From an uncultured Bacteroidaceae bacterium (GTDB lineage Bacteria > Bacteroidota > Bacteroidia > Bacteroidales > GCA-2748055): DNA of 64,000 nucleotides. The stretch covers positions 14,082-78,081 of the forward strand of contig CAZIIU010000013.1 in NCBI GenBank assembly GCA_964539395.1. The letters are read 5' to 3'. The notes beneath the pieces were generated by a model. It made no database searches, was not told where the DNA came from, and saw nothing but the letters and a program-made list of their open reading frames with translations. Of this stretch, positions 1-64,000 are shown one piece after another (the first letter of the stretch is position 1; the number at the start of each line of letters is the position of its first letter). Made by a program: the position numbers and the translations under genes.

Positions 1-3000
1 TACATCCCGCATTCGAAGTAAACATAAAGGTGATTTTATTTACCCCCACATCGCCCATTGTCGGTTCAAAACTAAAACCCAGAATTTCATTGCCAAAAAC
101 CCCGGTACCACTAAATGTGAAACTTCCACCTGTATTTGGAGCAGCTTCGAGGGCAATTGAGGATCCATCCCTGCATATCTCTCCGGGAATGGCTTTGCTG
201 AATGAAATCTCCCTGATAAAGTCAAACTCGAGCTGCTCTTCAACGGTTATAACCTCACTCTTCCATACATATTCGTAAGTAACCTTATAGCTGGCAGATT
301 TCTCCGGGAGCCTTGAAGGATCAACAAGGGCCACGTTATCATTCGGATCAGCATCAATGATCGCATCCGGAACCGGAATTTCATCATCTCTTTCAATCAG
401 GAATAAATTAAAACTTCCTGTCAATCCGTCAACATTGGTTCCTGAAATCTCGAAAACCGGATCATTATAGCAAATAATACCTTCCCTGTCGACATCCGGG
501 TATACAATGGTTAATCCACCACTGGTAGGAAGCACAGTGAAATAGACAGTGTCTCTGCCAATACACCCTGTAGCCGGATCCTGGTAAGTATATCCGATGG
601 TGTGATCCATAGTATCCGTCACCCCGGCGATTGCCGGATAAAACCTGCCCTCGGAAGGCACAACACCCGGTCCGCTAAACAGACCGCCTGTTGGTGTCGC
701 CTGCAGGACATAAGAACCCCCACCCTCCGCAGCAAATACTTTTCTGATCGTTGGTGAAAACTTTGGTTCCGGAAGCGGATTAACGGTAACATCAACACTT
801 ACTGTATAAAAACCTGTCAATCCAAGCGCATCCTGAACGCTATGAAGGAGGTAAGTCCTGTCAGCTGAGGGCGACACCCTAACTGTCAGCTCATTACTAA
901 CACCTGAATAGATGCCGTATTCAGAACCATCTTCATACAACGTCACTTCATAAGGGGCCATTCCCCCGGAGATTACAATGAACAATTCCACCGTATCTTC
1001 TTCACACATAACTCCGCCTCCAAAAATATCAGCCTGGGGCGTTGTAGTAACTATAGCAACATCTTTACTGGAGATAATCCCGGAATATTCAGCTTGGTTT
1101 CCGGCAGGATCCATTAAAACAAGAGTAATATCCAGGTTTCCTGCATCAACTTCCCTGTCACCCGCTCCGACTTCATATCTTAATTCATATAAGTTTCCGC
1201 CAGTCGGAACAAGCATAACCCTTCCTGAGCCGGTCCCGATTTCATTCACAGTGGTCCGGTCTGAAAGCTGGAGCCCTGATTCACCGGTTGTAACTGTATA
1301 TACTATAACATCTCCCGGTATAGCTATACCACCTGAAGTCTCTTCAACAGAGGTAATTAACGGAGAATTGGCATCGATAACGGGATGAACCCCTGAGTAG
1401 CTCGTAACGGGTACACTGCTGTTCCCAACTCCATCAAGTAGAACAATATTTAGTGCCATTGGTAATGGGGGAACTACATCCGGATTTCCCTCTGTTATCT
1501 TATAAGTCAATTGGTAAATTCCACTTCCTGCATTATAAACCGATATTGCCGGGTCGGAAAGTGAAACGGTATTGACTGTGCTGTTCGTATGATCGAAGGT
1601 AAGATCTGCTTCGGGTGACTGGATGGTTACAACCAGCGACTCCCCGACTTTATAAATACCGTTGTTGATACTTACAAGGTTAAGAGTGGGTCGTTCTGTA
1701 TCCAGCAGATCGGATGACTGACTGATCGAACCGCTATATTGCAAACCGATATGAGAACCGTTCTGAAGTTGCAGACTCGTGTATGGTATATCTTCACCCG
1801 CATCATACTGGGGATTGCTTCCCTCTGACCCAATATCGAACTTAACCCGGTAAGTTGTTTGATTCACCCTCTCAAGCCCGTATACTGAACGCCCGGCAAT
1901 CGTGCCTCCAATAAGTGTAAACGTCTGTCCCCGGTCATCATTTACACTGAGCGTGGCTGTTACCGTCTCCCCAATTCCCATCCCCACATCGGGTATTGTA
2001 ACTGAATTGATTACCGGATCGATAATAGCAATCACCTCTACCCCGGGAGGTGTACTCGTAAGCGGTGCACTGCCAGACAACTCCGCGGCTTCCACAGACA
2101 TCCTGAAACGCTTATTCTCCGTAAGTGTGTTTTCATGATAGAGTGTAATATTGAGTTCATCAGCACTGAAGTAACTAATATCACCATTACTGGCAATATT
2201 GAGTACTGCTTCATCAAAAGGATCCCAGGTGAAACTGAAATTGTTCCTGTCAAAAGTGGTGTTGAACCATGTCTCTTCAATAAGCTTTACATTCAGTATT
2301 GCTCCGCTTAAAACTGAAGAGTTGATCGGACTCACTGGAACCGTTTCAATAACCATTGAAGGTTCGATCCGGCTGATTGAAGCAAAATTACCTGTTAAAA
2401 CACTGCTGCTACTGTTTGTCATTGCCGATGCAGGAACAGTGTACGAAACCTCTGCATTGGCAGTAATATCAAATCCGGGCAAAGCCGGAACAGTGATTGT
2501 TACAATATTTCCGGAGACATCTGTATTTGTGGCGCCCCTGTCGGAACCAAGAATTGCATCCTCCAACTCAGACGGATCCTGTGACGCTGAAAATGTGAGA
2601 CCCCTGACCAGGTCTCTGTTGATATTGTGGTCTGTGCCCAACTCTGAAACCCAACTGTCTTCATTCAGAGTAAGTGATATCTGGTAACTATTTGTCCGTA
2701 TCTCACCCTCTCCAACACCATCAAATGTGGCAAATCCGGTAATTGTTACTGGTTCAGGCATGATTGTTTTAACTTCCGGGGCCGTGTAAGTGCCTAATGA
2801 CGTATGCTGCAGATCAGCTGCCACAACAGTCACTTCAACTATTTCAGTTGACGTGATATCAAACCCGGGTGTACCGGGTATTGTAACAGTAACTACCGTT
2901 GCACTGGTCCTTGAAATGGTAAGGTTTGGGGTGATTTGTGTATCCCAGTTACCACCGGAAACGATCCTGTCGCGAAAATCAGTAGGTAATGTTGTCTCCC

Positions 3001-3520
3001 ATTGATCCCCGGTAAGGACAATCTCAAAGTTAATCGAACCTGAACGGATTGATGCCTCCGTATATGATTCATTGTCAATTGAAATGGAAGGATCCTCGTT
3101 GCTAATACTGATATCGGGTACTGCAGTAATATCCAGACCCCCCGATTTTAATGAGGCTGAGGGGACATAAAAAGTAATGGTTTCATCTGCATCTATATAA
3201 TATGCCTCAAATACCGGTATACTAATTCTTGCTACTGTGTCACTTTCCTCAAGGGTAACATTAGATGCATCAAGTGAGGCGACAAGGTCAACCCAGGCCG
3301 CACTCCCTCCGCTCATTCCAGCAAGAAAAGCAGCTGCATCCGTATCTGAACTTCCAACCTCCGAAAGCAACGTGTCGCCGGTAAGCGTAATAACAATTTC
3401 ATTGCTACCGGCCCTGATATCTGATTCGCTGGAAAAGGTATAGGTAAGTGTTGCAGACTGACTAAAAACAAACGGGGCAGACAGTGTCATTAAAAAGATA
3501 GGAAGAATCCTGGTTCTCAT
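1..3520 (-). CDS. Giant secreted cell-surface protein with repeated Ig-like/beta-sandwich modules (N-terminal ~1173 aa; 3' end lies outside the window)
   Basis: The minus-strand frame is open from ATG at 3518-3520 to the window edge, so it is absent from the ORF track, which needs a stop. Hand translation starts MRTRILPIFLMTLSAPFVFS/QSATLTYTF (signal peptide). A module repeats with ~130-aa period (VTIPGTPGFDIT encoded ~2850-2890; ITVPALPGFDIT encoded ~2460-2500). A GGLFSGPGV...GYTYQDPATGC block (~560-700) is typical of Bacteroidota giant adhesins. It lies 20 nt downstream of the preceding gene. Confidence 0.7.
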   Translation of the reverse strand, partial: MRTRILPIFLMTLSAPFVFSQSATLTYTFSSESDIRAGSNEIVITLTGDTLLSEVGSSDTDAAAFLAGMSGGSAAWVDLVASLDASNVTLEESDTVARISIPVFEAYYIDADETITFYVPSASLKSGGLDITAVPDISISNEDPSISIDNESYTEASIRSGSINFEIVLTGDQWETTLPTDFRDRIVSGGNWDTQITPNLTISRTSATVVTVTIPGTPGFDITSTEIVEVTVVAADLQHTSLGTYTAPEVKTIMPEPVTITGFATFDGVGEGEIRTNSYQISLTLNEDSWVSELGTDHNINRDLVRGLTFSASQDPSELEDAILGSDRGATNTDVSGNIVTITVPALPGFDITANAEVSYTVPASAMTNSSSSVLTGNFASISRIEPSMVIETVPVSPINSSVLSGAILNVKLIEETWFNTTFDRNNFSFTWDPFDEAVLNIASNGDISYFSADELNITLYHENTLTENKRFRMSVEAAELSGSAPLTSTPPGVEVIAIIDPVINSVTIPDVGMGIGETVTATLSVNDDRGQTFTLIGGTIAGRSVYGLERVNQTTYRVKFDIGSEGSNPQYDAGEDIPYTSLQLQNGSHIGLQYSGSISQSSDLLDTERPTLNLVSINNGIYKVGESLVVTIQSPEADLTFDHTNSTVNTVSLSDPAISVYNAGSGIYQLTYKITEGNPDVVPPLPMALNIVLLDGVGNSSVPVTSYSGVHPVIDANSPLITSVEETSGGIAIPGDVIVYTVTTGESGLQLSDRTTVNEIGTGSGRVMLVPTGGNLYELRYEVGAGDREVDAGNLDITLVLMDPAGNQAEYSGIISSKDVAIVTTTPQADIFGGGVMCEEDTVELFIVISGGMAPYEVTLYEDGSEYGIYSGVSNELTVRVSPSADRTYLLHSVQDALGLTGFYTVSVDVTVNPLPEPKFSPTIRKVFAAEGGGSYVLQATPTGGLFSGPGVVPSEGRFYPAIAGVTDTMDHTIGYTYQDPATGCIGRDTVYFTVLPTSGGLTIVYPDVDREGIICYNDPVFEISGTNVDGLTGSFNLFLIERDDEIPVPDAIIDADPNDNVALVDPSRLPEKSASYKVTYEYVWKSEVITVEEQLEFDFIREISFSKAIPGEICRDGSSIALEAAPNTGGSFTFSGTGVFGNEILGFSFEPTMGDVGVNKITFMFTSNAGC

Positions 3521-3540
3521 GTGTTAAGTTTTACTGTTTG

Positions 3541-4728
3541 TTAAAGACCACCGCGGGCATCTGTCTTAATCAATGTGATCAGCGTATTCCCTCCCTGTGA
3601 ACTCGAACCTGTAATAATCAAACCTCCATCTGCCGAAGTGTCAATAGACCTGCCTGTCTGGTTTCCTGAACCGCCAAATAATACCGGTTGCTCAATCTTT
3701 TTTCCTTCACCGTCAAGCAGCACCAGGCAAATATTCATATTTTCATTTTCCTCACGTGTTCCTACAATCGCAATCTCTCCCCCGGAATTGATCGTACAGT
3801 CTTCACCTGTTAAGTCTGCTCCCGGCTCTGAAATGGTTGCAAGCTTACTGACATTACGGATCTGGTTCTGAGTAAGTGAAAAAGTATATACCTGAATCTC
3901 ATTCAGGCCTGTAACTGTATTTTCCGTATAACCCATTGCAAGGTAGCCATCGTTGTATCTGACAATCGCACGGGCTATTTCATCATCGTTGGTCCCCATT
4001 ACCTTCGTATCAATCAATCCGCATTCTTCATTTATATACATGAGAAACAGATCCGTTCCATCCAGTGCACCTTCGTCATAAGTAGATGCACAGAGATAAC
4101 CCGATTCTGTTTCGATGAGATAATTAGCCTCATCATCGTCATCCCTGGCAGACCCGTTCAACTCATGCAAAAACACCCCGTCTTCATCCAACATAACTAT
4201 CCAAAGATTTTCATCCTCATCGGTTGTTTTTTTCCCAGCCAACACAAAACCCCCGCTTTTTCTCTCAACAACATGAAAAAGATCATCATCCTCATCTCCA
4301 CCGAGCCTCCGGCTCCACATTTCGTTCCCGGCAGCATCAGTGCGCACAACAAATATGTCTGTCTGAAATTCACCGTCTGATGTGGTGTCTGCAAGATTAC
4401 CCCCAAGAAGAAATCCATCCTCAAGAACAAGCAGGGCGTTTCCTGCAGTACGATATTGATTTCCAAAATAATACGGAGACCCCTCCACCTGATTTCCTGC
4501 TTCATCGGTTATTATCAGTACCATCTTTGCAACGGAATCGGGGACAATCGTTCCCGTTATTGCATAGCCGCCCGAGGGAAGTGCTTTAACATCCCTCCCT
4601 GCATCATTCAGAAAGCTTCCGTAGAACTTGACAAAAGAGCGTTTTTGTATCTCCGAAAGGTCATCAGTACATGTAACTAACAGGGCCGAAAAAAGCAGCA
4701 AAAGCAGATATATTAATCTGAATTTCAT
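3541..4728 (-). CDS. Probable lipoprotein with beta-propeller-like repeats
   Basis: 395-aa ORF. The N-terminus MKFRLIYLLLLLFSALLVTC has a signal peptide with a Cys lipobox-like site. Blocks of the form GGY/GGF..xG.....D..l...D..G...W recur about 6-7 times. There is a 1-nt gap to the upstream gene. No family name recognised. Confidence 0.65.
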   Translation of the reverse strand: MKFRLIYLLLLLFSALLVTCTDDLSEIQKRSFVKFYGSFLNDAGRDVKALPSGGYAITGTIVPDSVAKMVLIITDEAGNQVEGSPYYFGNQYRTAGNALLVLEDGFLLGGNLADTTSDGEFQTDIFVVRTDAAGNEMWSRRLGGDEDDDLFHVVERKSGGFVLAGKKTTDEDENLWIVMLDEDGVFLHELNGSARDDDDEANYLIETESGYLCASTYDEGALDGTDLFLMYINEECGLIDTKVMGTNDDEIARAIVRYNDGYLAMGYTENTVTGLNEIQVYTFSLTQNQIRNVSKLATISEPGADLTGEDCTINSGGEIAIVGTREENENMNICLVLLDGEGKKIEQPVLFGGSGNQTGRSIDTSADGGLIITGSSSQGGNTLITLIKTDARGGL

Positions 4729-4729
4729 T

Positions 4730-5800
4730 TTAGTGATCTATCTTTTTTGGATTATATACCGGAAGCATGAAACCAACAGAAAAACCCAGGCTGTTCATAG
4801 TAAAATTATCACTCACATAAAGGATATCCCATGGAAGCTTTCCTTCAAATCTGCCACTTGTCTTTACCTGGTTTTGCAGGTTCAGGCAATACCTGGCATC
4901 CAGAAAAAACTCCCCCGGTCCGAGTTTATATTTTAACCCAACACCTGCATAAGTCAGAAGGGAAAATGTCTTTCTGGCAGGCAATATGTCTTCATTTACA
5001 ACACTTACCGGGTTATATCTAAATGTGCCGGTGGTTGAATAGTCACGTGTTCCATCGGCTGTAGCAGCGATTAATATGCACGGACTGACACCAATTGAAA
5101 TAAAAGGTTTGAAATCTCCCTCTGCAAATGCATAGCTCAACCCAACAGGCAGTGCCATTCTGTTTTGTGTCTCGTTGTACCCGATAATTGAAAAGTCTGT
5201 TATATCCCCTGTAAAAGCTCCAGGATCTGATTCATTTTCCAGGGTATATTCATACCTGCTGGACATAGATAAGAACTCACCGGAAAGATAAAGCCCGGGG
5301 CCGATCCTCTTATCCAGACGAAAAGAAACATTGATGCCGACTCCTCCGGGTACATAACTACCCGGATGATTCACAAAGTCATGCGTTCCCATCCGGCCAG
5401 TGTTATGAACAACCGGAAATGAAAAATTAATACCAAAACTTCCCCCTATCAATAATACGGGCCTCGTATCATAAGTTTCCATCAGCTTCAAAAACTCCAG
5501 GGGATCTGTTGCAACCGGCTCATACGATGGAAATTCATTTAAGAATCTGAGCATGGTGGCATCCGCCTCTTCATAGTTGTCATCAAAGAGGTATGAGAGA
5601 ATGACCAGTTTATAGGCCTGGATTTTCTCTTCCGCCCTTAAACCGCTCTCGATACATCCGGCCAGTTTCTCCGGGACCGACTCGATCAATCCGGCATTAA
5701 ACATCTCCTGAGCCTCCTCAAGAATGAAGGAACATCCGTCCTGGGATGAAACATTACCGCTGAGAGCAATCAGAAGCAGCAAAGGTAAAAATCTCTTCAT
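4730..5800 (-). CDS. Secreted protein with an N-terminal TPR-like helical region and a C-terminal outer-membrane beta-barrel
   Basis: 356 aa. Signal peptide MKRFLPLLLLIALSGNVSS/QD. About 90 aa of helical sequence follow (EEAQEMFNAGL...YEEADATMLRFLNEFP). The rest has the alternating hydrophobic/aromatic pattern of small OM barrels. It overlaps the upstream gene by 4 nt (ATGA). Confidence 0.65.
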   Translation of the reverse strand: MKRFLPLLLLIALSGNVSSQDGCSFILEEAQEMFNAGLIESVPEKLAGCIESGLRAEEKIQAYKLVILSYLFDDNYEEADATMLRFLNEFPSYEPVATDPLEFLKLMETYDTRPVLLIGGSFGINFSFPVVHNTGRMGTHDFVNHPGSYVPGGVGINVSFRLDKRIGPGLYLSGEFLSMSSRYEYTLENESDPGAFTGDITDFSIIGYNETQNRMALPVGLSYAFAEGDFKPFISIGVSPCILIAATADGTRDYSTTGTFRYNPVSVVNEDILPARKTFSLLTYAGVGLKYKLGPGEFFLDARYCLNLQNQVKTSGRFEGKLPWDILYVSDNFTMNSLGFSVGFMLPVYNPKKIDH

Positions 5801-8800
5801 CGTTTGATTGTTTCAGTAACTAATATCGGACATGTTTCCGCATAATCTATATCATCGCCTATATAGAGGTCCCATTCTTCCCTTGTAAAATTCCTGTGTA
5901 TCATTCCACAAAATCCATCAGCGAGTTGTCCTGCTGTCACCGGTCTGGATTTCAAATTATTGCTGCCGCTTACAAGGTATTTTTCATCCGGGCTGAATAC
6001 AACAGTAAAGACAAAGCCACGGTTATCTTCCATTACAATCGGGGAAAGGTTCAGGTTCTTCATATCCCACATGAGGACCTTTCCGTCATAACTGCTGGAA
6101 GCAAGGTAATTGCTGTTCGGACTGAACCTAACAGTCTCAATACGGGCTGAACTACCCCTTAGGCTATGTGTCTGAGTCCAGCTTTTCGTTTCAAACAACC
6201 GAACGATTCCTCGTTGGTCGCCTGCAGCCAGATACTTTCCGTCAAAGCTGAAATCGAGCGAAATCACAGGATTCTGAACAAAGCCGGATATCGTATCTCG
6301 CATTTCAGGCTGTGTAGCCTGAATTAATACAATCATACCTGATCTGTTAGTCGCTGCGAGGATCTGTCCTCCCGGGGATAGCGCGATATCATCGAAACGT
6401 ATTTCTGAATGAGCAATTTGCCTGCTGGTCCCCGTCTCAATATTCCATTTCAGGATTTGCCTGTCGGAGCCTAATGAATAGAACTCTCTGGAGTCTTCGG
6501 TGAAAAGAATATCACTTACCCTTCCTTCATGACCGGTAAACAGAATAACGTCATTTTCCGGACCCGACAAATCATGGATGTGAATTCCGGCAGTCAGTGT
6601 TCCTACTGCAAGGTATCGTCCATTCGGACTTATAGAGAGTGCCTCAATGATCATCTCCTTTTCCGATACAACTACTGGCTCCACACCGGGTTCATTCATC
6701 GAAAAAGAGAGGATCCTGCCATCACTGCCGGCGCTAATAAACTGGTTTGTCCCTGGTTTAAAAACCACAGATTTTACTGACTGAATATGGCCACCGAATA
6801 CATTGTGCTGGTCGCCCAGCAATACCTTTCGGGCATCATAAAGACCCGAATAAACATCGGCCTCATGCATTTCACCTCCATACTCCATATTGTAAAGGTA
6901 GGCCTGAAAGGCCAGCAGTGCTTTCAGGTCGGGGTCATCATTTTTGTCGATCTGCAATGATTTTACAGCCATTGATTTTGCTATGGAAAGCATCCTGCGC
7001 TTGTAAGCCTCCTCACTGGCCTTAACAGCACGAAGTCGCTGCAGCTCCGCAGTATCGGCATTTGCCTGTGCAAGCGCTTCTGCAGCCTTCGCAGCCCTGG
7101 CACTCTCATCGGCAAGTCGCTGCCTGCTTTGTGCCAGTTCAGTTGCCCGTTCCGCCTCAAGCCTTCGCTGTTCTGCAAGGCTAGAGGCTATCACGGCGCG
7201 TTCCCGCTCGACATTTGCAGAATCCCTTGCTATAATTGCAGCTTCTTCCTGTTTTTTAGCCTCTTCTTCGTTTTGAAGAGCAAGCTCCCGTTGCTCCTCT
7301 GCCTCAATCCTCCTTGCTTCTGCCTGACTTTGAAGATCACGTGTCCAAAGAAAAAGTCCCATGGCAATGACGGCGATTCCCCCCAGCACCAGGCTGAATA
7401 TCCTGGTTACTTTCAACCTCCGACGCTGCAAACGTATCTTGTTCTCCTCTTCTTTCCTGAATTCTGAAGCACTTGTATCCAGAAAAACCATCGATCTTTC
7501 AAAAGCCGGATGGTACTGGACCGCCCAGGTAAGCGTGGGTTGTTGCATTTCACGCCAGTTAAGTGCCAACTGCAAGTCGGGGGGCCTCCATAAACCCGCT
7601 GTACCCGCCTGATAAAGCGCCGCTGCCTCTGAAAGTCTCCTGTACATCTGAACAGAAGAGGCCTCCTCATCCACCCAAAACCTCAGCCTGTCCCAGATAC
7701 GCATCAGGGATTCGTGAGATATATCAATCACACTCCCATCATTCAGCTCAACCGGCGCATAAGGTGTAAGAAAGGTTCTGCTGCCACTGCGGAAGACATC
7801 AGCAATCCTGATGATCTCCCCTGGAGTACACCTTGAAATTTCAGCAATTCTCTTAACCCCTGCAGGTCGTCTCACTCCCCGGTTATCGCCGCCCTTCTCT
7901 GTAATGGTTTTAAAAAGGCGCTCACAGATCATACGTTGGTTTTCATCCAACTCTTCGTAAGCCTCGTTGGCGTGATCCGACAAAGCCTTCTCCATCCTTC
8001 CGATGGCCTCATAATCACCTTTTGAAATTGCCTTTTGAGGATCATTCTGTAACATCCAGTAATCCCAGGTGCGCATGAGTGAGTGTTGCAAAACAGGAAG
8101 CTGATCCGTATTATCACCGATTTCATCAAGTAATTGCTCAACAAGTTCTGAATCGATATTGGCACCGCCCACCTTCACAGGTCCTTCTATAGCCCTCCGG
8201 AAGTCATCCCTGGTCATCTGGGGAATCAAATAATTACTTTGGTTAATAAGGGTTGTAAGATCCTGGTATACGGAACATTCTCCTATAAAATCAGATCGCA
8301 TGGTAAGCACAACACTAATCACATCCGGCCCGTTTGTACATGCATCGTGGATCAATTCAACAAACCTGTTGACATCCCCATGCTCAGTAGTTATTGTCCT
8401 TGAACTTCCGTAACGAAATATCTCTTCGAACTGATCAATAATAAGTAATAACTTTTGACCAGCAGGAAGAATTTCCCTAATCCATTCTTGAATAGAGAGT
8501 TTACCTGACAATAATCGCTCATGAATGTCTTCAGTGTCGCTTTTTTCGGACAATAGTGATATTGCACCTGCCAGGTTTCTGACCGGATTTATACCCGGTC
8601 TGGCCGAAACAGGTATCCAGTCATTCTCACTATCCGTCCTTAGAGCAGGAATAACCCCACAATAGATCAAAGAGGATTTCCCACTTCCCGAAGCTCCAAT
8701 GACTGCAACGAAATGGTTTGCCTTCAATGAACTCAGAACTGATATACTCTGTCCCTCCCTGCCAAAAAAGAGATGTGATTCATCCTGCCGAAAAGGTCGA

Positions 8801-8853
8801 AGACCTGGAAATGGATTGAAAACTGCATCGGAATGGCCGGGTTTATTGCTCAT
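5797..8853 (-). CDS. STAND-type P-loop NTPase, single TM helix, long coiled coil, WD40 beta-propeller
   Basis: 1018 aa. Motifs: FNPFPGLRPFRQDESHLFFGRE, Walker A GASGSGKSS (aa 53-61), Walker B LLLIIDQFEE. Hydrophobic segment IFSLVLGGIAVIAMGLFLWT at aa 484-503. E/A/R/Q-rich coil at aa ~505-620. WD40-like blades at aa ~685-1010 (e.g. GHIQSVKSVVFKP...SAGSDGRILSF; GHEGRVSDILF...SLGSDRQILKWN). Confidence 0.85.
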   Translation of the reverse strand: MSNKPGHSDAVFNPFPGLRPFRQDESHLFFGREGQSISVLSSLKANHFVAVIGASGSGKSSLIYCGVIPALRTDSENDWIPVSARPGINPVRNLAGAISLLSEKSDTEDIHERLLSGKLSIQEWIREILPAGQKLLLIIDQFEEIFRYGSSRTITTEHGDVNRFVELIHDACTNGPDVISVVLTMRSDFIGECSVYQDLTTLINQSNYLIPQMTRDDFRRAIEGPVKVGGANIDSELVEQLLDEIGDNTDQLPVLQHSLMRTWDYWMLQNDPQKAISKGDYEAIGRMEKALSDHANEAYEELDENQRMICERLFKTITEKGGDNRGVRRPAGVKRIAEISRCTPGEIIRIADVFRSGSRTFLTPYAPVELNDGSVIDISHESLMRIWDRLRFWVDEEASSVQMYRRLSEAAALYQAGTAGLWRPPDLQLALNWREMQQPTLTWAVQYHPAFERSMVFLDTSASEFRKEEENKIRLQRRRLKVTRIFSLVLGGIAVIAMGLFLWTRDLQSQAEARRIEAEEQRELALQNEEEAKKQEEAAIIARDSANVERERAVIASSLAEQRRLEAERATELAQSRQRLADESARAAKAAEALAQANADTAELQRLRAVKASEEAYKRRMLSIAKSMAVKSLQIDKNDDPDLKALLAFQAYLYNMEYGGEMHEADVYSGLYDARKVLLGDQHNVFGGHIQSVKSVVFKPGTNQFISAGSDGRILSFSMNEPGVEPVVVSEKEMIIEALSISPNGRYLAVGTLTAGIHIHDLSGPENDVILFTGHEGRVSDILFTEDSREFYSLGSDRQILKWNIETGTSRQIAHSEIRFDDIALSPGGQILAATNRSGMIVLIQATQPEMRDTISGFVQNPVISLDFSFDGKYLAAGDQRGIVRLFETKSWTQTHSLRGSSARIETVRFSPNSNYLASSSYDGKVLMWDMKNLNLSPIVMEDNRGFVFTVVFSPDEKYLVSGSNNLKSRPVTAGQLADGFCGMIHRNFTREEWDLYIGDDIDYAETCPILVTETIKR

Positions 8854-8872
8854 AGAATCATGTTTTTAATAT

Positions 8873-10918
8873 CTAGAGTCTAACGCCAATTACCAGTATG
8901 TCATCAACCTGGGGCTCATCACCCATCCAGTCCTTAATCTCACGTTCAAGCATGCCATACTGTTCATTCATCGGATGACTGGCAATTTGTTGAAGGAGTT
9001 TTACAAACCGGCCTGTCATATACTTACCGCCTTTCTCCCCGCCAAACTGATCGGCATACCCATCTGAAAAAATATAGATCATATCACCTTCTTCATAGGT
9101 AAAGGAATGATTCGTAAAACTCTTTTTGATCTCAATAATATGTCCACCGATCGGTATACGGTCTGCCTTGTATTTTACCAATTCACCATTGCGTACAAGA
9201 ACCAGCGGATTAAATGCACCGGCAAACTGCACAAGTTTCTTTTTCCTATCGATAGTTACCATGGCCAGATCCATTCCATCCTGAACAGATTCATTCTTTG
9301 TCTGCCGGAGGGTAGCAGTAACCCCTTCATCGAGAATCCTGAGTATTTCCGAGGGTTGTGTTTCATTCTCCACATTCAGTGCATAGTTCAGCTGGTTGTT
9401 TCCTACTATCGACATAAACGCTCCAGGAACACCATGCCCTGTGCAATCGACTGCCGAAACAATCAACTTGCCGTTTTTTGCGGCTACCCAATAGAAATCT
9501 CCACTCACTATATCACGTGGCTTATAAAAGAAAAATGCATTCGGTATGATCCTCTTCAAATAATCATCCGGGGGCAATATTGCTTTCTGAATTCTGCTTG
9601 CATAATGTATACTGTCTTCAATCTCATTATAGGCCCTCTGAAGCGAGTCATTGGCTTTAGACAACATGTTTCTCTGCTCCTCCAGTGTATCACGCTGCGC
9701 CTCTATCTCCTCTTTCTGAACCACCACTTCAGCGGTACGATCCTTCACTTTTTGCTCCAGTTCATTGTAGTAGCTCTCCAACTCGGCTATCATGTTGTTG
9801 AATTGCTCCGACAGTGATGCGATCTCATTGTTCCCTACCACCTCAGCCCGTTCATTCAGGTGTCCGGCAGTGATCCGGTTGACATTCGAAACGAGTCGCT
9901 TAATGGGATCGGTGATCACTTTGGTTTTCCTGTAAAGCAGAATAACGACGATCACAACAGTAACGGAGAACAGCAGTATGAACTTAAACAGTTCCCGCCT
10001 TAAGATGGTCCTCTCTTCAGTGGTATCTGATATGATTCGAATGACGGATTCCTTATAAAGACTCGTATTTTTTCGGTCCAGATAAATAAAATCGCGCCTA
10101 ACAGGTGGTTTTGACCGGGGGTCATCCAGGGTAACCCTCTCTTTCGATTCCATTACCTTCCTGTAGGTCGATGCAAACTCATCCTCAATGGTGGCATCAC
10201 CATTCAGGCACAATGGATTATCCATGCCGATAAAAAGATCAACAGAGATAATATTGGTACGCATCGCTGCCATGTTGTTCATCCGCTTCTTCACGAAATC
10301 AATAATACTGTCTGCCTGGTCAGAATATATCCCCAATTCAATCAGGTACCTGCCATCGAGGGTTGGAATGTAGGTGAACTTCTTCAGACGCTTGGTTGAA
10401 TTCTCAATGGTAAACTTCTCACTCAGAAACTCCCCGCTCTCCCATACATGCTCAAGCATCTCTTTATGTTCCATACCAAATTCAAAAAAATTCAGACCAA
10501 GGTCGGGCTTAAACGTTGTATTTACTACTACACCATCCCTGTTGATTACATAGATATCCTGGTTCTCGCAGTCCATACCTATGCGCTTTTGAACAGCCGA
10601 CAGATCAGTCGTCTCAATATTTTTCGTATCCCTGAATACTTCATTAACGAGAATCTCGCTGTACCGCTTCAGGTCAGGGTCAATCTGCTTATCCAGGATC
10701 CGCATGGCCATATCCTGCATCTCATGAATCTGCTTGATCTCCTCACTGATAATCTTACTTTTACTCTTACTCGATTCTTCAAGAATGCTCCAGGTCTGCC
10801 GGACATTAATAATACCCAGAGCCAGCAGAGCCAGTATCGCCGGAATAACAACATTCAGAATCAACTGCTTAAATATCGTAGTACGCTTTCTCAAAGTAAG
10901 TTTTAATTCGTTTTCCAA
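8873..10918 (-). CDS. Membrane sensor PP2C/SpoIIE-family Ser/Thr phosphatase (TM, periplasmic Cache-like domain, TM, HAMP, coiled coil, PP2C)
   Basis: 681 aa. TM1 is ILNVVIPAILALLALGIINV. About 270 aa of extracytoplasmic domain follow. TM2 is FILLFSVTVVIVVILLY. HAMP-like PIKRLVSNVNRITAGHLNERAEV. PP2C motifs SGDFYWV, DCTGHGVPGAFMS, FSDGYADQFGG, DDILVIGVRL. Its start overlaps the upstream stop by 16 nt. Confidence 0.85.
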   Translation of the reverse strand: MENELKLTLRKRTTIFKQLILNVVIPAILALLALGIINVRQTWSILEESSKSKSKIISEEIKQIHEMQDMAMRILDKQIDPDLKRYSEILVNEVFRDTKNIETTDLSAVQKRIGMDCENQDIYVINRDGVVVNTTFKPDLGLNFFEFGMEHKEMLEHVWESGEFLSEKFTIENSTKRLKKFTYIPTLDGRYLIELGIYSDQADSIIDFVKKRMNNMAAMRTNIISVDLFIGMDNPLCLNGDATIEDEFASTYRKVMESKERVTLDDPRSKPPVRRDFIYLDRKNTSLYKESVIRIISDTTEERTILRRELFKFILLFSVTVVIVVILLYRKTKVITDPIKRLVSNVNRITAGHLNERAEVVGNNEIASLSEQFNNMIAELESYYNELEQKVKDRTAEVVVQKEEIEAQRDTLEEQRNMLSKANDSLQRAYNEIEDSIHYASRIQKAILPPDDYLKRIIPNAFFFYKPRDIVSGDFYWVAAKNGKLIVSAVDCTGHGVPGAFMSIVGNNQLNYALNVENETQPSEILRILDEGVTATLRQTKNESVQDGMDLAMVTIDRKKKLVQFAGAFNPLVLVRNGELVKYKADRIPIGGHIIEIKKSFTNHSFTYEEGDMIYIFSDGYADQFGGEKGGKYMTGRFVKLLQQIASHPMNEQYGMLEREIKDWMGDEPQVDDILVIGVRL

Positions 10919-13900
10919 TGAATAAACCTGGCTGCATCAGCAGTACTGAAGAAGCGGTGGCAAACCAACCTTAATTCCGGCAAATCAAACAATAACTCCC
11001 TGAACACCTTTCTCTCTATCTGGTAAAACCGGAATTCAGGATGAGATGCAAGATAATCCATTTGTCCCAAAATTGCGGGATAGTCGGTAAGGTTTATTAC
11101 TACTCCCTCTGAAAGCAGGTTTTCTATCGCACTACCGGACTTCATAATAGACACATAATCAGGCCTATCCGTGGATATGTAAGAATTACCGATAAAATTG
11201 GAGGCAAATTTATAAATCGTCTCCCGCTCAAGATCACTAAATAATTTCCAGCTTTTAAGCTCTTCAACAACCTCAATGATTCCTGAACCAAATGATGGTA
11301 CTTCAGCAGGTCCTGCTATACTTTCATCACTATAAACTCCTTCTATCCTTTTTACAATATCAGTGTATAGTTCTTTATCCTTAGTTGCCAGAACATGCGA
11401 TGCGGTTTTACTGATAACAGGATCAGGATGAAATACCTGTGCAGCAAGGTACCTTTCTGCATCAACATCAATACTTCTTAACATTTCAATTGCACAAATG
11501 CGCAAATAACTTCCTGTATAAAGACCATCCCTGTTCATCAAATCAATCAGCAACTTTTCATATGAACTGATCTCCACTGGCATTTCATTTTGCAATCTCC
11601 TGATCTTTTCAGGCACGGAAAGAGCATCATAATAGGGCTCGAGGTAGGCATAGACCTGGTCATCAACAATCAGGTTCATTAGTTCAAGGGCATAGCCTGC
11701 ATCTTCATTGTCTTTATCTTCAATGCTCTGTTGTACATGACCAATGACACTTCTGTCATATGCGATCCCCAACAGGTTAAAAATAAGATGGTCCGTGCGC
11801 TTTCTCTCCTCTGCAATGGCCCCATACAAGTCGTTCCCGGGATCATTCTCCCTTATGACAAATTCTGCTGCTATGTTCATTGCACCGGCAAGTACTGCCT
11901 CATAGACCAGATCAAGCAGAACCAATTTCTGCTGTTCATCAGGATGATAATTGTATATGTATAATCCACGAATGGCTGCCTCCCTCACATCCCTCTGAAA
12001 ATAACTGATCTTATCGAACAAGAGATCTTTCGCACGCTGACTTCCGATTGAAATCATGGCCCGAACAATTCTTAATCGCACGATCTCCTCGACTCCCGAC
12101 TTGTGAAAGGCATTTTCCAGGTGACCCAGAACCAGATCACCCATATCCACCAGTGCCGACCAAGCTGCTGTATACAGATCGGGGTGTCCAAGATAATCCA
12201 CCAGGTAACTGCCAATCTGCTTAACTTTCAGTTTTCCTGCAGCCTCAATGGCAGCAATCCGAATCTGCATGTCCCGGTCCCGGAGAAGCGATATGATATT
12301 TGGAAGCTGACCCTCATCACGCAGTTCAACAGTTTGCAACAACGAAGCAAGTACCCTGTTCCTGTCGGACGTCCTGAAATGCTCTGAAATCTTTTTCCCC
12401 GGGAGATTCAACCGTTCTTTATATGCTAATATGATTTCTCTGAGTTCCTCATCCTTACTACTTTTCAGAGCACTCTCCACAATTTCGTCAGGGCACCGGT
12501 ACAAGGTGCCTGAAATCAACTTCCATGCAACCTTTCTCTTCTCTTCATCAGAAGCACCAAGAAGATGGTTCAGCTGATCATGATCAGTCTGATGATAGAA
12601 ATAGGGATCCAGCCGGATCATCTCACGATACATCGAAGCCTCTGATACATTCTCTTCCTGGGACTGTACATTGGAAACATCCATCGTTTCGGCAGCCCTG
12701 GCAGTTGCCAAAGATTCGTTTAATGTCCTGCGATACAACCTGTACAGCGACAGCCCGAGTATGACCCAAATGACAAGCAGAGCTATTAGTATATAGGAGA
12801 AATGGATAACCTGAATAAAACTCAGAAATAATAAGCCAGCCATTATCAGTCCGGCTGCAAAGGCTGTAAATTCATTGACAATCCCATCAATTTTTGCCTG
12901 GATATCAAACCGCTCACCAGAATCGATCGATTGGTAAAGTATTTTCATTGAAGGACTTTCAATGGCATCCTTAAGCGACTTGTTGAAAAGCTTGGAAAGT
13001 GATATTACCAGGAAAAAAAATGTAAAACTGGCCGCCTCTGCCGTATACCCGAAAAAGCCACCCACAACAGCTGCAATGATCGTTAAAACCAACAACAGTA
13101 CCGGTGAGATCAACAATGAAACTCTGAGACCGTAATTCTTCATCAGCCATCCGTATAGGGTACTTTTTATGACCACAGTAAAGATCATCATCGTACCGAA
13201 AAATGCACCGAGAAAACTTGTCAACTCTCTGCTATCCTCATAATTTGCCTCGGTGGCCCACATAAAGGAATAATGGATAAAAAAGGCGACAATAACGCTG
13301 AGAATTACGAACATCGCCATCATGGAAGTGTATCTCTTTCGGAATATGCTTAAAAAACCTCTGCTTCTTCTTTTTAATTCCGAAGAAATTAAAACTGTCC
13401 CTATACGGTGCTTGTAAAGAACCAGTATTTGAAACAACATTGCAATGATCAGACTTGCCAGGCCGATCAGCAGGGTATTATGTACTTCAAAATTAAATCT
13501 AACCAGCAAGGGTACTGCATAAAAAGCCATGATCATCCCAACGATCGAACCGGTATCGATCACACCAAAGAGCCTCTTTCCCTCCCTGAGTGTAAAGTAC
13601 CTGCCGGCCGTGCCCCAGAATCCCAACAAGCTGATTATGATCAGCGGTCCCATAAATACCAACAGTGCAAATGTTACAACGGGATCATCTGTAATATTAT
13701 ATCCGAGACGAATGATACCGGTCAGAATAATAACCATTAAAAGATTGAGAATCGTAAATAACCCGAAGCGTATCTTTTTCTGGAGATAGGTGTATGCAGA
13801 GGTGAAGAGGATTCCAACGGCACCTGAAATCATGAAGGCGCGGGGCATCATATTAGCACTGTAGGCATCAAGAAATAATGCATTGGCGCCTACGTCCAGG

Positions 13901-14004
13901 GCCCCGGCAAAAATACCAAGAAAAACTGATTGTGTCAGAAGGAGGAATACAACACTTCTTTCATCCTTTTCGATGTTCATCAACTTGGGAATGCTTAGTG
14001 CCAT
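10903..14004 (-). CDS. Fusion protein: ~12-TM MFS/nucleotide-transporter-like domain, HEAT repeats, degenerate cyclic-nucleotide-binding-like C-terminus
   Basis: The ORF track starts at a TTG (14064). I prefer ATG at 14002-14004 (MALSIPKLMNIEKDERS) because a TAATTTTG -7 box sits at 14040-14047, inside the extension. Hydrophobic helices run through aa ~35-445. HEAT-like repeats include LPNIISLLRDRDMQIRIAAIEAAGKL and YLGHPDLYTAAWSALVDMG. The last ~115 aa (LFSDLERETIYKFASNF...YVSIMKSGSAI...) resemble a CNB fold, but I see no FGE or R[ST]A phosphate-binding cassette. Confidence 0.7.
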   Translation of the reverse strand: MALSIPKLMNIEKDERSVVFLLLTQSVFLGIFAGALDVGANALFLDAYSANMMPRAFMISGAVGILFTSAYTYLQKKIRFGLFTILNLLMVIILTGIIRLGYNITDDPVVTFALLVFMGPLIIISLLGFWGTAGRYFTLREGKRLFGVIDTGSIVGMIMAFYAVPLLVRFNFEVHNTLLIGLASLIIAMLFQILVLYKHRIGTVLISSELKRRSRGFLSIFRKRYTSMMAMFVILSVIVAFFIHYSFMWATEANYEDSRELTSFLGAFFGTMMIFTVVIKSTLYGWLMKNYGLRVSLLISPVLLLVLTIIAAVVGGFFGYTAEAASFTFFFLVISLSKLFNKSLKDAIESPSMKILYQSIDSGERFDIQAKIDGIVNEFTAFAAGLIMAGLLFLSFIQVIHFSYILIALLVIWVILGLSLYRLYRRTLNESLATARAAETMDVSNVQSQEENVSEASMYREMIRLDPYFYHQTDHDQLNHLLGASDEEKRKVAWKLISGTLYRCPDEIVESALKSSKDEELREIILAYKERLNLPGKKISEHFRTSDRNRVLASLLQTVELRDEGQLPNIISLLRDRDMQIRIAAIEAAGKLKVKQIGSYLVDYLGHPDLYTAAWSALVDMGDLVLGHLENAFHKSGVEEIVRLRIVRAMISIGSQRAKDLLFDKISYFQRDVREAAIRGLYIYNYHPDEQQKLVLLDLVYEAVLAGAMNIAAEFVIRENDPGNDLYGAIAEERKRTDHLIFNLLGIAYDRSVIGHVQQSIEDKDNEDAGYALELMNLIVDDQVYAYLEPYYDALSVPEKIRRLQNEMPVEISSYEKLLIDLMNRDGLYTGSYLRICAIEMLRSIDVDAERYLAAQVFHPDPVISKTASHVLATKDKELYTDIVKRIEGVYSDESIAGPAEVPSFGSGIIEVVEELKSWKLFSDLERETIYKFASNFIGNSYISTDRPDYVSIMKSGSAIENLLSEGVVINLTDYPAILGQMDYLASHPEFRFYQIERKVFRELLFDLPELRLVCHRFFSTADAARFIHWKTN

Positions 14005-14039
14005 CCTCAGGGAATTTGCAATTAAGGTGCAGCAAAATA

Positions 14040-14047
14040 CAAAATTA
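14040..14047 (-). promoter_or_regulatory. Bacteroidota -7 promoter box TAATTTTG (minus strand) for the six-gene operon
   Basis: Plus strand reads CAAAATTA at 14040-14047, which is TAATTTTG on the minus strand and matches TAnnTTTG. It lies 35 nt upstream of ATG 14004. Confidence 0.4.
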
Positions 14048-14253
14048 TCATTTGAGTGCAGCAATTATTTTTCAAACGATTCAAAAAACCAACTTAAAGC
14101 TGAATAAAATATGACCAATATAAGGAAAAGAACCTGCCAAAACATTGCTTCACTGGATAACTGACCTTAATTTGATGATGAAATTAAACAAATGGCAACC
14201 TTAATTGTAAAAAAAATTAATACTTTTAAAATCAATATTCCAAAAATGAGCTG

Positions 14254-15024
14254 ATGTTCGGTCCGGATGAAGAAGTAGATATCAAAATTGCCCGCCGGCG
14301 CGAATTAGTCTTCATAATTCTATCCGGTATCTTTCTCGGTACACTCGCTGTACTCAATATTCTGGGCCTTTCCAGACAGATTGATCTGTCGTTCACGATC
14401 CGCGGGTGGACTGTGCCTTTTATCGTCTTTATTGGTGTACTCCCCTACCCGATCACATTCCTGTGTACAGACTTTATAAGTGAACTCTACGGAAGACGAA
14501 GGGCCAATACAGTTGTTTGGGTGGGCCTCATACTCAACCTCTGGGTACTTTTTATCCTCTGGATCGGCGGTGTGCTTCCCCCACGGCCTGAACTGGATGC
14601 AAATAACCTGCCAGAGCTGACAGATCCAACCTATAGCTTCTTTTATTTCCGAAAATTAACTGGAATGGCCACAATGGCATCTATGATCGCCTACCTGACC
14701 GCCCAGTTTGTCGACGTGCAGATATTCCACCTCTTAAAAAAACTCACAAAGGGAAAAGCCCTTTGGCTAAGGAACAACGGTTCCACTCTCACCAGCCAGA
14801 TGGTCGACTCAATTGCAGTGATCCTGATTACCTACTCTTTCTCCGACGCGATCCATATCCATCCGGGAGAGACCGTGGCACACGGACTTATGATACTCAT
14901 CTTGTCAAATTATACCTTCAAAATGGTCTCTGCCCTGCTTGACACAATACCTTTCTATATAGGGGTCAAGACCCTTTCCCGCTACCTTCACCTGGATCCA
15001 AATAAAGATTACAGTGGTAAATAA
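14254..15024 (+). CDS. yhhQ: Queuosine-precursor transporter (YhhQ/VUT, DUF165 family)
   Basis: 256 aa and polytopic. The conserved-looking LPYPITFLCTDFISELYGRRRAN segment and the size fit the YhhQ family. It is divergent from the operon above. Confidence 0.75.
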   Translation: MFGPDEEVDIKIARRRELVFIILSGIFLGTLAVLNILGLSRQIDLSFTIRGWTVPFIVFIGVLPYPITFLCTDFISELYGRRRANTVVWVGLILNLWVLFILWIGGVLPPRPELDANNLPELTDPTYSFFYFRKLTGMATMASMIAYLTAQFVDVQIFHLLKKLTKGKALWLRNNGSTLTSQMVDSIAVILITYSFSDAIHIHPGETVAHGLMILILSNYTFKMVSALLDTIPFYIGVKTLSRYLHLDPNKDYSGK

Positions 15025-15127
15025 GGTACATCCGCGTCTCATCATATCATTAGTACCCTTAAATAGTAATGCATTTTATACCCTGTCAAACATACACCAA
15101 AAAAGCAGCTGTCTTATCCAAATTTTG

Positions 15128-15145
15128 TAATTTTGTTTAGCTTTG
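15128..15145 (+). promoter_or_regulatory. Two tandem -7 boxes (TAATTTTG 15128-15135; TAGCTTTG 15138-15145) upstream of the liu-mva cluster
   Basis: Both match TAnnTTTG exactly. They lie 75-85 nt upstream of the TTG start at 15220. Confidence 0.4.
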
Positions 15146-15219
15146 TTTAAACTTTTTTCTGTATCTTTTAAACAAAATCGGATAAAAAGGTGTTAATGAT
15201 AAAATAAAAGCAAAAAAGA

Positions 15220-16827
15220 TTGTATACGATCAGGTCCAATATAGAAACAAGAAACTCTGAATTCAGGCAAAGAAAAGAATTTCACAGCGCACTGCTTAAC
15301 AATTACCGGTCTTCATTGGCAGAGGTCATCTCCGGGGGGACGACAGTTGCCAGGGAAAAGCACACCGCCCGTGGAAAACTGTTGGTCAGGGACCGCATCG
15401 ACCTGCTGATCGATCCCAATACACCCTTTCTTGAACTCTCCCCGCTGGCAGCTTACGAGCAGTACGACAACCAGTTCCCTTCTGCCGGTATCGTTACTGG
15501 AATAGGAGTGATCCACGGTAAAGAGACTATCATCATAGCAAACGACGCCACGGTAAAGGGCGGTACATACGTGGAAGAGACCATTAAAAAGCACCTGCGC
15601 GCACAGGAAATCGCACTCAAAAACCATCTACCTGCAGTCTACCTGGTAGACTCCGGCGGAGTTTTCCTGCCAAACCAGGCCGAGGTGTTCCCCGACAAAG
15701 AGGATTTTGGCCGCATTTTCTACAACCAGGCACGCCTTTCAGCTGCCGGTATTCCGCAGATAGCCATCGTTATGGGATCATGTACCGCAGGTGGAGCATA
15801 TGTCCCGGCCATGAGCGACGAGACGATTATCGTTAAGGACCAGGGTACGATCTTTCTCGGGGGACCGCCACTTGTTCGGGCCGCTACCGGTGAGAACGTT
15901 ACTGCCGAAGAGCTCGGTGGTGGTGTGGTGCACACCTCCATCTCAGGTGTTGCCGACCATTTGGCCGAAAACGACAGGGATGCACTTCAAATCTGCAGGA
16001 ACATCTTCGAAACACTCCAGATGCCCGAACGGCAAAACCTCGAACGCATCCCGGTAAAAGAACCGCTCTACGACCCTGAAGAGATTCCCGGGATCCTTCC
16101 GGTATCAGGCCGAGAGCCATACGATGTAAGAGAAATCATCGCCCGACTGGTCGATGGTAGTGAGTTCTCCGAGTTTAAGAAAAACTACGGTACTACGCTG
16201 ATCACCGGTTTTGCACATATCATGGGCTATCCCGTAGGTATCATCGCCAACAACGGGATCCTCTTTTCCGAATCCTCCCTCAAAGGGACCCACTTCATCC
16301 AGTTATGCGATTTTCGCGGTCTCCCGATCATCTTCCTTCAGAATATCTCCGGCTTCATGGTCGGTAAAAAATATGAGCAGGGAGGCATAGCCAAAGACGG
16401 CGCTAAAATGGTCCATGCCGTTGCCAATACCCGGGTGCCCCGCTTTACGATCATAATCGGAGGGTCATTCGGCGCCGGAAACTATGCCATGTCGGGGAGG
16501 GCGTATGATCCAAACATGCTGTTCATGTGGCCGAACTCCAAAATTTCGGTTATGGGCGGTGAACAGGCTGCAGATGTTCTTGCAACCATCAGGGAGGATC
16601 AACTTGCAGCAAAAGGTGAAACACTAACCCCTGAAGAAAATGAAAAAATACGCCGTCCTATCATCAATAAATATGAATATGAAGGATCTGCTTATTACAG
16701 CAGTTCAAGGCTGTGGGACGATGGAATCATCGAACCGGCACAGACCAGGATCATCTTGGGTATCTCCATCTCCATGTCGCTGAACAGAAAATTTGACAAC
16801 CCCCAATATGGCGTGTTCCGAATGTAA
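15220..16827 (+). CDS. liuB: Methylcrotonyl-CoA carboxylase beta subunit (carboxyltransferase)
   Basis: 535 aa. [27 protein letters not shown] and the size are typical of MCCase beta. TTG is the first possible start after an in-frame TAA at 15205-15207. Confidence 0.85.
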
Positions 16828-16829
16828 TC

Positions 16830-17621
16830 ATGAAACAGAAACAATATATCATAGAATCGACCGGATCGCAGGTGGGTTATATCACCCTCGACAGGCCAGA
16901 GGTACACAACGCCCTGAACATAGAAATGATACGCGAAATAGCCGGATCGATAAAAAGATTCAATACTAGGAAGGGGTTAAGGATGATTATCATCAATGCA
17001 AACGGCGATAATTTCTCTGCAGGGGCGGATCTGAAATGGATGAAGAAGGGACTCGAACAAAATGAAAAAGAGCTAAACAGTGAAAGCCTCGAACTGGCAA
17101 ACCTATTCAACAGCATCTACAACTCATCAGTGGTAACTGTGGCTATAGCAAAAGGAAAAGTCATCGGTGGAGCCAACGGGATTATCAGCGCTACGGATAT
17201 CTCAATTGCCGGCGAAAACAGTTCATTCACCTTCTCCGAAGTCAGACTCGGACTCATACCCGCTATCATTGCACCCTACATCGTGCAAAGGACCGGCGAA
17301 AATATTGCCCGGGAATGGATGCTCACTGGTAGAACGATTCCTGCGCGTGAGGCATATCAGCGCGGACTGCTACATGCCCTGGTACCGGAAACCGATCTTC
17401 CACGATACCTGGAGCAGTTCACGGAAACCATGCTCAACAACGGTCCTAATGCAATGAAGGGCATAAAAAAGATGTTCAGAAAACAGGAATTATCAGCACA
17501 CCCCGACCAGCTGATGAAACCCACTGCAAAACTCATTGGGAAATACAGGATATCGGAAGAGGGACAGGAGGGAATAAAGGCTTTCTTTGAAAAACGAAAA
17601 CCTGCCTGGTACAATGAATAA
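16830..17621 (+). CDS. liuC: Enoyl-CoA hydratase (crotonase family), by context methylglutaconyl-CoA hydratase
   Basis: 263 aa. Crotonase motif FSAGADLKWM. It sits between the two MCCase subunits, with a 2-nt gap upstream. Confidence 0.75.
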   Translation: MKQKQYIIESTGSQVGYITLDRPEVHNALNIEMIREIAGSIKRFNTRKGLRMIIINANGDNFSAGADLKWMKKGLEQNEKELNSESLELANLFNSIYNSSVVTVAIAKGKVIGGANGIISATDISIAGENSSFTFSEVRLGLIPAIIAPYIVQRTGENIAREWMLTGRTIPAREAYQRGLLHALVPETDLPRYLEQFTETMLNNGPNAMKGIKKMFRKQELSAHPDQLMKPTAKLIGKYRISEEGQEGIKAFFEKRKPAWYNE

Positions 17622-19605
17622 CTGGAAATTCAATAAGATACTTGTTGCTAACAGGGGCGAGATCGCCCTGCGCATCTTGCGGGCTATCCGGAAATCGGGA
17701 TTGTCGTCTGTCGCCATCTTTACCGAATCCGACAGGCATCTGCCCTATGTGCAATTCGCCGATGAGTCGTGGCCAATTAACGGGGCAACGCTGGCAGAAA
17801 CATACCTCAACCAGCAACTGATCATCGATATTGCCCGTGGTACAGGTGCAACTGCAATACACCCCGGATACGGATTCATGGCTGAAAATGCAGATTTCGC
17901 GCGACTCTGCAAGAAGAATAATATAATCTTTATCGGGCCTTCTCCGAAGGTGATCGACCTCATGGGGAACAAGGCCAACGCACTGGCAGAAGCAAAAAAA
18001 CATGGGGCTCCTGTAATTGAAGGAACTACAGGTTCACCGGAAAAAATTCTGCAAAATGCAGCAAATTTTCAGTATCCCGTTCTCATAAAACCTGCAGCAG
18101 GTGGTGGTGGCAAAGGGATGCGCATCATAGGCAAAAGCAGCGAACTTAAAGAAGCAATGGAAGACGCCTCAAGAGAGGCAATGAACTATTTTGGTTCAGG
18201 GGAACTCTATATCGAACGCTACATCGAAAGGGCCAGGCACATCGAGGTACAGGTACTGGCCGACCACCATGGCAATGCTGTCCACCTCTTTGAAAGGGAA
18301 TGCACCCTGCAACGCAGGTACCAGAAGATCATCGAAGAGGCCCCCGCCCCATCAATCTCTCCGGAAACAAGGGAAAAAATCACTTCAGCTGCACTTAACC
18401 TGACCCGGGGCATCAATTATACCAATGCCGGTACCATAGAATTTCTTGTCGATCAGCATGAAAATTTCTATTTCATCGAGATGAATACAAGAATACAGGT
18501 AGAGCATCCTGCAACCGAAATGATCACAGGAATCGACCTGGTCAGGGAACAAATATGTATCGCCGGAGGAAGCAAACTAAGTGTTCAGCAAGAGGATATT
18601 AAGATTAAAGGACATGCCATCGAAGCACGGCTATACGCCGAAGATCCGGCGAACAGGTTCATGCCCGCTACCGGAACCATCAGGAAAATAATCACCGATC
18701 ATGTCAACATCCGAATGGACAATGGATACGTTGAAGGCAATTCCATCTCACCATTCTACGATCCCCTGATCAGCAAGGTGATTTCCCATGGCGCCGACAG
18801 GAATGAGGCAGTGCGGCAACTTATATCCGGACTTAAGCACTACCACCTCGCCGGACCGGTTACGAACCGCGATTTCCTGGTGAAGCTTCTTCAATCGGAC
18901 GATTTTGCATCCAACAGAATTTACACGAAGTATATCGACGAACACCTTGTCTCCCTGCTGGAACAGATGAATTCGGAAAAAGATGAAATTGAAACCAATG
19001 TACTCCTTTCCATGTTCACCGTAGCTGCAATTCGCCATACCTACAGTTCCCGGGTTCCTCATTCCATCTGGCAAGAAACCGGATACTGGCGCCAGCTTTC
19101 TGAAATCAGGTTCCGGTTCAGGGAAACCGACTACCGCATTCCGATTAGAACCAGCAACACGGGCCGCACCATCGAGGCGATCATCAGCGGTGAACCTGTA
19201 CAGATACACCTGCTCGATCAGACAGATAATTTCTTTAAACTGATGATCGATGGCAAACAATACCAGTACTGGGCCGAAGTGGATCAATCGGATCTCATGC
19301 TCAACGTGGAGCAATACAGCTTTTTCGCAGCCAGAACGGATATTCCATTCAACAGACAAAGTGGCACGGTCGCAGTTGCAAATAACAGTGATGCAAATGA
19401 GGTGACAGCACCGTTGAATGGCAAGGTTGTAAAAATCAATGTAAAAGCAAATGACACCGTATCGTCCGGCGACACCCTGCTCGTCATTGAATCCATGAAA
19501 ATGGAAAACAGGATTATCTCGCCGAAAGATGCCGCGATTGCGGAGGTCTTGGTACAGAACGGCGATCTCGTTGAATTAAACAAACAATTAGTCACATTTA
19601 AATAA
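17614..19605 (+). CDS. liuD: Methylcrotonyl-CoA carboxylase alpha subunit (biotin carboxylase plus biotinyl domain)
   Basis: ILVANRGEIALRI, GGGGKGMRI and the C-terminal biotinylation motif IESMKMEN. I moved the start to ATG 17614 (MNNWKFNKILVANRGE), which overlaps the liuC stop by 8 nt. The ORF track start at 17587 extends further into liuC. Confidence 0.9.
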   Translation: MNNWKFNKILVANRGEIALRILRAIRKSGLSSVAIFTESDRHLPYVQFADESWPINGATLAETYLNQQLIIDIARGTGATAIHPGYGFMAENADFARLCKKNNIIFIGPSPKVIDLMGNKANALAEAKKHGAPVIEGTTGSPEKILQNAANFQYPVLIKPAAGGGGKGMRIIGKSSELKEAMEDASREAMNYFGSGELYIERYIERARHIEVQVLADHHGNAVHLFERECTLQRRYQKIIEEAPAPSISPETREKITSAALNLTRGINYTNAGTIEFLVDQHENFYFIEMNTRIQVEHPATEMITGIDLVREQICIAGGSKLSVQQEDIKIKGHAIEARLYAEDPANRFMPATGTIRKIITDHVNIRMDNGYVEGNSISPFYDPLISKVISHGADRNEAVRQLISGLKHYHLAGPVTNRDFLVKLLQSDDFASNRIYTKYIDEHLVSLLEQMNSEKDEIETNVLLSMFTVAAIRHTYSSRVPHSIWQETGYWRQLSEIRFRFRETDYRIPIRTSNTGRTIEAIISGEPVQIHLLDQTDNFFKLMIDGKQYQYWAEVDQSDLMLNVEQYSFFAARTDIPFNRQSGTVAVANNSDANEVTAPLNGKVVKINVKANDTVSSGDTLLVIESMKMENRIISPKDAAIAEVLVQNGDLVELNKQLVTFK

Positions 19606-19611
19606 TGAACA

Positions 19612-20763
19612 ATGGATCCCCTATTAACAAATAAACATGAATTATTCAGGGAAAAGGTCAGGTCTTTTGCTGAAAAAGAGATAAAACCTGTGGCAGCAAA
19701 GCTTGATGAGGCCTCTGAGTTTTCGGTGGAATTAACCGAAAAAATGTTCAATGAGGGTTATCTCAGCCTGGTTACTCCGGCAGAGTTTGGTGGCATGGAA
19801 ATGGATACCCTCTCATACATTATAGCAGTGGAGGAAGTTGCCCGTGTTGATGGTTCGCAAGCCGCCACAATTGCAGCCCAAAACTCCCTCGGACAGGGCC
19901 CCATACTGGCTTATGGAACTGAAGAACAGAAGAAAAAGTTTCTCCCTGTGCTCACCACGGGGAAAAAACTCTGGGCTTTCGGACTTACTGAACCAAATGC
20001 CGGTTCGGATTCCAACAACACTGAAACCACAGCCGAATTGAAAGATGGCCACTGGCACATCAACGGCAAAAAGATCTACATCACCAACGCAGCCTCCGTA
20101 ATGGCCGGTGGCGTTACAGTGCAGGCTGTCACAGGGGATCGCGGAAAAGGAATGAAGGAGCTATCAGTGATCCTCGTACCACGCGATACGCCGGGCTACA
20201 GCACTGAGGTAATCGATTCAAAGATGATGTGGCGCGCTGCCGATACCGGAAGAATCTTCTTCGACAACGTACAGGTTCCCAAAGAATATATCCTCGGAGA
20301 ACGGGGGAAAGGATCAAAAATCATGCTTGCTACACTCGACAGCGGCAGACTCTCTATCGCTGCCATGGGACTCGGACTTGCACAGGGGGCGTTTGAGATG
20401 GCAATGGAATATGCCTCCGGCCGGGTACAATTCGGTAAGCCAATCCGCAGCTTTCAGGTCAACTCATTCAAACTGGCCGATATGGCTACGAAAATTGAGC
20501 TGGCAAGAAGTCTGCTTTACAAGGCTTGCTGGCTCAAGGATCATAAGCAGCCTTTTGGCAAAGAAGCCGCTATGTCTAAACTGTATGCCTCTGAGATAGC
20601 ACGCGAAATCGCCAACGAGTCGCTGCAGATCCACGGTGCACACGGACTGATGAAGGAAAATCCTATCGAACGATTCTACCGTGACCAACGAATCCTTGAG
20701 ATCGGTGAGGGAACTTCAGAGATACTGCGGCTTGTTATCGCAAGGCATTTAGGAATCAGGTAA
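19612..20763 (+). CDS. liuA: Acyl-CoA dehydrogenase, by context isovaleryl-CoA dehydrogenase
   Basis: 383 aa. ACAD C-terminal signature ERFYRDQRILEIGEGTSEI. Substrate assignment rests on gene context only. Confidence 0.75.
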   Translation: MDPLLTNKHELFREKVRSFAEKEIKPVAAKLDEASEFSVELTEKMFNEGYLSLVTPAEFGGMEMDTLSYIIAVEEVARVDGSQAATIAAQNSLGQGPILAYGTEEQKKKFLPVLTTGKKLWAFGLTEPNAGSDSNNTETTAELKDGHWHINGKKIYITNAASVMAGGVTVQAVTGDRGKGMKELSVILVPRDTPGYSTEVIDSKMMWRAADTGRIFFDNVQVPKEYILGERGKGSKIMLATLDSGRLSIAAMGLGLAQGAFEMAMEYASGRVQFGKPIRSFQVNSFKLADMATKIELARSLLYKACWLKDHKQPFGKEAAMSKLYASEIAREIANESLQIHGAHGLMKENPIERFYRDQRILEIGEGTSEILRLVIARHLGIR

Positions 20764-20773
20764 ATAGTCCATC

Positions 20774-21772
20774 ATGGAATCACTTGAAACACGAAAAAAA
20801 GACCATATCGACCTCGCGTTCAGATCGCAAACCGGTATGCCGGAGATCGACCACAGGTTTCATTATGAACCTATGCTTGCAGCCCACCCGGAAAAGGGCC
20901 TTCAACCCTTCAGATTTCTGGACCGCGAACACCGCGTCCCGATGTGGGTCAGCAGCATGACCGGCGGAACTAAACTTGCCGGAATCATCAACAGGAACCT
21001 GGCCCGTGCCTGCAGGGAATTCGGTATGGGCATGGGGCTCGGCTCCTGCAGGATCATCCTGAAGGACAATACCTATTTAGAGGACTTCAACATGCGACCG
21101 GTTATCGGACCGGATATGCCGCTGTGGGCCAACCTCGGGATCGCACAGATTGAAGAGTTGCTGGAAGAAGGCAGGGTTTCACTGGCAACCGCGTTGGTGG
21201 AAAAGCTGGAAGCAGACGGACTTATCATCCATGTTAACCCAATGCAGGAATGGTTCCAGCCCGAAGGAGATATCATAAAATATCCGCCCATCGATACGAT
21301 CAGGCGCTTCATGGATCATTTCAAATACCCCCTCATCGTTAAAGAGGTCGGTCAGGGCATCGGACCGGAAAGCCTGAGGGCCCTGCTTCAATTACCCCTG
21401 AAGGCAATAGAGTTTGCTGCGTTCGGGGGAACGAATTTTGCCCGTGTAGAACTTCTGCGCAGCGAAAATGCAGAGGCAACCCTGTTCGAACCTCTCTCAA
21501 ACATCGGTGAAGATGCAATGTCGATGGTAGAGTCGATAAACGCAATTATCACCACTGAAAAACCGGTGTGCAGTGAACTGATCATCTCCGGCGGAATCAG
21601 AAATTTCCTGGATGGTTTCTACCTGCTAAAGAAATCAAAGTTGCCCGCGATCTACGGGATGGCCTCCACTTTCTTAAAATATGCAAAGGAAGATTACGAT
21701 CAACTCTATACATTTGTTGAAGGCCAGGTAAAAGGACTTGAGATGGCTTTTGCATACCTGTCCGTTAAATAA
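20774..21772 (+). CDS. fni: Type 2 (FMN-dependent) isopentenyl-diphosphate delta-isomerase
   Basis: 332 aa. RKKDHIDLAF, VKEVGQGI and ISGGIRN are typical IDI-2 motifs. Confidence 0.85.
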   Translation: MESLETRKKDHIDLAFRSQTGMPEIDHRFHYEPMLAAHPEKGLQPFRFLDREHRVPMWVSSMTGGTKLAGIINRNLARACREFGMGMGLGSCRIILKDNTYLEDFNMRPVIGPDMPLWANLGIAQIEELLEEGRVSLATALVEKLEADGLIIHVNPMQEWFQPEGDIIKYPPIDTIRRFMDHFKYPLIVKEVGQGIGPESLRALLQLPLKAIEFAAFGGTNFARVELLRSENAEATLFEPLSNIGEDAMSMVESINAIITTEKPVCSELIISGGIRNFLDGFYLLKKSKLPAIYGMASTFLKYAKEDYDQLYTFVEGQVKGLEMAFAYLSVK

Positions 21773-21777
21773 AAAAG

Positions 21778-23106
21778 ATGGCTCAGAAGAAGGCAATATC
21801 GGGCTTCTCAAAGCTGACACCAAGGCAAAAAACCGAATGGCTGCGCGATGAACATAATCTTCCGGATGAACAGCTTGAAACCCTCTCCTCCCATCTTCAT
21901 CCCGACCCACAGTTACAGTCGCTCTACAATGAGTTCAGCGAAAACACCGTTTCCAATTTCTTCATACCCTACGGATTGGCCCCCAACTTCCTGATAAATG
22001 ATAGGTGGTATGTGCTGCCAATGGCCATCGAGGAAAGCTCGGTAGTGGCAGCTGCTTCACACGCGGCAAAGTTCTGGTCGGACTATGGTGGGTTCCGGGC
22101 AGAGGTGGTGGACACGGTTAAGGTCGGACAGGTTCATTTCTTCTGGAGCGGCACTGAAGGCTTTATAACGGAAGTATTCGAAAAAAACAGGGCGACAATG
22201 ATCCGGTCGATGGATCCGTTCACAGAATCAATGCGAAAACGGGACGGCGGAATAAAAGATCTCCTGCTGACCCGACCGCAGGATTCACCTGACCATTATT
22301 ACCAATTGCAGCTTCAGTTCAGAACCGCCAGTGCCATGGGGGCAAACTTTATCAACACCGTTCTCGAAGAAATGTCGAAAGTGTGGAAACAAATTGTCGC
22401 AAAACACGCGAAGGAGCAAAAGGAAGAGGGGGAACTTGAGGTTAACATGGCAATCCTGTCGAATTACACACCCGAATGCCTGGTAAGGGTTTGGGTGGAA
22501 ACCGGGGTTGCAGCCTTCGGCCGGTTCGATGCAAACCTCTCAGGGCAACAATTCGGGGAAAAATTTGTCAGGGCCACAGAAATTGCAGGAACCGATACAT
22601 ACCGTGCCGTTACACACAACAAAGGGATCTTTAACGGAATGGATGCGGTAGTTATCGCTACAGGAAATGATTTCAGGGCCGTCGAAGCCTGCGGACATGC
22701 CTTTGCTGCCCGTAACGGCCGCTACCGCAGTCTCTCCAAGGCTGAGATCAGGAATAACAGATTCAGGTTTGAACTGGAGGTTCCCATGTCGGTCGGCACA
22801 GTAGGAGGACTCACATCCGGTCACCCTCTGGCTGCCACAAGCCTGAAGATTCTGCATGATCCTTCGTCTGAGGAGCTGATGATGATCATCGCCGCAGCCG
22901 GACTGGCAAATAACTTTAGTGCCATACGTTCACTGATCACCACCGGTATTCAGGAAGGACATATGAAAATGCACCTTACAAATATCCTCAGGCAGCTCGG
23001 AGCAGACGAACTTTTGAAACTGGAAGCAGTAAAATTCTTCAAAAACAAAACTGTCAGCTATGCCGATGTAAAAAAGTTTGTCCTGGAAAAAAAGAACAAA
23101 CCATGA
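21778..23106 (+). CDS. mvaA: HMG-CoA reductase, class II
   Basis: 442 aa. EESSVVAAASHAAKFW, SAMGANFINT and SVGTVGG match class II HMGR motifs. Confidence 0.85.
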   Translation: MAQKKAISGFSKLTPRQKTEWLRDEHNLPDEQLETLSSHLHPDPQLQSLYNEFSENTVSNFFIPYGLAPNFLINDRWYVLPMAIEESSVVAAASHAAKFWSDYGGFRAEVVDTVKVGQVHFFWSGTEGFITEVFEKNRATMIRSMDPFTESMRKRDGGIKDLLLTRPQDSPDHYYQLQLQFRTASAMGANFINTVLEEMSKVWKQIVAKHAKEQKEEGELEVNMAILSNYTPECLVRVWVETGVAAFGRFDANLSGQQFGEKFVRATEIAGTDTYRAVTHNKGIFNGMDAVVIATGNDFRAVEACGHAFAARNGRYRSLSKAEIRNNRFRFELEVPMSVGTVGGLTSGHPLAATSLKILHDPSSEELMMIIAAAGLANNFSAIRSLITTGIQEGHMKMHLTNILRQLGADELLKLEAVKFFKNKTVSYADVKKFVLEKKNKP

Positions 23107-24020
23107 ACCAACAATTCTATGCACGCGGAAAGCTATTGCTGAGTTCCGAATTTATGATCCTGCACGGAGCAAAGGCGCTTGCTGTGCCGCTTAATGTAGG
23201 ACAATCGCTCAAGCTGGTTGCAAAAAGGAATCCGGGTGTGGTACATTGGTTGGCAGAATTTGATCATGATACCTGGTTTGAAACCACCCTCTCACTGGAA
23301 AAACTTGAAATTCTTGATACCACAGGGGAAGATAAATCGAGAAACCTGGTCCACATCCTCAGGAATCTGCTGGAGATCAAACCCTCATTTACGGACCAGC
23401 TTCACTCAAACGATGTGGTTACCACGCTTGAATTTGACCCGTCATTTGGTTTCGGCAGCTCTTCGACCCTAACAGCGCTCCTGGCACAATGGGCACAGAT
23501 TGATCCAATGCAGCTCCACTTCCATATTTCACAAGGATCGGGTTATGATGTTGCCTGTGCCGGTGCAGAATCGGCGATCCTCTACCAGGTGGTGAACGAT
23601 ATGCCGGTAATACAATCGGTCGATTTCCAACCCATCTTTATGGAAAGAATGTGGCTGGTCTACCTCGGACATAAACGAAATTCATCAGAAAGTGTAGCTG
23701 CTTTTCTGAATAGCTATGAAGCAGATCAGGATGATATTGCACGTTACTCCGCGATCACCTGTGAAATGCTCAGGGCACAGTCAGCCGTGGAGTTTGGATC
23801 ACTGATGCATACCCATGAGAAGCGGCTGTCGGAGATCCTGAACATTCCCCCTCTCAAACAAAAACTGTTCCCCGACCTTGATGGATATGCAAAATCGCTT
23901 GGTGCCTGGGGAGGTGATTTTGCCTTACTCCTGACTTCGTGGGATAAAGAAAAGCTGGCATTCTACCTCCGGGAAAAGGGGTTCGACAGATGGTTCGCCT
24001 ACGTTGATCTTGTTCTATAG
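23103..24020 (+). CDS. GHMP-family kinase of the GYDIA type (mevalonate-pathway kinase, exact step unassigned)
   Basis: 305 aa. GHMP motif GFGSSSTLTALL and GSGYDVACAG, which resembles the GYDIA signature as I recall it. ATGA overlap with mvaA. Confidence 0.7.
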   Translation: MNQQFYARGKLLLSSEFMILHGAKALAVPLNVGQSLKLVAKRNPGVVHWLAEFDHDTWFETTLSLEKLEILDTTGEDKSRNLVHILRNLLEIKPSFTDQLHSNDVVTTLEFDPSFGFGSSSTLTALLAQWAQIDPMQLHFHISQGSGYDVACAGAESAILYQVVNDMPVIQSVDFQPIFMERMWLVYLGHKRNSSESVAAFLNSYEADQDDIARYSAITCEMLRAQSAVEFGSLMHTHEKRLSEILNIPPLKQKLFPDLDGYAKSLGAWGGDFALLLTSWDKEKLAFYLREKGFDRWFAYVDLVL

Positions 24021-24065
24021 CAACAGTACGTATAATTAACCGGGTATTAACCAAAAATTATAACA

Positions 24066-25163
24066 ATGGACAAGTATGAAAATGTACTGAAACAGGAGAC
24101 CCAAAAACTCGGCTCAATGGAACCTGTCAGGAAAGAAGGTTCTGTCGGCTGGCAAGCACCGTCGAACATTGCCATCGTAAAATACTGGGGCAAATATCCG
24201 GGTCAGGTACCGGCGAACGCTTCGCTGAGTGTTACCCTTGAAAAGGCGGTGACCAGAACACGCATCGGCTATTCATGGCAGAAAAATGAAAATGGCGTTC
24301 AGCTCAAATTTACATTTGAAGGGAAGAAAACTCCCGATTTTGAGAAAAGAATAAAAAAGAACCTTAATAACATCACACCGTTTTTTCCCTGGCTTAACAG
24401 GGTCAAGCTTGCAATAAGCTCTGAAAATACATTCCCCCACTCTTCAGGTATTGCATCTAGTGCGTCGGCGATGGGTGCACTGTCGCTCGGACTGTGTGAG
24501 ATTGAAGAGCAATTGTTTGGCGGACGCGCTACAGAGGATTTTTTCAGGAAAGCATCTTTTATTGCCCGTCTCGGTTCAGGCAGTGCATCCCGTTCGCTCT
24601 ATGGGAGGTTATCTGTATGGGGATACACGGCAAGCTGCAAGGATTCATCCGACGAATATGCAATCCCTGTTGAAGGTGTACATGATAATTTTTTGGGAAT
24701 CCATGACAGCATCCTGATCATCGAGTCGGGGAAAAAGCAGGTTTCAAGCACCATGGGACACGACCTGATGAAATCAAATCCATATGCAAAACTGCGGTTC
24801 GACGCCGCAGAAGAAAACATGCAACGACTCTGCAAAATTGTCAGAGAAGGTGACCTCAGGCAATTCATTGATGTGATGGAGAACGAAGCGCTTACCCTGC
24901 ATGCAATGATGATGACCAGCAGGCCGGGGTTCATGCTCATGAAGGCGAACACTGTGGAGGCCATCCACAGGATCAGGAAGTACAGGGAACAGAGCGGTAT
25001 GAGCGTAGGGTTTACCCTCGATGCAGGTGCCAATGTTCACATGCTCTACCCAGAAAAAGATGCCGATCGGATCAGGATGTACATTGAGAGCGAACTGCAG
25101 GAACTGTGCGAGAATGGAGCCGTTATTCATGACCGGATGGGAGACGGTCCGCTGAAGTTTTAA
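24066..25163 (+). CDS. mvaD: Diphosphomevalonate decarboxylase
   Basis: 365 aa. APSNIAIVKYWGK and SSGIASSASA are typical of the MVD family. Confidence 0.85.
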   Translation: MDKYENVLKQETQKLGSMEPVRKEGSVGWQAPSNIAIVKYWGKYPGQVPANASLSVTLEKAVTRTRIGYSWQKNENGVQLKFTFEGKKTPDFEKRIKKNLNNITPFFPWLNRVKLAISSENTFPHSSGIASSASAMGALSLGLCEIEEQLFGGRATEDFFRKASFIARLGSGSASRSLYGRLSVWGYTASCKDSSDEYAIPVEGVHDNFLGIHDSILIIESGKKQVSSTMGHDLMKSNPYAKLRFDAAEENMQRLCKIVREGDLRQFIDVMENEALTLHAMMMTSRPGFMLMKANTVEAIHRIRKYREQSGMSVGFTLDAGANVHMLYPEKDADRIRMYIESELQELCENGAVIHDRMGDGPLKF

Positions 25164-25269
25164 AATCCGGTTAAACAGGAAACACCAGCAGTTTCGCTGG
25201 TTTTGAAGAAACCGGTCGGTCGGCTGATTGATTTGGAAAAACATTTTAGAATTATCACGTGAGGTAAAA

Positions 25270-26196
25270 ATGATTAACACGAAAAAGAGATACGCTGCAA
25301 AATTGATGCTTGCAGGGGAGTACGGGGTGATCGTTGGAAGCGAAGCAATTACGGTACCGTTAAAAAATTATTATGCGCAATTGGCACAGCGGAAGGGTGA
25401 AACACGGGATCCGGAAATCATCAGATCGGTGGCAAGCCTCAGAAAACTTCTAACCTATATCAGGTCACTCCCTAAAAACAGCTTTTATGCAATTCCCGAT
25501 ACCAATGAGCTGGAAGAGTCTCTAAAAAAAGGATACTATATCTCTTCGACCATTCCCCACGGATATGGTATCGGAAGCTCAGGTGCCGTATCGGCCCTGG
25601 TGTATGACCAGTTCTTCAATTCCGAAAAAGTAACCGGACTTCAGCAACAGCGGAAGGACCTGGCAACAATTGAGTCTTGCTTTCACGGGAAAAGTTCAGG
25701 TGTGGATGCGATGACCTGCTTTACCGGTAAGGCGTTGCATTTTCTGCCAGAAGGGGAGATCAGGGAGTCAGAAATGGACCCTCTCCAACCCCGGGGGGGA
25801 TACCGCTTTTTCCTGCTCGATTCCGGGCAGGTATTTGATACTGCTCCATTGGTTCGGTATTTCCTTGAAAAGATGAAGAACAGTAAGTTTGCAGAACTGA
25901 TCACCAGGGACTATTTCGACCTGATAAAAAAATTCATTAGCACGCTGAACGGAACTTCAGACAATGACACAGCGCTGATATTCAGGGCAATATCCGACTT
26001 TCAGTGGAACCATTTTTCACGTATGATCCCAGAACAAATGAAAGATGCCTGGATCAACGGCCTGGTAAGCAATGCTCATTACATGAAACTGAACGGGTCC
26101 GGAGGTGGTTTCATGCTTGGAATCGCACATGAAAGTGCGAAAGATACTGTGGAACAAATGCTCCATGGCTCAACGATTACCTGGCTTGGAGTATGA
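25270..26196 (+). CDS. GHMP kinase (mevalonate kinase or phosphomevalonate kinase)
   Basis: KLMLAGEYGVIVGSEAITVP and the GHMP motif PHGYGIGSSGAVSALV. I chose ATG 25270 (MINTKKRY) over the TTG at 25228 in the ORF track. Confidence 0.75.
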   Translation: MINTKKRYAAKLMLAGEYGVIVGSEAITVPLKNYYAQLAQRKGETRDPEIIRSVASLRKLLTYIRSLPKNSFYAIPDTNELEESLKKGYYISSTIPHGYGIGSSGAVSALVYDQFFNSEKVTGLQQQRKDLATIESCFHGKSSGVDAMTCFTGKALHFLPEGEIRESEMDPLQPRGGYRFFLLDSGQVFDTAPLVRYFLEKMKNSKFAELITRDYFDLIKKFISTLNGTSDNDTALIFRAISDFQWNHFSRMIPEQMKDAWINGLVSNAHYMKLNGSGGGFMLGIAHESAKDTVEQMLHGSTITWLGV

Positions 26197-26219
26197 TAGG
26201 TCTGTAATACACCATAAAA

Positions 26220-26245
26220 AAGGGTGCCTGTTGCCAGACACCCTT
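26220..26245. terminator. Hairpin between convergent genes; the T-run follows it on the minus strand
   Basis: AAGGGTGCCTG-TTGC-CAGACACCCTT pairs at 10 of 11 positions. AAAAAA lies immediately 5' on the plus strand, which is a TTTTTT tail for the minus-strand lipoprotein gene ending at 26287. It may also stop the plus-strand operon. Confidence 0.5.
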
Positions 26246-26286
26246 ATATCAGGTCTCATTCTGTTGAGCATTCCAACGCTGTAACC

Positions 26287-27393
26287 CTAGTTGAATTCCA
26301 GTTTCAGATTTGCAACTGTTTTCGGATTATATGGAGCAAGTCCTGTAAGCCTCTCAGCAACCTCGTAAAACTCATCTCCTGGGGCTGTACCTCCCTGAAT
26401 AAAACCGTCTTTGTTAAAGAAACCGGGCGCCTCAGTATTCGTTAACCATGCATATAGCAGCTCATCACTCGCGTCGGGCCATACCGACTTAACTTCATTG
26501 ATGAATACATTTCTGATGGAATACTCCCCGAGCAGGACATTACGTCCTGTAGCATCAAGAATGCTCAGGGGCAAACCAACCTCTGCTGCAGCAACATCGT
26601 GGTCATTCTCACCACTGGCCACAAAAGCCCAGTTATATCCGGTTGTGGAGGTCAGCAATTTTGCATTCGGATGACTGGTATTTCCATAAACATCCACGAA
26701 AGAACCTTTTTTCCCAACAAACATCTTCATGGCATTAATTGCAAATGGCTCCAATAGAGGATCAATGGCAGGAAGATCGGAAATGGAGACAATCATATGG
26801 GCATCGTACCCCATCTCTCCCTCTTCACTATAGTCAATGCGAAACATTGCATCACCCAGCTCGGAATCATCCTTGCGGTTTATGTTGTAAGGTTTTAAAA
26901 GAGCAATTCCGGCTCTTGGATTTTCATTCCAGAAGATCTGCATCGCCTTTCCTCCATCCTCGTTCTCCTCCGAATCAGCATCAGTTATAGTCAAACCATA
27001 ATCCCATACCCTGTCCTCAAACTCAGGCGAACCCACAACAACAAGGTTTTTGATCCGGTTATCGTCATCACTTTGATAGGTAAGGGTTAAAATCCGGTCG
27101 ATATTGTATACATTAATTGACCAGATGATACCTTCCACAATCTCAGCTGCGGATTCACCAACGTGGATAAAAAAGATTAGGTGCTGGTACACTTCGTTGC
27201 CCCTCATGGTATCTACTGCCACACTCTTTTTTGCAGTGATATCCTGAGAAATGGCATCCGGAATGTCGACCGAAAATTTTTTCGGCAGAATGCTGTTCTC
27301 ATTGCCTGGACCGATGAGGTCGTTATCACAGGCGGTGAAAAAAAAGATTCCGCCAAAAATAATTGCGAAAGTAATAAAACTTGGCTTTTTCAT
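26287..27393 (-). CDS. Lipoprotein of unknown function
   Basis: 368 aa. MKKPSFITFAIIFGGIFFFTAC gives a lipobox Cys. No recognisable catalytic motif. Confidence 0.65.
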   Translation of the reverse strand: MKKPSFITFAIIFGGIFFFTACDNDLIGPGNENSILPKKFSVDIPDAISQDITAKKSVAVDTMRGNEVYQHLIFFIHVGESAAEIVEGIIWSINVYNIDRILTLTYQSDDDNRIKNLVVVGSPEFEDRVWDYGLTITDADSEENEDGGKAMQIFWNENPRAGIALLKPYNINRKDDSELGDAMFRIDYSEEGEMGYDAHMIVSISDLPAIDPLLEPFAINAMKMFVGKKGSFVDVYGNTSHPNAKLLTSTTGYNWAFVASGENDHDVAAAEVGLPLSILDATGRNVLLGEYSIRNVFINEVKSVWPDASDELLYAWLTNTEAPGFFNKDGFIQGGTAPGDEFYEVAERLTGLAPYNPKTVANLKLEFN

Positions 27394-27652
27394 GATTTCA
27401 ATTTTTAATTGTTTTTAATCTGAATTGTTTAAATCAACCTGTTTTCAATTGTACCACACAACAGGTCAGGAAAACCCCTACGCATAAATGAAAAAAAACT
27501 AAATATTTTGTTATTGTGTTTATTCTGTGCGACTTAAAAATACACGGTATTGAGCATAGACCTCCTGATCGTTCGCAAAAAAGCAGGATTGACAATCGTC
27601 AGGAACCAAACTAAAACTAAAATCCAGGGTGCCCGGCCTCGAAAATAATACT

Positions 27653-27660
27653 TAACTTTG
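27653..27660 (+). promoter_or_regulatory. -7 promoter box TAACTTTG upstream of fhs
   Basis: Exact TAnnTTTG match, 24 nt upstream of ATG 27684. Confidence 0.5.
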
Positions 27661-27683
27661 CACGCATCCCACAAAAAAACCAG

Positions 27684-29342
27684 ATGACTGATATTGAAAT
27701 CGCCCGACAAGCAAGTATGCTACCCATTGCAGATGTGGCGGCAAAACTTGAAATATCCAATGAATACTTGCAGCCCTTTGGCAGGTATATTGCGAAACTC
27801 CCCCTTCATACAGGAAACGGTAAAAATGGTAACCTGGTATTGGTTTCAGCCATCTCACCAACTCCTGCTGGTGAAGGTAAAACCACAATGTCGATAGGAC
27901 TTTCAGAAGGTCTCAACCGGCTTAATAAGCAAAGCACCGTCGTGCTGAGGGAACCCTCGCTCGGACCGGTATTCGGAATCAAAGGAGGTGCAACGGGCGG
28001 TGGGTACTCACAAGTGGTTCCCATGGAGAATATCAACCTCCATTTTACCGGAGACTTTGCTGCAATTGAAAAGGCCCACAACTTGCTGGCAGCCTTGATC
28101 GACAATAATCTCCAGAGTCATACCCATTCCATCGGTATTGATCCGCGCACCGTCAAATGGAAACGGGTGATGGATATGAACGACCGTGCATTGAGAAGAA
28201 CAATTATCGGGCTTGGGGGAACAACCTCAGGGGTGCCGAGAGAGACAGGATTCGATATTACTGCTGCCTCAGAGATTATGGCCATTTTATGCATTACAGA
28301 TGACTTGAAAGACCTGAAAAAAAGAATGGGAAGCATATTTATCGGATACACATACGATAAGAAACCTGTATACGCCCGTGATCTTAGGGCTGAGGGAGCC
28401 ATGGCTGTCATTATGAAAGATGCAATACAACCCAACCTTGTACAGACCCTTGAAGGTAATCCGGCCATCATTCATGGCGGTCCTTTTGCAAACATCGCAC
28501 AGGGAACCAACAGTGTTATTGCTACCCGGATGGGACTGAAACTGTCCGATTATGTCGTTACCGAAGCGGGTTTCGGTTTCGATCTGGGTGCTGAAAAGTT
28601 CTTTGATATAAAATGCAGGAAGGCAGGCATGAACCCTAAAGCTGTTGTCCTTGTTGCTACCGTCAGAGCTCTGAAGTATCATGGCGGTGTTCCTGTCAAT
28701 CAGCTCAATACACCCAATACGGATGCAGTAAGAAAAGGTCTTGTTAATCTCGACAAGCACGTTGAAAATATTAAAAAATTCATTGATGCATGTGTAATTG
28801 GTATCAATCGTTTTACAACCGATACCGATGAGGAAATCGACATCATCCTCGACCATGCGGCTTCCCTCAATGTGGAGGCTTCTGTTGCTGAAGTATGGGC
28901 AAAAGGTGGTGAAGGAGCGATCGATCTTGCTGAGAAAGTAATGAAAGTTGTTGAAAAGAACAATGCACAATACAGACCCTTGTATGATTGGAACTGGACC
29001 ACGGAAAAAAAGATCGAAACCATAGCCAAGGAGATTTACGGAGCTGCAGCAATTGACTATACAGAAAAAGCAAAACAGGACTTGAAAACAATCAGGGATC
29101 TCGGACTGGATCACCTTGCTGTTTGTATTGCAAAAACGCAAAAGTCACTCTCAGATAATCCTGCTCTGCTCGGCAGACCCAAAGATTTCATCGTCACTGT
29201 CCGGGAAATTGAGATTGCTGCCGGAGCCGGGTTCGTGATCCCGATAACCGGAAATATCATGAGGATGCCGGGCCTGCCCTCTCAGCCGGCTGCAGAGAAT
29301 TTTGATATTGATGATGAAGGAAATATAACCGGTCTGTTTTAA
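27684..29342 (+). CDS. fhs: Formate--tetrahydrofolate ligase
   Basis: 552 aa. PTPAGEGKTT P-loop, with the typical FTHFS length and sequence throughout. Confidence 0.95.
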   Translation: MTDIEIARQASMLPIADVAAKLEISNEYLQPFGRYIAKLPLHTGNGKNGNLVLVSAISPTPAGEGKTTMSIGLSEGLNRLNKQSTVVLREPSLGPVFGIKGGATGGGYSQVVPMENINLHFTGDFAAIEKAHNLLAALIDNNLQSHTHSIGIDPRTVKWKRVMDMNDRALRRTIIGLGGTTSGVPRETGFDITAASEIMAILCITDDLKDLKKRMGSIFIGYTYDKKPVYARDLRAEGAMAVIMKDAIQPNLVQTLEGNPAIIHGGPFANIAQGTNSVIATRMGLKLSDYVVTEAGFGFDLGAEKFFDIKCRKAGMNPKAVVLVATVRALKYHGGVPVNQLNTPNTDAVRKGLVNLDKHVENIKKFIDACVIGINRFTTDTDEEIDIILDHAASLNVEASVAEVWAKGGEGAIDLAEKVMKVVEKNNAQYRPLYDWNWTTEKKIETIAKEIYGAAAIDYTEKAKQDLKTIRDLGLDHLAVCIAKTQKSLSDNPALLGRPKDFIVTVREIEIAAGAGFVIPITGNIMRMPGLPSQPAAENFDIDDEGNITGLF

Positions 29343-29394
29343 ACCCTTACTCAATTATCTGTATTGGCTAACAACCTGAATATTGAATTATTTC

Positions 29395-30255
29395 TCATGG
29401 CCAGTATGTAAAGGTATCGCGTATTACAGAAGTAGCTGCAAAATAGCCAATTGCACCGGTTGAGAGATTATCTGCCGGATCACCGGGTTTAACGTCAAAC
29501 AATCCTCCATTCCAGGAAGTTTCCGATAACAGTCCCCTGAGATAACTGGCATAACCGTCGGACAAGGATTCCTTAGTGACAGTAAATCTTGTTCCAGGCG
29601 GGAAAAAAACGCGATCCCCCGGGGAGGAGAATACTTCATTAACGTTTATCTGAAGTGCATCGAAATAATAGGCGTAGATGATGGCATGATTTTTAAATTC
29701 AGGAATGGTGTCGTACATTACCAGGTGCGACCAGTCCATCTCAAATTTTACCCTGGAGGGCTCATCATTGCCATAAAACTGTAACTCATACAATGGAGGA
29801 TCAGACTGTATCATTTGAACTGCAGGTGTTCTGATAGGCGTGACACCTTTCATGGAGGCTGTACCCGAAAACTGGTAATTGCCTGCTTCGACCCATAATT
29901 GATATGTCCTGTTCACAACACCACGCACATCATGATCCGTATAATAATGCCCTGGCTGCTCCATATGTTCAGTTAGTTGAAAAACCGTATCGCCGTCGGA
30001 AATGTACACAGCGGCACCAGAAACTGGTTGCGGCTGTCCATTTATTTCGTAGACCGGCAGTGTAAGCTTCACCAAATGGGCCTTCCTCTCATTGGTAATC
30101 TTTCCTTCAATAACCAACCGAAGTTCATTCTCCATAAGTAGCTCCCAGTCGATCCTTTCCTGGCAGCTAAAAAAACCAAACAATATCAGCAGTAAAAAAG
30201 TTGCTGTCGGCCTGCGCCATCTCCAAACGCCCCTGTCTGTGTCGCTTATTTTCAT
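29395..30255 (-). CDS. DUF4249-like lipoprotein downstream of a TonB-dependent receptor
   Basis: 286 aa. LLILFGFFSCQE lipobox. It lies 3 nt downstream of the receptor gene, the position DUF4249 proteins usually occupy in Bacteroidota. The family name is from memory of that context. Confidence 0.6.
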   Translation of the reverse strand: MKISDTDRGVWRWRRPTATFLLLILFGFFSCQERIDWELLMENELRLVIEGKITNERKAHLVKLTLPVYEINGQPQPVSGAAVYISDGDTVFQLTEHMEQPGHYYTDHDVRGVVNRTYQLWVEAGNYQFSGTASMKGVTPIRTPAVQMIQSDPPLYELQFYGNDEPSRVKFEMDWSHLVMYDTIPEFKNHAIIYAYYFDALQINVNEVFSSPGDRVFFPPGTRFTVTKESLSDGYASYLRGLLSETSWNGGLFDVKPGDPADNLSTGAIGYFAATSVIRDTFTYWP

Positions 30256-30257
30256 AA

Positions 30258-32948
30258 TTAAAAACTAAAGTGATAACTGATTGATGGTACTACTGTAAAT
30301 AGATAAAACTGTGTAGGGACAAGTTCAGGGGGCTCGAAAAAGTTTGTTGGAGTAACAAGTTCTCCTGAATCATTCTCAATCTTATTAAAATGGATTGCTA
30401 CCGGGTTTTTTCTGGCATACAGATTATACACAGAAAAAATCATCTCATGATTAAATTTCCCCTCCTTTTTTCGTAAATCCCAGTTGATCGCTATGTCGAA
30501 CCTATGATAATCCGGCAGCCTGTCGTTGTTTCGCTTAAAGTATACCGGTACCTGTATGTTCTCCTGGTAGTAAAAAGCGGTTGGTGCTGTAAATGGTGAA
30601 CCGGTCATATAAATAAAATTGGCAGAGATCTCCAGCCTGGGAATCACATTGCAGGAAACAAAGAATGACAGATCATGTGGCCTGTCGCCATAAGCCGGGT
30701 AAGGTCTCCCCTGGTTAACACCCTCAATGGTGTAAAACGACCGCGACCAGGTGTATGAGATCCAACCCTGAAAGTTTCCGGCATTTTTAGAGATCATTGT
30801 CTCCAGCCCATACGCCTCAGCTTCTCCAAACCTCAGTTCAAAATCGATGAATGGGTTCATTAAAAGCTGGGCATGATCCCTGTAATCAATCTGATTTCTC
30901 GTCTGCTTTATGTAAAACTCCACCCCGGCATTTATGCTTGTCCCACTAAAAAAGCTGGTATATCCGGCAGTAAGCTGATCGGCGCGCGACGGTTCAATAT
31001 TTGGACCGCTGGGAAGCCACACCTCCAGCGTTGAAAAGGGGCTAATGGAATTTGTGATCAAATGCTCAAACTGGCTTGCCCTGCTGTAGCTGAACTTCAG
31101 CAAGTCTCCGTTCCTCATTTCATAGGCTAATCCAATCCGGGGATCCCCTGTAACATATGCATTATACAGCTGCCCATAATCATGTTCATTCACCACCAGA
31201 GATGCATCTTCAATCGCGTATTCGGTGGCTGGTCCAACACTGTTCCATGCTGTCAGACGAAGTCCCATTCGTAATGAGAGCCTGTCGGAGAGCAGAAGTT
31301 GATCGCTCACATAGAGGCAGCTCTCATTGACATTCTTTGTGGATATTACATATGGTAGCGGAAGCAAAGTGTTTTCCTGGTAAAAATTACCCGGGTTCAT
31401 AAAGTGCTGTGCCAGTTTAGTACCGAAACGAAGTGTGTTTGTTGGCGAAATATACCATGTAAAGTCCGCTTTAAGGCTGAAATTATTTATTTGTGAGTTC
31501 CAGTAATCACCCTGCTCAAGGTTTGTATTCAGGAAATAGTCGTACCTGCTGGCATAGCAGGTCGTATTTAGAAAAAGCCTATCGGAAAACAGGTGATTCC
31601 ATCGCAAAGTGGTTGTTCCGTTCCGCCAGTTTATTCCAGCAATTCCGGAAATACCCTGCCGGGCCTCAAAATTATCATTGCTGGCATACCGGGTCAGAAA
31701 GATTCTGTTCCTATCATTGATGCTGTAATTCAGTTTAACATGAAGATCAGAAAAGTGCAGGTCTTGCAACCCATTATTAATCAGTTGGAGCGGTTTCAGA
31801 AAATATGATCTTCTGCCCGAAATGAAATATGAAATATGATTCCTCCATATCGGTCCCTCCAAGGAGATCCTGGATGACAGAAATCCGAAAGTTCCATCCA
31901 TGCCAAACTGCTGCATATTCCCATCCTTTGTGCGGATATCGATATGTGAAGCAAGTCTGCCTCCATAATTAGCAGGAAAATCGCCCTTGTATACTTTGAT
32001 CTCCTTAACAGCATCAGGAACTATGGTTGAAAACAGTCCAAGCATGTGGGTTGGATTGTATACCGGGGCCTCGTCGATTGTAACCATATTCTGGTCACGT
32101 CCCCCTCCACGGACAAAGAATATGGTTGAACCATCACCAAAGAACTTTATGCCCGGTATGGCAGCGAGTGATTTTATCACATCCTTTTCCCCAAAAAGGG
32201 CAGGCATTTTTCTCACCGAAGCGGGTCTTACTCTTGCCTCCGAACTTCTCGCGGTTCTGATGGTTTCACGCATCTCCTCGGAATAAACAATGACCTCTTC
32301 AATTGATTGGGTCCTCTTTACGAGGTTGAATGCAATCATCTGGTCTTCCCTTTTCAGCGACGTTATCTCCTTATCATAACCAATATATGTACATTCAATT
32401 GAGTCATAATCTTCCTCCAGTGTGAGTGAAAAAAATCCATATTCATTAGATATGGTACCTTTGCTTCCATCGGGTAATGCAATTGTGGCACCTATCAGAA
32501 CTTCTCCGTTCGAGGAGTCCTTTACATATCCGCTCACCGTATACCTTCTTTTCACTAATGTATCAATCCCAATGGTGTTGTCAAGAACCAGGATTCTGCG
32601 ATCCTTTTTAAGAATGATCTGCTGTTCAATAATGCTGTGTTGTACCGGCCAGTCACTGAACAATAATTGTAATGCCTCATCAAGTGGAACTTTATCAACT
32701 TTAAGTGAAACCCTCTCTTTATCATCAAACAACCTGTTGTTATAGGAAAAAATAAGTCCGGTTTGATCCTCAAGACTGTCCAGCACATCTCTGATCTCTG
32801 CCTCCCGGCAATTGATGGAAACCAGGATTTCCTGTCCCAATACTCCGGAGAAGGAAAAAAGAAATGCAACCGCAAACAGCAATCTGCAGACTGCTGTCTG
32901 AAAACTACCTGTCAAATAATCTGAACAATACGGCTTAATGAACAACAT
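30258..32948 (-). CDS. TonB-dependent receptor with N-terminal STN signalling domain and CarboxypepD_reg-like domain
   Basis: 896 aa. STN-like INCREAEIRDVLDSLEDQTGLIFSYN. YTVSGYVKDSSNGEVLIGATIAL. Long beta-barrel ending ...SISYHFSF (terminal Phe). Confidence 0.85.
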   Translation of the reverse strand: MLFIKPYCSDYLTGSFQTAVCRLLFAVAFLFSFSGVLGQEILVSINCREAEIRDVLDSLEDQTGLIFSYNNRLFDDKERVSLKVDKVPLDEALQLLFSDWPVQHSIIEQQIILKKDRRILVLDNTIGIDTLVKRRYTVSGYVKDSSNGEVLIGATIALPDGSKGTISNEYGFFSLTLEEDYDSIECTYIGYDKEITSLKREDQMIAFNLVKRTQSIEEVIVYSEEMRETIRTARSSEARVRPASVRKMPALFGEKDVIKSLAAIPGIKFFGDGSTIFFVRGGGRDQNMVTIDEAPVYNPTHMLGLFSTIVPDAVKEIKVYKGDFPANYGGRLASHIDIRTKDGNMQQFGMDGTFGFLSSRISLEGPIWRNHISYFISGRRSYFLKPLQLINNGLQDLHFSDLHVKLNYSINDRNRIFLTRYASNDNFEARQGISGIAGINWRNGTTTLRWNHLFSDRLFLNTTCYASRYDYFLNTNLEQGDYWNSQINNFSLKADFTWYISPTNTLRFGTKLAQHFMNPGNFYQENTLLPLPYVISTKNVNESCLYVSDQLLLSDRLSLRMGLRLTAWNSVGPATEYAIEDASLVVNEHDYGQLYNAYVTGDPRIGLAYEMRNGDLLKFSYSRASQFEHLITNSISPFSTLEVWLPSGPNIEPSRADQLTAGYTSFFSGTSINAGVEFYIKQTRNQIDYRDHAQLLMNPFIDFELRFGEAEAYGLETMISKNAGNFQGWISYTWSRSFYTIEGVNQGRPYPAYGDRPHDLSFFVSCNVIPRLEISANFIYMTGSPFTAPTAFYYQENIQVPVYFKRNNDRLPDYHRFDIAINWDLRKKEGKFNHEMIFSVYNLYARKNPVAIHFNKIENDSGELVTPTNFFEPPELVPTQFYLFTVVPSISYHFSF

Positions 32949-32980
32949 CCTACTTGTTACAATAATAGAAATAATGGAGC

Positions 32981-34000
32981 CTACTCACACCCCGAACCGC
33001 TTAGATAGATGTTCCCGTCTCTTCTTTCGGCCTGTAGGTCGAAGGTGGTTAATATAACATTCAGAACTGCTGAAAACTCCTGGTTATAGAAACTCACTGT
33101 CAAGGGACAATCCGCTACTGCCTCATCATCAATTTTTAGAGACACACCATATACCCGGTTAACCACCTCAACTACATCCGACAAGCGGGTTTCAGAAAAC
33201 ACCAACACCCCGGTTTTCCATGCAAATGTGTTTGGGTCAGCCCTGCCAATGAACTCTAAGCGATTCTCCGATCTGTTAAACAATCCGGTATTACCCGACT
33301 TAAGTATAAGCTTCTCTTCGGTCAACCGCTTGTCTTTCATGGATACTATTCCAGACTGGACAGTTACCTCTATCGTTTCTGTTGCCTTATAGGCCCTGAT
33401 GTTAAAACTTGTTCCTAGAACCTCTATAACTGCATCGCCGGCAACAACGATAAACGGATGCAGGGTGTCCCTGGTAACCTCGAAAAAGGCCTCCCCGGTC
33501 AGGAATACCTTTCGCTCATTCGATCGCTGACGAACAGAATATTTCAGTGTTGAACCCTCATTCAATGTGATTGAACTGCCGTCCTCCAACTCTATCAACT
33601 CCTTCCCCTGAATGCTTGAAACGCGCTGATAGCTAATATACTCCCTGACAGTCAGCCAGCCACCTATACCTGCCAAGCCCACAAGGATAGCAGCTGCTAT
33701 CTTCAGAAAACTCCGCCTGCCCAGCTTCGGCACAGGTTTTTCTTCCTTTCGATCCAGTTTGGCTGAGAACTGTTTCCACTCCATATTCAGATCGTACCGA
33801 CTATGTTCTGCTGCAGTTTCCACTCCATCCCATATCTTTTTAAATGAGGAAAAAAGATCCCTCTTAACCCTATCCGAGGCAAGCAGCTGCTCGAATTCAC
33901 CCTGCTGCATGATATCCATTTCACCTGACAGGTATTTTACAACCCGGGTCCTGAATTCATTATGTTCCTTTTCAGTTTTCATGGTGTTCACCATTAACAC
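32981..34000 (-). CDS. FecR-family anti-sigma factor / transmembrane sensor
   Basis: 339 aa. Single TM (FLKIAAAILVGLAGIGGWL) and a FecR-like periplasmic domain. It sits between the ECF sigma and the STN receptor. The exact start (M1 versus M7) is uncertain. Confidence 0.8.
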   Translation of the reverse strand: MLMVNTMKTEKEHNEFRTRVVKYLSGEMDIMQQGEFEQLLASDRVKRDLFSSFKKIWDGVETAAEHSRYDLNMEWKQFSAKLDRKEEKPVPKLGRRSFLKIAAAILVGLAGIGGWLTVREYISYQRVSSIQGKELIELEDGSSITLNEGSTLKYSVRQRSNERKVFLTGEAFFEVTRDTLHPFIVVAGDAVIEVLGTSFNIRAYKATETIEVTVQSGIVSMKDKRLTEEKLILKSGNTGLFNRSENRLEFIGRADPNTFAWKTGVLVFSETRLSDVVEVVNRVYGVSLKIDDEAVADCPLTVSFYNQEFSAVLNVILTTFDLQAERRDGNIYLSGSGCE

Positions 34001-34020
34001 ACTTCATGACGCATTTACCC

Positions 34021-34560
34021 CTATGTAAATATTATTAAACAAAACCAAAATAATACAGCAAGATATTTTGCCAGCTGATCCCGGAGTATCTTTAAAGCCC
34101 TGGACATCTGGTTTTCTACAGTTTTTACAGAAATATCCAATGCCTCAGCAATCTCCCTGTACTTCTTTCCTTCAAACCTGTTCATCTCGAAAACCTCTTT
34201 GCAGCGTTCGGGAAGTGAATCAATTGCCTGTCTTATTGCGGTATTCAACTCCATCATTTCAATCTGCTCCTGGACATCCTTATCAGATATTGGTTCTGCA
34301 ACCAGCTCTTCTGTAAATTTCTTTCTATCGCGCAGAACATTCAGGCAGCGGTTATGTACAGCCTTAAACAAATAGGGTTTTATAGGTTCTGATGCATCTA
34401 TTGCTGCTCCTTTTTCCCAAACATTGATCATTACAACATGTACAACCTCCCTTGCGCTGTCCTCATCCTGAAGATATTTTCGGGCAAAGGTCATTAATGC
34501 AGGAAAGAATTGCCTGAAAATAGCCTCGAACGAATCCCTGTCAAGCGAACCGACACTCAT
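34021..34560 (-). CDS. ECF-type RNA polymerase sigma-70 factor
   Basis: 179 aa. Region 2 (VVHVVMINVWEK...YLFKAVHNRCLNVLRD) and region 4 HTH (KYREIAEALDISVKTVENQMSRAL). Confidence 0.85.
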   Translation of the reverse strand: MSVGSLDRDSFEAIFRQFFPALMTFARKYLQDEDSAREVVHVVMINVWEKGAAIDASEPIKPYLFKAVHNRCLNVLRDRKKFTEELVAEPISDKDVQEQIEMMELNTAIRQAIDSLPERCKEVFEMNRFEGKKYREIAEALDISVKTVENQMSRALKILRDQLAKYLAVLFWFCLIIFT

Positions 34561-34665
34561 ATAGCAAGCAGAAAAGTCATGCGCATAAAGATAAAAAAAG
34601 TTGTCAATCTAAGCTTTGGCGAATATGCCGGATGGTGCATGCAATCATTTTTTTTAACTTTTGGC

Positions 34666-34673
34666 TATCTTTG
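34666..34673 (+). promoter_or_regulatory. Possible -7 box TATCTTTG directly upstream of plsC
   Basis: Exact TAnnTTTG match, but only 6 nt before ATG 34680. This implies either a leaderless mRNA or use of the downstream Met at 34728. Confidence 0.3.
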
Positions 34674-34679
34674 AATTAA

Positions 34680-35426
34680 ATGAAAAATCTGCTTTTAAGG
34701 GTATATTCCATCCTGGCTTGGGGCACGATGCTGATCACTTCAGTAATCATTACTCCCATCTTTTTGCTAGTCTGGCTGTTTACTTTTTGGTGGGACAAGC
34801 GCAGGCTCGCGGCACATATGATGGGAACCTTCTGGGCCTGGCACTACCAGTCGCTCATTCCATTCTGGAAACTCCGCATTGAAGGAAGGAAGAAAATATC
34901 CTGGAACCGGCCGGTAGTTATAGTTGCCAACCATCGTTCCCTGGTCGATATCCTGGCACTGTATAAATTGCGTCGCCCGTTTAAGTGGGTCTCTAAAGCT
35001 GAAAATTTCAGGTTACCTTTCATTGGAATGGTCTTGTCCCTTACCAATTGCATAAAAATCAATCGTGAAAGCCTCCGGTCAGGTCAACAATTTATTTCCC
35101 GAGCTGAAAAAGAGATGAAAAAAGGTTCTTCTGTTATGATCTTTCCCGAAGGAACGAGATCTAAATCAATGGAGATGAGAGCCTTCAAAGAAGGAGCATT
35201 CCTGCTGGCAAAAAGAATGGGGTGTGGAATCATTCCTGTGGTCCACACAGGAACAGAAAAAGCCTTCCAAAAAGATAAAAAAAGTTGGATCCTGAATGGT
35301 AAAACAATGATCCGTATCAGAGTCCTTGATGAGATACCTGCAGATGCAGTCGCTAAAATGGGTTTATCGGACCTACAGTCGCTGGTAAGACAGAAGATGG
35401 AAGCGGGAATAAAGGAGCTGGAGTAA
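34680..35426 (+). CDS. plsC: 1-acyl-sn-glycerol-3-phosphate acyltransferase
   Basis: 248 aa. Acyltransferase motifs NHRSLVDI (HX4D) and FPEGTRS. Confidence 0.85.
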   Translation: MKNLLLRVYSILAWGTMLITSVIITPIFLLVWLFTFWWDKRRLAAHMMGTFWAWHYQSLIPFWKLRIEGRKKISWNRPVVIVANHRSLVDILALYKLRRPFKWVSKAENFRLPFIGMVLSLTNCIKINRESLRSGQQFISRAEKEMKKGSSVMIFPEGTRSKSMEMRAFKEGAFLLAKRMGCGIIPVVHTGTEKAFQKDKKSWILNGKTMIRIRVLDEIPADAVAKMGLSDLQSLVRQKMEAGIKELE

Positions 35427-35588
35427 AACCTAAAAATGATATTATTAGATCATTTAGAATGTCACTGTAAGGCTGCCTCCATACCATAGGATTACAAATA
35501 CAATTCGAACATTTGAATCAAAAATTAAGAATTATTTAATGTTTGCTTTATTCAATAATACTAATTTCAGCGTCAAATATACTTTTCG

Positions 35589-36362
35589 ATGAAATCGTTT
35601 GGGCAGAAGAAGTTAGTCAGGAAGATGAACTACATCTCCGATCAGGAAGGAATTATGCACCGTTATCTCAGGGAACAGAACAACTGGGAGGCTCATCTGC
35701 AAAATACACAACAATTTATACTCAGCTCCTTCGAAGGCAAAGAGATTAATACACTTGCAGTATTGGGTAGCGGCTGGCTGCTCGATCTTCCCCTTGAAGA
35801 GCTTACGACAAAATTCAGTAAGATTCTTTTAGTTGATGTGTATCATCCTCCCCAGATCGTTAAAAAAACCGCCCCCTATAAAAATGTTTCACTGTTCGAA
35901 ACAGACATTTCTGGTGGAGGTATCCAGTTTTGCTGGAACCTTCGAAAGTCGAAGGATGAACATTTCAGCAAATACATTCTGGATGATTTTGATCCAATGC
36001 AACCTGAACTGCCGTTCAAGCCCGATGCCTATATTTCGCTCAACCTGCTAAATCAACTTGATATTCTGTTAATCGACTTTCTGAAAAAGAGAAATGTAAG
36101 GATCGTGGATACGGAAATAAAAGCGTTCAGAAAAACCATTCAACAGTTTCATATTCATTGGATTACACAAATACCTGGTTGCCTGGTCACCGATGTTCGT
36201 GAACAGAACAAGGATGAAGAGGAGCTAACTGAACAGAAACTGGTGTATACAAGCCTTCCCAAAGCAATACGTTCCGAAGAATGGATCTGGGATTTTGACC
36301 TCTCAGGGAGCTACAGACCCGGACTTGAGACACGGATGAAAGTGAAGGCTTTGGAATGGTGA
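35589..36362 (+). CDS. Hypothetical protein with a Rossmann/methyltransferase-like motif pattern
   Basis: 257 aa. LAVLGSGWLLD (GxGxG-like), ILLVDVY, ETDISGG, ISLNLLNQLD. The start could be M13 (MNYISDQ). No family recognised. Confidence 0.5.
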   Translation: MKSFGQKKLVRKMNYISDQEGIMHRYLREQNNWEAHLQNTQQFILSSFEGKEINTLAVLGSGWLLDLPLEELTTKFSKILLVDVYHPPQIVKKTAPYKNVSLFETDISGGGIQFCWNLRKSKDEHFSKYILDDFDPMQPELPFKPDAYISLNLLNQLDILLIDFLKKRNVRIVDTEIKAFRKTIQQFHIHWITQIPGCLVTDVREQNKDEEELTEQKLVYTSLPKAIRSEEWIWDFDLSGSYRPGLETRMKVKALEW

Positions 36363-36413
36363 TCTTTCCTGCAACCAATCCCTCGTTGTTGATTTTTTTG
36401 TTAATAAATGAAT

Positions 36414-36433
36414 AAGGCTGTGAGCCTTGTTTT
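36414..36433 (+). terminator. Rho-independent terminator after the 35589-36362 ORF
   Basis: AAGGCT-GTG-AGCCTT hairpin (6 bp) followed by GTTTT. Confidence 0.5.
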
Positions 36434-36436
36434 AAC

Positions 36437-36444
36437 TATATTTG
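36437..36444 (+). promoter_or_regulatory. -7 promoter box TATATTTG upstream of parE
   Basis: Exact TAnnTTTG match, about 100 nt upstream of ATG 36546. Confidence 0.4.
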
Positions 36445-36545
36445 CGGTGACTCCGGAAGTCTGCCCGGGATATTGGTATATCGTAAGCATGGCCCGCATA
36501 CCCGGAGCAGAACCAATTGTAATTCAATATTGAGGGGGATATAGT

Positions 36546-38384
36546 ATGTCAGCGATTTATTCAGAGGAAAGCATACGCACACTTGACTGGAAGGAGCATA
36601 TCAGGAAAAGACCTGGAATGTACATAGGTAAACTGGGTGATGGCACGTCTCCGGATGATGGTATTTACATCCTTCTGAAAGAGGTCCTGGATAATTCCGT
36701 GGATGAATACATGATGGGGTTCGGGAAGACTATCGAAATCATAATCAATGAAAAGAAGGTAACAGTCCGGGATTATGGCAGGGGCATTCCCCTCGGGAAG
36801 GTCCTCGATGTTGCCTCAAAAATGAATACAGGGGCAAAGTACGATTCCAAAGTTTTTAAAAAGTCCGTAGGATTGAATGGTGTCGGTATCAAGGCCGTTA
36901 ATGCCCTCTCCTCCAGTTTTCTCATACAATCGCACCGTGACGGATTTTCCAAGCTGGTCGACTTTCAGCAGGGAAACCTGGTGTCTGACGACAATGAAAA
37001 GGCAAGTGAGGAAAAGAATGGAACTTCCATTTCATTTGTTCCTGATGAGGAGATGTTCGGGAGCTTCAGCTTTAATGACGAGTATATTGAAAGCATGCTC
37101 AGGAACTATACCTACCTGAACACGGGTCTTACCATTATATACAACGGGAAAAAATTTATTTCAAAGAACGGGTTAAAGGACCTGCTGAAGGAGAATATGA
37201 GCGGGGAGGGTTTGTACCCGATCATTCACATGAAAAACGGGGATATCGAAGTCGCAATCACCCATGGTAACCAGTACGGCGAAGAGTATTACAGCTTCGT
37301 GAACGGACAGCATACCACACAGGGGGGAACCCACCTTGCTGCTTTCAGGGAGGGACTTGTAAAAACCATACGTGATTTTTACAAGAAGGATTTCGATCCG
37401 TCTGATATAAAAACCTCCATTATCGCCGCGGTAAGCATCAAGGTAGAGGAGCCGGTATTTGAATCTCAAACCAAAACCAAACTTGGATCGAGGGACATTG
37501 GTCCGAACGGACCAAGCGTCAGGAACTTCATTATGAATTTTCTCACTTCCAAACTGGATGATTACCTGCATAAACATCCTGATACTACAAACAACCTGCT
37601 AAAGAAGATACAGGAAAGTGAGAGGGAACGAAAAGCGATTTCAGGGATTAAAAAGCTCGCACGTGAGCGTGCAAAAAAAGCCAACCTCCACAATAAGAAG
37701 CTGAGAGACTGCAAAGTGCACTACAACTCCAGTCATGAAAGAAAAAACGAAACCACGATCTTTATTACCGAGGGCGATTCAGCTTCCGGATCAATCACAA
37801 AATCAAGGGATGTAAATACCCAGGCCGTATTCAGCCTTCGGGGTAAACCTCTGAACTGCTTCGGACTTACCAAAAAAGTGGTGTACGAAAATGAAGAATT
37901 TAATTTGCTTCAGTCTGCATTGAACATTGAGGAGGACCTTGAGGGACTGAGGTACAAGAATGTGGTGATCGCCACAGATGCTGATGTGGACGGTATGCAT
38001 ATACGGCTCTTGTTACTCACTTTCTTTCTCCAGTTTTTCCCCAACCTGGTCAGAAACAAACACCTGTTCATCCTTCAAACCCCGTTATTCAGGGTACGAA
38101 ACAAGAAGGTAACCATCTATTGCTATTCCGAAGAGGAAAAGGAAAGTGCCATAGAAAAACTGGGGCCAAGTCATGAGATCACCAGGTTCAAAGGGCTTGG
38201 GGAAATAAGCCCGGATGAGTTCAAACATTTTATCGGACCGGAGATCCGGCTCGAACCGGTGAAACTCGGAAAGGAGGATGACATTCACGACATCCTCGAA
38301 TTCTACATGGGAAAAAATACACCCGACCGACAAGACTTTATTATTGAAAGACTGAGGATTGAAGAAGATGTGGTTGCCGTTTAA
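36546..38384 (+). CDS. parE: DNA topoisomerase IV subunit B (type IIA topoisomerase B subunit)
   Basis: 612 aa. RKRPGMYIG, Toprim [17 protein letters not shown]. The short length and adjacency to the A subunit favour ParE over GyrB. Confidence 0.85.
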
Positions 38385-38407
38385 CGGCAAAAGAAGAAAT
38401 CATATCA

Positions 38408-41353
38408 ATGAACGAAGAGTTATATAACAAAAACAATATACCGGGAGACTTTCAATCAATCGACGGAAACCGGGAAGATGGGCAAAGCGGTGCAAAAATC
38501 ACACGTCTTACAGGAATGTATGAGGATTATTTTATCGACTATGCCTCATATGTCATCCTTGAAAGAGCCGTCCCCAATATCCAGGACGGACTTAAACCCG
38601 TTCAGCGTCGCATCCTTCACTCAATGAAACGCCTGGATGACGGCAGGTACAACAAAGTGGCTAATATTATCGGCTATACCATGCAGTTCCACCCCCATGG
38701 CGATGCATCAATCGGAGATGCTCTTGTACAGATGGGACAAAAAGAGTTGCTGATTGATATGCAGGGAAACTGGGGGAATATATTCACAGGCGATGGTTCG
38801 GCGGCCCCACGATATATTGAGGCCAGGCTTTCACATTTTGCCAATGATGTACTCTTTAATCCGAAAACCACTACCTGGAAACTGTCGTACGACGGCAGGA
38901 ACAAAGAACCACTGACATTGCCGGTTAAATTCCCCCTGCTTCTTGCACAGGGTGCTGAAGGTATTGCAGTCGGACTCTCGTCAAAGATCCTTCCTCATAA
39001 TTTTATTGAACTTATCGATGCCTCTGTTAAATATCTACAGGGGAAAGAATTTGAACTGTTCCCGGATTTTCCAACTGGCGGGAACGCTGATTTCAGCAAA
39101 TACAACGATGGTAAGCGGGGCGGAGTTGTAAAAGTAAGAGCCAAAATAGAGAAGACCGATAAAAAAACCCTCGTGATAAGGGACCTTCCTTTCGGCAAAA
39201 CTACAGGTACCCTGATCGACTCTATTATTAAAGCCAATGAAAAGGGTAAGATAAAAATTAAAAAGATCGACGATAATACGGCAGAATTCGTAGAGATCAT
39301 GATCCAACTTGCTCCGAATATCTCGTCCGACAAAACAATTGACGCCCTGTATGCCTTCACGGACTGCGAAGTGTCGATCTCGCCAAACTGTTGTGTGATT
39401 GAAGATGATAAGCCCAGGTTCATCGGCGTAAGCGAAGTGCTGAAGCACAACACAGAAAGCACAAAATCACTGCTGAAGGCAGAATTGGAAATCCGGCTGT
39501 CGGAACTGGAAGAAAACTGGCACATGTCGTCGCTCGAAAAAATCTTTATTGAGGAACGTATATACCGCGATATCGAAGAGTGTGAAACATGGGAATCCGT
39601 GCTTGAAGCGATCGATAAAGGACTTGAACCCTTCAAAAAACTCCTGGTCAGGGAGGTGACAACGGAGGATATTATCAGGCTCACCGAAATTAAGATTAAA
39701 AGAATCTCCAGGTTCGATGTTAAGAAAGCCGATGAGTTAATAAAAGGAATAGAGGATGAGATTAAGCAGGTGAAACACAACCTGGCCAACCTGGTAGACT
39801 ACACGATTGATTATTTCAGAAACATTAAGAAAAAGCACGGCAAAGGAAAGGAGAGAAAAACCGAAATCCGTAACTTCGAAAATATTGTTGCATCAAAAGT
39901 GGTCGCTGCAAATGAGAAACTATATGTGAACCGCGTCGATGGATTTATCGGTACGGGATTAAGAAAGGATGAATATGTGTGCGACTGTTCAGATATTGAC
40001 GATATCATTGTCTTCCTCAAGGACGGCACCTATGTGGTGAATAAGGTGGCCGAAAAACTCTTTGTAGGAAAGAATATTATGTATGTGGCCGTTTTTAAAC
40101 GTGACGACAGGAGAACCATCTACAATGTGATTTACTACGACGGAAACTCGGGACATACAATGATGAAGCGCTGCCCGATAACCGGCGTAACCAGGGAAAA
40201 GACCTATAATATCGGCAGGGAGCATCCGCATACACGTATTCTCTATATGACCGCAAATCCTAATGGCGAAGCAGAAACGGTAAAGGTAAGTCTGAAGCCC
40301 AGGCCACGACTGAAAAAAACCTTATTTGAAATGGATTTCAGCGAACTGGCTATCAAAGGTCGAAGTGCGGCAGGGAACATTCTTACAAAATATGCGATCC
40401 ATAAAATCACAATGAAAGAGAAGGGCCTCTCCACACTGGGAGGAAGAAAAATATGGTTCGATGAGGATGTTAACAGACTAAACGCTGATGCCCGGGGAAT
40501 ATTCCTGGGTGAATTCTCCGGCGATGATCAGCTGCTGGTAATCACTAAATCGGGTGCATTCAGAATCACCAGCTTCGACCTCTCAAACCATTTTGAGAAT
40601 GACCTGTTAATCATTGAAAAATTCAGACCATCAAAGATCTGGTCAGTTGCCTATTACGATGCAGAGCAGGATTACTATTATATCAAAAGGTTCCATATCG
40701 AACCAACTGAAAAACTTACAAGTTTCATTGGCGATCATCCTGATTCAAGGTTAATACAGATTATGGAGGTGGAATACCCGCGGCTTGAGCTGAAGTTTGG
40801 AGGAAAAAACAAGGACCGAAACCCCGAGATCATTGAAGTTGCTGAGTATATAGGTGTTAAAAGCTTCAGGGCCAGAGGAAAACGACTATCCAATTATGAG
40901 GTAAAAGTAATCGAACAATTGGAGCCGCTCACTCAGGATAAGAAACAGGTAAATGAGGAAGTTAGGGCATTCGAAACTAAAGAGGATGCAAATGCCTTAC
41001 TTGAAGCAGAAAAATCCAGATCTGCAGAAGATCCGGCAGAAACACCATCGGATATGAATAATGATGCACCAGGGAAGCGGTCCCAAGGTGAAGAAAACAG
41101 TCGACCGGTAAAAAATGATCCGGAAAAACGAAAAGAGAGTCCTGATAAAAAAACTCCTTTGAAAGGTAAAAAGGCTCCTTCGGACAAACAAATTCCGGAT
41201 GATGTGCCATTGGAAATTGTGGATCCGGGTGAAGAAAAGGGTAAAAAAACGGGGAAAGCTTCCGGCACAGTCAAAAAGACTGATGGTCTGAAACCGGCAA
41301 AAAAACCGGCCGGCGATAAAGAATCCAATGGCCAGATGAAGCTGGAACTGTAA
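38408..41353 (+). CDS. parC: DNA topoisomerase IV subunit A with a 140-aa Lys/Glu/Pro-rich C-terminal tail
   Basis: 981 aa. DGLKPVQRRIL, and the active-site region AAPRYIEARL (compare GyrA AAMRYTEARM). The tail is encoded at 40931-41350. Confidence 0.85.
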   Translation: MNEELYNKNNIPGDFQSIDGNREDGQSGAKITRLTGMYEDYFIDYASYVILERAVPNIQDGLKPVQRRILHSMKRLDDGRYNKVANIIGYTMQFHPHGDASIGDALVQMGQKELLIDMQGNWGNIFTGDGSAAPRYIEARLSHFANDVLFNPKTTTWKLSYDGRNKEPLTLPVKFPLLLAQGAEGIAVGLSSKILPHNFIELIDASVKYLQGKEFELFPDFPTGGNADFSKYNDGKRGGVVKVRAKIEKTDKKTLVIRDLPFGKTTGTLIDSIIKANEKGKIKIKKIDDNTAEFVEIMIQLAPNISSDKTIDALYAFTDCEVSISPNCCVIEDDKPRFIGVSEVLKHNTESTKSLLKAELEIRLSELEENWHMSSLEKIFIEERIYRDIEECETWESVLEAIDKGLEPFKKLLVREVTTEDIIRLTEIKIKRISRFDVKKADELIKGIEDEIKQVKHNLANLVDYTIDYFRNIKKKHGKGKERKTEIRNFENIVASKVVAANEKLYVNRVDGFIGTGLRKDEYVCDCSDIDDIIVFLKDGTYVVNKVAEKLFVGKNIMYVAVFKRDDRRTIYNVIYYDGNSGHTMMKRCPITGVTREKTYNIGREHPHTRILYMTANPNGEAETVKVSLKPRPRLKKTLFEMDFSELAIKGRSAAGNILTKYAIHKITMKEKGLSTLGGRKIWFDEDVNRLNADARGIFLGEFSGDDQLLVITKSGAFRITSFDLSNHFENDLLIIEKFRPSKIWSVAYYDAEQDYYYIKRFHIEPTEKLTSFIGDHPDSRLIQIMEVEYPRLELKFGGKNKDRNPEIIEVAEYIGVKSFRARGKRLSNYEVKVIEQLEPLTQDKKQVNEEVRAFETKEDANALLEAEKSRSAEDPAETPSDMNNDAPGKRSQGEENSRPVKNDPEKRKESPDKKTPLKGKKAPSDKQIPDDVPLEIVDPGEEKGKKTGKASGTVKKTDGLKPAKKPAGDKESNGQMKLEL

Positions 41354-41425
41354 CTGCAATCATTTGGTGAAGGATAAGTTCTGTAGAAATATCATTAACA
41401 GGTCAATAAATTAATCCGGAAACAG

Positions 41426-41938
41426 ATGCATACACGTATCTTTCTATTGGGCTTCATGGGATCCGGAAAAAGTACACACGGAAGGTCAATTGCAAAGATG
41501 ATGGGCTATTCCTTCGTGGATATGGACCGGTGGATAGAGGAATTCACCGGAATGAACATACCTGAAATATTTAATACGCATGGGGAGCAGTTTTTCAGAA
41601 TGCAGGAACGCAACGCCATTAAAGAACTCAGTAAAATGGAACGGGTTATTATCGCCACCGGGGGTGGTACTCCCTGTTATGGAGAAAACATGGAACTGTT
41701 GAAAAAATCAGGACTCACCATCTACCTGAAACTTTCACCGGAGGTGCTTCTAAGCAGACTAAGACTATCGAAAAACAAGCGGCCACTCCTCAATGGTAAA
41801 AGCGAGGAGGAGATACAAAAAACAATCGAAGAGTTACTTCAGCAGCGTGAACCATTCTATGCCTGTGCAGATATGATCATTGACGGACTCGAAAGTGTGA
41901 ATGAACGCGTTGTCAATGCCATTCAGAGGTATCATTAA
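41426..41938 (+). CDS. aroK: Shikimate kinase
   Basis: 170 aa. LLGFMGSGKST P-loop and typical length. Confidence 0.9.
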   Translation: MHTRIFLLGFMGSGKSTHGRSIAKMMGYSFVDMDRWIEEFTGMNIPEIFNTHGEQFFRMQERNAIKELSKMERVIIATGGGTPCYGENMELLKKSGLTIYLKLSPEVLLSRLRLSKNKRPLLNGKSEEEIQKTIEELLQQREPFYACADMIIDGLESVNERVVNAIQRYH

Positions 41939-42040
41939 ACAGAAGGACCACTCAGACTCCTTATAAATCCTGCAAAACTTTCTGGACATTGAACAATGCC
42001 ACGAAATTGTGAGGAAGTACCGGTTTAATAAGGTAGCCGG

Positions 42041-43747
42041 CTAAGGAAAGACAATCTGATATTCCATCATCGTGGAGTAATAGGAATTCCCCTTAAGAAG
42101 TTGGGAATGTGTGCCTTCTCCAATAATCCGGCCACTGTGCATTACAAGTACCTGGTCCATCTTTTCCATATCCAGTAAACGGTGTGTAACCATAATCACA
42201 GTTCGTTCCCTGGTTGCTGCCCTGATAATGTCAAGTATATTTCTCTCGGTATTTACATCCAGGTTAGCAGTTGGTTCATCCAGAATCCATATCGGGGCAT
42301 CTTTCAGCAGCGCCCTCGCCAGGGCCATTAATCTTCGTTCACCTCCTGAGAGACGTGTTCCAAAGCTTCCGGGGTTGATATCTAGATTCTCACTAAAGCT
42401 CCCAAGCCCTGTTTTTTCAAGCACCTCTCTTAATTGCTGATCAGTAGCAGAAGGATCTGCAAGCAGCAGGTTTTCACGCAGGGATCTGTTAAAAATATAT
42501 GCATCCTGTGATACTACCGAGAAAAAAGAACGAAGTTCCTCCACATTATAATGCCTTATATCGGAATCTTGCAAAAGGATCTTTCCTGCCTGTGGATCCC
42601 AGAAACGCAACATAAGGCTAACCAGGGTACTTTTTCCGCTTCCGGTTGGTCCCACGATGGCAGTTTTTGACTGTTGTCTGACTGTAAAATTAATATCACG
42701 CAAATAGATGGATTCGGATTCGTATGAAAAAGATACATGCCTGAAACTAAGATCGGACTTACTGGAAGTTTTCCGGGTAGCTGGCGGATCAGTATCTTCC
42801 AGGGAACTTTCAGTAATGGCCTGGATACGGGCGGCTGATTCCTGATAGTCCTCCAGATGCAGGAAGCCATTGCCAAGGTTTTGAACCGCCTCGAAGCTGC
42901 TCAGTACTCCCAGGGTAAGCATGGCAAGCATCACACCGGGAATTTGATCGGCCATTACAAGCGGAATGGCCAACACCAATACTGCAAACATCCCCATATA
43001 GGTCACAAGAATGTGCAGACCTTCAACCATTCCAGTCAGGCCCGCATTGCTGCGGTGGATCGTATCTATCTGCCGCTGAAGACCGGTCACCTCTTCAGCA
43101 GTTTTTTGTTTTTGCCCAAGCCATATTAAATCCTGCAATCCCATCAACCTGTCGACAAAATAGGATTTCATTTCCGATTTTAACCCTATGTCCTTACTTC
43201 CCATGCCTTTTGCCAGGCGTATCGCCAGCAGGGGGACAGCTATTCCGCCCAAGGCAAGAAACAGCAAAGTAACTATGGCCAGTCCCGGGTCAAAAAACCA
43301 TAACCCGGTAAAAGTGAGAAACGAAATCACAAATGCCGCTAAAGCCGGAGACAAGACTCGCAAAAATGCATTTTGCAATAAATCAATATTACCCACCAGG
43401 CTGGCAAGAAGGTCACCCGATTTGCGTCCCATCATCCATACCTGGGAAAGTGAATCGAGTTTGCGGTAAAGCTGACTCCGCATCTCTGATAGAATCCTGA
43501 AAACAAGGTCGTGGGAAACCAATCGCTCAGTATATCTCACAACAGCCCTGGAAATTCCGAAAAACCGGACAGCGGCCGTCACAATAAAAAGGTCAACCAG
43601 CATAGGCCTTTGTGCAGCACGTGAAATAAGGTATCCTGAGGTGCTCAATAATCCAATCCCTGTGGCAATTGTTGCTATAGCCAGCGCTATTGCCCCGGCA
43701 AATTGCAGCTTATGCCCCTTCATATATAACCATAAAAACCGCATCAT
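42041..43747 (-). CDS. cydC: Thiol reductant ABC exporter subunit CydC
   Basis: 568 aa. Six-TM domain plus ABC ATPase (GPTGSGKST, LSGGERRL, ILDEPT). It is the second ABC gene after cydAB, with an ATGA overlap with cydD. Confidence 0.8.
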   Translation of the reverse strand: MMRFLWLYMKGHKLQFAGAIALAIATIATGIGLLSTSGYLISRAAQRPMLVDLFIVTAAVRFFGISRAVVRYTERLVSHDLVFRILSEMRSQLYRKLDSLSQVWMMGRKSGDLLASLVGNIDLLQNAFLRVLSPALAAFVISFLTFTGLWFFDPGLAIVTLLFLALGGIAVPLLAIRLAKGMGSKDIGLKSEMKSYFVDRLMGLQDLIWLGQKQKTAEEVTGLQRQIDTIHRSNAGLTGMVEGLHILVTYMGMFAVLVLAIPLVMADQIPGVMLAMLTLGVLSSFEAVQNLGNGFLHLEDYQESAARIQAITESSLEDTDPPATRKTSSKSDLSFRHVSFSYESESIYLRDINFTVRQQSKTAIVGPTGSGKSTLVSLMLRFWDPQAGKILLQDSDIRHYNVEELRSFFSVVSQDAYIFNRSLRENLLLADPSATDQQLREVLEKTGLGSFSENLDINPGSFGTRLSGGERRLMALARALLKDAPIWILDEPTANLDVNTERNILDIIRAATRERTVIMVTHRLLDMEKMDQVLVMHSGRIIGEGTHSQLLKGNSYYSTMMEYQIVFP

Positions 43748-45498
43748 AATTCACCTCCGCTTCCAGGTGTTTGCATGAACCCGGCATAGATGCCATTTTT
43801 GGCAATCAGGCTATCGTTGGTTCCGGTTTCAACGATCTGCCCATTATTGAAAACCATGATTTTACCTGCCCTGTAAATGGTTTTTAATCGGTGTGCAATG
43901 ATCAAAGTAGTGCGGTCCCTAAAGAGTTCCTCCGTAGCACGGGCAATCAGCTCTTCACTCTCCGGGTCAAGGTGAGAGCTGGGTTCGTCCAGGACAATTA
44001 CAGCGGCATTTTTAAGGAAGGCTCTCGCGATGGCCAGGCGCTGCTTTTCACCACTACTTAATCTTGCGGCATTTTCTATTAGTTGAGTGTTGTAACCTTG
44101 GGGCAGACCCATTATAAAGTCGTGCGCCCCGGCTTTTCTGCAAGCTGCTGAAACCTGCTCCATGCTTGCTTCCGAATTGGACAACTGAAGATTTTCCAGC
44201 ACGCTCATATTAAAAAAATGCGGATGCTGAGATACATATGCAATAATCCGGTTTCTTTCCTCTTCGGGAATCTCATCAGCAGGAACCCCGTTAAATAGTA
44301 TGCGTCCCGCATCTGGCTTTAATAAGCCCATCAGGAGGAAGGAGAAAGTTGTCTTTCCCGAACCGGTGTGGCCAACTACCGCGGATAGTTTCCCAGGTTC
44401 AATACAACAATTAATCTGGTGCAAAGCCGGATGTGTTGTGTCAGGGTAAGAATAATCCACATTTACAAAATCGATTTGCACATTTTCACCGGGGAGTTTA
44501 AACTCCGATGCAGAAATCATCTGTTCCGACCCCGAATCCAGAATCTCAAACATCTTTTTTGCTGCAGATACCCCCTCCATCCCTGAGTGATGATGCTGAC
44601 CAAGTGCACGGAAGGGGAGGTAAAATTCCGGCGCCAATAACAGAACCAAAAGTCCATCCTGATAAACCATCATGCCTTCTATCAACCGTATACCTACCTG
44701 CAGCGCCACCATGGCAATGCTTACGCTGGCAGCCAGCTCCAATACCATTCCCGAAAGGAAGGCCACCCTGAGTACCTTCATGGTGATTTCCCGAAAACTA
44801 TCACTTACCCTGGAAACTGCCTCAGCCTCTTCGCGGTTTCTATTAAAGATTTTCAATGTCTTAATCCCATGCAGCACATCGAGAAAATGGGCCGACATAG
44901 TGCTCATCTCATTCCACTGCTTATTGGTGAGCTTGCCAGCCCAGGTGCCGACTAACCACATAAAAAACAGTATCAGGGGAGCTGTAACAAATAAAATAAG
45001 GCCACTCATCCAATCGTAGAAAAAGGAAAATACAATGATAGTCACCGGTAAAACCCCAATATGAATGATAGAAGGAATATACCTGGTGTAGTAATCATCA
45101 AGCTTTTCATCCCCCTCGGTCAACAGGTTTACAAGTTCCCCGGTTTTTTGCTCTCGGCTGTAGGAGGGCCCCGCATTGAGCAATCGGCCAAAAAGCCTTA
45201 GTCGTAAAGCGGACCTAATCTTTATTGCACTATGCTGCGCTAACCTTTCCCTGATCCACACCAACAAGGCCCTGGCAACAATAGAGCCTGCCAACAGGTA
45301 TAGAAGATGATTTTCCGGAGCAGTGTTCAGTATGAAAACGTCATTGATAACCAGGCTGAGCAACAACATTTGCAAAACAATGACCACAGTGGTCAAGAAA
45401 CTCAGCAGTGAGAGAGTAAGCAAAAATCCGGGTATGTCATTTGCCAGTCTAAATAACCGCCTATGAATACTATCACTACTCCCTGGGTATTGCATCAC
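43744..45498 (-). CDS. cydD: Thiol reductant ABC exporter subunit CydD
   Basis: 584 aa. GHTGSGKTT, LSSGEKQRL, VLDEPS. Its start overlaps the cydB stop by ~20 nt. Confidence 0.8.
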   Translation of the reverse strand: MMQYPGSSDSIHRRLFRLANDIPGFLLTLSLLSFLTTVVIVLQMLLLSLVINDVFILNTAPENHLLYLLAGSIVARALLVWIRERLAQHSAIKIRSALRLRLFGRLLNAGPSYSREQKTGELVNLLTEGDEKLDDYYTRYIPSIIHIGVLPVTIIVFSFFYDWMSGLILFVTAPLILFFMWLVGTWAGKLTNKQWNEMSTMSAHFLDVLHGIKTLKIFNRNREEAEAVSRVSDSFREITMKVLRVAFLSGMVLELAASVSIAMVALQVGIRLIEGMMVYQDGLLVLLLAPEFYLPFRALGQHHHSGMEGVSAAKKMFEILDSGSEQMISASEFKLPGENVQIDFVNVDYSYPDTTHPALHQINCCIEPGKLSAVVGHTGSGKTTFSFLLMGLLKPDAGRILFNGVPADEIPEEERNRIIAYVSQHPHFFNMSVLENLQLSNSEASMEQVSAACRKAGAHDFIMGLPQGYNTQLIENAARLSSGEKQRLAIARAFLKNAAVIVLDEPSSHLDPESEELIARATEELFRDRTTLIIAHRLKTIYRAGKIMVFNNGQIVETGTNDSLIAKNGIYAGFMQTPGSGGEL

Positions 45499-46489
45499 GA
45501 CCTATTCGTCTGGCAAATACATAATAGCTCCAACCCTGATATGCCAGCACAATAGGAATGAAGAACAGTGCAACGATACTCATGATTTTCAATGTCATCT
45601 CACTGGAGGAAGCATTATAAATCGTAAGATTATATGCTTCGTTCAATGATGAGGGCATTATATTTGGGAACAGCCCATTAAAGATTACAGCTGTGCCAAG
45701 GACAATTGTGAGAGCGATAGCTCCAAAAGCATATTTTTGCATCCTTAACCGCATGAATATGTAGCAGGCAGCAAAACTAAACAATGTAACAGTTGACAAT
45801 GTACCTGGAACCAATCCGAGACCCTCAAATAGTACAGTTTGCCAATATCCCAATACAGCAAATATCAACGTCACAATCCCAATAGGCCACCAGAGTAATT
45901 TAGCAATCTTTTCGGCACGGTCCTTCAGATTGTCCATGGTACGCAGACTTAAAAATAGTGCCCCGTGCAGCACGAAGATGAGCACTACAACAATACCCCC
46001 CAGGATGGCATAGGGGTTGAGAGCTGCCAGAAGATTGCCCGTAAAATTCATATCTTCACCGATAGGAAGACCCTGAACAATATTGGTGAACGCCACTCCC
46101 CAGAGTAGTGCTGGCAGCAGGCTGCCCCAAAAAATGAACTGATCGGCAGTTTTGCGCCACCATTTCTGGGTCATTTTACTTCGAAATTCAAATCCAACCG
46201 CCCTTAAAATCAATGCCAGCAGCATAAGGAACAGAGGAATATAAAAACCGCTGAATAAGGTTGCATACCAATGCGGAAAAGCTGCAAACATAGCACCTCC
46301 TGCGGTAATCAGCCAAACCTCGTTTGCATCCCAGAAGGGCCCGATAGTATTTATCACCACCCTGCGATCAGTATCGTCTTTAGAAATAAATGGCAGGAGG
46401 ATTCCTACCCCGAAATCAAATCCTTCGAGTACGAAATAACCGATAAAAAGGATAGATATTAACACGAACCATATAATCTGAAAGTCCAT
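45476..46489 (-). CDS. cydB: Cytochrome bd ubiquinol oxidase subunit II
   Basis: 337 aa. The N-terminus MDFQIIWFVLISILFIGYFVLEGFDFGVGILLPF is typical of CydB. Confidence 0.9.
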   Translation of the reverse strand: MDFQIIWFVLISILFIGYFVLEGFDFGVGILLPFISKDDTDRRVVINTIGPFWDANEVWLITAGGAMFAAFPHWYATLFSGFYIPLFLMLLALILRAVGFEFRSKMTQKWWRKTADQFIFWGSLLPALLWGVAFTNIVQGLPIGEDMNFTGNLLAALNPYAILGGIVVVLIFVLHGALFLSLRTMDNLKDRAEKIAKLLWWPIGIVTLIFAVLGYWQTVLFEGLGLVPGTLSTVTLFSFAACYIFMRLRMQKYAFGAIALTIVLGTAVIFNGLFPNIMPSSLNEAYNLTIYNASSSEMTLKIMSIVALFFIPIVLAYQGWSYYVFARRIGRDAIPRE

Positions 46490-46522
46490 TTCTCTTAGGT
46501 TTAAAAGTAAAACAAAACACGA

Positions 46523-47878
46523 TCAATAAGCATGATCCCTGTCTTCCTCAGGAATGCCGGGTTTCGCAAAGCGATGCACAAGATATACTGCAACAGCAGC
46601 CAGTAATCCGTAAATAAGGGTAAAGACAATGGTTGTTAAAAGCATAGAACCGCTGCTTACATTGGGTGATACACCATCGCGTGTAAGCATTAAACCATGT
46701 ACAACCCATGGTTGTCGTCCCATTTCAGCAACTATCCAACCAAGCGAATTAGCCAAAATCGGCAAAAACATGATGATAGTTGCCAGTCGTAAATAGAGCC
46801 TGTTTTTGTGTAGATTATTTCGCCACCACTTGACTATTCCAAACAGCGAGAACAAAATAAACAACATACCCAGGCCAACCATCAACCGGAAGCTCCAATA
46901 AACAACTCCTACAGGCGGCAGGTAATCACCTTCACCATATTTTTGTTCATATTCCTCCTGCAGGTCCTTCATGCCTTTCACTTCGCTTGTCAGGTTATTG
47001 TAAGCCAAAACAGTTAGCATGTAAGGCAGTTTCAACTCCCTTCTTGTTGTTTGGTTCTCCTGGTTAATAATGGCAAAAAGCGAGAAACTTGCAGGCTGTT
47101 CCGATTCCCATAAACCTTCCATGGCTGCCATTTTCATTGGCTGGTGCTTCACGGTATGCTGTGCGTGTTTGTGTCCGGTAGTAGCCACAAGCAGTCCGGA
47201 AACCACTGTAAAGACCAGGGCAATCCTTGCAGATTTTAAAAAGATATCCACCTGATTTTTACGTAAAATTTGCCACGCACTTACACCCAGCATAAACAAT
47301 CCTCCGGTAGTAAATGCTGCAATAATTGTGTGCTGAGCCATTACAAGCATCTGTTGGTTGAGCATAACGGCAACAAAATCACTTAATTCGGCCCGCCCTT
47401 CATTGAGCAAATATCCCACCGGCATCTGCATCCATGCATTGGCAATGAGGATCCATAGTGCTGAGAGATTGGAACCTATAGCAACCAGCCAGATACTAAG
47501 CAGATGTATTCCTTTGGGCAATCTGTTCCAGCCAAAAAGCCAGACAGCTATAAACGTCGATTCAAGAAAAAACGCCAACAAGGCTTCAATAGCAAGGGGA
47601 ATGCCGAAAATGTCCCCTACAAAACGAGAATACCCCGACCATGACATTCCAAACTGGAATTCCAGTACAATACCGGTAACCACACCCAGCGCAAAAATGA
47701 TCACGAAAAGCTTTCCGAAAAATTTCGTCAGCTTTTTATAATCTTCATTTCCGGTCCGGTAGTAAAAGGTTTGTAAAATGGCAGTCAAAACTGATAACCC
47801 CATTGTTAAAGGGCTAAAGAAAAAGTGGTACACGGTAGTGATACCGAACTGCCACCTGGCGATTTCTAGTACTTCCAT
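46523..47878 (-). CDS. cydA: Cytochrome bd ubiquinol oxidase subunit I
   Basis: 451 aa. ARWQFGITTVYHFFFSPLTMGL matches the conserved CydA N-terminus. Confidence 0.9.
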   Translation of the reverse strand: MEVLEIARWQFGITTVYHFFFSPLTMGLSVLTAILQTFYYRTGNEDYKKLTKFFGKLFVIIFALGVVTGIVLEFQFGMSWSGYSRFVGDIFGIPLAIEALLAFFLESTFIAVWLFGWNRLPKGIHLLSIWLVAIGSNLSALWILIANAWMQMPVGYLLNEGRAELSDFVAVMLNQQMLVMAQHTIIAAFTTGGLFMLGVSAWQILRKNQVDIFLKSARIALVFTVVSGLLVATTGHKHAQHTVKHQPMKMAAMEGLWESEQPASFSLFAIINQENQTTRRELKLPYMLTVLAYNNLTSEVKGMKDLQEEYEQKYGEGDYLPPVGVVYWSFRLMVGLGMLFILFSLFGIVKWWRNNLHKNRLYLRLATIIMFLPILANSLGWIVAEMGRQPWVVHGLMLTRDGVSPNVSSGSMLLTTIVFTLIYGLLAAVAVYLVHRFAKPGIPEEDRDHAY

Positions 47879-48156
47879 ATAGATTGGTTAAGATAGTGAG
47901 CGTTAGTTTTCATCATTGGCAAAAACAGGAAATCCCTGGATATTGATAATAAAAATAAGAATTATTTTCCAATCAACGATTAGATTATATTTAAATACCC
48001 GTTAATCCTCTCGATACTGATAAATAACAGATCTGCCAATCCCGGTTACAGGCTGCATCCTTTACTATGCGATATACCGGAACTGCTTCAACGCTCCCGT
48101 ATTTAACTGCCCGAACGGAGAACGATTGATTTTTGACAGTTTCACATAAATTCAGA

Positions 48157-49110
48157 TCAGAAGAGCACTTCCAGTAAGACCCCTGTCAGCTCATCATCAA
48201 GATGATCCCTGAGTATCTGACGAACCGTAATCCAGTCATGCCGTATACCGGTAAGAATTTCTCTCAAGAATTCAGGATCCACCTCTGGCAAACCGCTGTC
48301 AGCAAAACTTATATGTATTATAGCTCCCTTCTCCACTGTTGTTGTGATCCGTACACCCTTCAACTGTCGTTCCACAGTATAATTCGGCGAATAACCATAG
48401 TTCCACTCCCATAATGCATACCTGTTCTTTCTCAATTCAGCGATCTTCTCCACCTCCGAACGGGTTAGTCTCTCGATTATATTCCTGTGATCAGCCACCA
48501 AAACATGTCTGAAAATAAAATCGTAGAACTCTTTCCTTTCCATCCCTGCTTCCAGCAGATCCCTGATATTAACTACATCGGATCTTACCGACTTCACAGC
48601 CTTATCGCTATATCGATCCGGCTCCACATGCAGGCATCTCCCCAACCGCTCAAGGTCGGCATCAAATAATAGTGTTCCATGATGCAGTACCCTCGTCTTG
48701 TATACATGACTGGCGGTACCCGAGATCTTTCCTGCACCGGTGAGCACCTCGTTCCGTTTTCCAAGATAAGCCTCCACCCCCAGCTCCCGGAGGGCCTCGA
48801 TCACCGGCGCAGTATATTTGTCAAATTTAACAAAGTCACCGGGCAACTCATTTGTGATAAAGGAGTAATTCATGTTGCCATGGTCGTGGTAAACGGCGCC
48901 TCCACCCGATATACGGCGGGCCAGCAGGATCCCATTCTCATGAAGATACCTGTCATTAATCTCTGCAAGCGCATTCTGATGCTTCCCTATAACCACAGCA
49001 GGGTCATTCACATACTGGAAATAGATCTCCTCATTGTAATGCTTTAGCAGGTACTCTTCCGCCGCCAGGTTGAAATAGGGATCGCCGGTCTGACTATAAA
49101 TGCACCTCAT
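48157..49110 (-). CDS. lplA: Lipoate--protein ligase
   Basis: I chose ATG 49108-49110 (MRCIYSQTGDPYFNLAAEEYLLKH), which gives an ATGA overlap with the PAP2 stop. The 68-aa N-terminal extension in the ORF track overlaps the PAP2 gene and looks non-coding. RRISGGGAVYHDHGN is typical of LplA. Confidence 0.85.
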   Translation of the reverse strand: MRCIYSQTGDPYFNLAAEEYLLKHYNEEIYFQYVNDPAVVIGKHQNALAEINDRYLHENGILLARRISGGGAVYHDHGNMNYSFITNELPGDFVKFDKYTAPVIEALRELGVEAYLGKRNEVLTGAGKISGTASHVYKTRVLHHGTLLFDADLERLGRCLHVEPDRYSDKAVKSVRSDVVNIRDLLEAGMERKEFYDFIFRHVLVADHRNIIERLTRSEVEKIAELRKNRYALWEWNYGYSPNYTVERQLKGVRITTTVEKGAIIHISFADSGLPEVDPEFLREILTGIRHDWITVRQILRDHLDDELTGVLLEVLF

Positions 49111-49706
49111 CGTGTGACAGAATTGGATGGATCGGTCATGTTCCATGAAGCAGGTATACGGGGGATCGCCCACCTGAACAGGAGGTATACCAGGTAACCG
49201 CAGAGCATGCCTAACATGGCGCCCCCAAGAATATCCCCTGGATAGTGTACCCCGAGATAGATCCTGCTGTAGCTGACCAATGCGGCCCAGAACAACATAA
49301 CAGCTGCAAACCAATGCTTTCTGATAATAAGCAGCAGCAATATTGCCACACCGAAGCTATTGGCTGCATGTGAGGAGACAAATCCGTACAGTCCGCCACA
49401 CTTCCCATTCACCATGTGGACCATTCCCTCAAGCGCTGGCTCCCTGCAGGGTCGTAACCGTTCAAACACCTCCTTGAAAAGATGTACGGAAGCCTGGTCG
49501 GTGAGTGTAATACAGAAGGTAATAAAAAGAATGATCGGGAAAATCTGCAGCCTCCTCTTCCAAGCCAAATAGGCCAAAAGCAACAGATAGAAGGGCCACC
49601 AGGTAACCTTACCGCTTATCCAAACCATAATCTTATCAAAGGTATCCGTATGAAAACCATTGAGAAACAGAAAAAGCTGAGTGTCGATCTGGTTAAGTGT
49701 ATCCAA
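49107..49706 (-). CDS. PAP2-family membrane phosphatase (undecaprenyl-diphosphatase-like)
   Basis: 199 aa. PAP2 motifs SFVSSHAANSFG and SRIYLGVHYPGDILGG. Confidence 0.8.
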   Translation of the reverse strand: MDTLNQIDTQLFLFLNGFHTDTFDKIMVWISGKVTWWPFYLLLLAYLAWKRRLQIFPIILFITFCITLTDQASVHLFKEVFERLRPCREPALEGMVHMVNGKCGGLYGFVSSHAANSFGVAILLLLIIRKHWFAAVMLFWAALVSYSRIYLGVHYPGDILGGAMLGMLCGYLVYLLFRWAIPRIPASWNMTDPSNSVTR

Positions 49707-49729
49707 GTTTTGTGTTACTGAGGGTTCTC

Positions 49730-51673
49730 CTAATGCTCCCCGTTGTGCTCCTCGTAGTCGGCCATATTGCTGAAGGCATACCGGTAATTCATCGGAACGA
49801 TCTCATTGTAATCCTCAACGCTGGCATCCGAAAGGCAGGCATCAATAATGCGCTTGCCGGTATTCAGCAAGTCTTCCTTCAGGTATTTCTGTAGCTCCTC
49901 CTTAAAAAACTTTGTAAGAATCTCTGCACCAGCATCATACCCTTCAGTTCCTACTTCAGTCTGGTTATACACCTTCAGAAACCTTGAAGGTATTTTTGAT
50001 CCCTCAATCGTCATAAAATTCAGCTGATAACCTAATAACGGACAACGGGCCGGTTCGTACTGATCTGTTTTGAGTCGCGCCACACCCCGACGGGTAAGAT
50101 ATTCACGCATAAGCAATTGGGGCTTAAAACCTACCTCCCATACACCAATATTCTGGTTGGGTACCAGGGTGAAGGTGGTACGAGGTGTTTCAATGATCTG
50201 CTTCAACAGCATATTGGCATGACTGGTCCTCATACCGGTGGCAAATGGCCAATAGGAGCCTACTCCTTCACTTTCCATGTTCCCTGTCCCTACTATACTT
50301 GGATTGTTATGCCCACGCGGGGCAACCAGCCGCCAGAGCCATGCCAGTGCAGGGGGAAGAATGTGGTAGAGTCCCATAATACCATATGTCGGATTTTCCC
50401 TGGAACAGGGTGGGGTGCGAATGCCAAAACTCCTGATATCAACCGATACTGGCTTCTCGATAACATTGGGAACGCAATTCCGGGGCAAAACAACTCTCGG
50501 GTTGGGACAACGTTTACCCGGTTGATCCTCAATATGTTCCCAAACAAGGGCGGTAGATTCCGATTTTGCATCTATATTCAGGAAAAGTAAGGGCTTTGTG
50601 GGTTGAATTGTGATCTTCTCCAGGAAAGGATCATCACCATAATGCTTGATGCTGTCGACCCGGATAAACCAAGCGTTTTCTGCATCAAGAATTCTTAGCT
50701 TTCCATCATTTCGTTGAAGAGAGGGATGGCAAAATGCCATGTCATCCGCAACAGGATTAAAGGAACAGAACCTTGGAATCGTGATGTAACGCTCCTCACC
50801 TGTGATCCTGTTCTTTCCCAACGTTACTCTTCCATCTGGCTCCCTGAGTATATGCTGGTGAAGCTCACTTTTACCTCCGCCGCTGGCCCCCTCATGCATG
50901 AAAGTTGTAACATTGTCATAAGGACTCACCGATTGAACTGCCGAACAGTGGGCAGTGACCCAGCCTTCCCGCTCACCCTGATCAAGAATGACACTGTAAA
51001 GTCCCTTTTTTGCACTTGGTCCCGGATACAGATTATATGAGTATATCTCATGCAGTTTTTTGTTCCGCTTATGCACAACCACCTGCTTACCATTAAAATG
51101 GGTATGCCTGAATAAAGGAGCCACATAGATAACCGATTGTATTTCCGAACCTTCCTTCAAACGATCTACTGAGACCATCTCCTGCAACATCGATAAACCC
51201 ATGGCAAAAAAGGCAGCATTGGCAGGTGCAATCGCTATTCCAAGAGAACCGATTCCCATTCTGCCTGCAAAGTAAAAGAATACTGCCAACTCCTGCTGTT
51301 TTAACCATTCAAAGGTCTCCTCCTGGAGCTTTGAAAACTCATAACCGTACTTATCCCTGAAAGTCTTTTTATCAGTAGGAAGGTCATCAGCGATTGCCAT
51401 GGTTCCCGGATCTCTGCGCCGCATGTATGGCTCGGTATAATTTGCAGCAATACCGTTCTTTACCTTCTGAACTATTACCTCTGTATACTTGCCCTTTCCC
51501 GGCACATCATAGTCAACTTCAAAATAAACATTTTCCTTACCATTGGTGGAGGCATCGACCAACTCATCAGTGGTATTGAAAACAGTAAAAGCCTTGCACG
51601 ATTTTAGCAGGTCTGATATTTCCGGAGACAATGCAATCTCCTTCTCTTCAAGGGTAGTAAATAGTTCATGCAT
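49730..51673 (-). CDS. Uncharacterised ~647-aa P-loop protein with PEP-carboxykinase/HprK-like motif spacing
   Basis: Walker A-like HEGASGGGKSELH is followed ~40 aa later by VADDMAF and ...LDAENAWFIRV. This echoes the PEPCK layout GLSGTGKTTLS...IGDDEHGW...FEGGCYAK. I chose ATG 51671-51673 (MHELFTTLEE) because a TAATTTTG box lies inside the TTG-started extension. It may correspond to a DUF family (DUF4914?), but that is recollection only. Confidence 0.65.
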   Translation of the reverse strand: MHELFTTLEEKEIALSPEISDLLKSCKAFTVFNTTDELVDASTNGKENVYFEVDYDVPGKGKYTEVIVQKVKNGIAANYTEPYMRRRDPGTMAIADDLPTDKKTFRDKYGYEFSKLQEETFEWLKQQELAVFFYFAGRMGIGSLGIAIAPANAAFFAMGLSMLQEMVSVDRLKEGSEIQSVIYVAPLFRHTHFNGKQVVVHKRNKKLHEIYSYNLYPGPSAKKGLYSVILDQGEREGWVTAHCSAVQSVSPYDNVTTFMHEGASGGGKSELHQHILREPDGRVTLGKNRITGEERYITIPRFCSFNPVADDMAFCHPSLQRNDGKLRILDAENAWFIRVDSIKHYGDDPFLEKITIQPTKPLLFLNIDAKSESTALVWEHIEDQPGKRCPNPRVVLPRNCVPNVIEKPVSVDIRSFGIRTPPCSRENPTYGIMGLYHILPPALAWLWRLVAPRGHNNPSIVGTGNMESEGVGSYWPFATGMRTSHANMLLKQIIETPRTTFTLVPNQNIGVWEVGFKPQLLMREYLTRRGVARLKTDQYEPARCPLLGYQLNFMTIEGSKIPSRFLKVYNQTEVGTEGYDAGAEILTKFFKEELQKYLKEDLLNTGKRIIDACLSDASVEDYNEIVPMNYRYAFSNMADYEEHNGEH

Positions 51674-51691
51674 AATAATCTGAATTTTTGG

Positions 51692-51699
51692 CAAAATTA
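51692..51699 (-). promoter_or_regulatory. -7 promoter box TAATTTTG (minus strand) for the P-loop/PAP2/lplA cluster
   Basis: Plus strand reads CAAAATTA at 51692-51699, 18 nt upstream of ATG 51673. Confidence 0.45.
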
Positions 51700-51884
51700 G
51701 GATTTTTTCTCTCAATTGTAACCGTTTTCTTGTTAAAAACGATTTATTCTAACAAAAGATGAATCATTGCTATATTTCTTTAATACCCTGGCACTCCGCC
51801 AGAAACGACAGACAGAAAGAGATGACATATGCTCCGGCTCAGGCGTCCCGAATAAGAATGGTACAGCAACCGATCACCGGAAAG

Positions 51885-52883
51885 CTATTCCGGCAACCTG
51901 TTCAGTAAATCCCAGATCCGGTCATTCAGCTCAATAAGTCCCTGGTTGGCAATTGAAGAAATAAAAACCATTGGCACATCCGGAAGCTCCCGGCTGATCT
52001 CAGACATCAATTCCTGATCGAGCATGTCCGACTTCGTTATGGCCAGCATCCGCCGCTTATCGAGTAATTCGGGATTATACTCTCTGAGCTCATTTACAAG
52101 AACTTCGTACTCATTACAAATATTGTCGCTATCAGCCGGTACCATAAAAAGCAACATTGAGTTTCTTTCAATATGTCTCAGGAAGCGGAGCCCCAATCCT
52201 TTACCTTCACTTGCCCCCTCTATGATTCCCGGAATATCAGCCATTACAAAAGACCTGCCATCACGATATTTGACTATACCGAGGTTGGGGACCAGCGTAG
52301 TAAATGGGTAATCGGCAATCTTTGGTTTTGCAGCAGAAAGAACTGATAACAAGGTTGATTTTCCGGCATTGGGAAATCCTACCAGTCCAACATCAGCAAG
52401 AAGTTTCAATTCCAAAATCACCCATCCCTCCCTGCCCTCCTCTCCTGGTTGGGCAAACCTGGGGGTCTGGAAGGTGGATGACTTAAAATGGTCATTGCCC
52501 AATCCACCCCGGCCACCCTCCATCACTATCTGCTTCTCCCCATCATTGGTGATCTCGAATAATTGCTCTCCTGTCTCATCCAGCCTGACCACGGTACCCA
52601 GGGGAACATCAATTATTACATCCTTTCCGTCGGCACCCGTTTTCAGGGAGGCGCCTCCGGAATCTCCGTCAGTGGCAAAAATATGCTTCTGGTATTTCAG
52701 GTGCAGCAACGTCCAGAACTGGCTGTTGCCTCTCAGTATCACATGACCCCCTCTGCCGCCGTCACCACCGTCGGGTCCCCCCTTCCGGGTGAATTTATCG
52801 CGGTGAAGATGTGCTGAACCTGCCCCTCCCTTGCCGGAGCGACAAAAGATCTTCACATAATCGACAAAGTTGGAATTGCTCAT
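51885..52883 (-). CDS. obg: GTPase Obg/CgtA
   Basis: 332 aa. [18 protein letters not shown]...[16 protein letters not shown] and G1 GFPNAGKST. Confidence 0.95.
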
Positions 52884-52903
52884 GTTGCAAATTTATCGAC
52901 ATC

Positions 52904-53512
52904 TCATGAACCAATTGCACCTTCTCCGGGTTGATGAAACTTCTCGAAGCCATCAATTTTTTTAACTATTCGCTTAAAGATATCCTCAATACTACCTGTA
53001 CCATCCACCGGTACATACTTATGCATCTTCTCATAATAATAAATTACCGGAATCGTTTGACGTTCATACACATCAATCCGGTTATTAATGGTCTCCTCGT
53101 TGTCATCCGACCTGCCGGTCTCTTCACCCCGCTTCAACAAACGGATCAGCAATTCTTCACGCGGTACCTCCAGGGAGATCAGCATTGTAACACGCTCATC
53201 ATAATCTGTCAGCGCTTTTCTAAGCTCTCTGGCCTGTTCAACGGTACGAGGAAATCCGTCGAAGACAAAACCAGGACCATCTTTGTGTTCCTTCAGTTTT
53301 TTATCGATCATCCCGATCACGATATCATCGGGCACCAATTCACCTGCATCCATTATCTTCTTTGCTTCAATCCCCAGTTGCGTCTGTTGAGCAACTTCGT
53401 TCCTCAGCAGATCTCCAGTTGAGATATGTATAAGTTTATATTTCTCGATCAGTTTTTCCGCCTGTGTCCCTTTCCCTGATCCCGGAGGTCCGAATAATAC
53501 AATGTTTAGCAT
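52904..53512 (-). CDS. adk: Adenylate kinase
   Basis: 202 aa. MLNIVLFGPPGSGKGTQAEKL. Confidence 0.95.
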   Translation of the reverse strand: MLNIVLFGPPGSGKGTQAEKLIEKYKLIHISTGDLLRNEVAQQTQLGIEAKKIMDAGELVPDDIVIGMIDKKLKEHKDGPGFVFDGFPRTVEQARELRKALTDYDERVTMLISLEVPREELLIRLLKRGEETGRSDDNEETINNRIDVYERQTIPVIYYYEKMHKYVPVDGTGSIEDIFKRIVKKIDGFEKFHQPGEGAIGS

Positions 53513-53570
53513 TTTTTAATATTGTTTAGTATAATTTGATTAAGTATACACAAAATTAATAATCTTACGG

Positions 53571-54116
53571 CTATTCTTTCACTATTGTATAAATTTTAGG
53601 AAGATTTCTTGCGTAACCGTTATAATCAAGCCCATACCCAATCACAAATTCATTCGGGATTTCGAAACCAACATAGTCGAGCCTGATCTCCTTCATCAAT
53701 GCATCCGGTTTATGTAAAAGGGTTGCTATAAGGATCTCCTTAGGTTCGTATCCGCTGAGTTGTCGCAGTATAGTGTCAAGCGTAATCCCTGTATCAACGA
53801 TATCTTCGAGCAAAACAACAGTTCTGTCCTTCAAATCCTGGCTAATCCCGATCAATTGCCGCACCGAACCCGAGGTCTTCACACCCTCGTAAGAGGCAAG
53901 TTTCAGAAATGTAATCTGACAGGGAAAAGTAATCAGCTTAAAAAGATCGCTGGCAAACATGAACGCCCCATTCAGAATGCCAAGGAAGATCGGGTTTTTT
54001 TCGGCCAGGTCCTGGTTCATCTGTCCGGCAATGCGGCTAATTTCCTGTTGGATGGCCTCTTCCTGAATCGAAATCTTGAAGGTCTGGTCAAGGACACTGA
54101 TGCTGTTTTCTGACAT
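53571..54116 (-). CDS. hpt: Hypoxanthine phosphoribosyltransferase
   Basis: PRPP-binding motif VVLLEDIVDTGITL. I chose the internal ATG (MSENSISVLDQ, 181 aa). The 39-aa extension in the ORF track (MFKCFEAFVKL...) is not HPRT-like. Confidence 0.85.
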   Translation of the reverse strand: MSENSISVLDQTFKISIQEEAIQQEISRIAGQMNQDLAEKNPIFLGILNGAFMFASDLFKLITFPCQITFLKLASYEGVKTSGSVRQLIGISQDLKDRTVVLLEDIVDTGITLDTILRQLSGYEPKEILIATLLHKPDALMKEIRLDYVGFEIPNEFVIGYGLDYNGYARNLPKIYTIVKE

Positions 54117-54387
54117 GCAGGAGTCGTTTTTGCGAAGATAAAAAAAATAGGCGAGATAAGGGCAATGGAACCAGATAGTTGATCCCGGATCAAAACCGGG
54201 TAATTTTACAAATGCTTCAAAACATTTAAACATTAACTGCTTTTCAACAGAATAACATTGCTTAATCTATCATTGACAAATAAATACACGTACGATCTGA
54301 ATACTTTTCTTCAGGGTTTCAGTAAAATTTCCGAAATTTGCCTGCCAGGAATACGATATTTACAAACCAGAAAACATTAACAGACAG

Positions 54388-54903
54388 ATGAAGAAACCAA
54401 GGGTAAGCATTATTATGGGATCAACTTCCGACCTTCCGATTATGGAGAAGGCGGCTAAGGTCCTCGACGAATTTGAAATTCCATTTGAAATTAACGCTCT
54501 TTCGGCACACCGCACACCACAGCAGGCAATGGACTTTGCACGTGGTGCATACGATCGGGGAATTCGGGTGATCATCGCAGGTGCAGGCGGTGCAGCACAT
54601 CTCCCGGGTGTTGTAGCAGCACTCACTCCTGTGCCGGTCATCGGAGTTCCCATCAAGGCATCCATTTCGCTCGACGGGTGGGATTCTCTGCTCTCTATCG
54701 TACAGATGCCTCCCGGAATACCGGTAGCTACTGTCGGAATCGATGGTGCACAGAATGCAGGGATTCTAGCCGCGCAGATGATTGCAACGGGCGATGAAAC
54801 TGTACTAGAGAAGGTGAAGAAGTTTAAGACCGGACTCGAAACTAAAATCGTAAAGGCAAACGAAGAGCTGAAGGAGGTTAAATTCAGGTTCAAGACAAAC
54901 TAG
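54388..54903 (+). CDS. purE: 5-(carboxyamino)imidazole ribonucleotide mutase
   Basis: 171 aa. VSIIMGSTSDLPIM and AGGAAHLPGVVAA are typical of PurE. Confidence 0.95.
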   Translation: MKKPRVSIIMGSTSDLPIMEKAAKVLDEFEIPFEINALSAHRTPQQAMDFARGAYDRGIRVIIAGAGGAAHLPGVVAALTPVPVIGVPIKASISLDGWDSLLSIVQMPPGIPVATVGIDGAQNAGILAAQMIATGDETVLEKVKKFKTGLETKIVKANEELKEVKFRFKTN

Positions 54904-54933
54904 TAGATGCGCCCCTTGAAAAACTGAGGCAAT

Positions 54934-55779
54934 ATGAAATACGCACGCATTACGCGGGCAATCATCAGACCGGAAATCATCATTCCGGTCTTTTTTTTGT
55001 CCTTTATTCACATGACTGCCGGACAATCGCTTCTCCCGGGAGCTCGCAGCCTGGCCCTGGGAACTATCAGCGCGGTCAGTGATCCTTCCGCGCAACCTCC
55101 ACAAAATCCGGCCCTGCTCGGGCATACCGATAGCCGGTCATTTTCTGCCAGTCATGCACGACCATTTGTACTAAAAGAATTTGGAGTCTCCTCTATGGAA
55201 GCTGTAATCCCCGCAAATACAGGTGCGTTTCAATTCAGGATAAAATCATACGGATTAAAGGGTTACAGGATCTTTGCCTCTGAACTGGGATTTGGCATGC
55301 CCCTGTCCGAAAAGATCGCTGCGGGAATACTATTCAACTATCGCAATACCGCTACCCCGGAGCACTGGAATTATCTCTGGACCATCTCACCCGGGGCAGG
55401 CATATATTTTATAATCTCACCCCGCACCTCAATCGCTCTGTTGCTGAATAGCCCGGTATCTCAAGGAAACTACCCCGAATACGGTCCGCTCCTCCCATCT
55501 GCCCTTTCCATCGGTCTCTCCCATGAAATCTACCACTACACCACCCTGTTGTCAGAGGTCACATGCCTGACCCCAAAGACACTCAGGGTTAAAACCGGAC
55601 TTGAATACCGCATAAATCAGACCATTGTGCTCCTTGCAGGTTACCATTCGGAGCCCCACGCATTCTCTTTTGGTGCTGCACTGGAGCGTGGCTCACTGCA
55701 GATCGACATTGCTTACTGCTGGATGTCCATCCCCGGCATCATTCCGGCCGTCACCCTTTCATATACTCCCCTGCAATGA
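54934..55779 (+). CDS. Putative outer-membrane beta-barrel protein (PorV/PorQ/FadL-like N-terminal motif)
   Basis: 281 aa. Signal peptide IIIPVFFLSFIHMTAGQ, then LLPGARSLALGTISAV, which resembles the N-terminal strand of PorV/PorQ-type barrels. The rest is beta-rich. ATGA overlap with the next gene. Confidence 0.55.
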   Translation: MKYARITRAIIRPEIIIPVFFLSFIHMTAGQSLLPGARSLALGTISAVSDPSAQPPQNPALLGHTDSRSFSASHARPFVLKEFGVSSMEAVIPANTGAFQFRIKSYGLKGYRIFASELGFGMPLSEKIAAGILFNYRNTATPEHWNYLWTISPGAGIYFIISPRTSIALLLNSPVSQGNYPEYGPLLPSALSIGLSHEIYHYTTLLSEVTCLTPKTLRVKTGLEYRINQTIVLLAGYHSEPHAFSFGAALERGSLQIDIAYCWMSIPGIIPAVTLSYTPLQ

Positions 55780-57782
55780 AAAAGATACTGCTCATCACTC
55801 TTGTCCCGATGCTCCTTCATCCCTGCCAAGGCCAGGAAACTCCCATCTTCGAGGATCTCATGCAAAGATTGGCTGAATACGATGAAGAAACAGGCCAGGA
55901 ACTGGCTCATGAAATGTTCGCCGAACTCCTTCGTCAACCGCTCAACCTCAACACCTGTTCTGAAAGCGATCTGAATGCATCCGGTCTCTTCTCACCCTTC
56001 CAGGTATATGGCATCCTTAAATACCGGCAAACGTACGGACCGTTTTTCAGCATCTACGAGCTCATGGTTATCCCCGGATTTTCGACGAATCTGCTGAGAA
56101 ATATCGCTTCGCTGATCACCCTGTCGGCCGGGCCTGCAAATACTGTACATCCGGCTCCCAGGGGAATGCTGCTGACCAATATGGCGGTCAGGCTACCGGC
56201 CTCTGCAGCATACCTTGCCGACTCTTCCGGGCTTCCGGCTTATCCCGGATCGCCATTCAAATACATTGGCAGGCTTAAGGTAGATGCGGGTGATCGGTGG
56301 TCTGCCGCAGCAGCGTTTGAAAAAGATCCCGGCGAACGATATATGAACAAAAGCCGGCCCGAACATTTCACCAGTAACGTGGTGTATAAAGGCAACAGAT
56401 GGCTCAGGAAATTGATCATGGGAAATTACAGGATCCACAGGGGGATGGGACTTGTCCATGGATTGGGTTTTCAAACAACCGGTGACGGAATTTTTAGCGG
56501 TGGATACAGAAGGTCATATGCAAAGGCATTTGCGTCGACAATGGAGTATGACTATTACCGGGGAGGCTATGCTGAACTGGCAACCGGACGGTGGAGTGCA
56601 GACCTTTTCTTTTCCGTAAAACCGGAGGACATCTCGCTGTTCAGGTTGAAAGGTCCGGCCGACCTGTTCGACCAGGTCAGGAAAACCGGACTGCATCGTA
56701 CAGAATCCGAACGTAACGGTACCGGCCTGGCAAGACAACAAGTTGTCGGCTTTTCTTTAAACCGCTCGACCAACAGTTGGTACCTTGGAATGGCCGTCAC
56801 CGGCACATCAATGAAGCTCACAGCGCACGGGCGCGATTCAGTGGAGCGAATTGCTCCGGGTATTTTCAAAACCTTACCCAGAGGGGCAATCTCAATCTAT
56901 GGTGTAGCTTTTGGTAACAAATATGAGTTGTTTGGTGAGGCTGCGATGGACCAACATACCGGCTGGGCTATGATAGCCGGTGGAACATTTGAGGTAAACC
57001 CGGCACTGCAGCCATACTTTTCATTCCGCTGTTACCAACCGGGATATTCCGGGTTAACCCCGAATGCATACTGTGCCGCGACCCGCCCTGAGAATGAAAC
57101 AGCCCTCAACCTGGGTGTTAATATTGTTCCCTTCGATCATGCGAGGTTACTTTTAAACTCTGATTTTTCGCATAAAAAAAATCTGCCGGGTAAACCCGCT
57201 GAACCGGGATTCTACATCCTTAACCACATGAAGATCAGTTATGTTATTAATGAGGAAGCAGAATTCGATATCAGGTTGACGGTGCGTTCAAAGTATGATT
57301 ACTTAGCCTCCGGCGAACCGGGTAATGATAAGTATCTCCCGGAACAGCAGTACCGGCTCCGTATCAATGGCAGGTACAACCTGTCTGAATACGTGATTCT
57401 TTCATCACGGTTGGAGCATTCGATGCTCAATTCAGGGGGAGTAATTCACAACGGTAAAATCCTCTACTCCCAAATCACAATTAAACCGTCAAAGAAAGTA
57501 CGGTGCACCTACCGGTACCTGGTATTCGACTCTGAATACTGGGAAAACCGTATATACGCCTATGAACCGGGTGTACGTTACAGCTTCCTTTTTCCGGCCT
57601 GGTACGGAAGCGGAAAAAGAAACCTGTTGGTGCTTTCGGCAAAACTGAACCGTTGGTTTACGGTAAGATCGAAGCTGGGCATAACAGCATACGACCACTG
57701 CCGTGAAACCGGTTCAGGAGATGATATTCGAATTGGCAACCGAGTTCTGGACGGTGAAATACAGATACAACTGGATTTTTAA
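55776..57782 (+). CDS. Secreted protein: ComEA-like helix-hairpin-helix module fused to a large outer-membrane beta-barrel
   Basis: 668 aa. Signal peptide MKKILLITLVPMLLHPCQGQ. LNLNTCSESDLNASGLFSPFQVYGILKYRQTYGPFFSIYELMVIPGFSTNLLRNI follows the ComEA 2xHhH pattern (iNiNtA..eL..l.Gi....A..Iv.yR...G.F.s..dL..V.Gi). About 550 aa of beta-rich sequence end ...EIQIQLDF (terminal Phe). Confidence 0.7.
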   Translation: MKKILLITLVPMLLHPCQGQETPIFEDLMQRLAEYDEETGQELAHEMFAELLRQPLNLNTCSESDLNASGLFSPFQVYGILKYRQTYGPFFSIYELMVIPGFSTNLLRNIASLITLSAGPANTVHPAPRGMLLTNMAVRLPASAAYLADSSGLPAYPGSPFKYIGRLKVDAGDRWSAAAAFEKDPGERYMNKSRPEHFTSNVVYKGNRWLRKLIMGNYRIHRGMGLVHGLGFQTTGDGIFSGGYRRSYAKAFASTMEYDYYRGGYAELATGRWSADLFFSVKPEDISLFRLKGPADLFDQVRKTGLHRTESERNGTGLARQQVVGFSLNRSTNSWYLGMAVTGTSMKLTAHGRDSVERIAPGIFKTLPRGAISIYGVAFGNKYELFGEAAMDQHTGWAMIAGGTFEVNPALQPYFSFRCYQPGYSGLTPNAYCAATRPENETALNLGVNIVPFDHARLLLNSDFSHKKNLPGKPAEPGFYILNHMKISYVINEEAEFDIRLTVRSKYDYLASGEPGNDKYLPEQQYRLRINGRYNLSEYVILSSRLEHSMLNSGGVIHNGKILYSQITIKPSKKVRCTYRYLVFDSEYWENRIYAYEPGVRYSFLFPAWYGSGKRNLLVLSAKLNRWFTVRSKLGITAYDHCRETGSGDDIRIGNRVLDGEIQIQLDF

Positions 57783-57886
57783 CAAGCCCTTTCTATTGCA
57801 GGCGACTTAACACCAGTTCAGATAAGATCATTTCAGATTGAACTCATAACCTGCCCCACTGAATGACATACTCCATTGCTATTTTT

Positions 57887-58207
57887 CTAATGCCTCTCCT
57901 TTTTTCGCCCACCGGCAATACCCTTTCCCCCCAGAAATCCCCAACCTCCGCTGCCAAGAACAAACCCAAAGGCATACCATACGCCATTGTTATTGGGAGC
58001 AAAAACCGCAACATCCTCACGCCAGATCATGGCGATCAGATCAATGGGTGCAATGATCCCATGCCAGAGACCGTTCCAGAATCCATAGGTTTTACCCTCT
58101 ACACAGGCTGAAACATCTTCATAGTTGGAACATCCTGAAAGAGCCAGAACAGCCAGGAGGGCCAGTGCCATGAACGGAAACACCGATCGTGCTTTATACA
58201 TTTTCAT
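57887..58207 (-). CDS. Small lipoprotein of unknown function
   Basis: 106 aa. MALALLAVLALSGC lipobox. Gly/aromatic-rich C-terminal half (GFVLGSGGWGFLGGKGIAGG) with a basic tail. Confidence 0.5.
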   Translation of the reverse strand: MKMYKARSVFPFMALALLAVLALSGCSNYEDVSACVEGKTYGFWNGLWHGIIAPIDLIAMIWREDVAVFAPNNNGVWYAFGFVLGSGGWGFLGGKGIAGGRKKERH

Positions 58208-58406
58208 GATTTGTTGAGTTGGTTAATACACACAGCCGTTTCAATTAATCTGCCTTACGACCCAAGGCGGCATTAAGATACTATGAATTTTTGGATATAT
58301 AGAGGAATTTAACCATGTTATGTCATGCTACTTCTGCCAGGTCTCAGCTCCAGCCTTTACAGCAGTGGCCCGTTCACTTTTCAGATCAGGTTAATACGGT
58401 ACAACA

Positions 58407-60131
58407 TCAGTCAAATTTCAGGTCCCGGATATTCAGCTGGGTACTCCTTTTTCCCCTGTATTCATTCTCCTCAACTGTGTAGCAGATATCGAACGACATC
58501 CCATTACATATTTTGTCAAACATCTTTCCCTTCTGAAATGCGATGGCAGTAAATACCTTGAATGGGTTCTCCTCCTGCACCAGATTCAGCCGCAGATGAT
58601 CCCCTTCAGTACCGACCCGCTTTCCCATCCCGTTGTCGGATACATTCTCGGTTAAAAAAACCGGGGTGTTGTTTTCGGGACCAAACGGATGGAACTGGTT
58701 CAGTACCCTGACAAATTTCTCATCGATCTCAGAAAGCTGAACTTCAGTATCTATCTCCACCACCGGGATCAGAAGATCCTGGTGTATATTCTCCTCAATA
58801 TACTCCCCGAAACGCCGGGTAAACTTTTTAATGTTTCCTACACTCATTGTGAGTCCGGCGGCATACTTGTGCCCGCCAAAATTCTCCAGCAGGTCGCTGC
58901 ATGACTCAATCGCCTGATAAATGTCAAATCCGTTGACCGATCTGGCCGACCCGGTTGCCATCCCGTCAGACATTGTAAGAATTACTGTTGGCCGGTAATA
59001 ATGCTCCATCAGCCTTGATGCCACGATCCCTATCACTCCCTTGTGCCATTCAGGGTTGTAGAGTACCGTCGACTTTTGCTCCTGTAAATACTTGTCGCGC
59101 TGGATCATCTCCACCGCCTGCCGGGTGATTGAAGTATCCACATCACGTCGTTCTATATTAATGGTATTGATATTTTTGCTGATCGCCATTGCATGGTTGG
59201 GATCATCACTCACCAGAAGTTCAACAGCAGTATTGCCCGACTCCATCCTTCCCGCAGCATTCAACCGGGGACCAATCTTAAAAACGATGTCCTCAATGGT
59301 TATGGTTTTATTGTTGAATGACGCAACATCCTTGATGGCCTGCAGACCGGTCCGTGGTGAATCAGTAAGCTTCTGAAGCCCGTGAAAAGCCATCACCCTG
59401 TTCTCCCCGTTAATCGGAACAATATCTGACGCTATACTCACCGCAACCAGATCGAGGAAATTTGTGATCTCCTCGAAATCAGTTCCCAGCCTGGTTCCCA
59501 GGGCCTGAATCAGTTTGAAACCGACACCACAGCCTGATAACTCCTTAAAAGGATAATTGCAATCAAAGCGCTTGGGATCAAGCACCGCCATGGCATCCGG
59601 CATCCTGTCTCCCGGATTATGGTGATCGCAAATGATAAAATCAATCCCTTTCGAACGGGCATAGGCCACCTTTTCCACAGCCTTGATACCACAATCTAGT
59701 GCAATAATCATTCTGTAACCTTTCTCCTCCGCATAATCTATTCCCTTCTTTGAGACCCCATACCCCTCGCTGTAACGGTTGGGAATGTAGTAACCCAGAT
59801 TTTGCAGGTGATCCTTCAGGAATGAATACACCAGTGCCACAGCGGTTGTCCCGTCTACATCATAATCGCCGTAGACAAGAACCCCCTCATCATTGGTAAT
59901 CGCTGACATGATTCGGTCAACAGCAACATCCATATCCTTCATCAGGAATGGGTCGTGCAGCTGACTAAGTTCCGGGCGAAAAAAAGCCTTCGCTTCGTCA
60001 AAAGTTGTGATCCCCCGTTGCACAAGTAAATTGGCAAGCACTTTGCTGATGCCCAGCGATCTGCTTAACGCAAGTACCTCGGCTTCAGAACCTTGTGATT
60101 TTATGACCCAGTTTTTCTCCACACCCTCCAA
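58407..60131 (-). CDS. recJ: Single-stranded-DNA-specific exonuclease RecJ
   Basis: 574 aa. DHH-family motifs YGDYDVDGTT, ALDCG and ICDHHNPG. The ORF track start is TTG, and a GVEKNW alternative 9 nt downstream (60122) is possible. Confidence 0.9.
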   Translation of the reverse strand: MEGVEKNWVIKSQGSEAEVLALSRSLGISKVLANLLVQRGITTFDEAKAFFRPELSQLHDPFLMKDMDVAVDRIMSAITNDEGVLVYGDYDVDGTTAVALVYSFLKDHLQNLGYYIPNRYSEGYGVSKKGIDYAEEKGYRMIIALDCGIKAVEKVAYARSKGIDFIICDHHNPGDRMPDAMAVLDPKRFDCNYPFKELSGCGVGFKLIQALGTRLGTDFEEITNFLDLVAVSIASDIVPINGENRVMAFHGLQKLTDSPRTGLQAIKDVASFNNKTITIEDIVFKIGPRLNAAGRMESGNTAVELLVSDDPNHAMAISKNINTINIERRDVDTSITRQAVEMIQRDKYLQEQKSTVLYNPEWHKGVIGIVASRLMEHYYRPTVILTMSDGMATGSARSVNGFDIYQAIESCSDLLENFGGHKYAAGLTMSVGNIKKFTRRFGEYIEENIHQDLLIPVVEIDTEVQLSEIDEKFVRVLNQFHPFGPENNTPVFLTENVSDNGMGKRVGTEGDHLRLNLVQEENPFKVFTAIAFQKGKMFDKICNGMSFDICYTVEENEYRGKRSTQLNIRDLKFD

Positions 60132-60281
60132 AATGATTCATACAAAATTAACATAATCCTCGATCTTCGGAGTGTCAATTGTTTGATATATTTCTGAAAC
60201 CCGACAATACCGGACGAACCAGCGTCAATATCCTGATGAAAGTTAGCAGGTTGCCGGATTATAATTCTGGGCACTTTTACT

Positions 60282-60289
60282 TATCTTTG
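60282..60289 (+). promoter_or_regulatory. -7 promoter box TATCTTTG upstream of lysS
   Basis: Exact TAnnTTTG match, 27 nt upstream of ATG 60317 and inside the TTG-started extension of the ORF track. Confidence 0.45.
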
Positions 60290-60316
60290 CCCAATTATTT
60301 GAAAACAGGAACAAAC

Positions 60317-62155
60317 ATGGCTCATTCAGACCTTTCAGAACAGGAACAGATAAGGCGGAAGTCGCTTGAAGAGTTACGAAAACTGGGTATCGATCCCTAT
60401 CCGGCAGCGATGTTTGAGGTGTCGCACAAGGCCGCCCGGGTAAAAAGTAAGTTCGACAAGGAAGAGGATTCCCTGAGGGGAATTACCCTCGCGGGAAGGA
60501 TTATGAGCCGGCGGATCATGGGCAGTGCCTCCTTTGCAGAGCTTCAGGATGAGTCGGGCCGGATACAGTTATACATCCGCAGGGATGATATCTGTAAGGG
60601 AGAGGATAAAACCATGTACAATATCGTGTTTAAGAAGCTGCTTGATATTGGCGATTTTGTTGGTATAAAAGGGTTTGCTTTCAGGACCCGGATGGGTGAG
60701 ATTTCCATACATGTGGAGGAACTAAGGGTGCTGAGCAAATCGATCAGACCACTTCCCGTTGTAAAGGAGAAGGACGGTAAGACTTACGACGCGGTGACCG
60801 ATCCGGAGTTCAGATACAGACAGCGGTATGTAGACCTTGTAATTAATCCGGAGGTGCGTGAAGTGTTCCGTAAAAGAACACAGATATATAATTCACTCAG
60901 GGAACTTTTTAATGAAAAGGGGTACCTGGAAGTGGAGACACCAGTGCTGCAGCCCATTCCGGGCGGGGCAGCAGCCCGTCCTTTTATCACCCATCATAAC
61001 ACGCTGGACATGACGCTTTACCTGCGTATTGCCAATGAGCTCTACCTGAAACGGCTGATTGTCGGCGGGTACGATGGTGTCTATGAATTCTCAAAAGACT
61101 TCCGCAACGAGGGGATGGACCGTACCCACAATCCTGAATTCACGGTGATGGAGATTTACGTTGCTTACAAGGATTACAACTGGATGATGGACTTCACCGA
61201 GGAGATGATCGAGAAGGTGGCACTGGATCTGCATGGAACAACTAAAGTGAAGGTTGGAGACACAGAGATTGACTTTAAACGACCTTTCCGGCGGATCACC
61301 ATGATCGATGCAATTAAGGAGTATACCGGTTTGGATGTTTCGGGACTGGATGAGGCAGACTTAAGGGGACAGGCAGCCTGTCTCAATATTGAACTCGATG
61401 ATTCAATGGGTAAAGGAAAGATTATTGACGAGATATTTAGTGAAAAATGCGAAATGCATTTTATTCAGCCTACCTTCATAACCGACTATCCAGTTGAGAT
61501 GTCGCCGTTGTGCAAGAAACACCGCGACAAACCTGAGCTAACCGAGCGGTTTGAACTGCTGATCAATGGCAAGGAGATCTGCAATGCCTATTCAGAGCTG
61601 AACGATCCCCTCGACCAGTACGAACGGTTCAAAGAGCAGCTGAAACTGTCGGAGAAGGGCGACGATGAGGCGATGTTCATCGACATGGATTTTGTGCGGG
61701 CGCTGGAGTATGGTATGCCCCCAACCAGTGGAATGGGCATGGGTATGGACCGGCTGGCAATGCTTATGACAAATAAAACCAGCATCCAGGATGTACTCTT
61801 TTTCCCGCAGATGAAACCGGAAAGCAGAGCGCCCGCCGAGGATGGATCTTTGGCGGGTGAAAAAGGTGTGAACGAAAGCGAAAGCGGGCAAACCTCCTCA
61901 GAAATAGATCCTCAAAGTCCTGACAGTCCGGGAGAACCATCAGACAATGTAACTGATCAGGAGCCTGAACTCACCGCTGACGAAAAGCTTGTTTTTGGGC
62001 TGCTAAAGAATACCTCCCCCATTGATCTGAATGCGCTAAAATCCAAAACCGGCCTGAGCAACAAAAAGTGGGATCTCGCCATCAAAGGACTGCGCAAGCA
62101 TAACCTGGCAAAGGTGGAGAAGAGCGAATATGGGCTGGTAGTTTCGGCGTTGTAG
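60317..62155 (+). CDS. lysS: Lysine--tRNA ligase (class II) with a ~110-aa C-terminal extension
   Basis: I chose ATG 60317 (MAHSDLSEQEQIRRKSLEELRKLGIDPYP). Class II motifs FRNEGMDRTHNPEFT and GMGMGMDRLAMLM. The core ends near FFPQMKPE, and the extension is encoded at 61823-62152. Confidence 0.9.
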   Translation: MAHSDLSEQEQIRRKSLEELRKLGIDPYPAAMFEVSHKAARVKSKFDKEEDSLRGITLAGRIMSRRIMGSASFAELQDESGRIQLYIRRDDICKGEDKTMYNIVFKKLLDIGDFVGIKGFAFRTRMGEISIHVEELRVLSKSIRPLPVVKEKDGKTYDAVTDPEFRYRQRYVDLVINPEVREVFRKRTQIYNSLRELFNEKGYLEVETPVLQPIPGGAAARPFITHHNTLDMTLYLRIANELYLKRLIVGGYDGVYEFSKDFRNEGMDRTHNPEFTVMEIYVAYKDYNWMMDFTEEMIEKVALDLHGTTKVKVGDTEIDFKRPFRRITMIDAIKEYTGLDVSGLDEADLRGQAACLNIELDDSMGKGKIIDEIFSEKCEMHFIQPTFITDYPVEMSPLCKKHRDKPELTERFELLINGKEICNAYSELNDPLDQYERFKEQLKLSEKGDDEAMFIDMDFVRALEYGMPPTSGMGMGMDRLAMLMTNKTSIQDVLFFPQMKPESRAPAEDGSLAGEKGVNESESGQTSSEIDPQSPDSPGEPSDNVTDQEPELTADEKLVFGLLKNTSPIDLNALKSKTGLSNKKWDLAIKGLRKHNLAKVEKSEYGLVVSAL

Positions 62156-62231
62156 TTTCTTCAGTACAATTGAATTGCACCCTCCTCTGCTTAATAAAAA
62201 TGGTCTGTTCTTAAACCCATTCTCTCCAAAT

Positions 62232-62262
62232 TGGAGGTAACAAATTGGTGCCTCCATTTTTT
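62232..62262 (+). terminator. Rho-independent terminator downstream of lysS
   Basis: TGGAGG (62232-62237) pairs with CCTCCA (62251-62256) across a 13-nt loop. TTTTTT follows at 62257-62262. Confidence 0.55.
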
Positions 62263-62426
62263 AACCTTCTTTTGATCAAACACAAAACCTTAAAAAAAAT
62301 CAAGTGTTTAATCTCTGCTATTTATCTCCGGACTGATCCTTTAAACATCTTCTAAAATGACGTTTGCCAAAAAGCTCTTGACAAGGGATAATTGGAATTG
62401 TAACTTGTAAAAAACAAATCCCTGCA

Positions 62427-62741
62427 ATGCTCAAACAGCTTATAAACACTGATCATTCAGTAAAACTTCGGATCAACAGAGACTGCCCCTCTTATTCAGA
62501 ATTTATTAAAACAATTACGGATACAAAATATCAGTTGCTCACAAAAAGCAATTGGTTTCGCGATTATGTATTTGCTATTCATTCCATGTATTATATCCAG
62601 CGAACAGGTGATGAATGGTTCAATTCATGCGAGGTAATAATGAATATATCACCCATGAATTGCCGGAAGAACAGAATGCCAGGATCATTTTTTTACGATT
62701 ACTCTGGATGGCTGCAAATGAATCGTAATCTACAGGGATGA
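62427..62741 (+). CDS. Hypothetical small protein (weak call)
   Basis: 104-aa ORF in an AT-rich intergenic islet with no recognisable motifs. It may not be coding. Confidence 0.3.
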   Translation: MLKQLINTDHSVKLRINRDCPSYSEFIKTITDTKYQLLTKSNWFRDYVFAIHSMYYIQRTGDEWFNSCEVIMNISPMNCRKNRMPGSFFYDYSGWLQMNRNLQG

Positions 62742-62765
62742 TCAGGAGATTTAAACATTAACTGT

Positions 62766-62811
62766 TAAATATCAGTACATCGTTTACATAAAATATCAGC
62801 ACATCGTTGAC
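62766..62811 (+). repeat. Two tandem direct copies of a 22-nt element (R1 62766-62787, R2 62790-62811)
   Basis: R1 is AAATATCAGTACATCGTTTACA and R2 is AAATATCAGCACATCGTTGACA (20/22 identical, 24-nt period). The end of R2 overlaps the palindrome TGACAGT-CAA-ACTGTCA (62807-62823). Confidence 0.8.
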
Positions 62812-62837
62812 AGTCAAACTGTCATGCAAGAGCGAAA

Positions 62838-62889
62838 AGATTCTTTTAAAACCCCTCAATGGGATATTAAGAGGGGATTTCAAAAGAAT
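62838..62889. other. Long imperfect hairpin (about 18 bp, 13-nt loop) at the centre of the repeat array
   Basis: GATTCTTTT(62838-46) pairs with AAAAGAATC(62881-89). AAA(47-49) pairs with TTT(77-79). CCCCTC(51-56) pairs with GAGGGG(70-75). On the minus strand it is followed by TTTTCGCTCTT. Confidence 0.7.
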
Positions 62890-62911
62890 CAGCATATATG
62901 TAAATGTGTCA

Positions 62912-62971
62912 CTGTAAACAAGGTGCTGATATTTTGCTTAATTAAAATCATGTAAACGAGCTGCTGATATA
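62912..62971 (-). repeat. Two inverted copies of the same 22-nt element (R3 62912-62933, R4 62950-62971)
   Basis: The reverse complement of R3 is AAATATCAGCACCTTGTTTACA (19/22 versus R1). The reverse complement of R4 is ATATATCAGCAGCTCGTTTACA (18/22 versus R1). Confidence 0.75.
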
Positions 62972-63052
62972 TTACAATAACAATTACAACGGGATTTTAT
63001 GTGCAATGCACTAATACCGGAGACTATTTCCTTATATAATATTAATAAGTAA

Positions 63053-63559
63053 ATGAATATCAATAGATTTTTCTCCTTCGTCTGCACTATTCTTGCATTA
63101 ACTTTATTTCTAACAGGTTTTCCAGCGCATGCATTGCATTCAGAGAACGTGAAGGGAATTACAGAAAAAATAACTAGATATGTCGAACCAGATCCAGCGC
63201 TAGTCGATACTTGTGTTAAGTCCAGGAATAACATTATTTCAGTTGATTTCCTGGTTTTGTTTCCTGCAATTAGTTATAGCCGCATAATTCCTTTTTTAAA
63301 AAAAACAGGATTATCAATTTATGGAAGCATTACACCTTACTTCGGCTTTCTTATTGACCTGGGAGGGGCGATTACAGTAGGTAAAAACCACCACTATTTT
63401 GAACCCGGAGGAGGTTATCTGCTATTTGTTGATAATGTTTATCTGAAGACCGGTTATAGGTATCAGTCGAAAAAAGGTTTTGTCTTCAGAATAGCACCCG
63501 GATATAACATTACAGAAAATGTTCCATGGTTCACCACTGGTTTTGGATTTGCATTCTGA
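63053..63559 (+). CDS. Small secreted beta-rich protein, possibly an outer-membrane barrel
   Basis: 168 aa. Signal peptide MNINRFFSFVCTILALTLFLTGFPAHA. Gly/aromatic-rich strands end ...TTGFGFAF (terminal Phe). Confidence 0.5.
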   Translation: MNINRFFSFVCTILALTLFLTGFPAHALHSENVKGITEKITRYVEPDPALVDTCVKSRNNIISVDFLVLFPAISYSRIIPFLKKTGLSIYGSITPYFGFLIDLGGAITVGKNHHYFEPGGGYLLFVDNVYLKTGYRYQSKKGFVFRIAPGYNITENVPWFTTGFGFAF

Positions 63560-63791
63560 TTATGAAGATTTATTCATTGTGGTTTTTTCTGCCGTAAAAT
63601 TGAAACTTGATCCAGAGCCAAAAACTATCATCAGATCACTGCAGACCAAACCACTCCCGCCCTCCTTACAGCATTCATTGTGCCCCTGCAGGTCCCTTAA
63701 AACAATACTTGGAATATAGAAGGTACTGATCTAACCCGGCAATCCAGATATAAACTTCAAGGGTTTCCGAAAAAAGTCTTACTTACCCGGA

Positions 63792-64000
63792 TTAAGACCG
63801 TAGCTGGTGGCTTCCTGGTGGCAATAACCCCAGGAATCCCAACAGAGTGAATACCCCCACGATCAATATTCCGGTTATGGCTGCAATCACAATACTCCGG
63901 TAATCATCCGAACGTTTTATAATGATACCTGTAAATGCCCATACCACGGAAAGACCAATATAAGGATTGTTGGTTCGAATAATAGCAAACAGAACGATAA
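63792..64000 (-). CDS. C-terminal fragment of a membrane protein (5' end outside the window)
   Basis: Hand translation of the minus strand from the window edge gives ...IVLFAIIRTNNPYIGLSVVWAFTGIIIKRSDDYRSIVIAAITGILIVGVFTLLGFLGLLPPGSHQLRS, ending at stop TAA (63792-63794). It contains two hydrophobic helices. Confidence 0.4.
   Translation of the reverse strand, partial: IVLFAIIRTNNPYIGLSVVWAFTGIIIKRSDDYRSIVIAAITGILIVGVFTLLGFLGLLPPGSHQLRS

Follow-up and report, generated by a model that had tools for sequence, protein, structure and literature searches.

A conserved six-gene cluster of Bacteroidota built around a membrane-anchored STAND-WD40 protein: a possible trans-envelope receptor unit

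A stretch of 64,000 nucleotides from an uncultured Bacteroidaceae bacterium (contig CAZIIU010000013.1; hereafter the window) carries six genes, g1 to g6. They form a cluster that recurs across the phylum Bacteroidota and of which we found no description. Our best explanation, to which we assign a probability of about one half, is that the six genes are one co-inherited, probably co-transcribed unit that spans the envelope and acts as an outside-in receptor, with the STAND NTPase g3 as its hub. Coordinates given below are window positions, and the features lie on its minus strand.

Results

Layout of the cluster and transcription signals

The six consecutive minus-strand open reading frames reported in a preliminary description of this DNA were found again, and its junctions agree with our recomputed coordinates: -16 nt for g1/g2, +19 for g2/g3, -4 for g3/g4 (an ATGA at 5797-5800, in which the g4 start overlaps the g3 stop), +1 for g4/g5 and +20 for g5/g6. 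The g1 frame (10903-14064) is open up to a TTG at 14064, the likely start being the ATG at 14004; that of g2 (8873-10918) begins with TTG, and that of g6 runs leftward from 3520 and is cut off where the window begins. The genes are probably co-transcribed, in agreement with this spacing and with the change of coding strand on either side of the cluster.

Read directly from the DNA, a match to the Bacteroidota -7 promoter motif TAnnTTTG, TAATTTTG, lies at 14040-14047, 36 nt upstream of the g1 ATG. Its presence was confirmed, but not the claim that it is the sole box on this strand, as there are 10 minus-strand matches within 1-14047; the whole-window count is that expected by chance (43 observed vs 45.9 expected). 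Among related loci, 10 of 52 have the motif within 150 nt upstream of g1, against a background of 6%. The strict motif is thus weakly enriched there, and the match in the window is a candidate g1 promoter only. In some related loci the motif also precedes g6 or the DUF4062 gene described below, so that internal promoters are possible. A simple scan for hairpins with T-runs, none of which had been seen inside the cluster before, gave several weak minus-strand candidates within the reading frames; their number is at chance level (14 vs 12.0 +/- 3.7), so an internal terminator is without support.

Conservation across Bacteroidota

The proposal of an envelope-spanning module that matches no described system had been made to depend on conservation of the neighbourhood in related genomes. 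We find order, strand and tight spacing kept in 79 of 80 related loci on one-genome-per-species contigs (the exception, L083, has g3 alone), in a set that spans Bacteroidales, Marinilabiliales, Tenuifilaceae, Salinivirgaceae, Cytophagales and Flavobacteriales, and full-text literature searches returned no published description of the six-gene cluster. The contigs encoding exact homologues (L001-L003 and L092) have identical order and strand. Median gaps in related loci are 16 nt (g1-g2), 26 (g2-g3), 8 (g3-g4), 2 (g4-g5) and 50 (g5-g6).

Between close relatives all six genes are evenly conserved (79-88% identity, no indels). The divergence of g3 is paralleled by that of g1, g2, g4 and g5 (Pearson 0.81-0.88), a correlation that would also arise from shared phylogeny alone. 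The only genes present in some clades and missing in others are g2 and the DUF4062 gene, and on the g3 tree the variants sort by clade, a pattern suggestive of largely vertical descent. The window cluster is flanked by housekeeping genes with conserved synteny. Since the flanking Vut_1 and flavodiiron genes are conserved in Bacteroidales too, part of the conservation is plain synteny; the cluster is nevertheless retained despite differing flanks, for example in L081 and L087, and also in Cytophagales and Flavobacteriales. Rhodocytophaga rosea has two paralogous copies, one with the whole gene order (L087) and one with the first four genes (L086; its DUF4062-like gene is putative).

A STAND NTPase with a predicted periplasmic sensor

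According to Pfam, alignment, hydropathy and AF2, g3 (5797..8853; 1018 aa) consists of an nSTAND1 NTPase, a transmembrane helix, an alanine-heptad stalk and a seven-bladed WD40 propeller, as its earlier description as a P-loop NTPase with one TM segment, a coiled coil and WD40 had it. The NTPase module (aa 14-416; 7606..8814) matches PF20703 (nSTAND1) with 314 bits at a cut-off of 27.1, and the residues of Walker A (GASGSGKSS) and Walker B (DQFEE) are invariant in 17 homologues. The single TM helix (aa 485-503; 7345..7401; hydropathy 2.38) has a net charge of +6 in the 15 aa before it and of -3 in the 15 aa after it, and the N-terminal flank is the more positive side in 76 of 76 orthologues, which satisfies the positive-inside rule. 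From hydropathy and charge bias only, the NTPase is predicted to be cytoplasmic and the WD40 domain periplasmic.

The stalk (aa 506-625; 6979..7338; alignment and AF2) consists of ~17 heptads, essentially each of which has alanine at the same position. Its median length is 117 aa and its variants of 110, 124 and 131 aa differ by whole heptads, despite a sequence identity of only 32%. AF2 models aa 451-634 of the monomer as one continuous helix, with low confidence in the stalk (pLDDT ~50). If it were one straight helix, the stalk would reach ~17-19 nm; alanine at every seventh position alternatively fits an antiparallel 'Alacoil' hairpin, which would halve this reach.

The propeller (aa 693-971; 5941..6777; Pfam, alignment, AF2) is followed by a conserved Cys-containing tail. 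Sub-threshold matches of g3 to WD40-family Pfam profiles are many, one being the second propeller of TEP1 (35 bits vs a cut-off of 89). The sensor is not hypervariable, with 82.5% identity between close relatives vs 84.1% for the NTPase and no indels. Known STAND proteins have NTPase and repeat sensor in one compartment, where the sensor folds back on the NTPase. With a TM helix and a stalk of ~117 aa between NTPase and sensor, g3 is predicted to have its sensor in the periplasm, and since fold-back is impossible across a membrane, its activation mechanism would differ from that of known STAND proteins. Export of a WD40 domain to the periplasm behind a signal-anchor helix would itself be unusual. 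As stated before, the window copy has no effector domain, and there is no effector gene beside it.

Inner-membrane partners g1 and g2

The protein g1 (10903..14004; 1033 aa), present in every cluster variant, joins an NTT-type (MFS-fold) 12-TM transporter to a HEAT solenoid and a degenerate cNMP-binding-like domain (Pfam, PDB profile, AF2, Foldseek). Its transporter domain (aa 13-438; 12691..13968) has 6+6 TM helices by TM prediction, AF2 and Foldseek. The AF2 model (pLDDT 81.9, 12 TM helices) has the ATP/ADP translocator AtNTT1 as its best structural match (9j3l, TM-score 0.76), NTT1 was also found in the PDB profile search (E 1e-14), and close homologues bear the NCBI name 'Npt1/Npt2 family nucleotide transporter'. 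The HEAT or all-alpha solenoid (aa 445-891; 11332..12672; PDB profile, AF2) matches HEAT_2 in the window, as do 43 of 46 orthologues; of the 46, 21 match MFS_1, 8 TLC and 8 cNMP_binding. The 12-TM transporter with HEAT repeats recognised earlier is thereby borne out. The CNB-like domain recognised with it (10906..11286; profile and alignment) is clear at the family level (PKG/PKA cNMP-binding domains, E 6e-16) and less so in the window copy, which is shortened and lacks the canonical phosphate-binding Glu and Arg. Of the three clades without the DUF4062 gene, two have this domain in a shortened form; where the gene occurs, the domain is full length.

The phosphatase g2 (8873..10918; 681 aa) has a TM segment (aa 19-37), a conserved periplasmic domain, a second TM segment (aa 310-328), HAMP, a coiled coil and a SiaA-like PP2C domain (Pfam, TM segments, PDB profile). 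The catalytic domain (aa 482-680; 8879..9475), delimited by Pfam and orthologue alignment, has the P. aeruginosa SiaA-type phosphatase 6k4e as its nearest match (E 1.5e-62), and its metal-binding motifs are invariant across 41 orthologues; C-terminal similarity to SiaA (248 bits) is under the NCBIfam SiaA cut-off of 700 bits. The two TM segments and the HAMP and SpoIIE/PP2C matches uphold most of the architecture proposed for g2, except for the Cache domain, as the periplasmic domain has no Pfam or PDB profile match. The window cluster holds no recognisable PP2C substrate (STAS domain or kinase), as had been observed, and no diguanylate cyclase. The invariant Walker and PP2C metal-binding motifs suggest that the g3 and g2 enzymes are competent.

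Outer-membrane and surface side

The outer-membrane barrel foreseen in g4 (4730..5800; 356 aa) is recovered: behind a signal peptide and a conserved N-terminal helical domain with two invariant cysteines (C23 and C49) lies a small beta-barrel that matches OMP_b-brl_2, as do 41 of 49 orthologues. The lipobox and propeller of g5 (3541..4728; 395 aa) hold as well, its family profile matching the CylK propeller (E 6e-34) and 6 of 51 orthologues matching DUF5122. Its placement in the periplasm is doubtful, since the acidic motif after its lipid-anchor cysteine (C-TDDLSE in the window, C-[DE]-K-[DE]-[DE]-like in orthologues) resembles the Bacteroidota lipoprotein export signal (PMC5080379); g5 is thus probably surface-exposed.

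Of the large secreted protein g6 (1..3520; signal peptide ...FVFS/Q), the N-terminal 1173 aa lie within the window, a part that has no significant Pfam match. The Ig repeats attributed to it are found in orthologues only, which are 1870-3700 aa long and have PKD/Ig-like domains and a conserved C-terminal region. All 19 that were aligned carry the T9SS type A C-terminal signal (Por_Secre_tail), and so does the 1904-aa orthologue in L092, an 85% relative. The signal peptides of g4 and g6 would leave an N-terminal Gln.

DUF4062 variants and distant relatives

In sister clades (variants B and C) a DUF4062 gene, of a TIR-like NADase family, lies directly upstream of g3 with a median gap of 1 nt, and one protein, P0404, is a natural fusion of a DUF4062-like domain, a STAND NTPase and WD40. 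The gene is absent from the window's clade. Judged by domain order, gene and fusion together represent the classical effector-NOD-repeat layout, so that NLR-type logic, previously dismissed, may apply to the family, the window's clade being without the gene. The dismissal of partner-switching logic is not supported either, as the g3-like and g1-like genes of a distant Runella relative lie among STAS, RsbW-like and SpoIIE genes. In Runella, moreover, the g4-type two-Cys domain is found at the N-terminus of a TonB-dependent receptor whose gene follows the g3-like gene.

A Cytophagales subfamily adjoins contractile-injection-system genes (sheath, tube, Pvc16, tape-measure, AAA) in 6 of 6 looked-up loci; no such marker is present in the window or the 80 nearest loci. 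No protein matched a PADLOC defence model. Among plasmid records only distant relatives were found, in Persicobacter (405- and 859-kb replicons) and Runella (88-kb plasmid).

Discussion

From the domain content, the predicted topology, the regularity of the stalk and the conservation of the cluster and its variants, we infer how the products may touch, in which direction they may signal and what the output could be. Anchored in the inner membrane with its NTPase in the cytoplasm, g3 would carry its WD40 domain across the periplasm on the ~117-residue stalk, and the propeller would touch the periplasmic N-terminal helical domain of g4. The conservation of this two-Cys domain, and its recurrence beside a g3-like gene in Runella, point to g4 as the outer-membrane-side partner. 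The outward-facing part would comprise g4, the probably surface-exposed g5 and the ~1900-aa g6 delivered by the T9SS. Binding, load or damage at the outer membrane or cell surface would alter the clustering or oligomeric state of g3 and thereby switch its NTPase, which would act on its inner-membrane neighbours: g1 in every variant and, in the window's clade, the PP2C g2, which would add its own conserved periplasmic input domain. In sister clades the DUF4062/TIR-like protein would take the NLR-effector position.

An explanation that we regard as unlikely, though worth weighing, is that the cluster serves in conflict or regulated cell death in the manner of NLRs, with its sensor outside the cytoplasm. 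An invader or a breach of the envelope (phage adsorption or injection, attack by another cell) would be sensed by the periplasmic WD40 domain, and oligomerisation of the STAND NTPase would set off a toxic output: the DUF4062 protein, in clades that have it, would degrade NAD+, and the NTT-HEAT protein would make the membrane leaky or let nucleotides out. In the line leading to the window's clade the NADase-family gene would have been lost. In favour of this, nSTAND1 was defined as a clade of STAND proteins that belong to counter-invader systems (PMC8195603), NTT-family proteins transport ATP/ADP and in some cases NAD (PMC5381601), and Avs2, Swarozyc, Vulcan, Vesta and human TEP1 have DUF4062 as their TIR-like NADase effector. 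The position of the DUF4062 gene, its fusion in P0404, the full-length cNMP-binding-like domain that accompanies it and the contractile-injection genes of the sister subfamily point the same way. However, the window lacks this gene, PADLOC models are unmatched, and the surroundings are syntenic housekeeping genes instead of a defence island. Descent appears mostly vertical, the plasmid-borne copies found are distant relatives only, the sensor is not hypervariable, and the catalytic Glu of the cluster DUF4062 proteins is putative, their motif after the YG strand reading S-x-x-[E/D]-x-Q with a near-invariant Gln.

Less probable still, in our estimate, is a structural scaffold, in which g3, g4 and g5 would form a bridge of fixed length, not a signalling device, that anchors, positions or assembles a surface machine (the giant T9SS protein, or the contractile injection system in the Cytophagales subfamily) in the manner of TssJ-TssL-TssM. 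The ruler-like stalk of 117 aa with its steps of 7 would suit such a bridge, as would the injection genes at all six Cytophagales-subfamily loci and the conserved membrane-proximal C-terminal region that g6 orthologues have beyond generic repeats. An outer-membrane barrel, an outer-membrane lipoprotein and a periplasm-spanning inner-membrane NTPase also resemble, by analogy, the TssJLM layout of the T6SS. On the other hand, STAND NTPases are switches, and we know of none that serves as a structural anchor; the TIR-like proteins and the PP2C, which has HAMP and a periplasmic input domain, belong to signalling; the window and the 80 nearest loci have no injection-system marker; and similarity to TssJ, TssL or TssM was not found in the general searches run. 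That the genes are independent neighbours without a common function, held together by slow genome rearrangement, is strongly disfavoured: the conserved Vut_1 and flavodiiron flanks would fit, but the cluster is kept with other flanks in Cytophagales and Flavobacteriales, its gaps are a few nucleotides or overlaps, only g2 and the DUF4062 gene vary, by clade, a DUF4062-g3 fusion exists, and R. rosea holds paralogous copies.

Comparison with known systems

The receptor unit that we favour shares parts with several known systems. With TssJ-TssL-TssM it has in common an inner-membrane protein whose NTPase is cytoplasmic and which also spans the periplasm, an outer-membrane lipoprotein and, in the sister subfamily, adjoining contractile-injection genes; the window locus has no such genes, and homology was not found in the general searches run. 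The three-part architecture of g1 is exactly that of the NTT-HEAT-cNBD fusions, described as widespread and functionally uncharacterised (Major, Embley & Williams 2017). That paper links none of them to STAND NTPases or to such an operon, and the cNMP-binding domain of the window copy is degenerate. In its TM segments, HAMP, coiled coil and PP2C domain, g2 resembles SiaA of SiaABCD, with 6k4e as the closest structure, and RsbU/SpoIIE, and the Runella locus pairs g3-like and g1-like genes with partner-switching genes; the window cluster differs in having no STAS-type substrate, kinase or diguanylate cyclase and in its SiaA score of 248 vs 700 bits.

FecA-FecR-FecI and RcsF-OMP-IgaA offer an analogy only for the suggested route from the periplasmic N-terminal domain of an outer-membrane barrel, with or without a lipoprotein, through a periplasm-spanning inner-membrane protein to a cytoplasmic output. 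Neither a TonB-dependent transducer nor an anti-sigma factor, ECF sigma factor or phosphorelay is present in the window cluster, where a STAND NTPase is the inner-membrane component. The domain order of P0404 is that of human TEP1, NWD1 and NWD2 (DUF4062-NACHT-WD40). However, the NTPase belongs to nSTAND1 and not to NACHT, the bacterial proteins differ by their TM helix and stalk, NADase activity of the bacterial DUF4062 is putative, and the window has no DUF4062.

Finally, g3 resembles the bacterial STAND/NLR-like proteins (nSTAND1 clade; Avs, bNACHT) in its nSTAND1 NTPase with intact Walker motifs and C-terminal WD40 domain, and sister clades add a TIR-like DUF4062 protein in effector position, adjacent or fused. 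It differs from them in that the window has neither effector domain nor effector gene, in its core-chromosomal location, mostly vertical descent and non-hypervariable sensor, and in the TM helix and ~117-aa stalk that would place this sensor in the periplasm, within a fixed operon of 6-7 genes that includes outer-membrane and secreted partners.

Gene layout and transcription signals

The cluster comprises six head-to-tail minus-strand ORFs at the left end of the window, namely g1 (an NTT-type transporter with HEAT repeats, 10903-14064, with the ATG at 14004 as the likeliest start), g2 (a PP2C phosphatase, 8873-10918), g3 (a STAND NTPase with transmembrane helix, stalk and WD40 propeller, 5797-8853), g4 (an outer-membrane barrel, 4730-5800), g5 (a propeller lipoprotein, 3541-4728) and g6 (a giant secreted protein, partial, from 3520 to beyond the left window end). 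Recomputing the coordinates returned the arrangement given in the preliminary description, with junctions of -16, +19, -4 (ATGA), +1 and +20 nt. The unit is bounded by strand switches at both ends. On the g1 side lies a divergent Vut_1 (YhhQ-type) transporter gene (14254-15024, plus strand), and in L092, a relative at 85% identity, a convergent flavodiiron gene directly follows g6. Vut_1 adjoins g1 in most Bacteroidales loci, mostly divergently; in three of them (L061, L069 and L080) it is co-directional with g1 and lies 21-107 nt upstream.

A TAnnTTTG-type box, TAATTTTG, is found on the minus strand at 14040-14047, 36 nt upstream of the g1 ATG. It had been taken for the only such box on this strand, but there are 10 minus-strand matches within 1-14047, and the window-wide count is at chance level (43 vs 45.9 expected). 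Across loci, the strict motif precedes g1 in 10/52 cases vs a background of 6%, x (a DUF4062 gene that sister clades carry between g2 and g3) in 6/40 and g6 in 4/28; as an operon test across loci it is weak. A simple terminator scan likewise gave a chance-level number of weak candidates, all of them within ORFs. Since both scans are at chance, they neither favor nor contradict a single transcript. In an Rfam scan of both strands of 1-15200 (E <= 1), no RNA family matched, nor did any riboswitch in the 250 nt between g1 and Vut_1.

Conservation across Bacteroidota

Contigs carrying g3 homologues at 85%, 58% and 48% identity have the identical gene order each time. The test of neighborhood conservation that had been proposed was then carried out as a scan of one genome per species, with gene order read by tblastn and ORF calling. 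It covered 80 loci with full-length g3 orthologues (40-78% identity) from Bacteroidales, Marinilabiliales, Tenuifilaceae, Salinivirgaceae, Cytophagales (Cyclobacteriaceae, Fulvivirga) and Flavobacteriales (Vicingaceae). On contigs of sufficient length, the order is g1-(g2)-(x)-g3-g4-g5-g6 on one strand, L083 being the exception, and median intergenic gaps are 1-50 nt. The flanks differ in Fulvivirga (L081) and Rhodocytophaga rosea (L087), and both have the complete cluster with its giant T9SS protein. By clade of the g3 tree, the cluster falls into three variants: A with g2 only, which is the window's type, B with both g2 and x, which is taxonomically the widest, and C with x only. We consider it very probable that g1-g6 form one functional unit.

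The cluster is widespread in environmental Bacteroidota; it is also present in cultured Cytophagales (Fulvivirga, Rhodocytophaga, Roseivirga, Aureibacter, Persicobacter) and is therefore open to study in culture. R. rosea (CP048222.1) has two paralogous clusters, one with a T9SS protein of 3694 aa and the other (L086) beside GH18/Pvc16 genes. At L019 (9992-14107), the g3 frame continues through g4 to give 1371 aa, which reflects a genuine fusion or else a misassembly. Two contigs are labeled as Chloroflexota and Thiohalospira MAGs (L048, L051); because their genes are 42-45% identical to the Bacteroidota copies and stand in the same order, these are probably binning errors.

The membrane-anchored STAND protein g3

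g3 has 1018 aa and consists of an nSTAND1 NTPase (PF20703, 314.4 bits vs a cut-off of 27.1, aa 14-416), one TM helix (aa 485-503), a long helix, a seven-bladed WD40 domain (98.5 bits; the propeller is modeled at a pLDDT of ~90) and a conserved Cys-containing tail. Its Walker A (GASGSGKSS) and Walker B (DQFEE) motifs are invariant in 17 homologues. Foldseek with the g3 model was dominated by generic WD40 matches and returned nothing on the NTPase. The net charge is +6 in the 15 residues before the TM helix and -3 in the 15 after it, and in 76/76 orthologues there is more positive charge on the N-terminal side of the helix than on the C-terminal side. This charge bias predicts that the NTPase lies inside and the WD40 domain outside.

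The stalk that follows the TM helix comprises ~17 heptads with Ala at one heptad position in essentially all of them. Its sequence is poorly conserved (mean identity 32%), unlike its length: the median is 117 residues, and the minor classes of 110, 124 and 131 differ in steps of one heptad. AF2 models a single continuous helix from aa 451 to 634, according to which the periplasmic stalk would measure ~17-19 nm, long enough for the propeller to come close to the periplasmic side of the outer membrane; an antiparallel hairpin ("Alacoil") in place of the straight helix is an alternative. A search with the segment of juxtamembrane region, TM helix and stalk (aa 400-690) gave 844 cluster representatives (clusters at 50% identity) for E <= 1e-10 and 131 for E <= 1e-30; almost every full-length match is 1000-1090 aa long and has the segment in the same place. 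Many g3 orthologues of cultured strains bear the NCBI name "High-affnity carbon uptake protein Hat/HatR", a legacy name that stems from a cyanobacterial WD40 protein and is very likely a misannotation.

Gene x and the layout of NLRs

In the x protein (~460-490 aa), DUF4062 lies centrally and the N-terminal part is weakly similar to TIR; a PDB profile search with x gave only marginal TIR matches (E about 0.08). After the YG strand it carries the motif S-x-x-[E/D]-x-Q, in which the Gln is near-invariant. The stop codon of x typically lies 1 nt from the g3 start or overlaps it, and in the metagenomic protein P0404 (1373 aa) the two are naturally fused, residues 4-343 matching the x profile (E 1.6e-43) and residues 361-1373 the g3 profile. 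Preprints of 2026 describe DUF4062 as a TIR-like NADase that is the effector of several anti-phage systems, and also report it in human TEP1, NWD1 and NWD2 in the layout DUF4062-NACHT-WD40. Given the position of x directly before g3, the fusion and the role of DUF4062 in those systems, the cluster family has the effector-NOD-repeat layout of NLRs. The preliminary description had held NLR-type logic to be inapplicable; in view of x and P0404 this does not hold for the family, while the window's own clade lacks x.

Predicted inner-membrane partners g2 and g1

In g2 (681 aa), a conserved periplasmic domain of ~270 aa is flanked by two TM segments; HAMP, a coiled coil and PP2C follow. The label "Cache" that had been given to the periplasmic domain finds no Pfam or PDB profile support and was dropped. 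The metal-binding Asp motifs of the PP2C domain are invariant. This domain matches SpoIIE with 64 bits and is nearest to the SiaA-type phosphatase of PDB 6k4e (E 1.5e-62), while against the SiaA equivalog NF038263 g2 scores 248 bits vs a cut-off of 700, with the C-terminal part alone aligning. A STAS-type phospho-substrate and a cognate kinase are absent from the window's six genes and their flanks.

The AF2 model of g1 (1033 aa; pLDDT 81.9) shows 12 TM helices (6+6), then a HEAT solenoid that is all-alpha (aa 445-891) and, at the C-terminus, a domain of ~125 aa. The membrane domain is nearest to the ATP/ADP translocators AtNTT1 and C. pneumoniae NTT1 (Foldseek 9j3l, TM-score 0.76; NTT1 profile, E 1e-14). 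The window protein alone falls below the Pfam TLC model; close homologues have the TLC domain, and their NCBI name is Npt1/Npt2 family nucleotide transporter. After the transporter domain, the window protein matches HEAT_2 with 41.9 bits. NCBIfam yielded no match for g1 or for g3-g6.

At the family level, the C-terminal domain of g1 has the cNMP-binding fold (profile vs PKG/PKA, E 6e-16). In the window, this cNMP-binding-like domain (10906-11286) is shortened and mostly helical, with three short strands in the model, and it lacks the phosphate-binding Glu and Arg; the canonical Arg is present in no g1 orthologue. The cNBD core measures 95-97 aa (full length) in the variants with x and, among the three clades without x, is shortened in two (median 81 aa), and though these observations are not phylogenetically independent, they hint that the domain works with x.

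Predicted outer-membrane and surface partners

In g4, a signal peptide precedes a helical N-terminal domain, which is conserved and contains two invariant Cys, and the barrel is a small one of the OmpA/OmpW class. A PorP/SprF-type barrel was ruled out, as none of 49 orthologues has such a Pfam match, and a PDB profile search with g4 gave nothing significant.

g5 is a lipoprotein beta-propeller, as the preliminary description had proposed. Its placement in the periplasm fares less well. After the lipidated Cys, the window protein reads C-TDDLSE and the orthologues C-[D/E]-K-[D/E]-[D/E]-like, with D/E at +2 in 25/56, K at +3 in 21/56, and D/E common at +4 and +5. The experimentally defined export signal of Bacteroidota surface lipoproteins is C-X-K-[DE]2-X, SDDDD or SDDFE type (PMC5080379). 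By its likeness to this signal, g5 is a candidate surface lipoprotein, with the cell surface more likely than the periplasm.

Of g6, the window holds the first 1173 aa of a secreted protein whose 3' end is beyond the window. The orthologues measure 1870-3700 aa, with PKD/Ig-like repeats and a conserved C-terminal region of ~700 aa that includes an Omp28-like part. A T9SS type A sorting domain (Por_Secre_tail / TIGR04183) is present in 19/19 aligned orthologues and in L092.

Chromosomal setting

The window is ordinary chromosome with genes for leucine catabolism, the mevalonate pathway, FTHFS, ParE/ParC, cytochrome bd, Obg, RecJ and a tRNA synthetase. Leucine-catabolism genes (carboxyltransferase, enoyl-CoA hydratase, biotin carboxylase, acyl-CoA dehydrogenase) and then mevalonate genes (HMG-CoA reductase, diphosphomevalonate decarboxylase, GHMP kinase) form a run at 15220-26196 on the plus strand, within which the ORFs 20774-21772 and 23103-24020 have no Pfam match. 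A DUF4914 protein of 661 aa is encoded at 49730-51715 on the minus strand (full-length match, 962 bits). A genuine FecIRA set with an ECF sigma factor, FecR and a TonB-dependent transducer carrying an STN domain occupies 30258-34560, and together with a DUF4249 protein it spans 29395-34560 on the minus strand; a pair of TonB-dependent receptor and DUF4249 protein also lies near the cluster in the relative locus L001.

With PADLOC, only noise-level matches were obtained, and no protein fits a defense model. Between the window and L092, all six proteins are 79-88% identical without indels, and within g3 the WD40 domain (82.5%) and the NTPase (84.1%) are equally conserved. This conservation is unlike the pattern of a fast-evolving immune sensor; a surveillance role may be compatible with it.

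Distant relatives and contractile injection systems

A search of plasmid records found no more than three relatives, all of them distant, in Persicobacter (replicons of 405 kb and 859 kb) and on an 88-kb Runella plasmid, and an origin of the cluster from a mobile element was ruled out on this result. The Runella rosea plasmid (NZ_CP030852.1, L084) has a g3-like gene with 30% identity and the same TM helix and Ala-heptad stalk. Upstream of it are STAS, anti-sigma-antagonist and RsbW-like genes, and downstream a TonB-dependent receptor, a GNAT gene, a g1-like gene, a histidine kinase and a SpoIIE phosphatase. The N-terminus of this receptor resembles the N-terminal domain of g4 (E 1e-4).

In Persicobacter, the g1-g3 pair lies within a locus for a contractile injection system (CIS). 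A homologue search seeded with the Persicobacter protein led to carriers among cultured Cytophagales. In this subfamily, with ~36-37% identity to the window's g3, a g1-(x)-g3-g4 module directly adjoins CIS genes (sheath, tube, Pvc16 (Pvc16_N), tape-measure, GH18 or AAA) in 6/6 loci looked up (L085, which is Persicobacter psychrovividus pPP2, L088, L086, L089, L090 and L091). The carriers are P. psychrovividus, Persicobacter diffluens, R. rosea (second copy), Mangrovivirga, Aureibacter and Roseivirga. CIS genes beside the window-type cluster were ruled out, as neither the window nor the 80 nearest loci hold a marker. Taken together, the distant relatives and the CIS loci indicate that g1 and g3 are a constant pair whose outer partners vary.

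Possible function of the cluster

The best supported reading, to which we give a probability of about 0.5, is that the cluster encodes an outside-in trans-envelope receptor. Here, g4, g5 and g6 would form a complex at the surface and outer membrane, g3 would be the periplasm-spanning STAND protein that links this outer complex to the inside, and the partners at the inner membrane and in the cytoplasm would be g1 in all cases, joined by g2 and/or x depending on the clade. Both the direction of signaling and the output of such a receptor are what we infer.

Among the other explanations, an NLR-like system for conflict or regulated cell death that senses outside the cytoplasm would draw on the effector-NOD-repeat layout of the family; in view of the noise-level PADLOC result and the even conservation of sensor and NTPase, we regard it as unlikely. 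Still more doubtful is a structural trans-envelope scaffold, which would be analogous to TssJLM. Mere synteny of genes with no common function can be dismissed as highly improbable.

Returning to the outside-in receptor, the pieces may be joined in a bolder, tentative scheme, which we hold to be less probable than not. The cluster would represent a new class of trans-envelope NLR-like receptor, a "periplasm-spanning STAND", whose WD40 domain would read the outer membrane and surface via barrel, lipoprotein and giant T9SS protein, and whose NTPase would drive nucleotide/NAD-centered outputs (TIR-like DUF4062, NTT-HEAT-cNBD) as well as phosphatase outputs. In Cytophagales it would control the CIS, e.g., by triggered regulated lysis, release or firing upon contact.

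The current understanding of STAND and NLR proteins, whether from bacteria, plants or animals, is that they are intracellular sensors. If the scheme is true, a conserved family with an extracytoplasmic repeat sensor on a fixed-heptad stalk and with dedicated partners at the outer membrane and surface would put the STAND switch to a new use and represent a new type of outside-in signaling across the Gram-negative envelope, and the widespread, uncharacterized NTT-HEAT(-cNBD) proteins would gain their first functional context. The cluster links several open problems: the function of NTT-HEAT-cNBD proteins, DUF4062/TIR-like proteins outside mobile defense islands, the purpose of huge T9SS surface proteins, and the control or anchoring of the CIS in Cytophagales.

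Comparison with known systems

The full-text literature searched (nSTAND1, DUF4062, NTT-HEAT, STAND in Bacteroidetes, T9SS or periplasm, and CIS with WD40 or NTPase) describes neither the cluster nor a membrane-anchored STAND with an external sensor, in agreement with the earlier impression that the combination is not a described system. Every domain comes from a known family, and hence the cluster is not categorically new.

In the anti-phage STAND systems Avs and bNACHT, the effector is fused or adjacent, whereas g3 in the window starts with the NTPase and has g2, 19 nt away, as its neighbor and no effector. Furthermore, their sensor and NTPase share one cytoplasmic compartment, while g3 is predicted to run N-in/C-out across its TM helix, and they occur in defense islands or mobile contexts with patchy spread, in contrast to the housekeeping flanks and conserved synteny of the window cluster. 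FecA/FecR/FecI signaling needs a TonB-dependent transducer, an anti-sigma and an ECF sigma factor; the cluster has no FecR or sigma factor, and g4 is instead a small OMP_b-brl_2 barrel without plug. With PP2C partner-switching (RsbU/SpoIIE/SiaA), g2 shares the catalytic domain and its metal motifs, but STAS and kinase genes are found only in the distant Runella locus.

The NTT-HEAT-cNBD architecture is widespread and uncharacterized (Major, Embley and Williams, PMC5381601). Such proteins share the NTT-type 12-TM domain and the HEAT repeats with g1, although the window's cNBD is shortened. g3 belongs to the nSTAND1 clade by its above-threshold score, its intact Walker A and B motifs and its C-terminal repeat sensor, and the order DUF4062-NTPase-WD40 of P0404 is like that of human TEP1 and NWD1.

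Follow-up and report, generated by a model that had tools for sequence, protein, structure and literature searches.

Nine plus-strand genes at positions 15220-26196 of the window, the whole 64,000-nt stretch of DNA analysed here, join genes of leucine catabolism to genes of the mevalonate pathway and probably encode a self-contained pathway that leads from isovaleryl-CoA to IPP and DMAPP. The genome of origin, that of an uncultured mat-dwelling Bacteroidales bacterium, is 99% complete. Homology searches, which would miss a non-homologous enzyme, recovered neither HMG-CoA synthase nor HMG-CoA lyase from it. Because no other recognizable enzyme that makes or splits HMG-CoA is present, the leucine carbon skeleton is most likely built into isoprenoid units. 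A leucine-to-isoprenoid route had been suggested by an earlier, sequence-only reading of this DNA, and the absence of synthase and lyase, the gene order and the position of a lyase-like gene in a related genome (G027) all favour it. Our literature search found no paper describing a leucine/mevalonate operon of this kind.

Organization of the block

The gene order, re-read from the sequence, is MCC beta, LiuC-type hydratase, MCC alpha, acyl-CoA dehydrogenase, IDI-2, class II HMG-CoA reductase, GYDIA kinase, diphosphomevalonate decarboxylase and mevalonate-kinase-like kinase (Table 1). This is the order given by the sequence-only reading; all ORFs are present on the plus strand where it had placed them, and family scans agree. 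The re-measured junctions (2, -8, 6, 10, 5, -4, 45 and 106 nt, in block order) also match its values, the last, formerly about 106 nt, being 106 nt with the final gene starting at ATG 25270. The -8 junction presupposes that MCC alpha starts at ATG 17614, within the last 8 nt of the hydratase gene; its longest ORF begins at TTG 17587. The start codon of MCC beta, TTG 15220, is provisional. Spacers between the liu and mevalonate modules do not exceed 10 nt and contain no promoter box. Unitigs from two microbial-mat metagenome DNA runs tile the block evenly, at a depth of 5-8x, and one of them (20689-21910) spans the dehydrogenase/IDI-2 junction; the bridging run is possibly the source sample, and thus not independent assembly support.

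Table 1. Genes and putative expression signals of the block (window positions)
Feature	Position	Strand	Basis
Two tandem Bacteroidetes-type -7 boxes (TAnnTTTG)	15128-15135, 15138-15145	+	read directly
MCC beta (carboxyltransferase) subunit	15220..16827	+	PF01039, 504 bits
Crotonase-fold hydratase, LiuC/AtuE type	16830..17621	+	PF00378, 176 bits
MCC alpha (biotin carboxylase + C-terminal biotinyl domain)	17614..19605	+	ordered Pfam domains
Acyl-CoA dehydrogenase, short-chain/butyryl-CoA type	19612..20763	+	three ACAD domains
Type 2 isopentenyl-diphosphate isomerase (IDI-2)	20774..21772	+	TIGR02151, E 7.5e-59
Class II HMG-CoA reductase	21778..23106	+	PF00368, 272 bits
GYDIA-family GHMP kinase	23103..24020	+	NF040656, 298 bits, above 225 cut-off
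Diphosphomevalonate decarboxylase	24066..25163	+	MVD-like_N + MDD_C domains
Small hairpin	25184-25201		within 106-nt spacer before last gene
Divergent mevalonate-kinase-like GHMP kinase	25270..26196	+	TIGR00549, 64 bits; GHMP_kinases_N
11-bp GC-rich hairpin	26220-26245		between block and convergent gene 26287-27393

The tandem -7 boxes, present where previously described, lie 75-92 nt upstream of the MCC beta gene and form a candidate promoter for the entire block. Between 14000 and 26400 no other TAnnTTTG match is intergenic: three further matches (21709, 24311, 25884) all lie within genes, and our base-composition estimate of the chance expectation is about 3.5 matches per strand in 11.3 kb. 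A terminator scan found no plus-strand terminator inside the block; it detected the small hairpin on the minus strand, and a weak T-run lies 3' of it on the plus strand. The GC-rich hairpin noted earlier after the last gene is indeed present, but its T-run is on the minus strand, so that the convergent gene is the one it most plausibly terminates, although it could act in both directions. The nine genes may form a single transcript.

Gene identities

The PDB scores of MCC beta are 717 bits with P. aeruginosa MCC beta (3u9r) and 685 with human MCCC2, falling to 466 with a geranyl-CoA carboxylase beta (5ikl) and to no more than 277 with propionyl-CoA carboxylases. Three MCC beta paralogues elsewhere in the genome are just 30-32% identical. 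MCC alpha carries Biotin_carb_N, CPSase_L_D2, Biotin_carb_C and Biotin_lipoyl domains in that order. The hydratase, whose gene sits between both MCC subunit genes in all relatives, has as its top NCBIfam match, over the full length, the gamma-carboxygeranoyl-CoA hydratase model PRK05674 (206 bits against a cut-off of 426), and is a putative 3-methylglutaconyl-CoA hydratase.

The sequence-only reading had set the acyl-CoA dehydrogenase in a route that starts with isovaleryl-CoA dehydrogenase; the enzyme is of short-chain/butyryl-CoA type, not of canonical isovaleryl-CoA dehydrogenase type. Its top PDB match is 5ol2_C, the butyryl-CoA dehydrogenase (Bcd-EtfAB complex) of Clostridioides difficile, followed by short-chain/butyryl-CoA dehydrogenases, with isovaleryl-CoA dehydrogenases far lower. 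This ranking and a catalytic Glu at the MCAD position (PMC10925408) set it apart from canonical isovaleryl-CoA dehydrogenases. The C-terminal motif IGEGTSEI (MGEGTSEI in locus L018) was found in all 18 orthologues read, including that of G027, which precedes a lyase. The genome has just one more ACAD, which shares 30% identity with the block enzyme and adjoins ETF-sized ORFs. Given the non-canonical type of the block dehydrogenase, its substrate and direction are taken only from context, which suggests that it turns isovaleryl-CoA into 3-methylcrotonyl-CoA.

Most family matches in the block fall short of the curated NCBIfam cut-offs, and the GYDIA kinase alone passes. IDI-2 reaches 199 bits over positions 2-320 of 338 in TIGR02151 (cut-off 281) and had no match in a Pfam scan; its orthologues occupy the same position in the fused clusters of relatives. 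An IDI is required by the mevalonate route, not by the MEP pathway. The reductase (246 bits to TIGR00532, cut-off 260; 424 bits to PDB 7n7s) retains the conserved blocks EESSVVAAAS, HNKGI, GNDFRA, GTVGG and GHMKMH, which presumably carry the catalytic residues of class II enzymes (Glu, Lys, Asp and His). The GYDIA kinase, which comes after the reductase throughout Bacteroidota, had no match in a PDB sequence search. Its AlphaFold model (pLDDT 94) shows a GHMP-kinase fold. The closest folds, those of mevalonate and phosphomevalonate kinases, are not separable by the model, and by elimination the protein is probably the phosphomevalonate kinase. The decarboxylase scores 154 bits to TIGR01240 (cut-off 171), and all 18 PDB sequences that it matched at E<=1e-10 are mevalonate diphosphate decarboxylases. 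The last kinase is well below its TIGR00549 cut-off of 163, but its PDB matches are mevalonate kinases only (2x7i at E 4.9e-5), and in 13/13 fused-cluster loci compared the gene after the decarboxylase is its orthologue (27-65% identity).

HMG-CoA metabolism across the genome

The sequence-only reading had noted that the block encodes neither synthase nor lyase and proposed a search of the whole genome, which likewise found neither. For the synthase, PF01154, a model that detects archaeal and bacterial synthases in control genomes, had no match at E<=0.001, and TIGR01835 gave only a 30-bit FabH-like match. For the lyase, the sole HMGL-like matches are LeuA (above cut-off) and a CimA-like synthase located inside the leuC-leuB cluster. 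The MEP genes Dxr, IspG and IspH are present, however, so that the block would be a second route to IPP rather than its sole source, and the mevalonate route is dispensable in principle. The genome also encodes a supply of isovaleryl-CoA, through VorB (542 bits, cut-off 399) with a matching beta subunit and through an E2 plus a fused E1 alpha/beta pair. Separately, 15 of 22 sampled Bacteroidia with the reductase but without Dxr also show no synthase.

Distribution among Bacteroidales

A comparative survey of gene order, also proposed earlier, covered an order-level sample of 41 genomes, in which relatives are not independent samples. The nine-gene order is kept in at least 19 of the 26 reductase-bearing relatives, is shared by two or more Bacteroidales families of GTDB and occurs in named MAG records as well. 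Within the window's family, 21 of 24 other genomes have the reductase, and two members without it (G014 and G018) are also without an MCC beta orthologue. All 26 reductase-bearing genomes have an MCC beta orthologue, and the reductase never occurs without one among the 41; in 17 genomes the two genes share a contig, at a distance of about 6.5 kb, and in two more they continue across contig ends. No HMG-CoA synthase scored above cut-off in any of the 41 genomes, and the 24 family genomes yielded no lyase-like gene.

In the sister-family genome G027 (locus L089), MCC beta, hydratase, MCC alpha and dehydrogenase are followed by a 297-aa lyase-like gene, in the exact slot held by IDI-2 and the reductase in the window's family. 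These four genes are orthologous to those of the block (67, 38, 43 and 62% identity, respectively), and the dehydrogenase has the IGEGT motif. The reductase, GYDIA kinase, decarboxylase and kinase of G027 are on another contig, and no synthase was found in this genome either. The liu and mevalonate modules are similarly apart in G035.

Predicted route from isovaleryl-CoA to isoprenoid units

The dehydrogenase would convert isovaleryl-CoA to 3-methylcrotonyl-CoA, its electrons probably passing to ETF, MCC (biotin, ATP, bicarbonate) would convert this to 3-methylglutaconyl-CoA, and the LiuC-type hydratase would give (S)-HMG-CoA. In a genome without lyase and without an acetyl-CoA-using synthase, HMG-CoA would be taken by the class II reductase to form mevalonate, which the mevalonate-kinase-like kinase, the GYDIA kinase and the decarboxylase would convert to IPP, and IDI-2 would convert IPP to DMAPP. 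The carboxyl added by MCC becomes C1 of mevalonate, the carbon lost in the decarboxylase step, so that the five isovaleryl carbons would stay intact in the isoprene unit. Isovaleryl-CoA could derive from leucine, or from 2-ketoisocaproate made via the cell's own LeuA/LeuCD/LeuB, through the VorB-type oxidoreductase or the 2-oxoacid dehydrogenase complex, with exogenous isovalerate as a possible extra source. The route would operate beside the MEP pathway. What the sequences show directly is family-level gene identity, gene order, its conservation and the lack of a recognizable synthase or lyase across the genome, from which substrates, flux direction, co-transcription and physiological role are inferred. 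Speculatively, the role may be carbon saving in a peptide-fermenting mat organism, and perhaps also standing in for the Fe-S enzymes IspG and IspH as an oxygen-tolerant back-up.

Alternative readings

The block could instead be two independent adjoining modules, one for leucine/isovalerate catabolism with an unrecognized lyase and one for the mevalonate pathway with an unrecognized synthase. The separation in G027 and G035 indicates that each module can stand as a separate gene block, and non-homologous enzymes escape homology searches. We consider this unlikely, given that the modules are joined here by such short, promoter-free spacers, that the join is conserved in at least 19 genomes, that neither enzyme was found in the genome itself or in 24 family genomes, that the reductase is without an MCC beta orthologue in none of the 41 genomes, and that even G027, with its modules apart, shows no synthase. 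It is quite improbable that the liu half acts on another short acyl-CoA (e.g. of crotonyl or geranyl type) and yields a non-canonical product instead of leucine-derived IPP: MCC beta is much closer to the P. aeruginosa MCC than to its geranyl-CoA carboxylase (717 vs 466 bits), the four genes stand before an HMG-CoA-lyase-like gene in G027, and the genes downstream belong to the ordinary mevalonate pathway of Bacteroidota. These points outweigh the short-chain type of the dehydrogenase and the gamma-carboxygeranoyl-CoA hydratase model matched by the hydratase, in a block whose enzyme activities are predicted.

The liu half might also run in reverse, from HMG-CoA through 3-methylglutaconyl-CoA and 3-methylcrotonyl-CoA to isovaleryl-CoA, with the butyryl-CoA-dehydrogenase-like enzyme acting as a reductase, to prime iso-fatty acids after the model of the myxobacterial alternative isovaleryl-CoA pathway. 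Iso-branched fatty acids are abundant in Bacteroidota, and the dehydrogenase is similar to enoyl-CoA reductase enzymes of anaerobes. Myxococcus LiuC does run in reverse in the AIB route (PMC5389471). The carboxylase here, however, is a complete ATP-dependent MCC and not a decarboxylase of the Myxococcus AibA/B type, and with no synthase found the source of HMG-CoA is missing. Moreover, the kinase and decarboxylase steps are irreversible, and IDI-2, two kinases and a decarboxylase in the block make sense in the forward direction only, which leaves reversal extremely improbable.

Comparison with known systems

The leucine/isovalerate utilization cluster of Pseudomonas type is liuRABCDE. The block resembles it in the order of MCC beta, hydratase and MCC alpha, in having an acyl-CoA dehydrogenase and in its MCC beta, matched at 717 bits by the P. 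aeruginosa enzyme. It differs in that the dehydrogenase gene comes after those of the carboxylase and does not belong to the IVD type, no LiuR-like regulator lies next to the block, and the liuE lyase is absent from block and genome, its slot being taken by IDI-2, the reductase and the remaining mevalonate pathway. The liu-plus-lyase block of G027 is unlike the present one, with a lyase-like gene after the dehydrogenase and the mevalonate genes on a separate contig.

The mevalonate side resembles the Bacteroidota-type classical pathway of Flavobacterium johnsoniae (Hayakawa et al., 2017, as cited in PMC6107057), with a class II reductase followed by GYDIA kinase, decarboxylase and divergent mevalonate kinase, and the block reductase is about 50% identical to Flavobacteriales reductases. 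Here, in contrast, the pathway is fused to liu genes, lacks HMG-CoA synthase and occurs together with the MEP pathway. The two pathways have been described as mutually exclusive in bacteria, except in some Firmicutes and Actinobacteria (PMC6107057).

The proposed leucine-to-isoprenoid route shares its chemistry, isovaleryl-CoA to 3-methylcrotonyl-CoA, 3-methylglutaconyl-CoA, HMG-CoA and mevalonate, with three other systems. A myxobacterial sesquiterpene took up label from dimethylacrylic acid and none from acetate (PMC7321100); sterols of Trypanosoma brucei receive a leucine contribution (PMC5993337); and leucine-to-mevalonate channelling has been proposed for Calditenuis archaea (PMC12979851). 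Those cases represent cross-talk of separately encoded pathways in genomes with synthase and/or lyase, whereas the present predicted route, with lyase and synthase both missing, is encoded as one block.

Organization of the gene block and its flanks

Nine consecutive open reading frames on the plus strand (15220-26196), identified by Pfam and NCBIfam scans, place a leucine-catabolism (liu-type) half directly before a mevalonate half (see the table). The ORF calls and family scans bear out the gene order proposed in the sequence-only reading, and the spacers were re-read at the lengths it had given (2, -8, 6, 10, 5, -4, 45 and 106 nt). Also, the two upstream boxes it described are present as TAnnTTTG at 15128-15145 and are the sole such boxes in intergenic parts of the block. 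Matches in a sigma-70 promoter scan were not in excess of those in shuffled sequence. The hairpin placed after the last gene (26220-26245) does exist, but its T-run lies on the minus strand; it would first of all be the terminator of the convergent gene. A second, small hairpin in the block's only long spacer could temper the expression of the last kinase gene or mark a processing site. Within 14000-27500, nothing matched an Rfam family at E<=0.1.

The G+C content of the block (0.465-0.50 over 16000-26000) is above that of its flanks (0.42-0.45), whose genes are unrelated to it: a queuosine-precursor transporter and the end of a STAND-NTPase operon on the 5' side, and on the 3' side a hypothetical gene that is conserved, together with formate-tetrahydrofolate ligase. 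The transporter is also found directly 5' of the first carboxylase gene in three compared loci (L010, L011, L018) and is seemingly broken in a fourth (L020); a functional tie to the block is not evident. The convergent 368-aa protein matched no Pfam or NCBIfam family, and its protein-atlas neighbours are only Bacteroidota 'hypothetical protein' clusters. The window sequence is present in two DNA runs of one microbial-mat metagenome study, where DNA unitigs tile the block, and no RNA run was listed with it; its closest named records are uncultured Bacteroidales MAGs.

Features of the block and its immediate surroundings
Feature	Position	Strand	Basis or remark
Queuosine-precursor transporter	14254-15024	+	Profile match (Vut_1/TIGR00697, above cut-off)
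MCC beta (carboxyltransferase)	15220-16827	+	Pfam/NCBIfam; start codon provisional
Crotonase-fold hydratase	16830-17621	+	Pfam/NCBIfam
MCC alpha (biotin carboxylase with biotinyl domain)	17614-19605	+	Pfam/NCBIfam; start codon provisional
Acyl-CoA dehydrogenase	19612-20763	+	Pfam/NCBIfam
Type 2 IPP isomerase (IDI-2)	20774-21772	+	NCBIfam
HMG-CoA reductase	21778-23106	+	Pfam/NCBIfam
GYDIA-family GHMP kinase	23103-24020	+	Pfam/NCBIfam
Diphosphomevalonate decarboxylase	24066-25163	+	Pfam/NCBIfam
Small hairpin	25184-25201		Within the 106-nt spacer 5' of the last kinase gene
GHMP kinase, weakly mevalonate-kinase-like	25270-26196	+	Pfam/NCBIfam
368-aa protein, convergent to the block	26287-27393	-	Same position kept in L010, L018 and L020, 57-74% identity

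Enzymes of the leucine-catabolic half

Family scores of the block's proteins are mostly under curated cut-offs. The beta subunit is clearly placed by its scores with 3-methylcrotonyl-CoA carboxylases (MCC; 717 bits to Pseudomonas aeruginosa MCC beta, 718 to Mycobacterium tuberculosis AccD1 and 685 to human MCCC2) rather than with geranyl-CoA carboxylase beta (466 bits) or propionyl-CoA carboxylases (<=277 bits). The three other carboxyltransferases of the same genome are just 30-32% identical to it. In MCC alpha, biotin carboxylase domains precede a biotinyl carrier domain; the alpha gene is 0.8 kb from that of the beta subunit. The crotonase-fold protein encoded between them occupies the position of the liu methylglutaconyl-CoA hydratase, and its best model match is of the LiuC/AtuE type (206 bits, under the 426 cut-off).

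The nearest solved structure to the dehydrogenase is 5ol2_C, which we take to be the butyryl-CoA dehydrogenase in the Bcd-EtfAB complex of Clostridioides difficile; next come short-chain acyl-CoA dehydrogenases (ACADs), and isovaleryl-CoA dehydrogenase (IVD) structures are far down the ranking. A Glu within the J-K loop motif IGEGT aligns to the YEGT Glu of 5ol2_C. The enzyme is not a canonical IVD, because this J-K loop position of the catalytic Glu is common to all ACADs except IVD and LCAD (PMC10925408); the low rank of IVD structures likewise spoke against that identity, which was ruled out. Thermus thermophilus 1ws9 has the same IGEGT motif, as have all 18 dehydrogenase orthologues read, save for MGEGT in locus L018. 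The Gly preceding the motif Glu stands where 5ol2_C has Tyr, and presumably corresponds to IVD Gly374. Gly at that site is said, from work by Tiffany in 1997, to give IVD room for its branched substrate. Only one further ACAD is encoded in the genome (580 aa, 30% identical), and its gene adjoins two ETF-sized ORFs.

Enzymes of the mevalonate half

The reductase is, by its sequence, a class II HMG-CoA reductase, matching PF00368 at 272 bits and PDB 7n7s at 424 bits and containing the conserved class II blocks, which we take to carry the catalytic Glu, Lys, Asp and His. All PDB matches of the decarboxylase at E<=1e-10 are mevalonate diphosphate decarboxylases, and the PDB matches of the kinase encoded last, themselves weak, are mevalonate kinases only. 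The GYDIA kinase has no PDB match by sequence. A confident model of it (pLDDT 94), for which 29 orthologues were used, shows a GHMP-kinase fold that is as close to mevalonate kinases as to phosphomevalonate kinases, so that the fold does not separate the two. It is probably the phosphomevalonate kinase, by elimination and by the precedent of Flavobacterium johnsoniae, for which the passages of PMC6107057 citing Hayakawa 2017 describe divergent kinases for both steps. IDI-2 matches TIGR02151 over nearly its full length (E 7.5e-59; 199 bits vs a cut-off of 281) and has no Pfam match.

Sources and fates of HMG-CoA in the genome

The sequence-only reading had pointed out that neither HMG-CoA synthase nor HMG-CoA lyase is encoded beside these genes, and homology searches found neither in the whole genome (G000, 99% complete). 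For the synthase, PF01154, which picks up archaeal and bacterial synthases in control genomes, gave zero matches at E<=0.001, and the sole TIGR01835 match was FabH-like, at 30 bits. Two HMGL-like genes were considered as lyase candidates and assigned otherwise, one to LeuA (2-isopropylmalate synthase, 737 bits vs a 532 cut-off) and the other to a CimA-like synthase within a leuC-leuB cluster. Dxr, IspH and IspG, the three MEP-pathway genes searched, are each present above cut-off.

Possible suppliers of the block's first substrate in this genome are a VorB-type 2-oxoacid:ferredoxin oxidoreductase (542 bits vs a 399 cut-off) with its beta subunit, and further oxidoreductases. In addition, genes for a 2-oxoacid dehydrogenase E2 and a fused E1 alpha/beta lie just 5' of leuA (G000 contig C7, 37030-42795; loci L102 and L001), and this pair may connect 2-ketoisocaproate with isovaleryl-CoA. 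With these genes, the organism could plausibly make isovaleryl-CoA.

Distribution and gene order among relatives

In an order-level sample of 41 genomes, which are kin rather than independent samples, the reductase was detected in 26; of the 24 other members of the window's own GTDB family, 21 have it. An MCC beta orthologue (63-89% identical) accompanied it in all 26, and none of the 41 had the reductase without the orthologue; two own-family genomes lacking the reductase (G014, G018) also lacked this orthologue. The two genes lie ~6.5 kb apart on one contig in 17 genomes, including one of another family (G034), and in two more (G017, G006) the block is broken by contig ends and continues in register. 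The same gene order was found in named MAG records (L010, L011, L015, L018, L020, L054, L077, L086), and the gene after the decarboxylase is mevalonate-kinase-like in 13/13 fused-cluster loci compared. No synthase scored above cut-off in any of the 41 genomes, and no lyase-like gene was found in the 24 own-family genomes.

A genome of a sister family (G027), the most informative comparison, has the two halves on separate contigs. One (L089, 5793-12442) carries orthologues of the block's first four genes, from MCC beta to the dehydrogenase, with a 297-aa lyase-like gene behind them; the other (L090, 8638-12964) carries reductase, GYDIA kinase, decarboxylase and kinase, and no synthase was found in this genome. 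In the window's family, IDI-2 and the mevalonate genes stand where G027 has its lyase-like gene. Beyond Bacteroidales, only a reductase-GYDIA pair (Flavobacteriales) or an IDI-2/reductase/GYDIA trio (Saprospiraceae and Chitinophagales-like MAGs) was seen at the 80 closest reductase loci.

Dxr is present in 37 of the 41 genomes. Searches detected none in G017 (97% complete) and G021, and in G015 it is truncated with two in-frame TAA stops (G015:C8:518237-519139). MEP loss is not claimed for these three genomes, as IspG and IspH are intact in each; a single decaying MEP step, a substitute enzyme or gaps in the assemblies could account for the Dxr findings.

Some loci depart from the common pattern. 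Three order-level genomes (G032:C248, G033:C137 and G039:C575; loci L093-L095) carry an MCC beta orthologue of 67% identity without a reductase or a lyase-like gene, and a synthase-like gene (109 bits, 355 aa) lies on another contig of one of these genomes (G033:C342:3443-4354). In one Bacteroidales MAG (L054, 14519-15457), a UbiA/MenA-like prenyltransferase gene directly follows the block's final kinase; the protein matches a DHNA polyprenyltransferase model at 107 bits, under cut-off, and hints that the block's IPP may feed a prenylquinone.

A proposed route from isovaleryl-CoA to isoprenoids

On the simplest account, the block would carry isovaleryl-CoA along a linear path to IPP and DMAPP, with HMG-CoA as an intermediate that would be neither cleaved nor otherwise made. 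The carboxyl added by MCC is the carbon lost at the decarboxylase step, and the C5 skeleton of isovaleryl-CoA would therefore be handed on intact, which gives a clean labelling prediction. The mevalonate route yields IPP only, so the presence of IDI-2 within the block fits such a route.

Other readings have a low probability. If two independent modules were merely juxtaposed, enzymes not seen here would be required. A liu half running backwards, as in the myxobacterial alternative isovaleryl-CoA (AIB) route, would be short of a source of HMG-CoA. It is similarly improbable that the carboxylase, hydratase and dehydrogenase act on a different substrate, which would be at odds with their similarity scores and with the sister-family genome G027.

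The linear route to IPP and DMAPP would operate beside the MEP pathway. Bacteria normally have one pathway, MEP or mevalonate, with exceptions in Firmicutes and Actinobacteria (PMC6107057), and the window's family would be a further exception in which both are kept. As a speculation, two routes might save carbon when peptides or isovalerate are abundant, or might free the cell from reliance on IspG and IspH, Fe-S enzymes sensitive to oxygen, in a mat where oxygen rises and falls each day.

HMG-CoA supply across Bacteroidia

Of 150 evenly sampled Bacteroidia genomes, each at least 90% complete, 37 contained the reductase, and Dxr was missing from 22 of these. A synthase was found in only 7 of the 22; the remaining 15 (G067, G070, G073, G080, G103, G111, G113, G116, G118, G122, G150, G158, G184, G186, G191) had no synthase domain at E<=0.001. 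Similarly, none was detected at this threshold in four named Flavobacteriales, Seonamhaeicola, Mesonia, Polaribacter and Dokdonia (L083, L017, L028, L063). All 15 synthase-free genomes have an MCC-beta-like gene (44-49% identical) and a lyase-like gene of ~290 aa. The MCC beta search used E<=1e-100, since 1e-150 would split a continuous group of homologues, 44-50% identical, which are less like the window's MCC beta than Pseudomonas or human MCC beta is.

These counts raise the question of how the numerous Flavobacteriales that have only the mevalonate route, yet no synthase, come by their HMG-CoA, and the block suggests one answer for mevalonate-only, synthase-free Bacteroidia. It may be a rule in Bacteroidota, although we consider this rather unlikely despite the support from these counts, that the mevalonate pathway is fed by a leucine/2-ketoisocaproate branch (dehydrogenase, MCC, hydratase) and not by thiolase and synthase. 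If true, the liu-type upper pathway would be the sole and essential isoprenoid source in those mevalonate-only, synthase-free organisms, and an 'upper mevalonate pathway' so far undescribed.

Significance and comparison with known systems

Labelling experiments have demonstrated leucine-to-isoprenoid chemistry in myxobacteria (PMC7321100) and in trypanosomatids (PMC5993337), and it has been proposed for Calditenuis archaea (PMC12979851). In the full-text literature, mostly non-subscription, we found neither a liu-mevalonate operon nor a bacterium with a liu-dependent mevalonate pathway described. Earlier flux of this kind was cross-talk of separate pathways only, whereas here the link would lie within one operon from which both competing enzymes, lyase and synthase, have apparently been removed. 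Among genomic indications that HMG-CoA formed in leucine breakdown can serve isoprenoid synthesis as a dedicated precursor, the block may be the clearest, and it predicts that leucine labels isoprenoids as intact C5 units. Further, Bacteroidales would join the few bacteria keeping both MEP and mevalonate routes, and a nine-gene cassette from isovaleryl-CoA to IPP/DMAPP without a draw on acetyl-CoA could interest metabolic engineers.

A liu cluster has the lyase as its last step, whereas homology searches found no lyase in the block or its genome; it also has a hydratase gene between the carboxylase subunits, where the block has its crotonase-fold gene. The classical mevalonate operon includes mvaS, of which none was found in the block's own genome, and a class II reductase, which the block likewise has. 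Its further parts are mevalonate kinase, phosphomevalonate kinase, diphosphomevalonate decarboxylase and IDI-2; of these the block has a clear decarboxylase, two putative kinases for the two kinase steps and a candidate IDI-2 that scores under cut-off. The myxobacterial AIB operon combines MvaS with the glutaconate-CoA-transferase-like decarboxylase AibA/B and the reductase AibC; the block, in contrast, has a full biotin carboxylase in place of AibA/B, in a genome where no synthase was found. Judged from its genes, we would classify the block, with lyase and synthase lost, as a liu cluster fused to a mevalonate operon.
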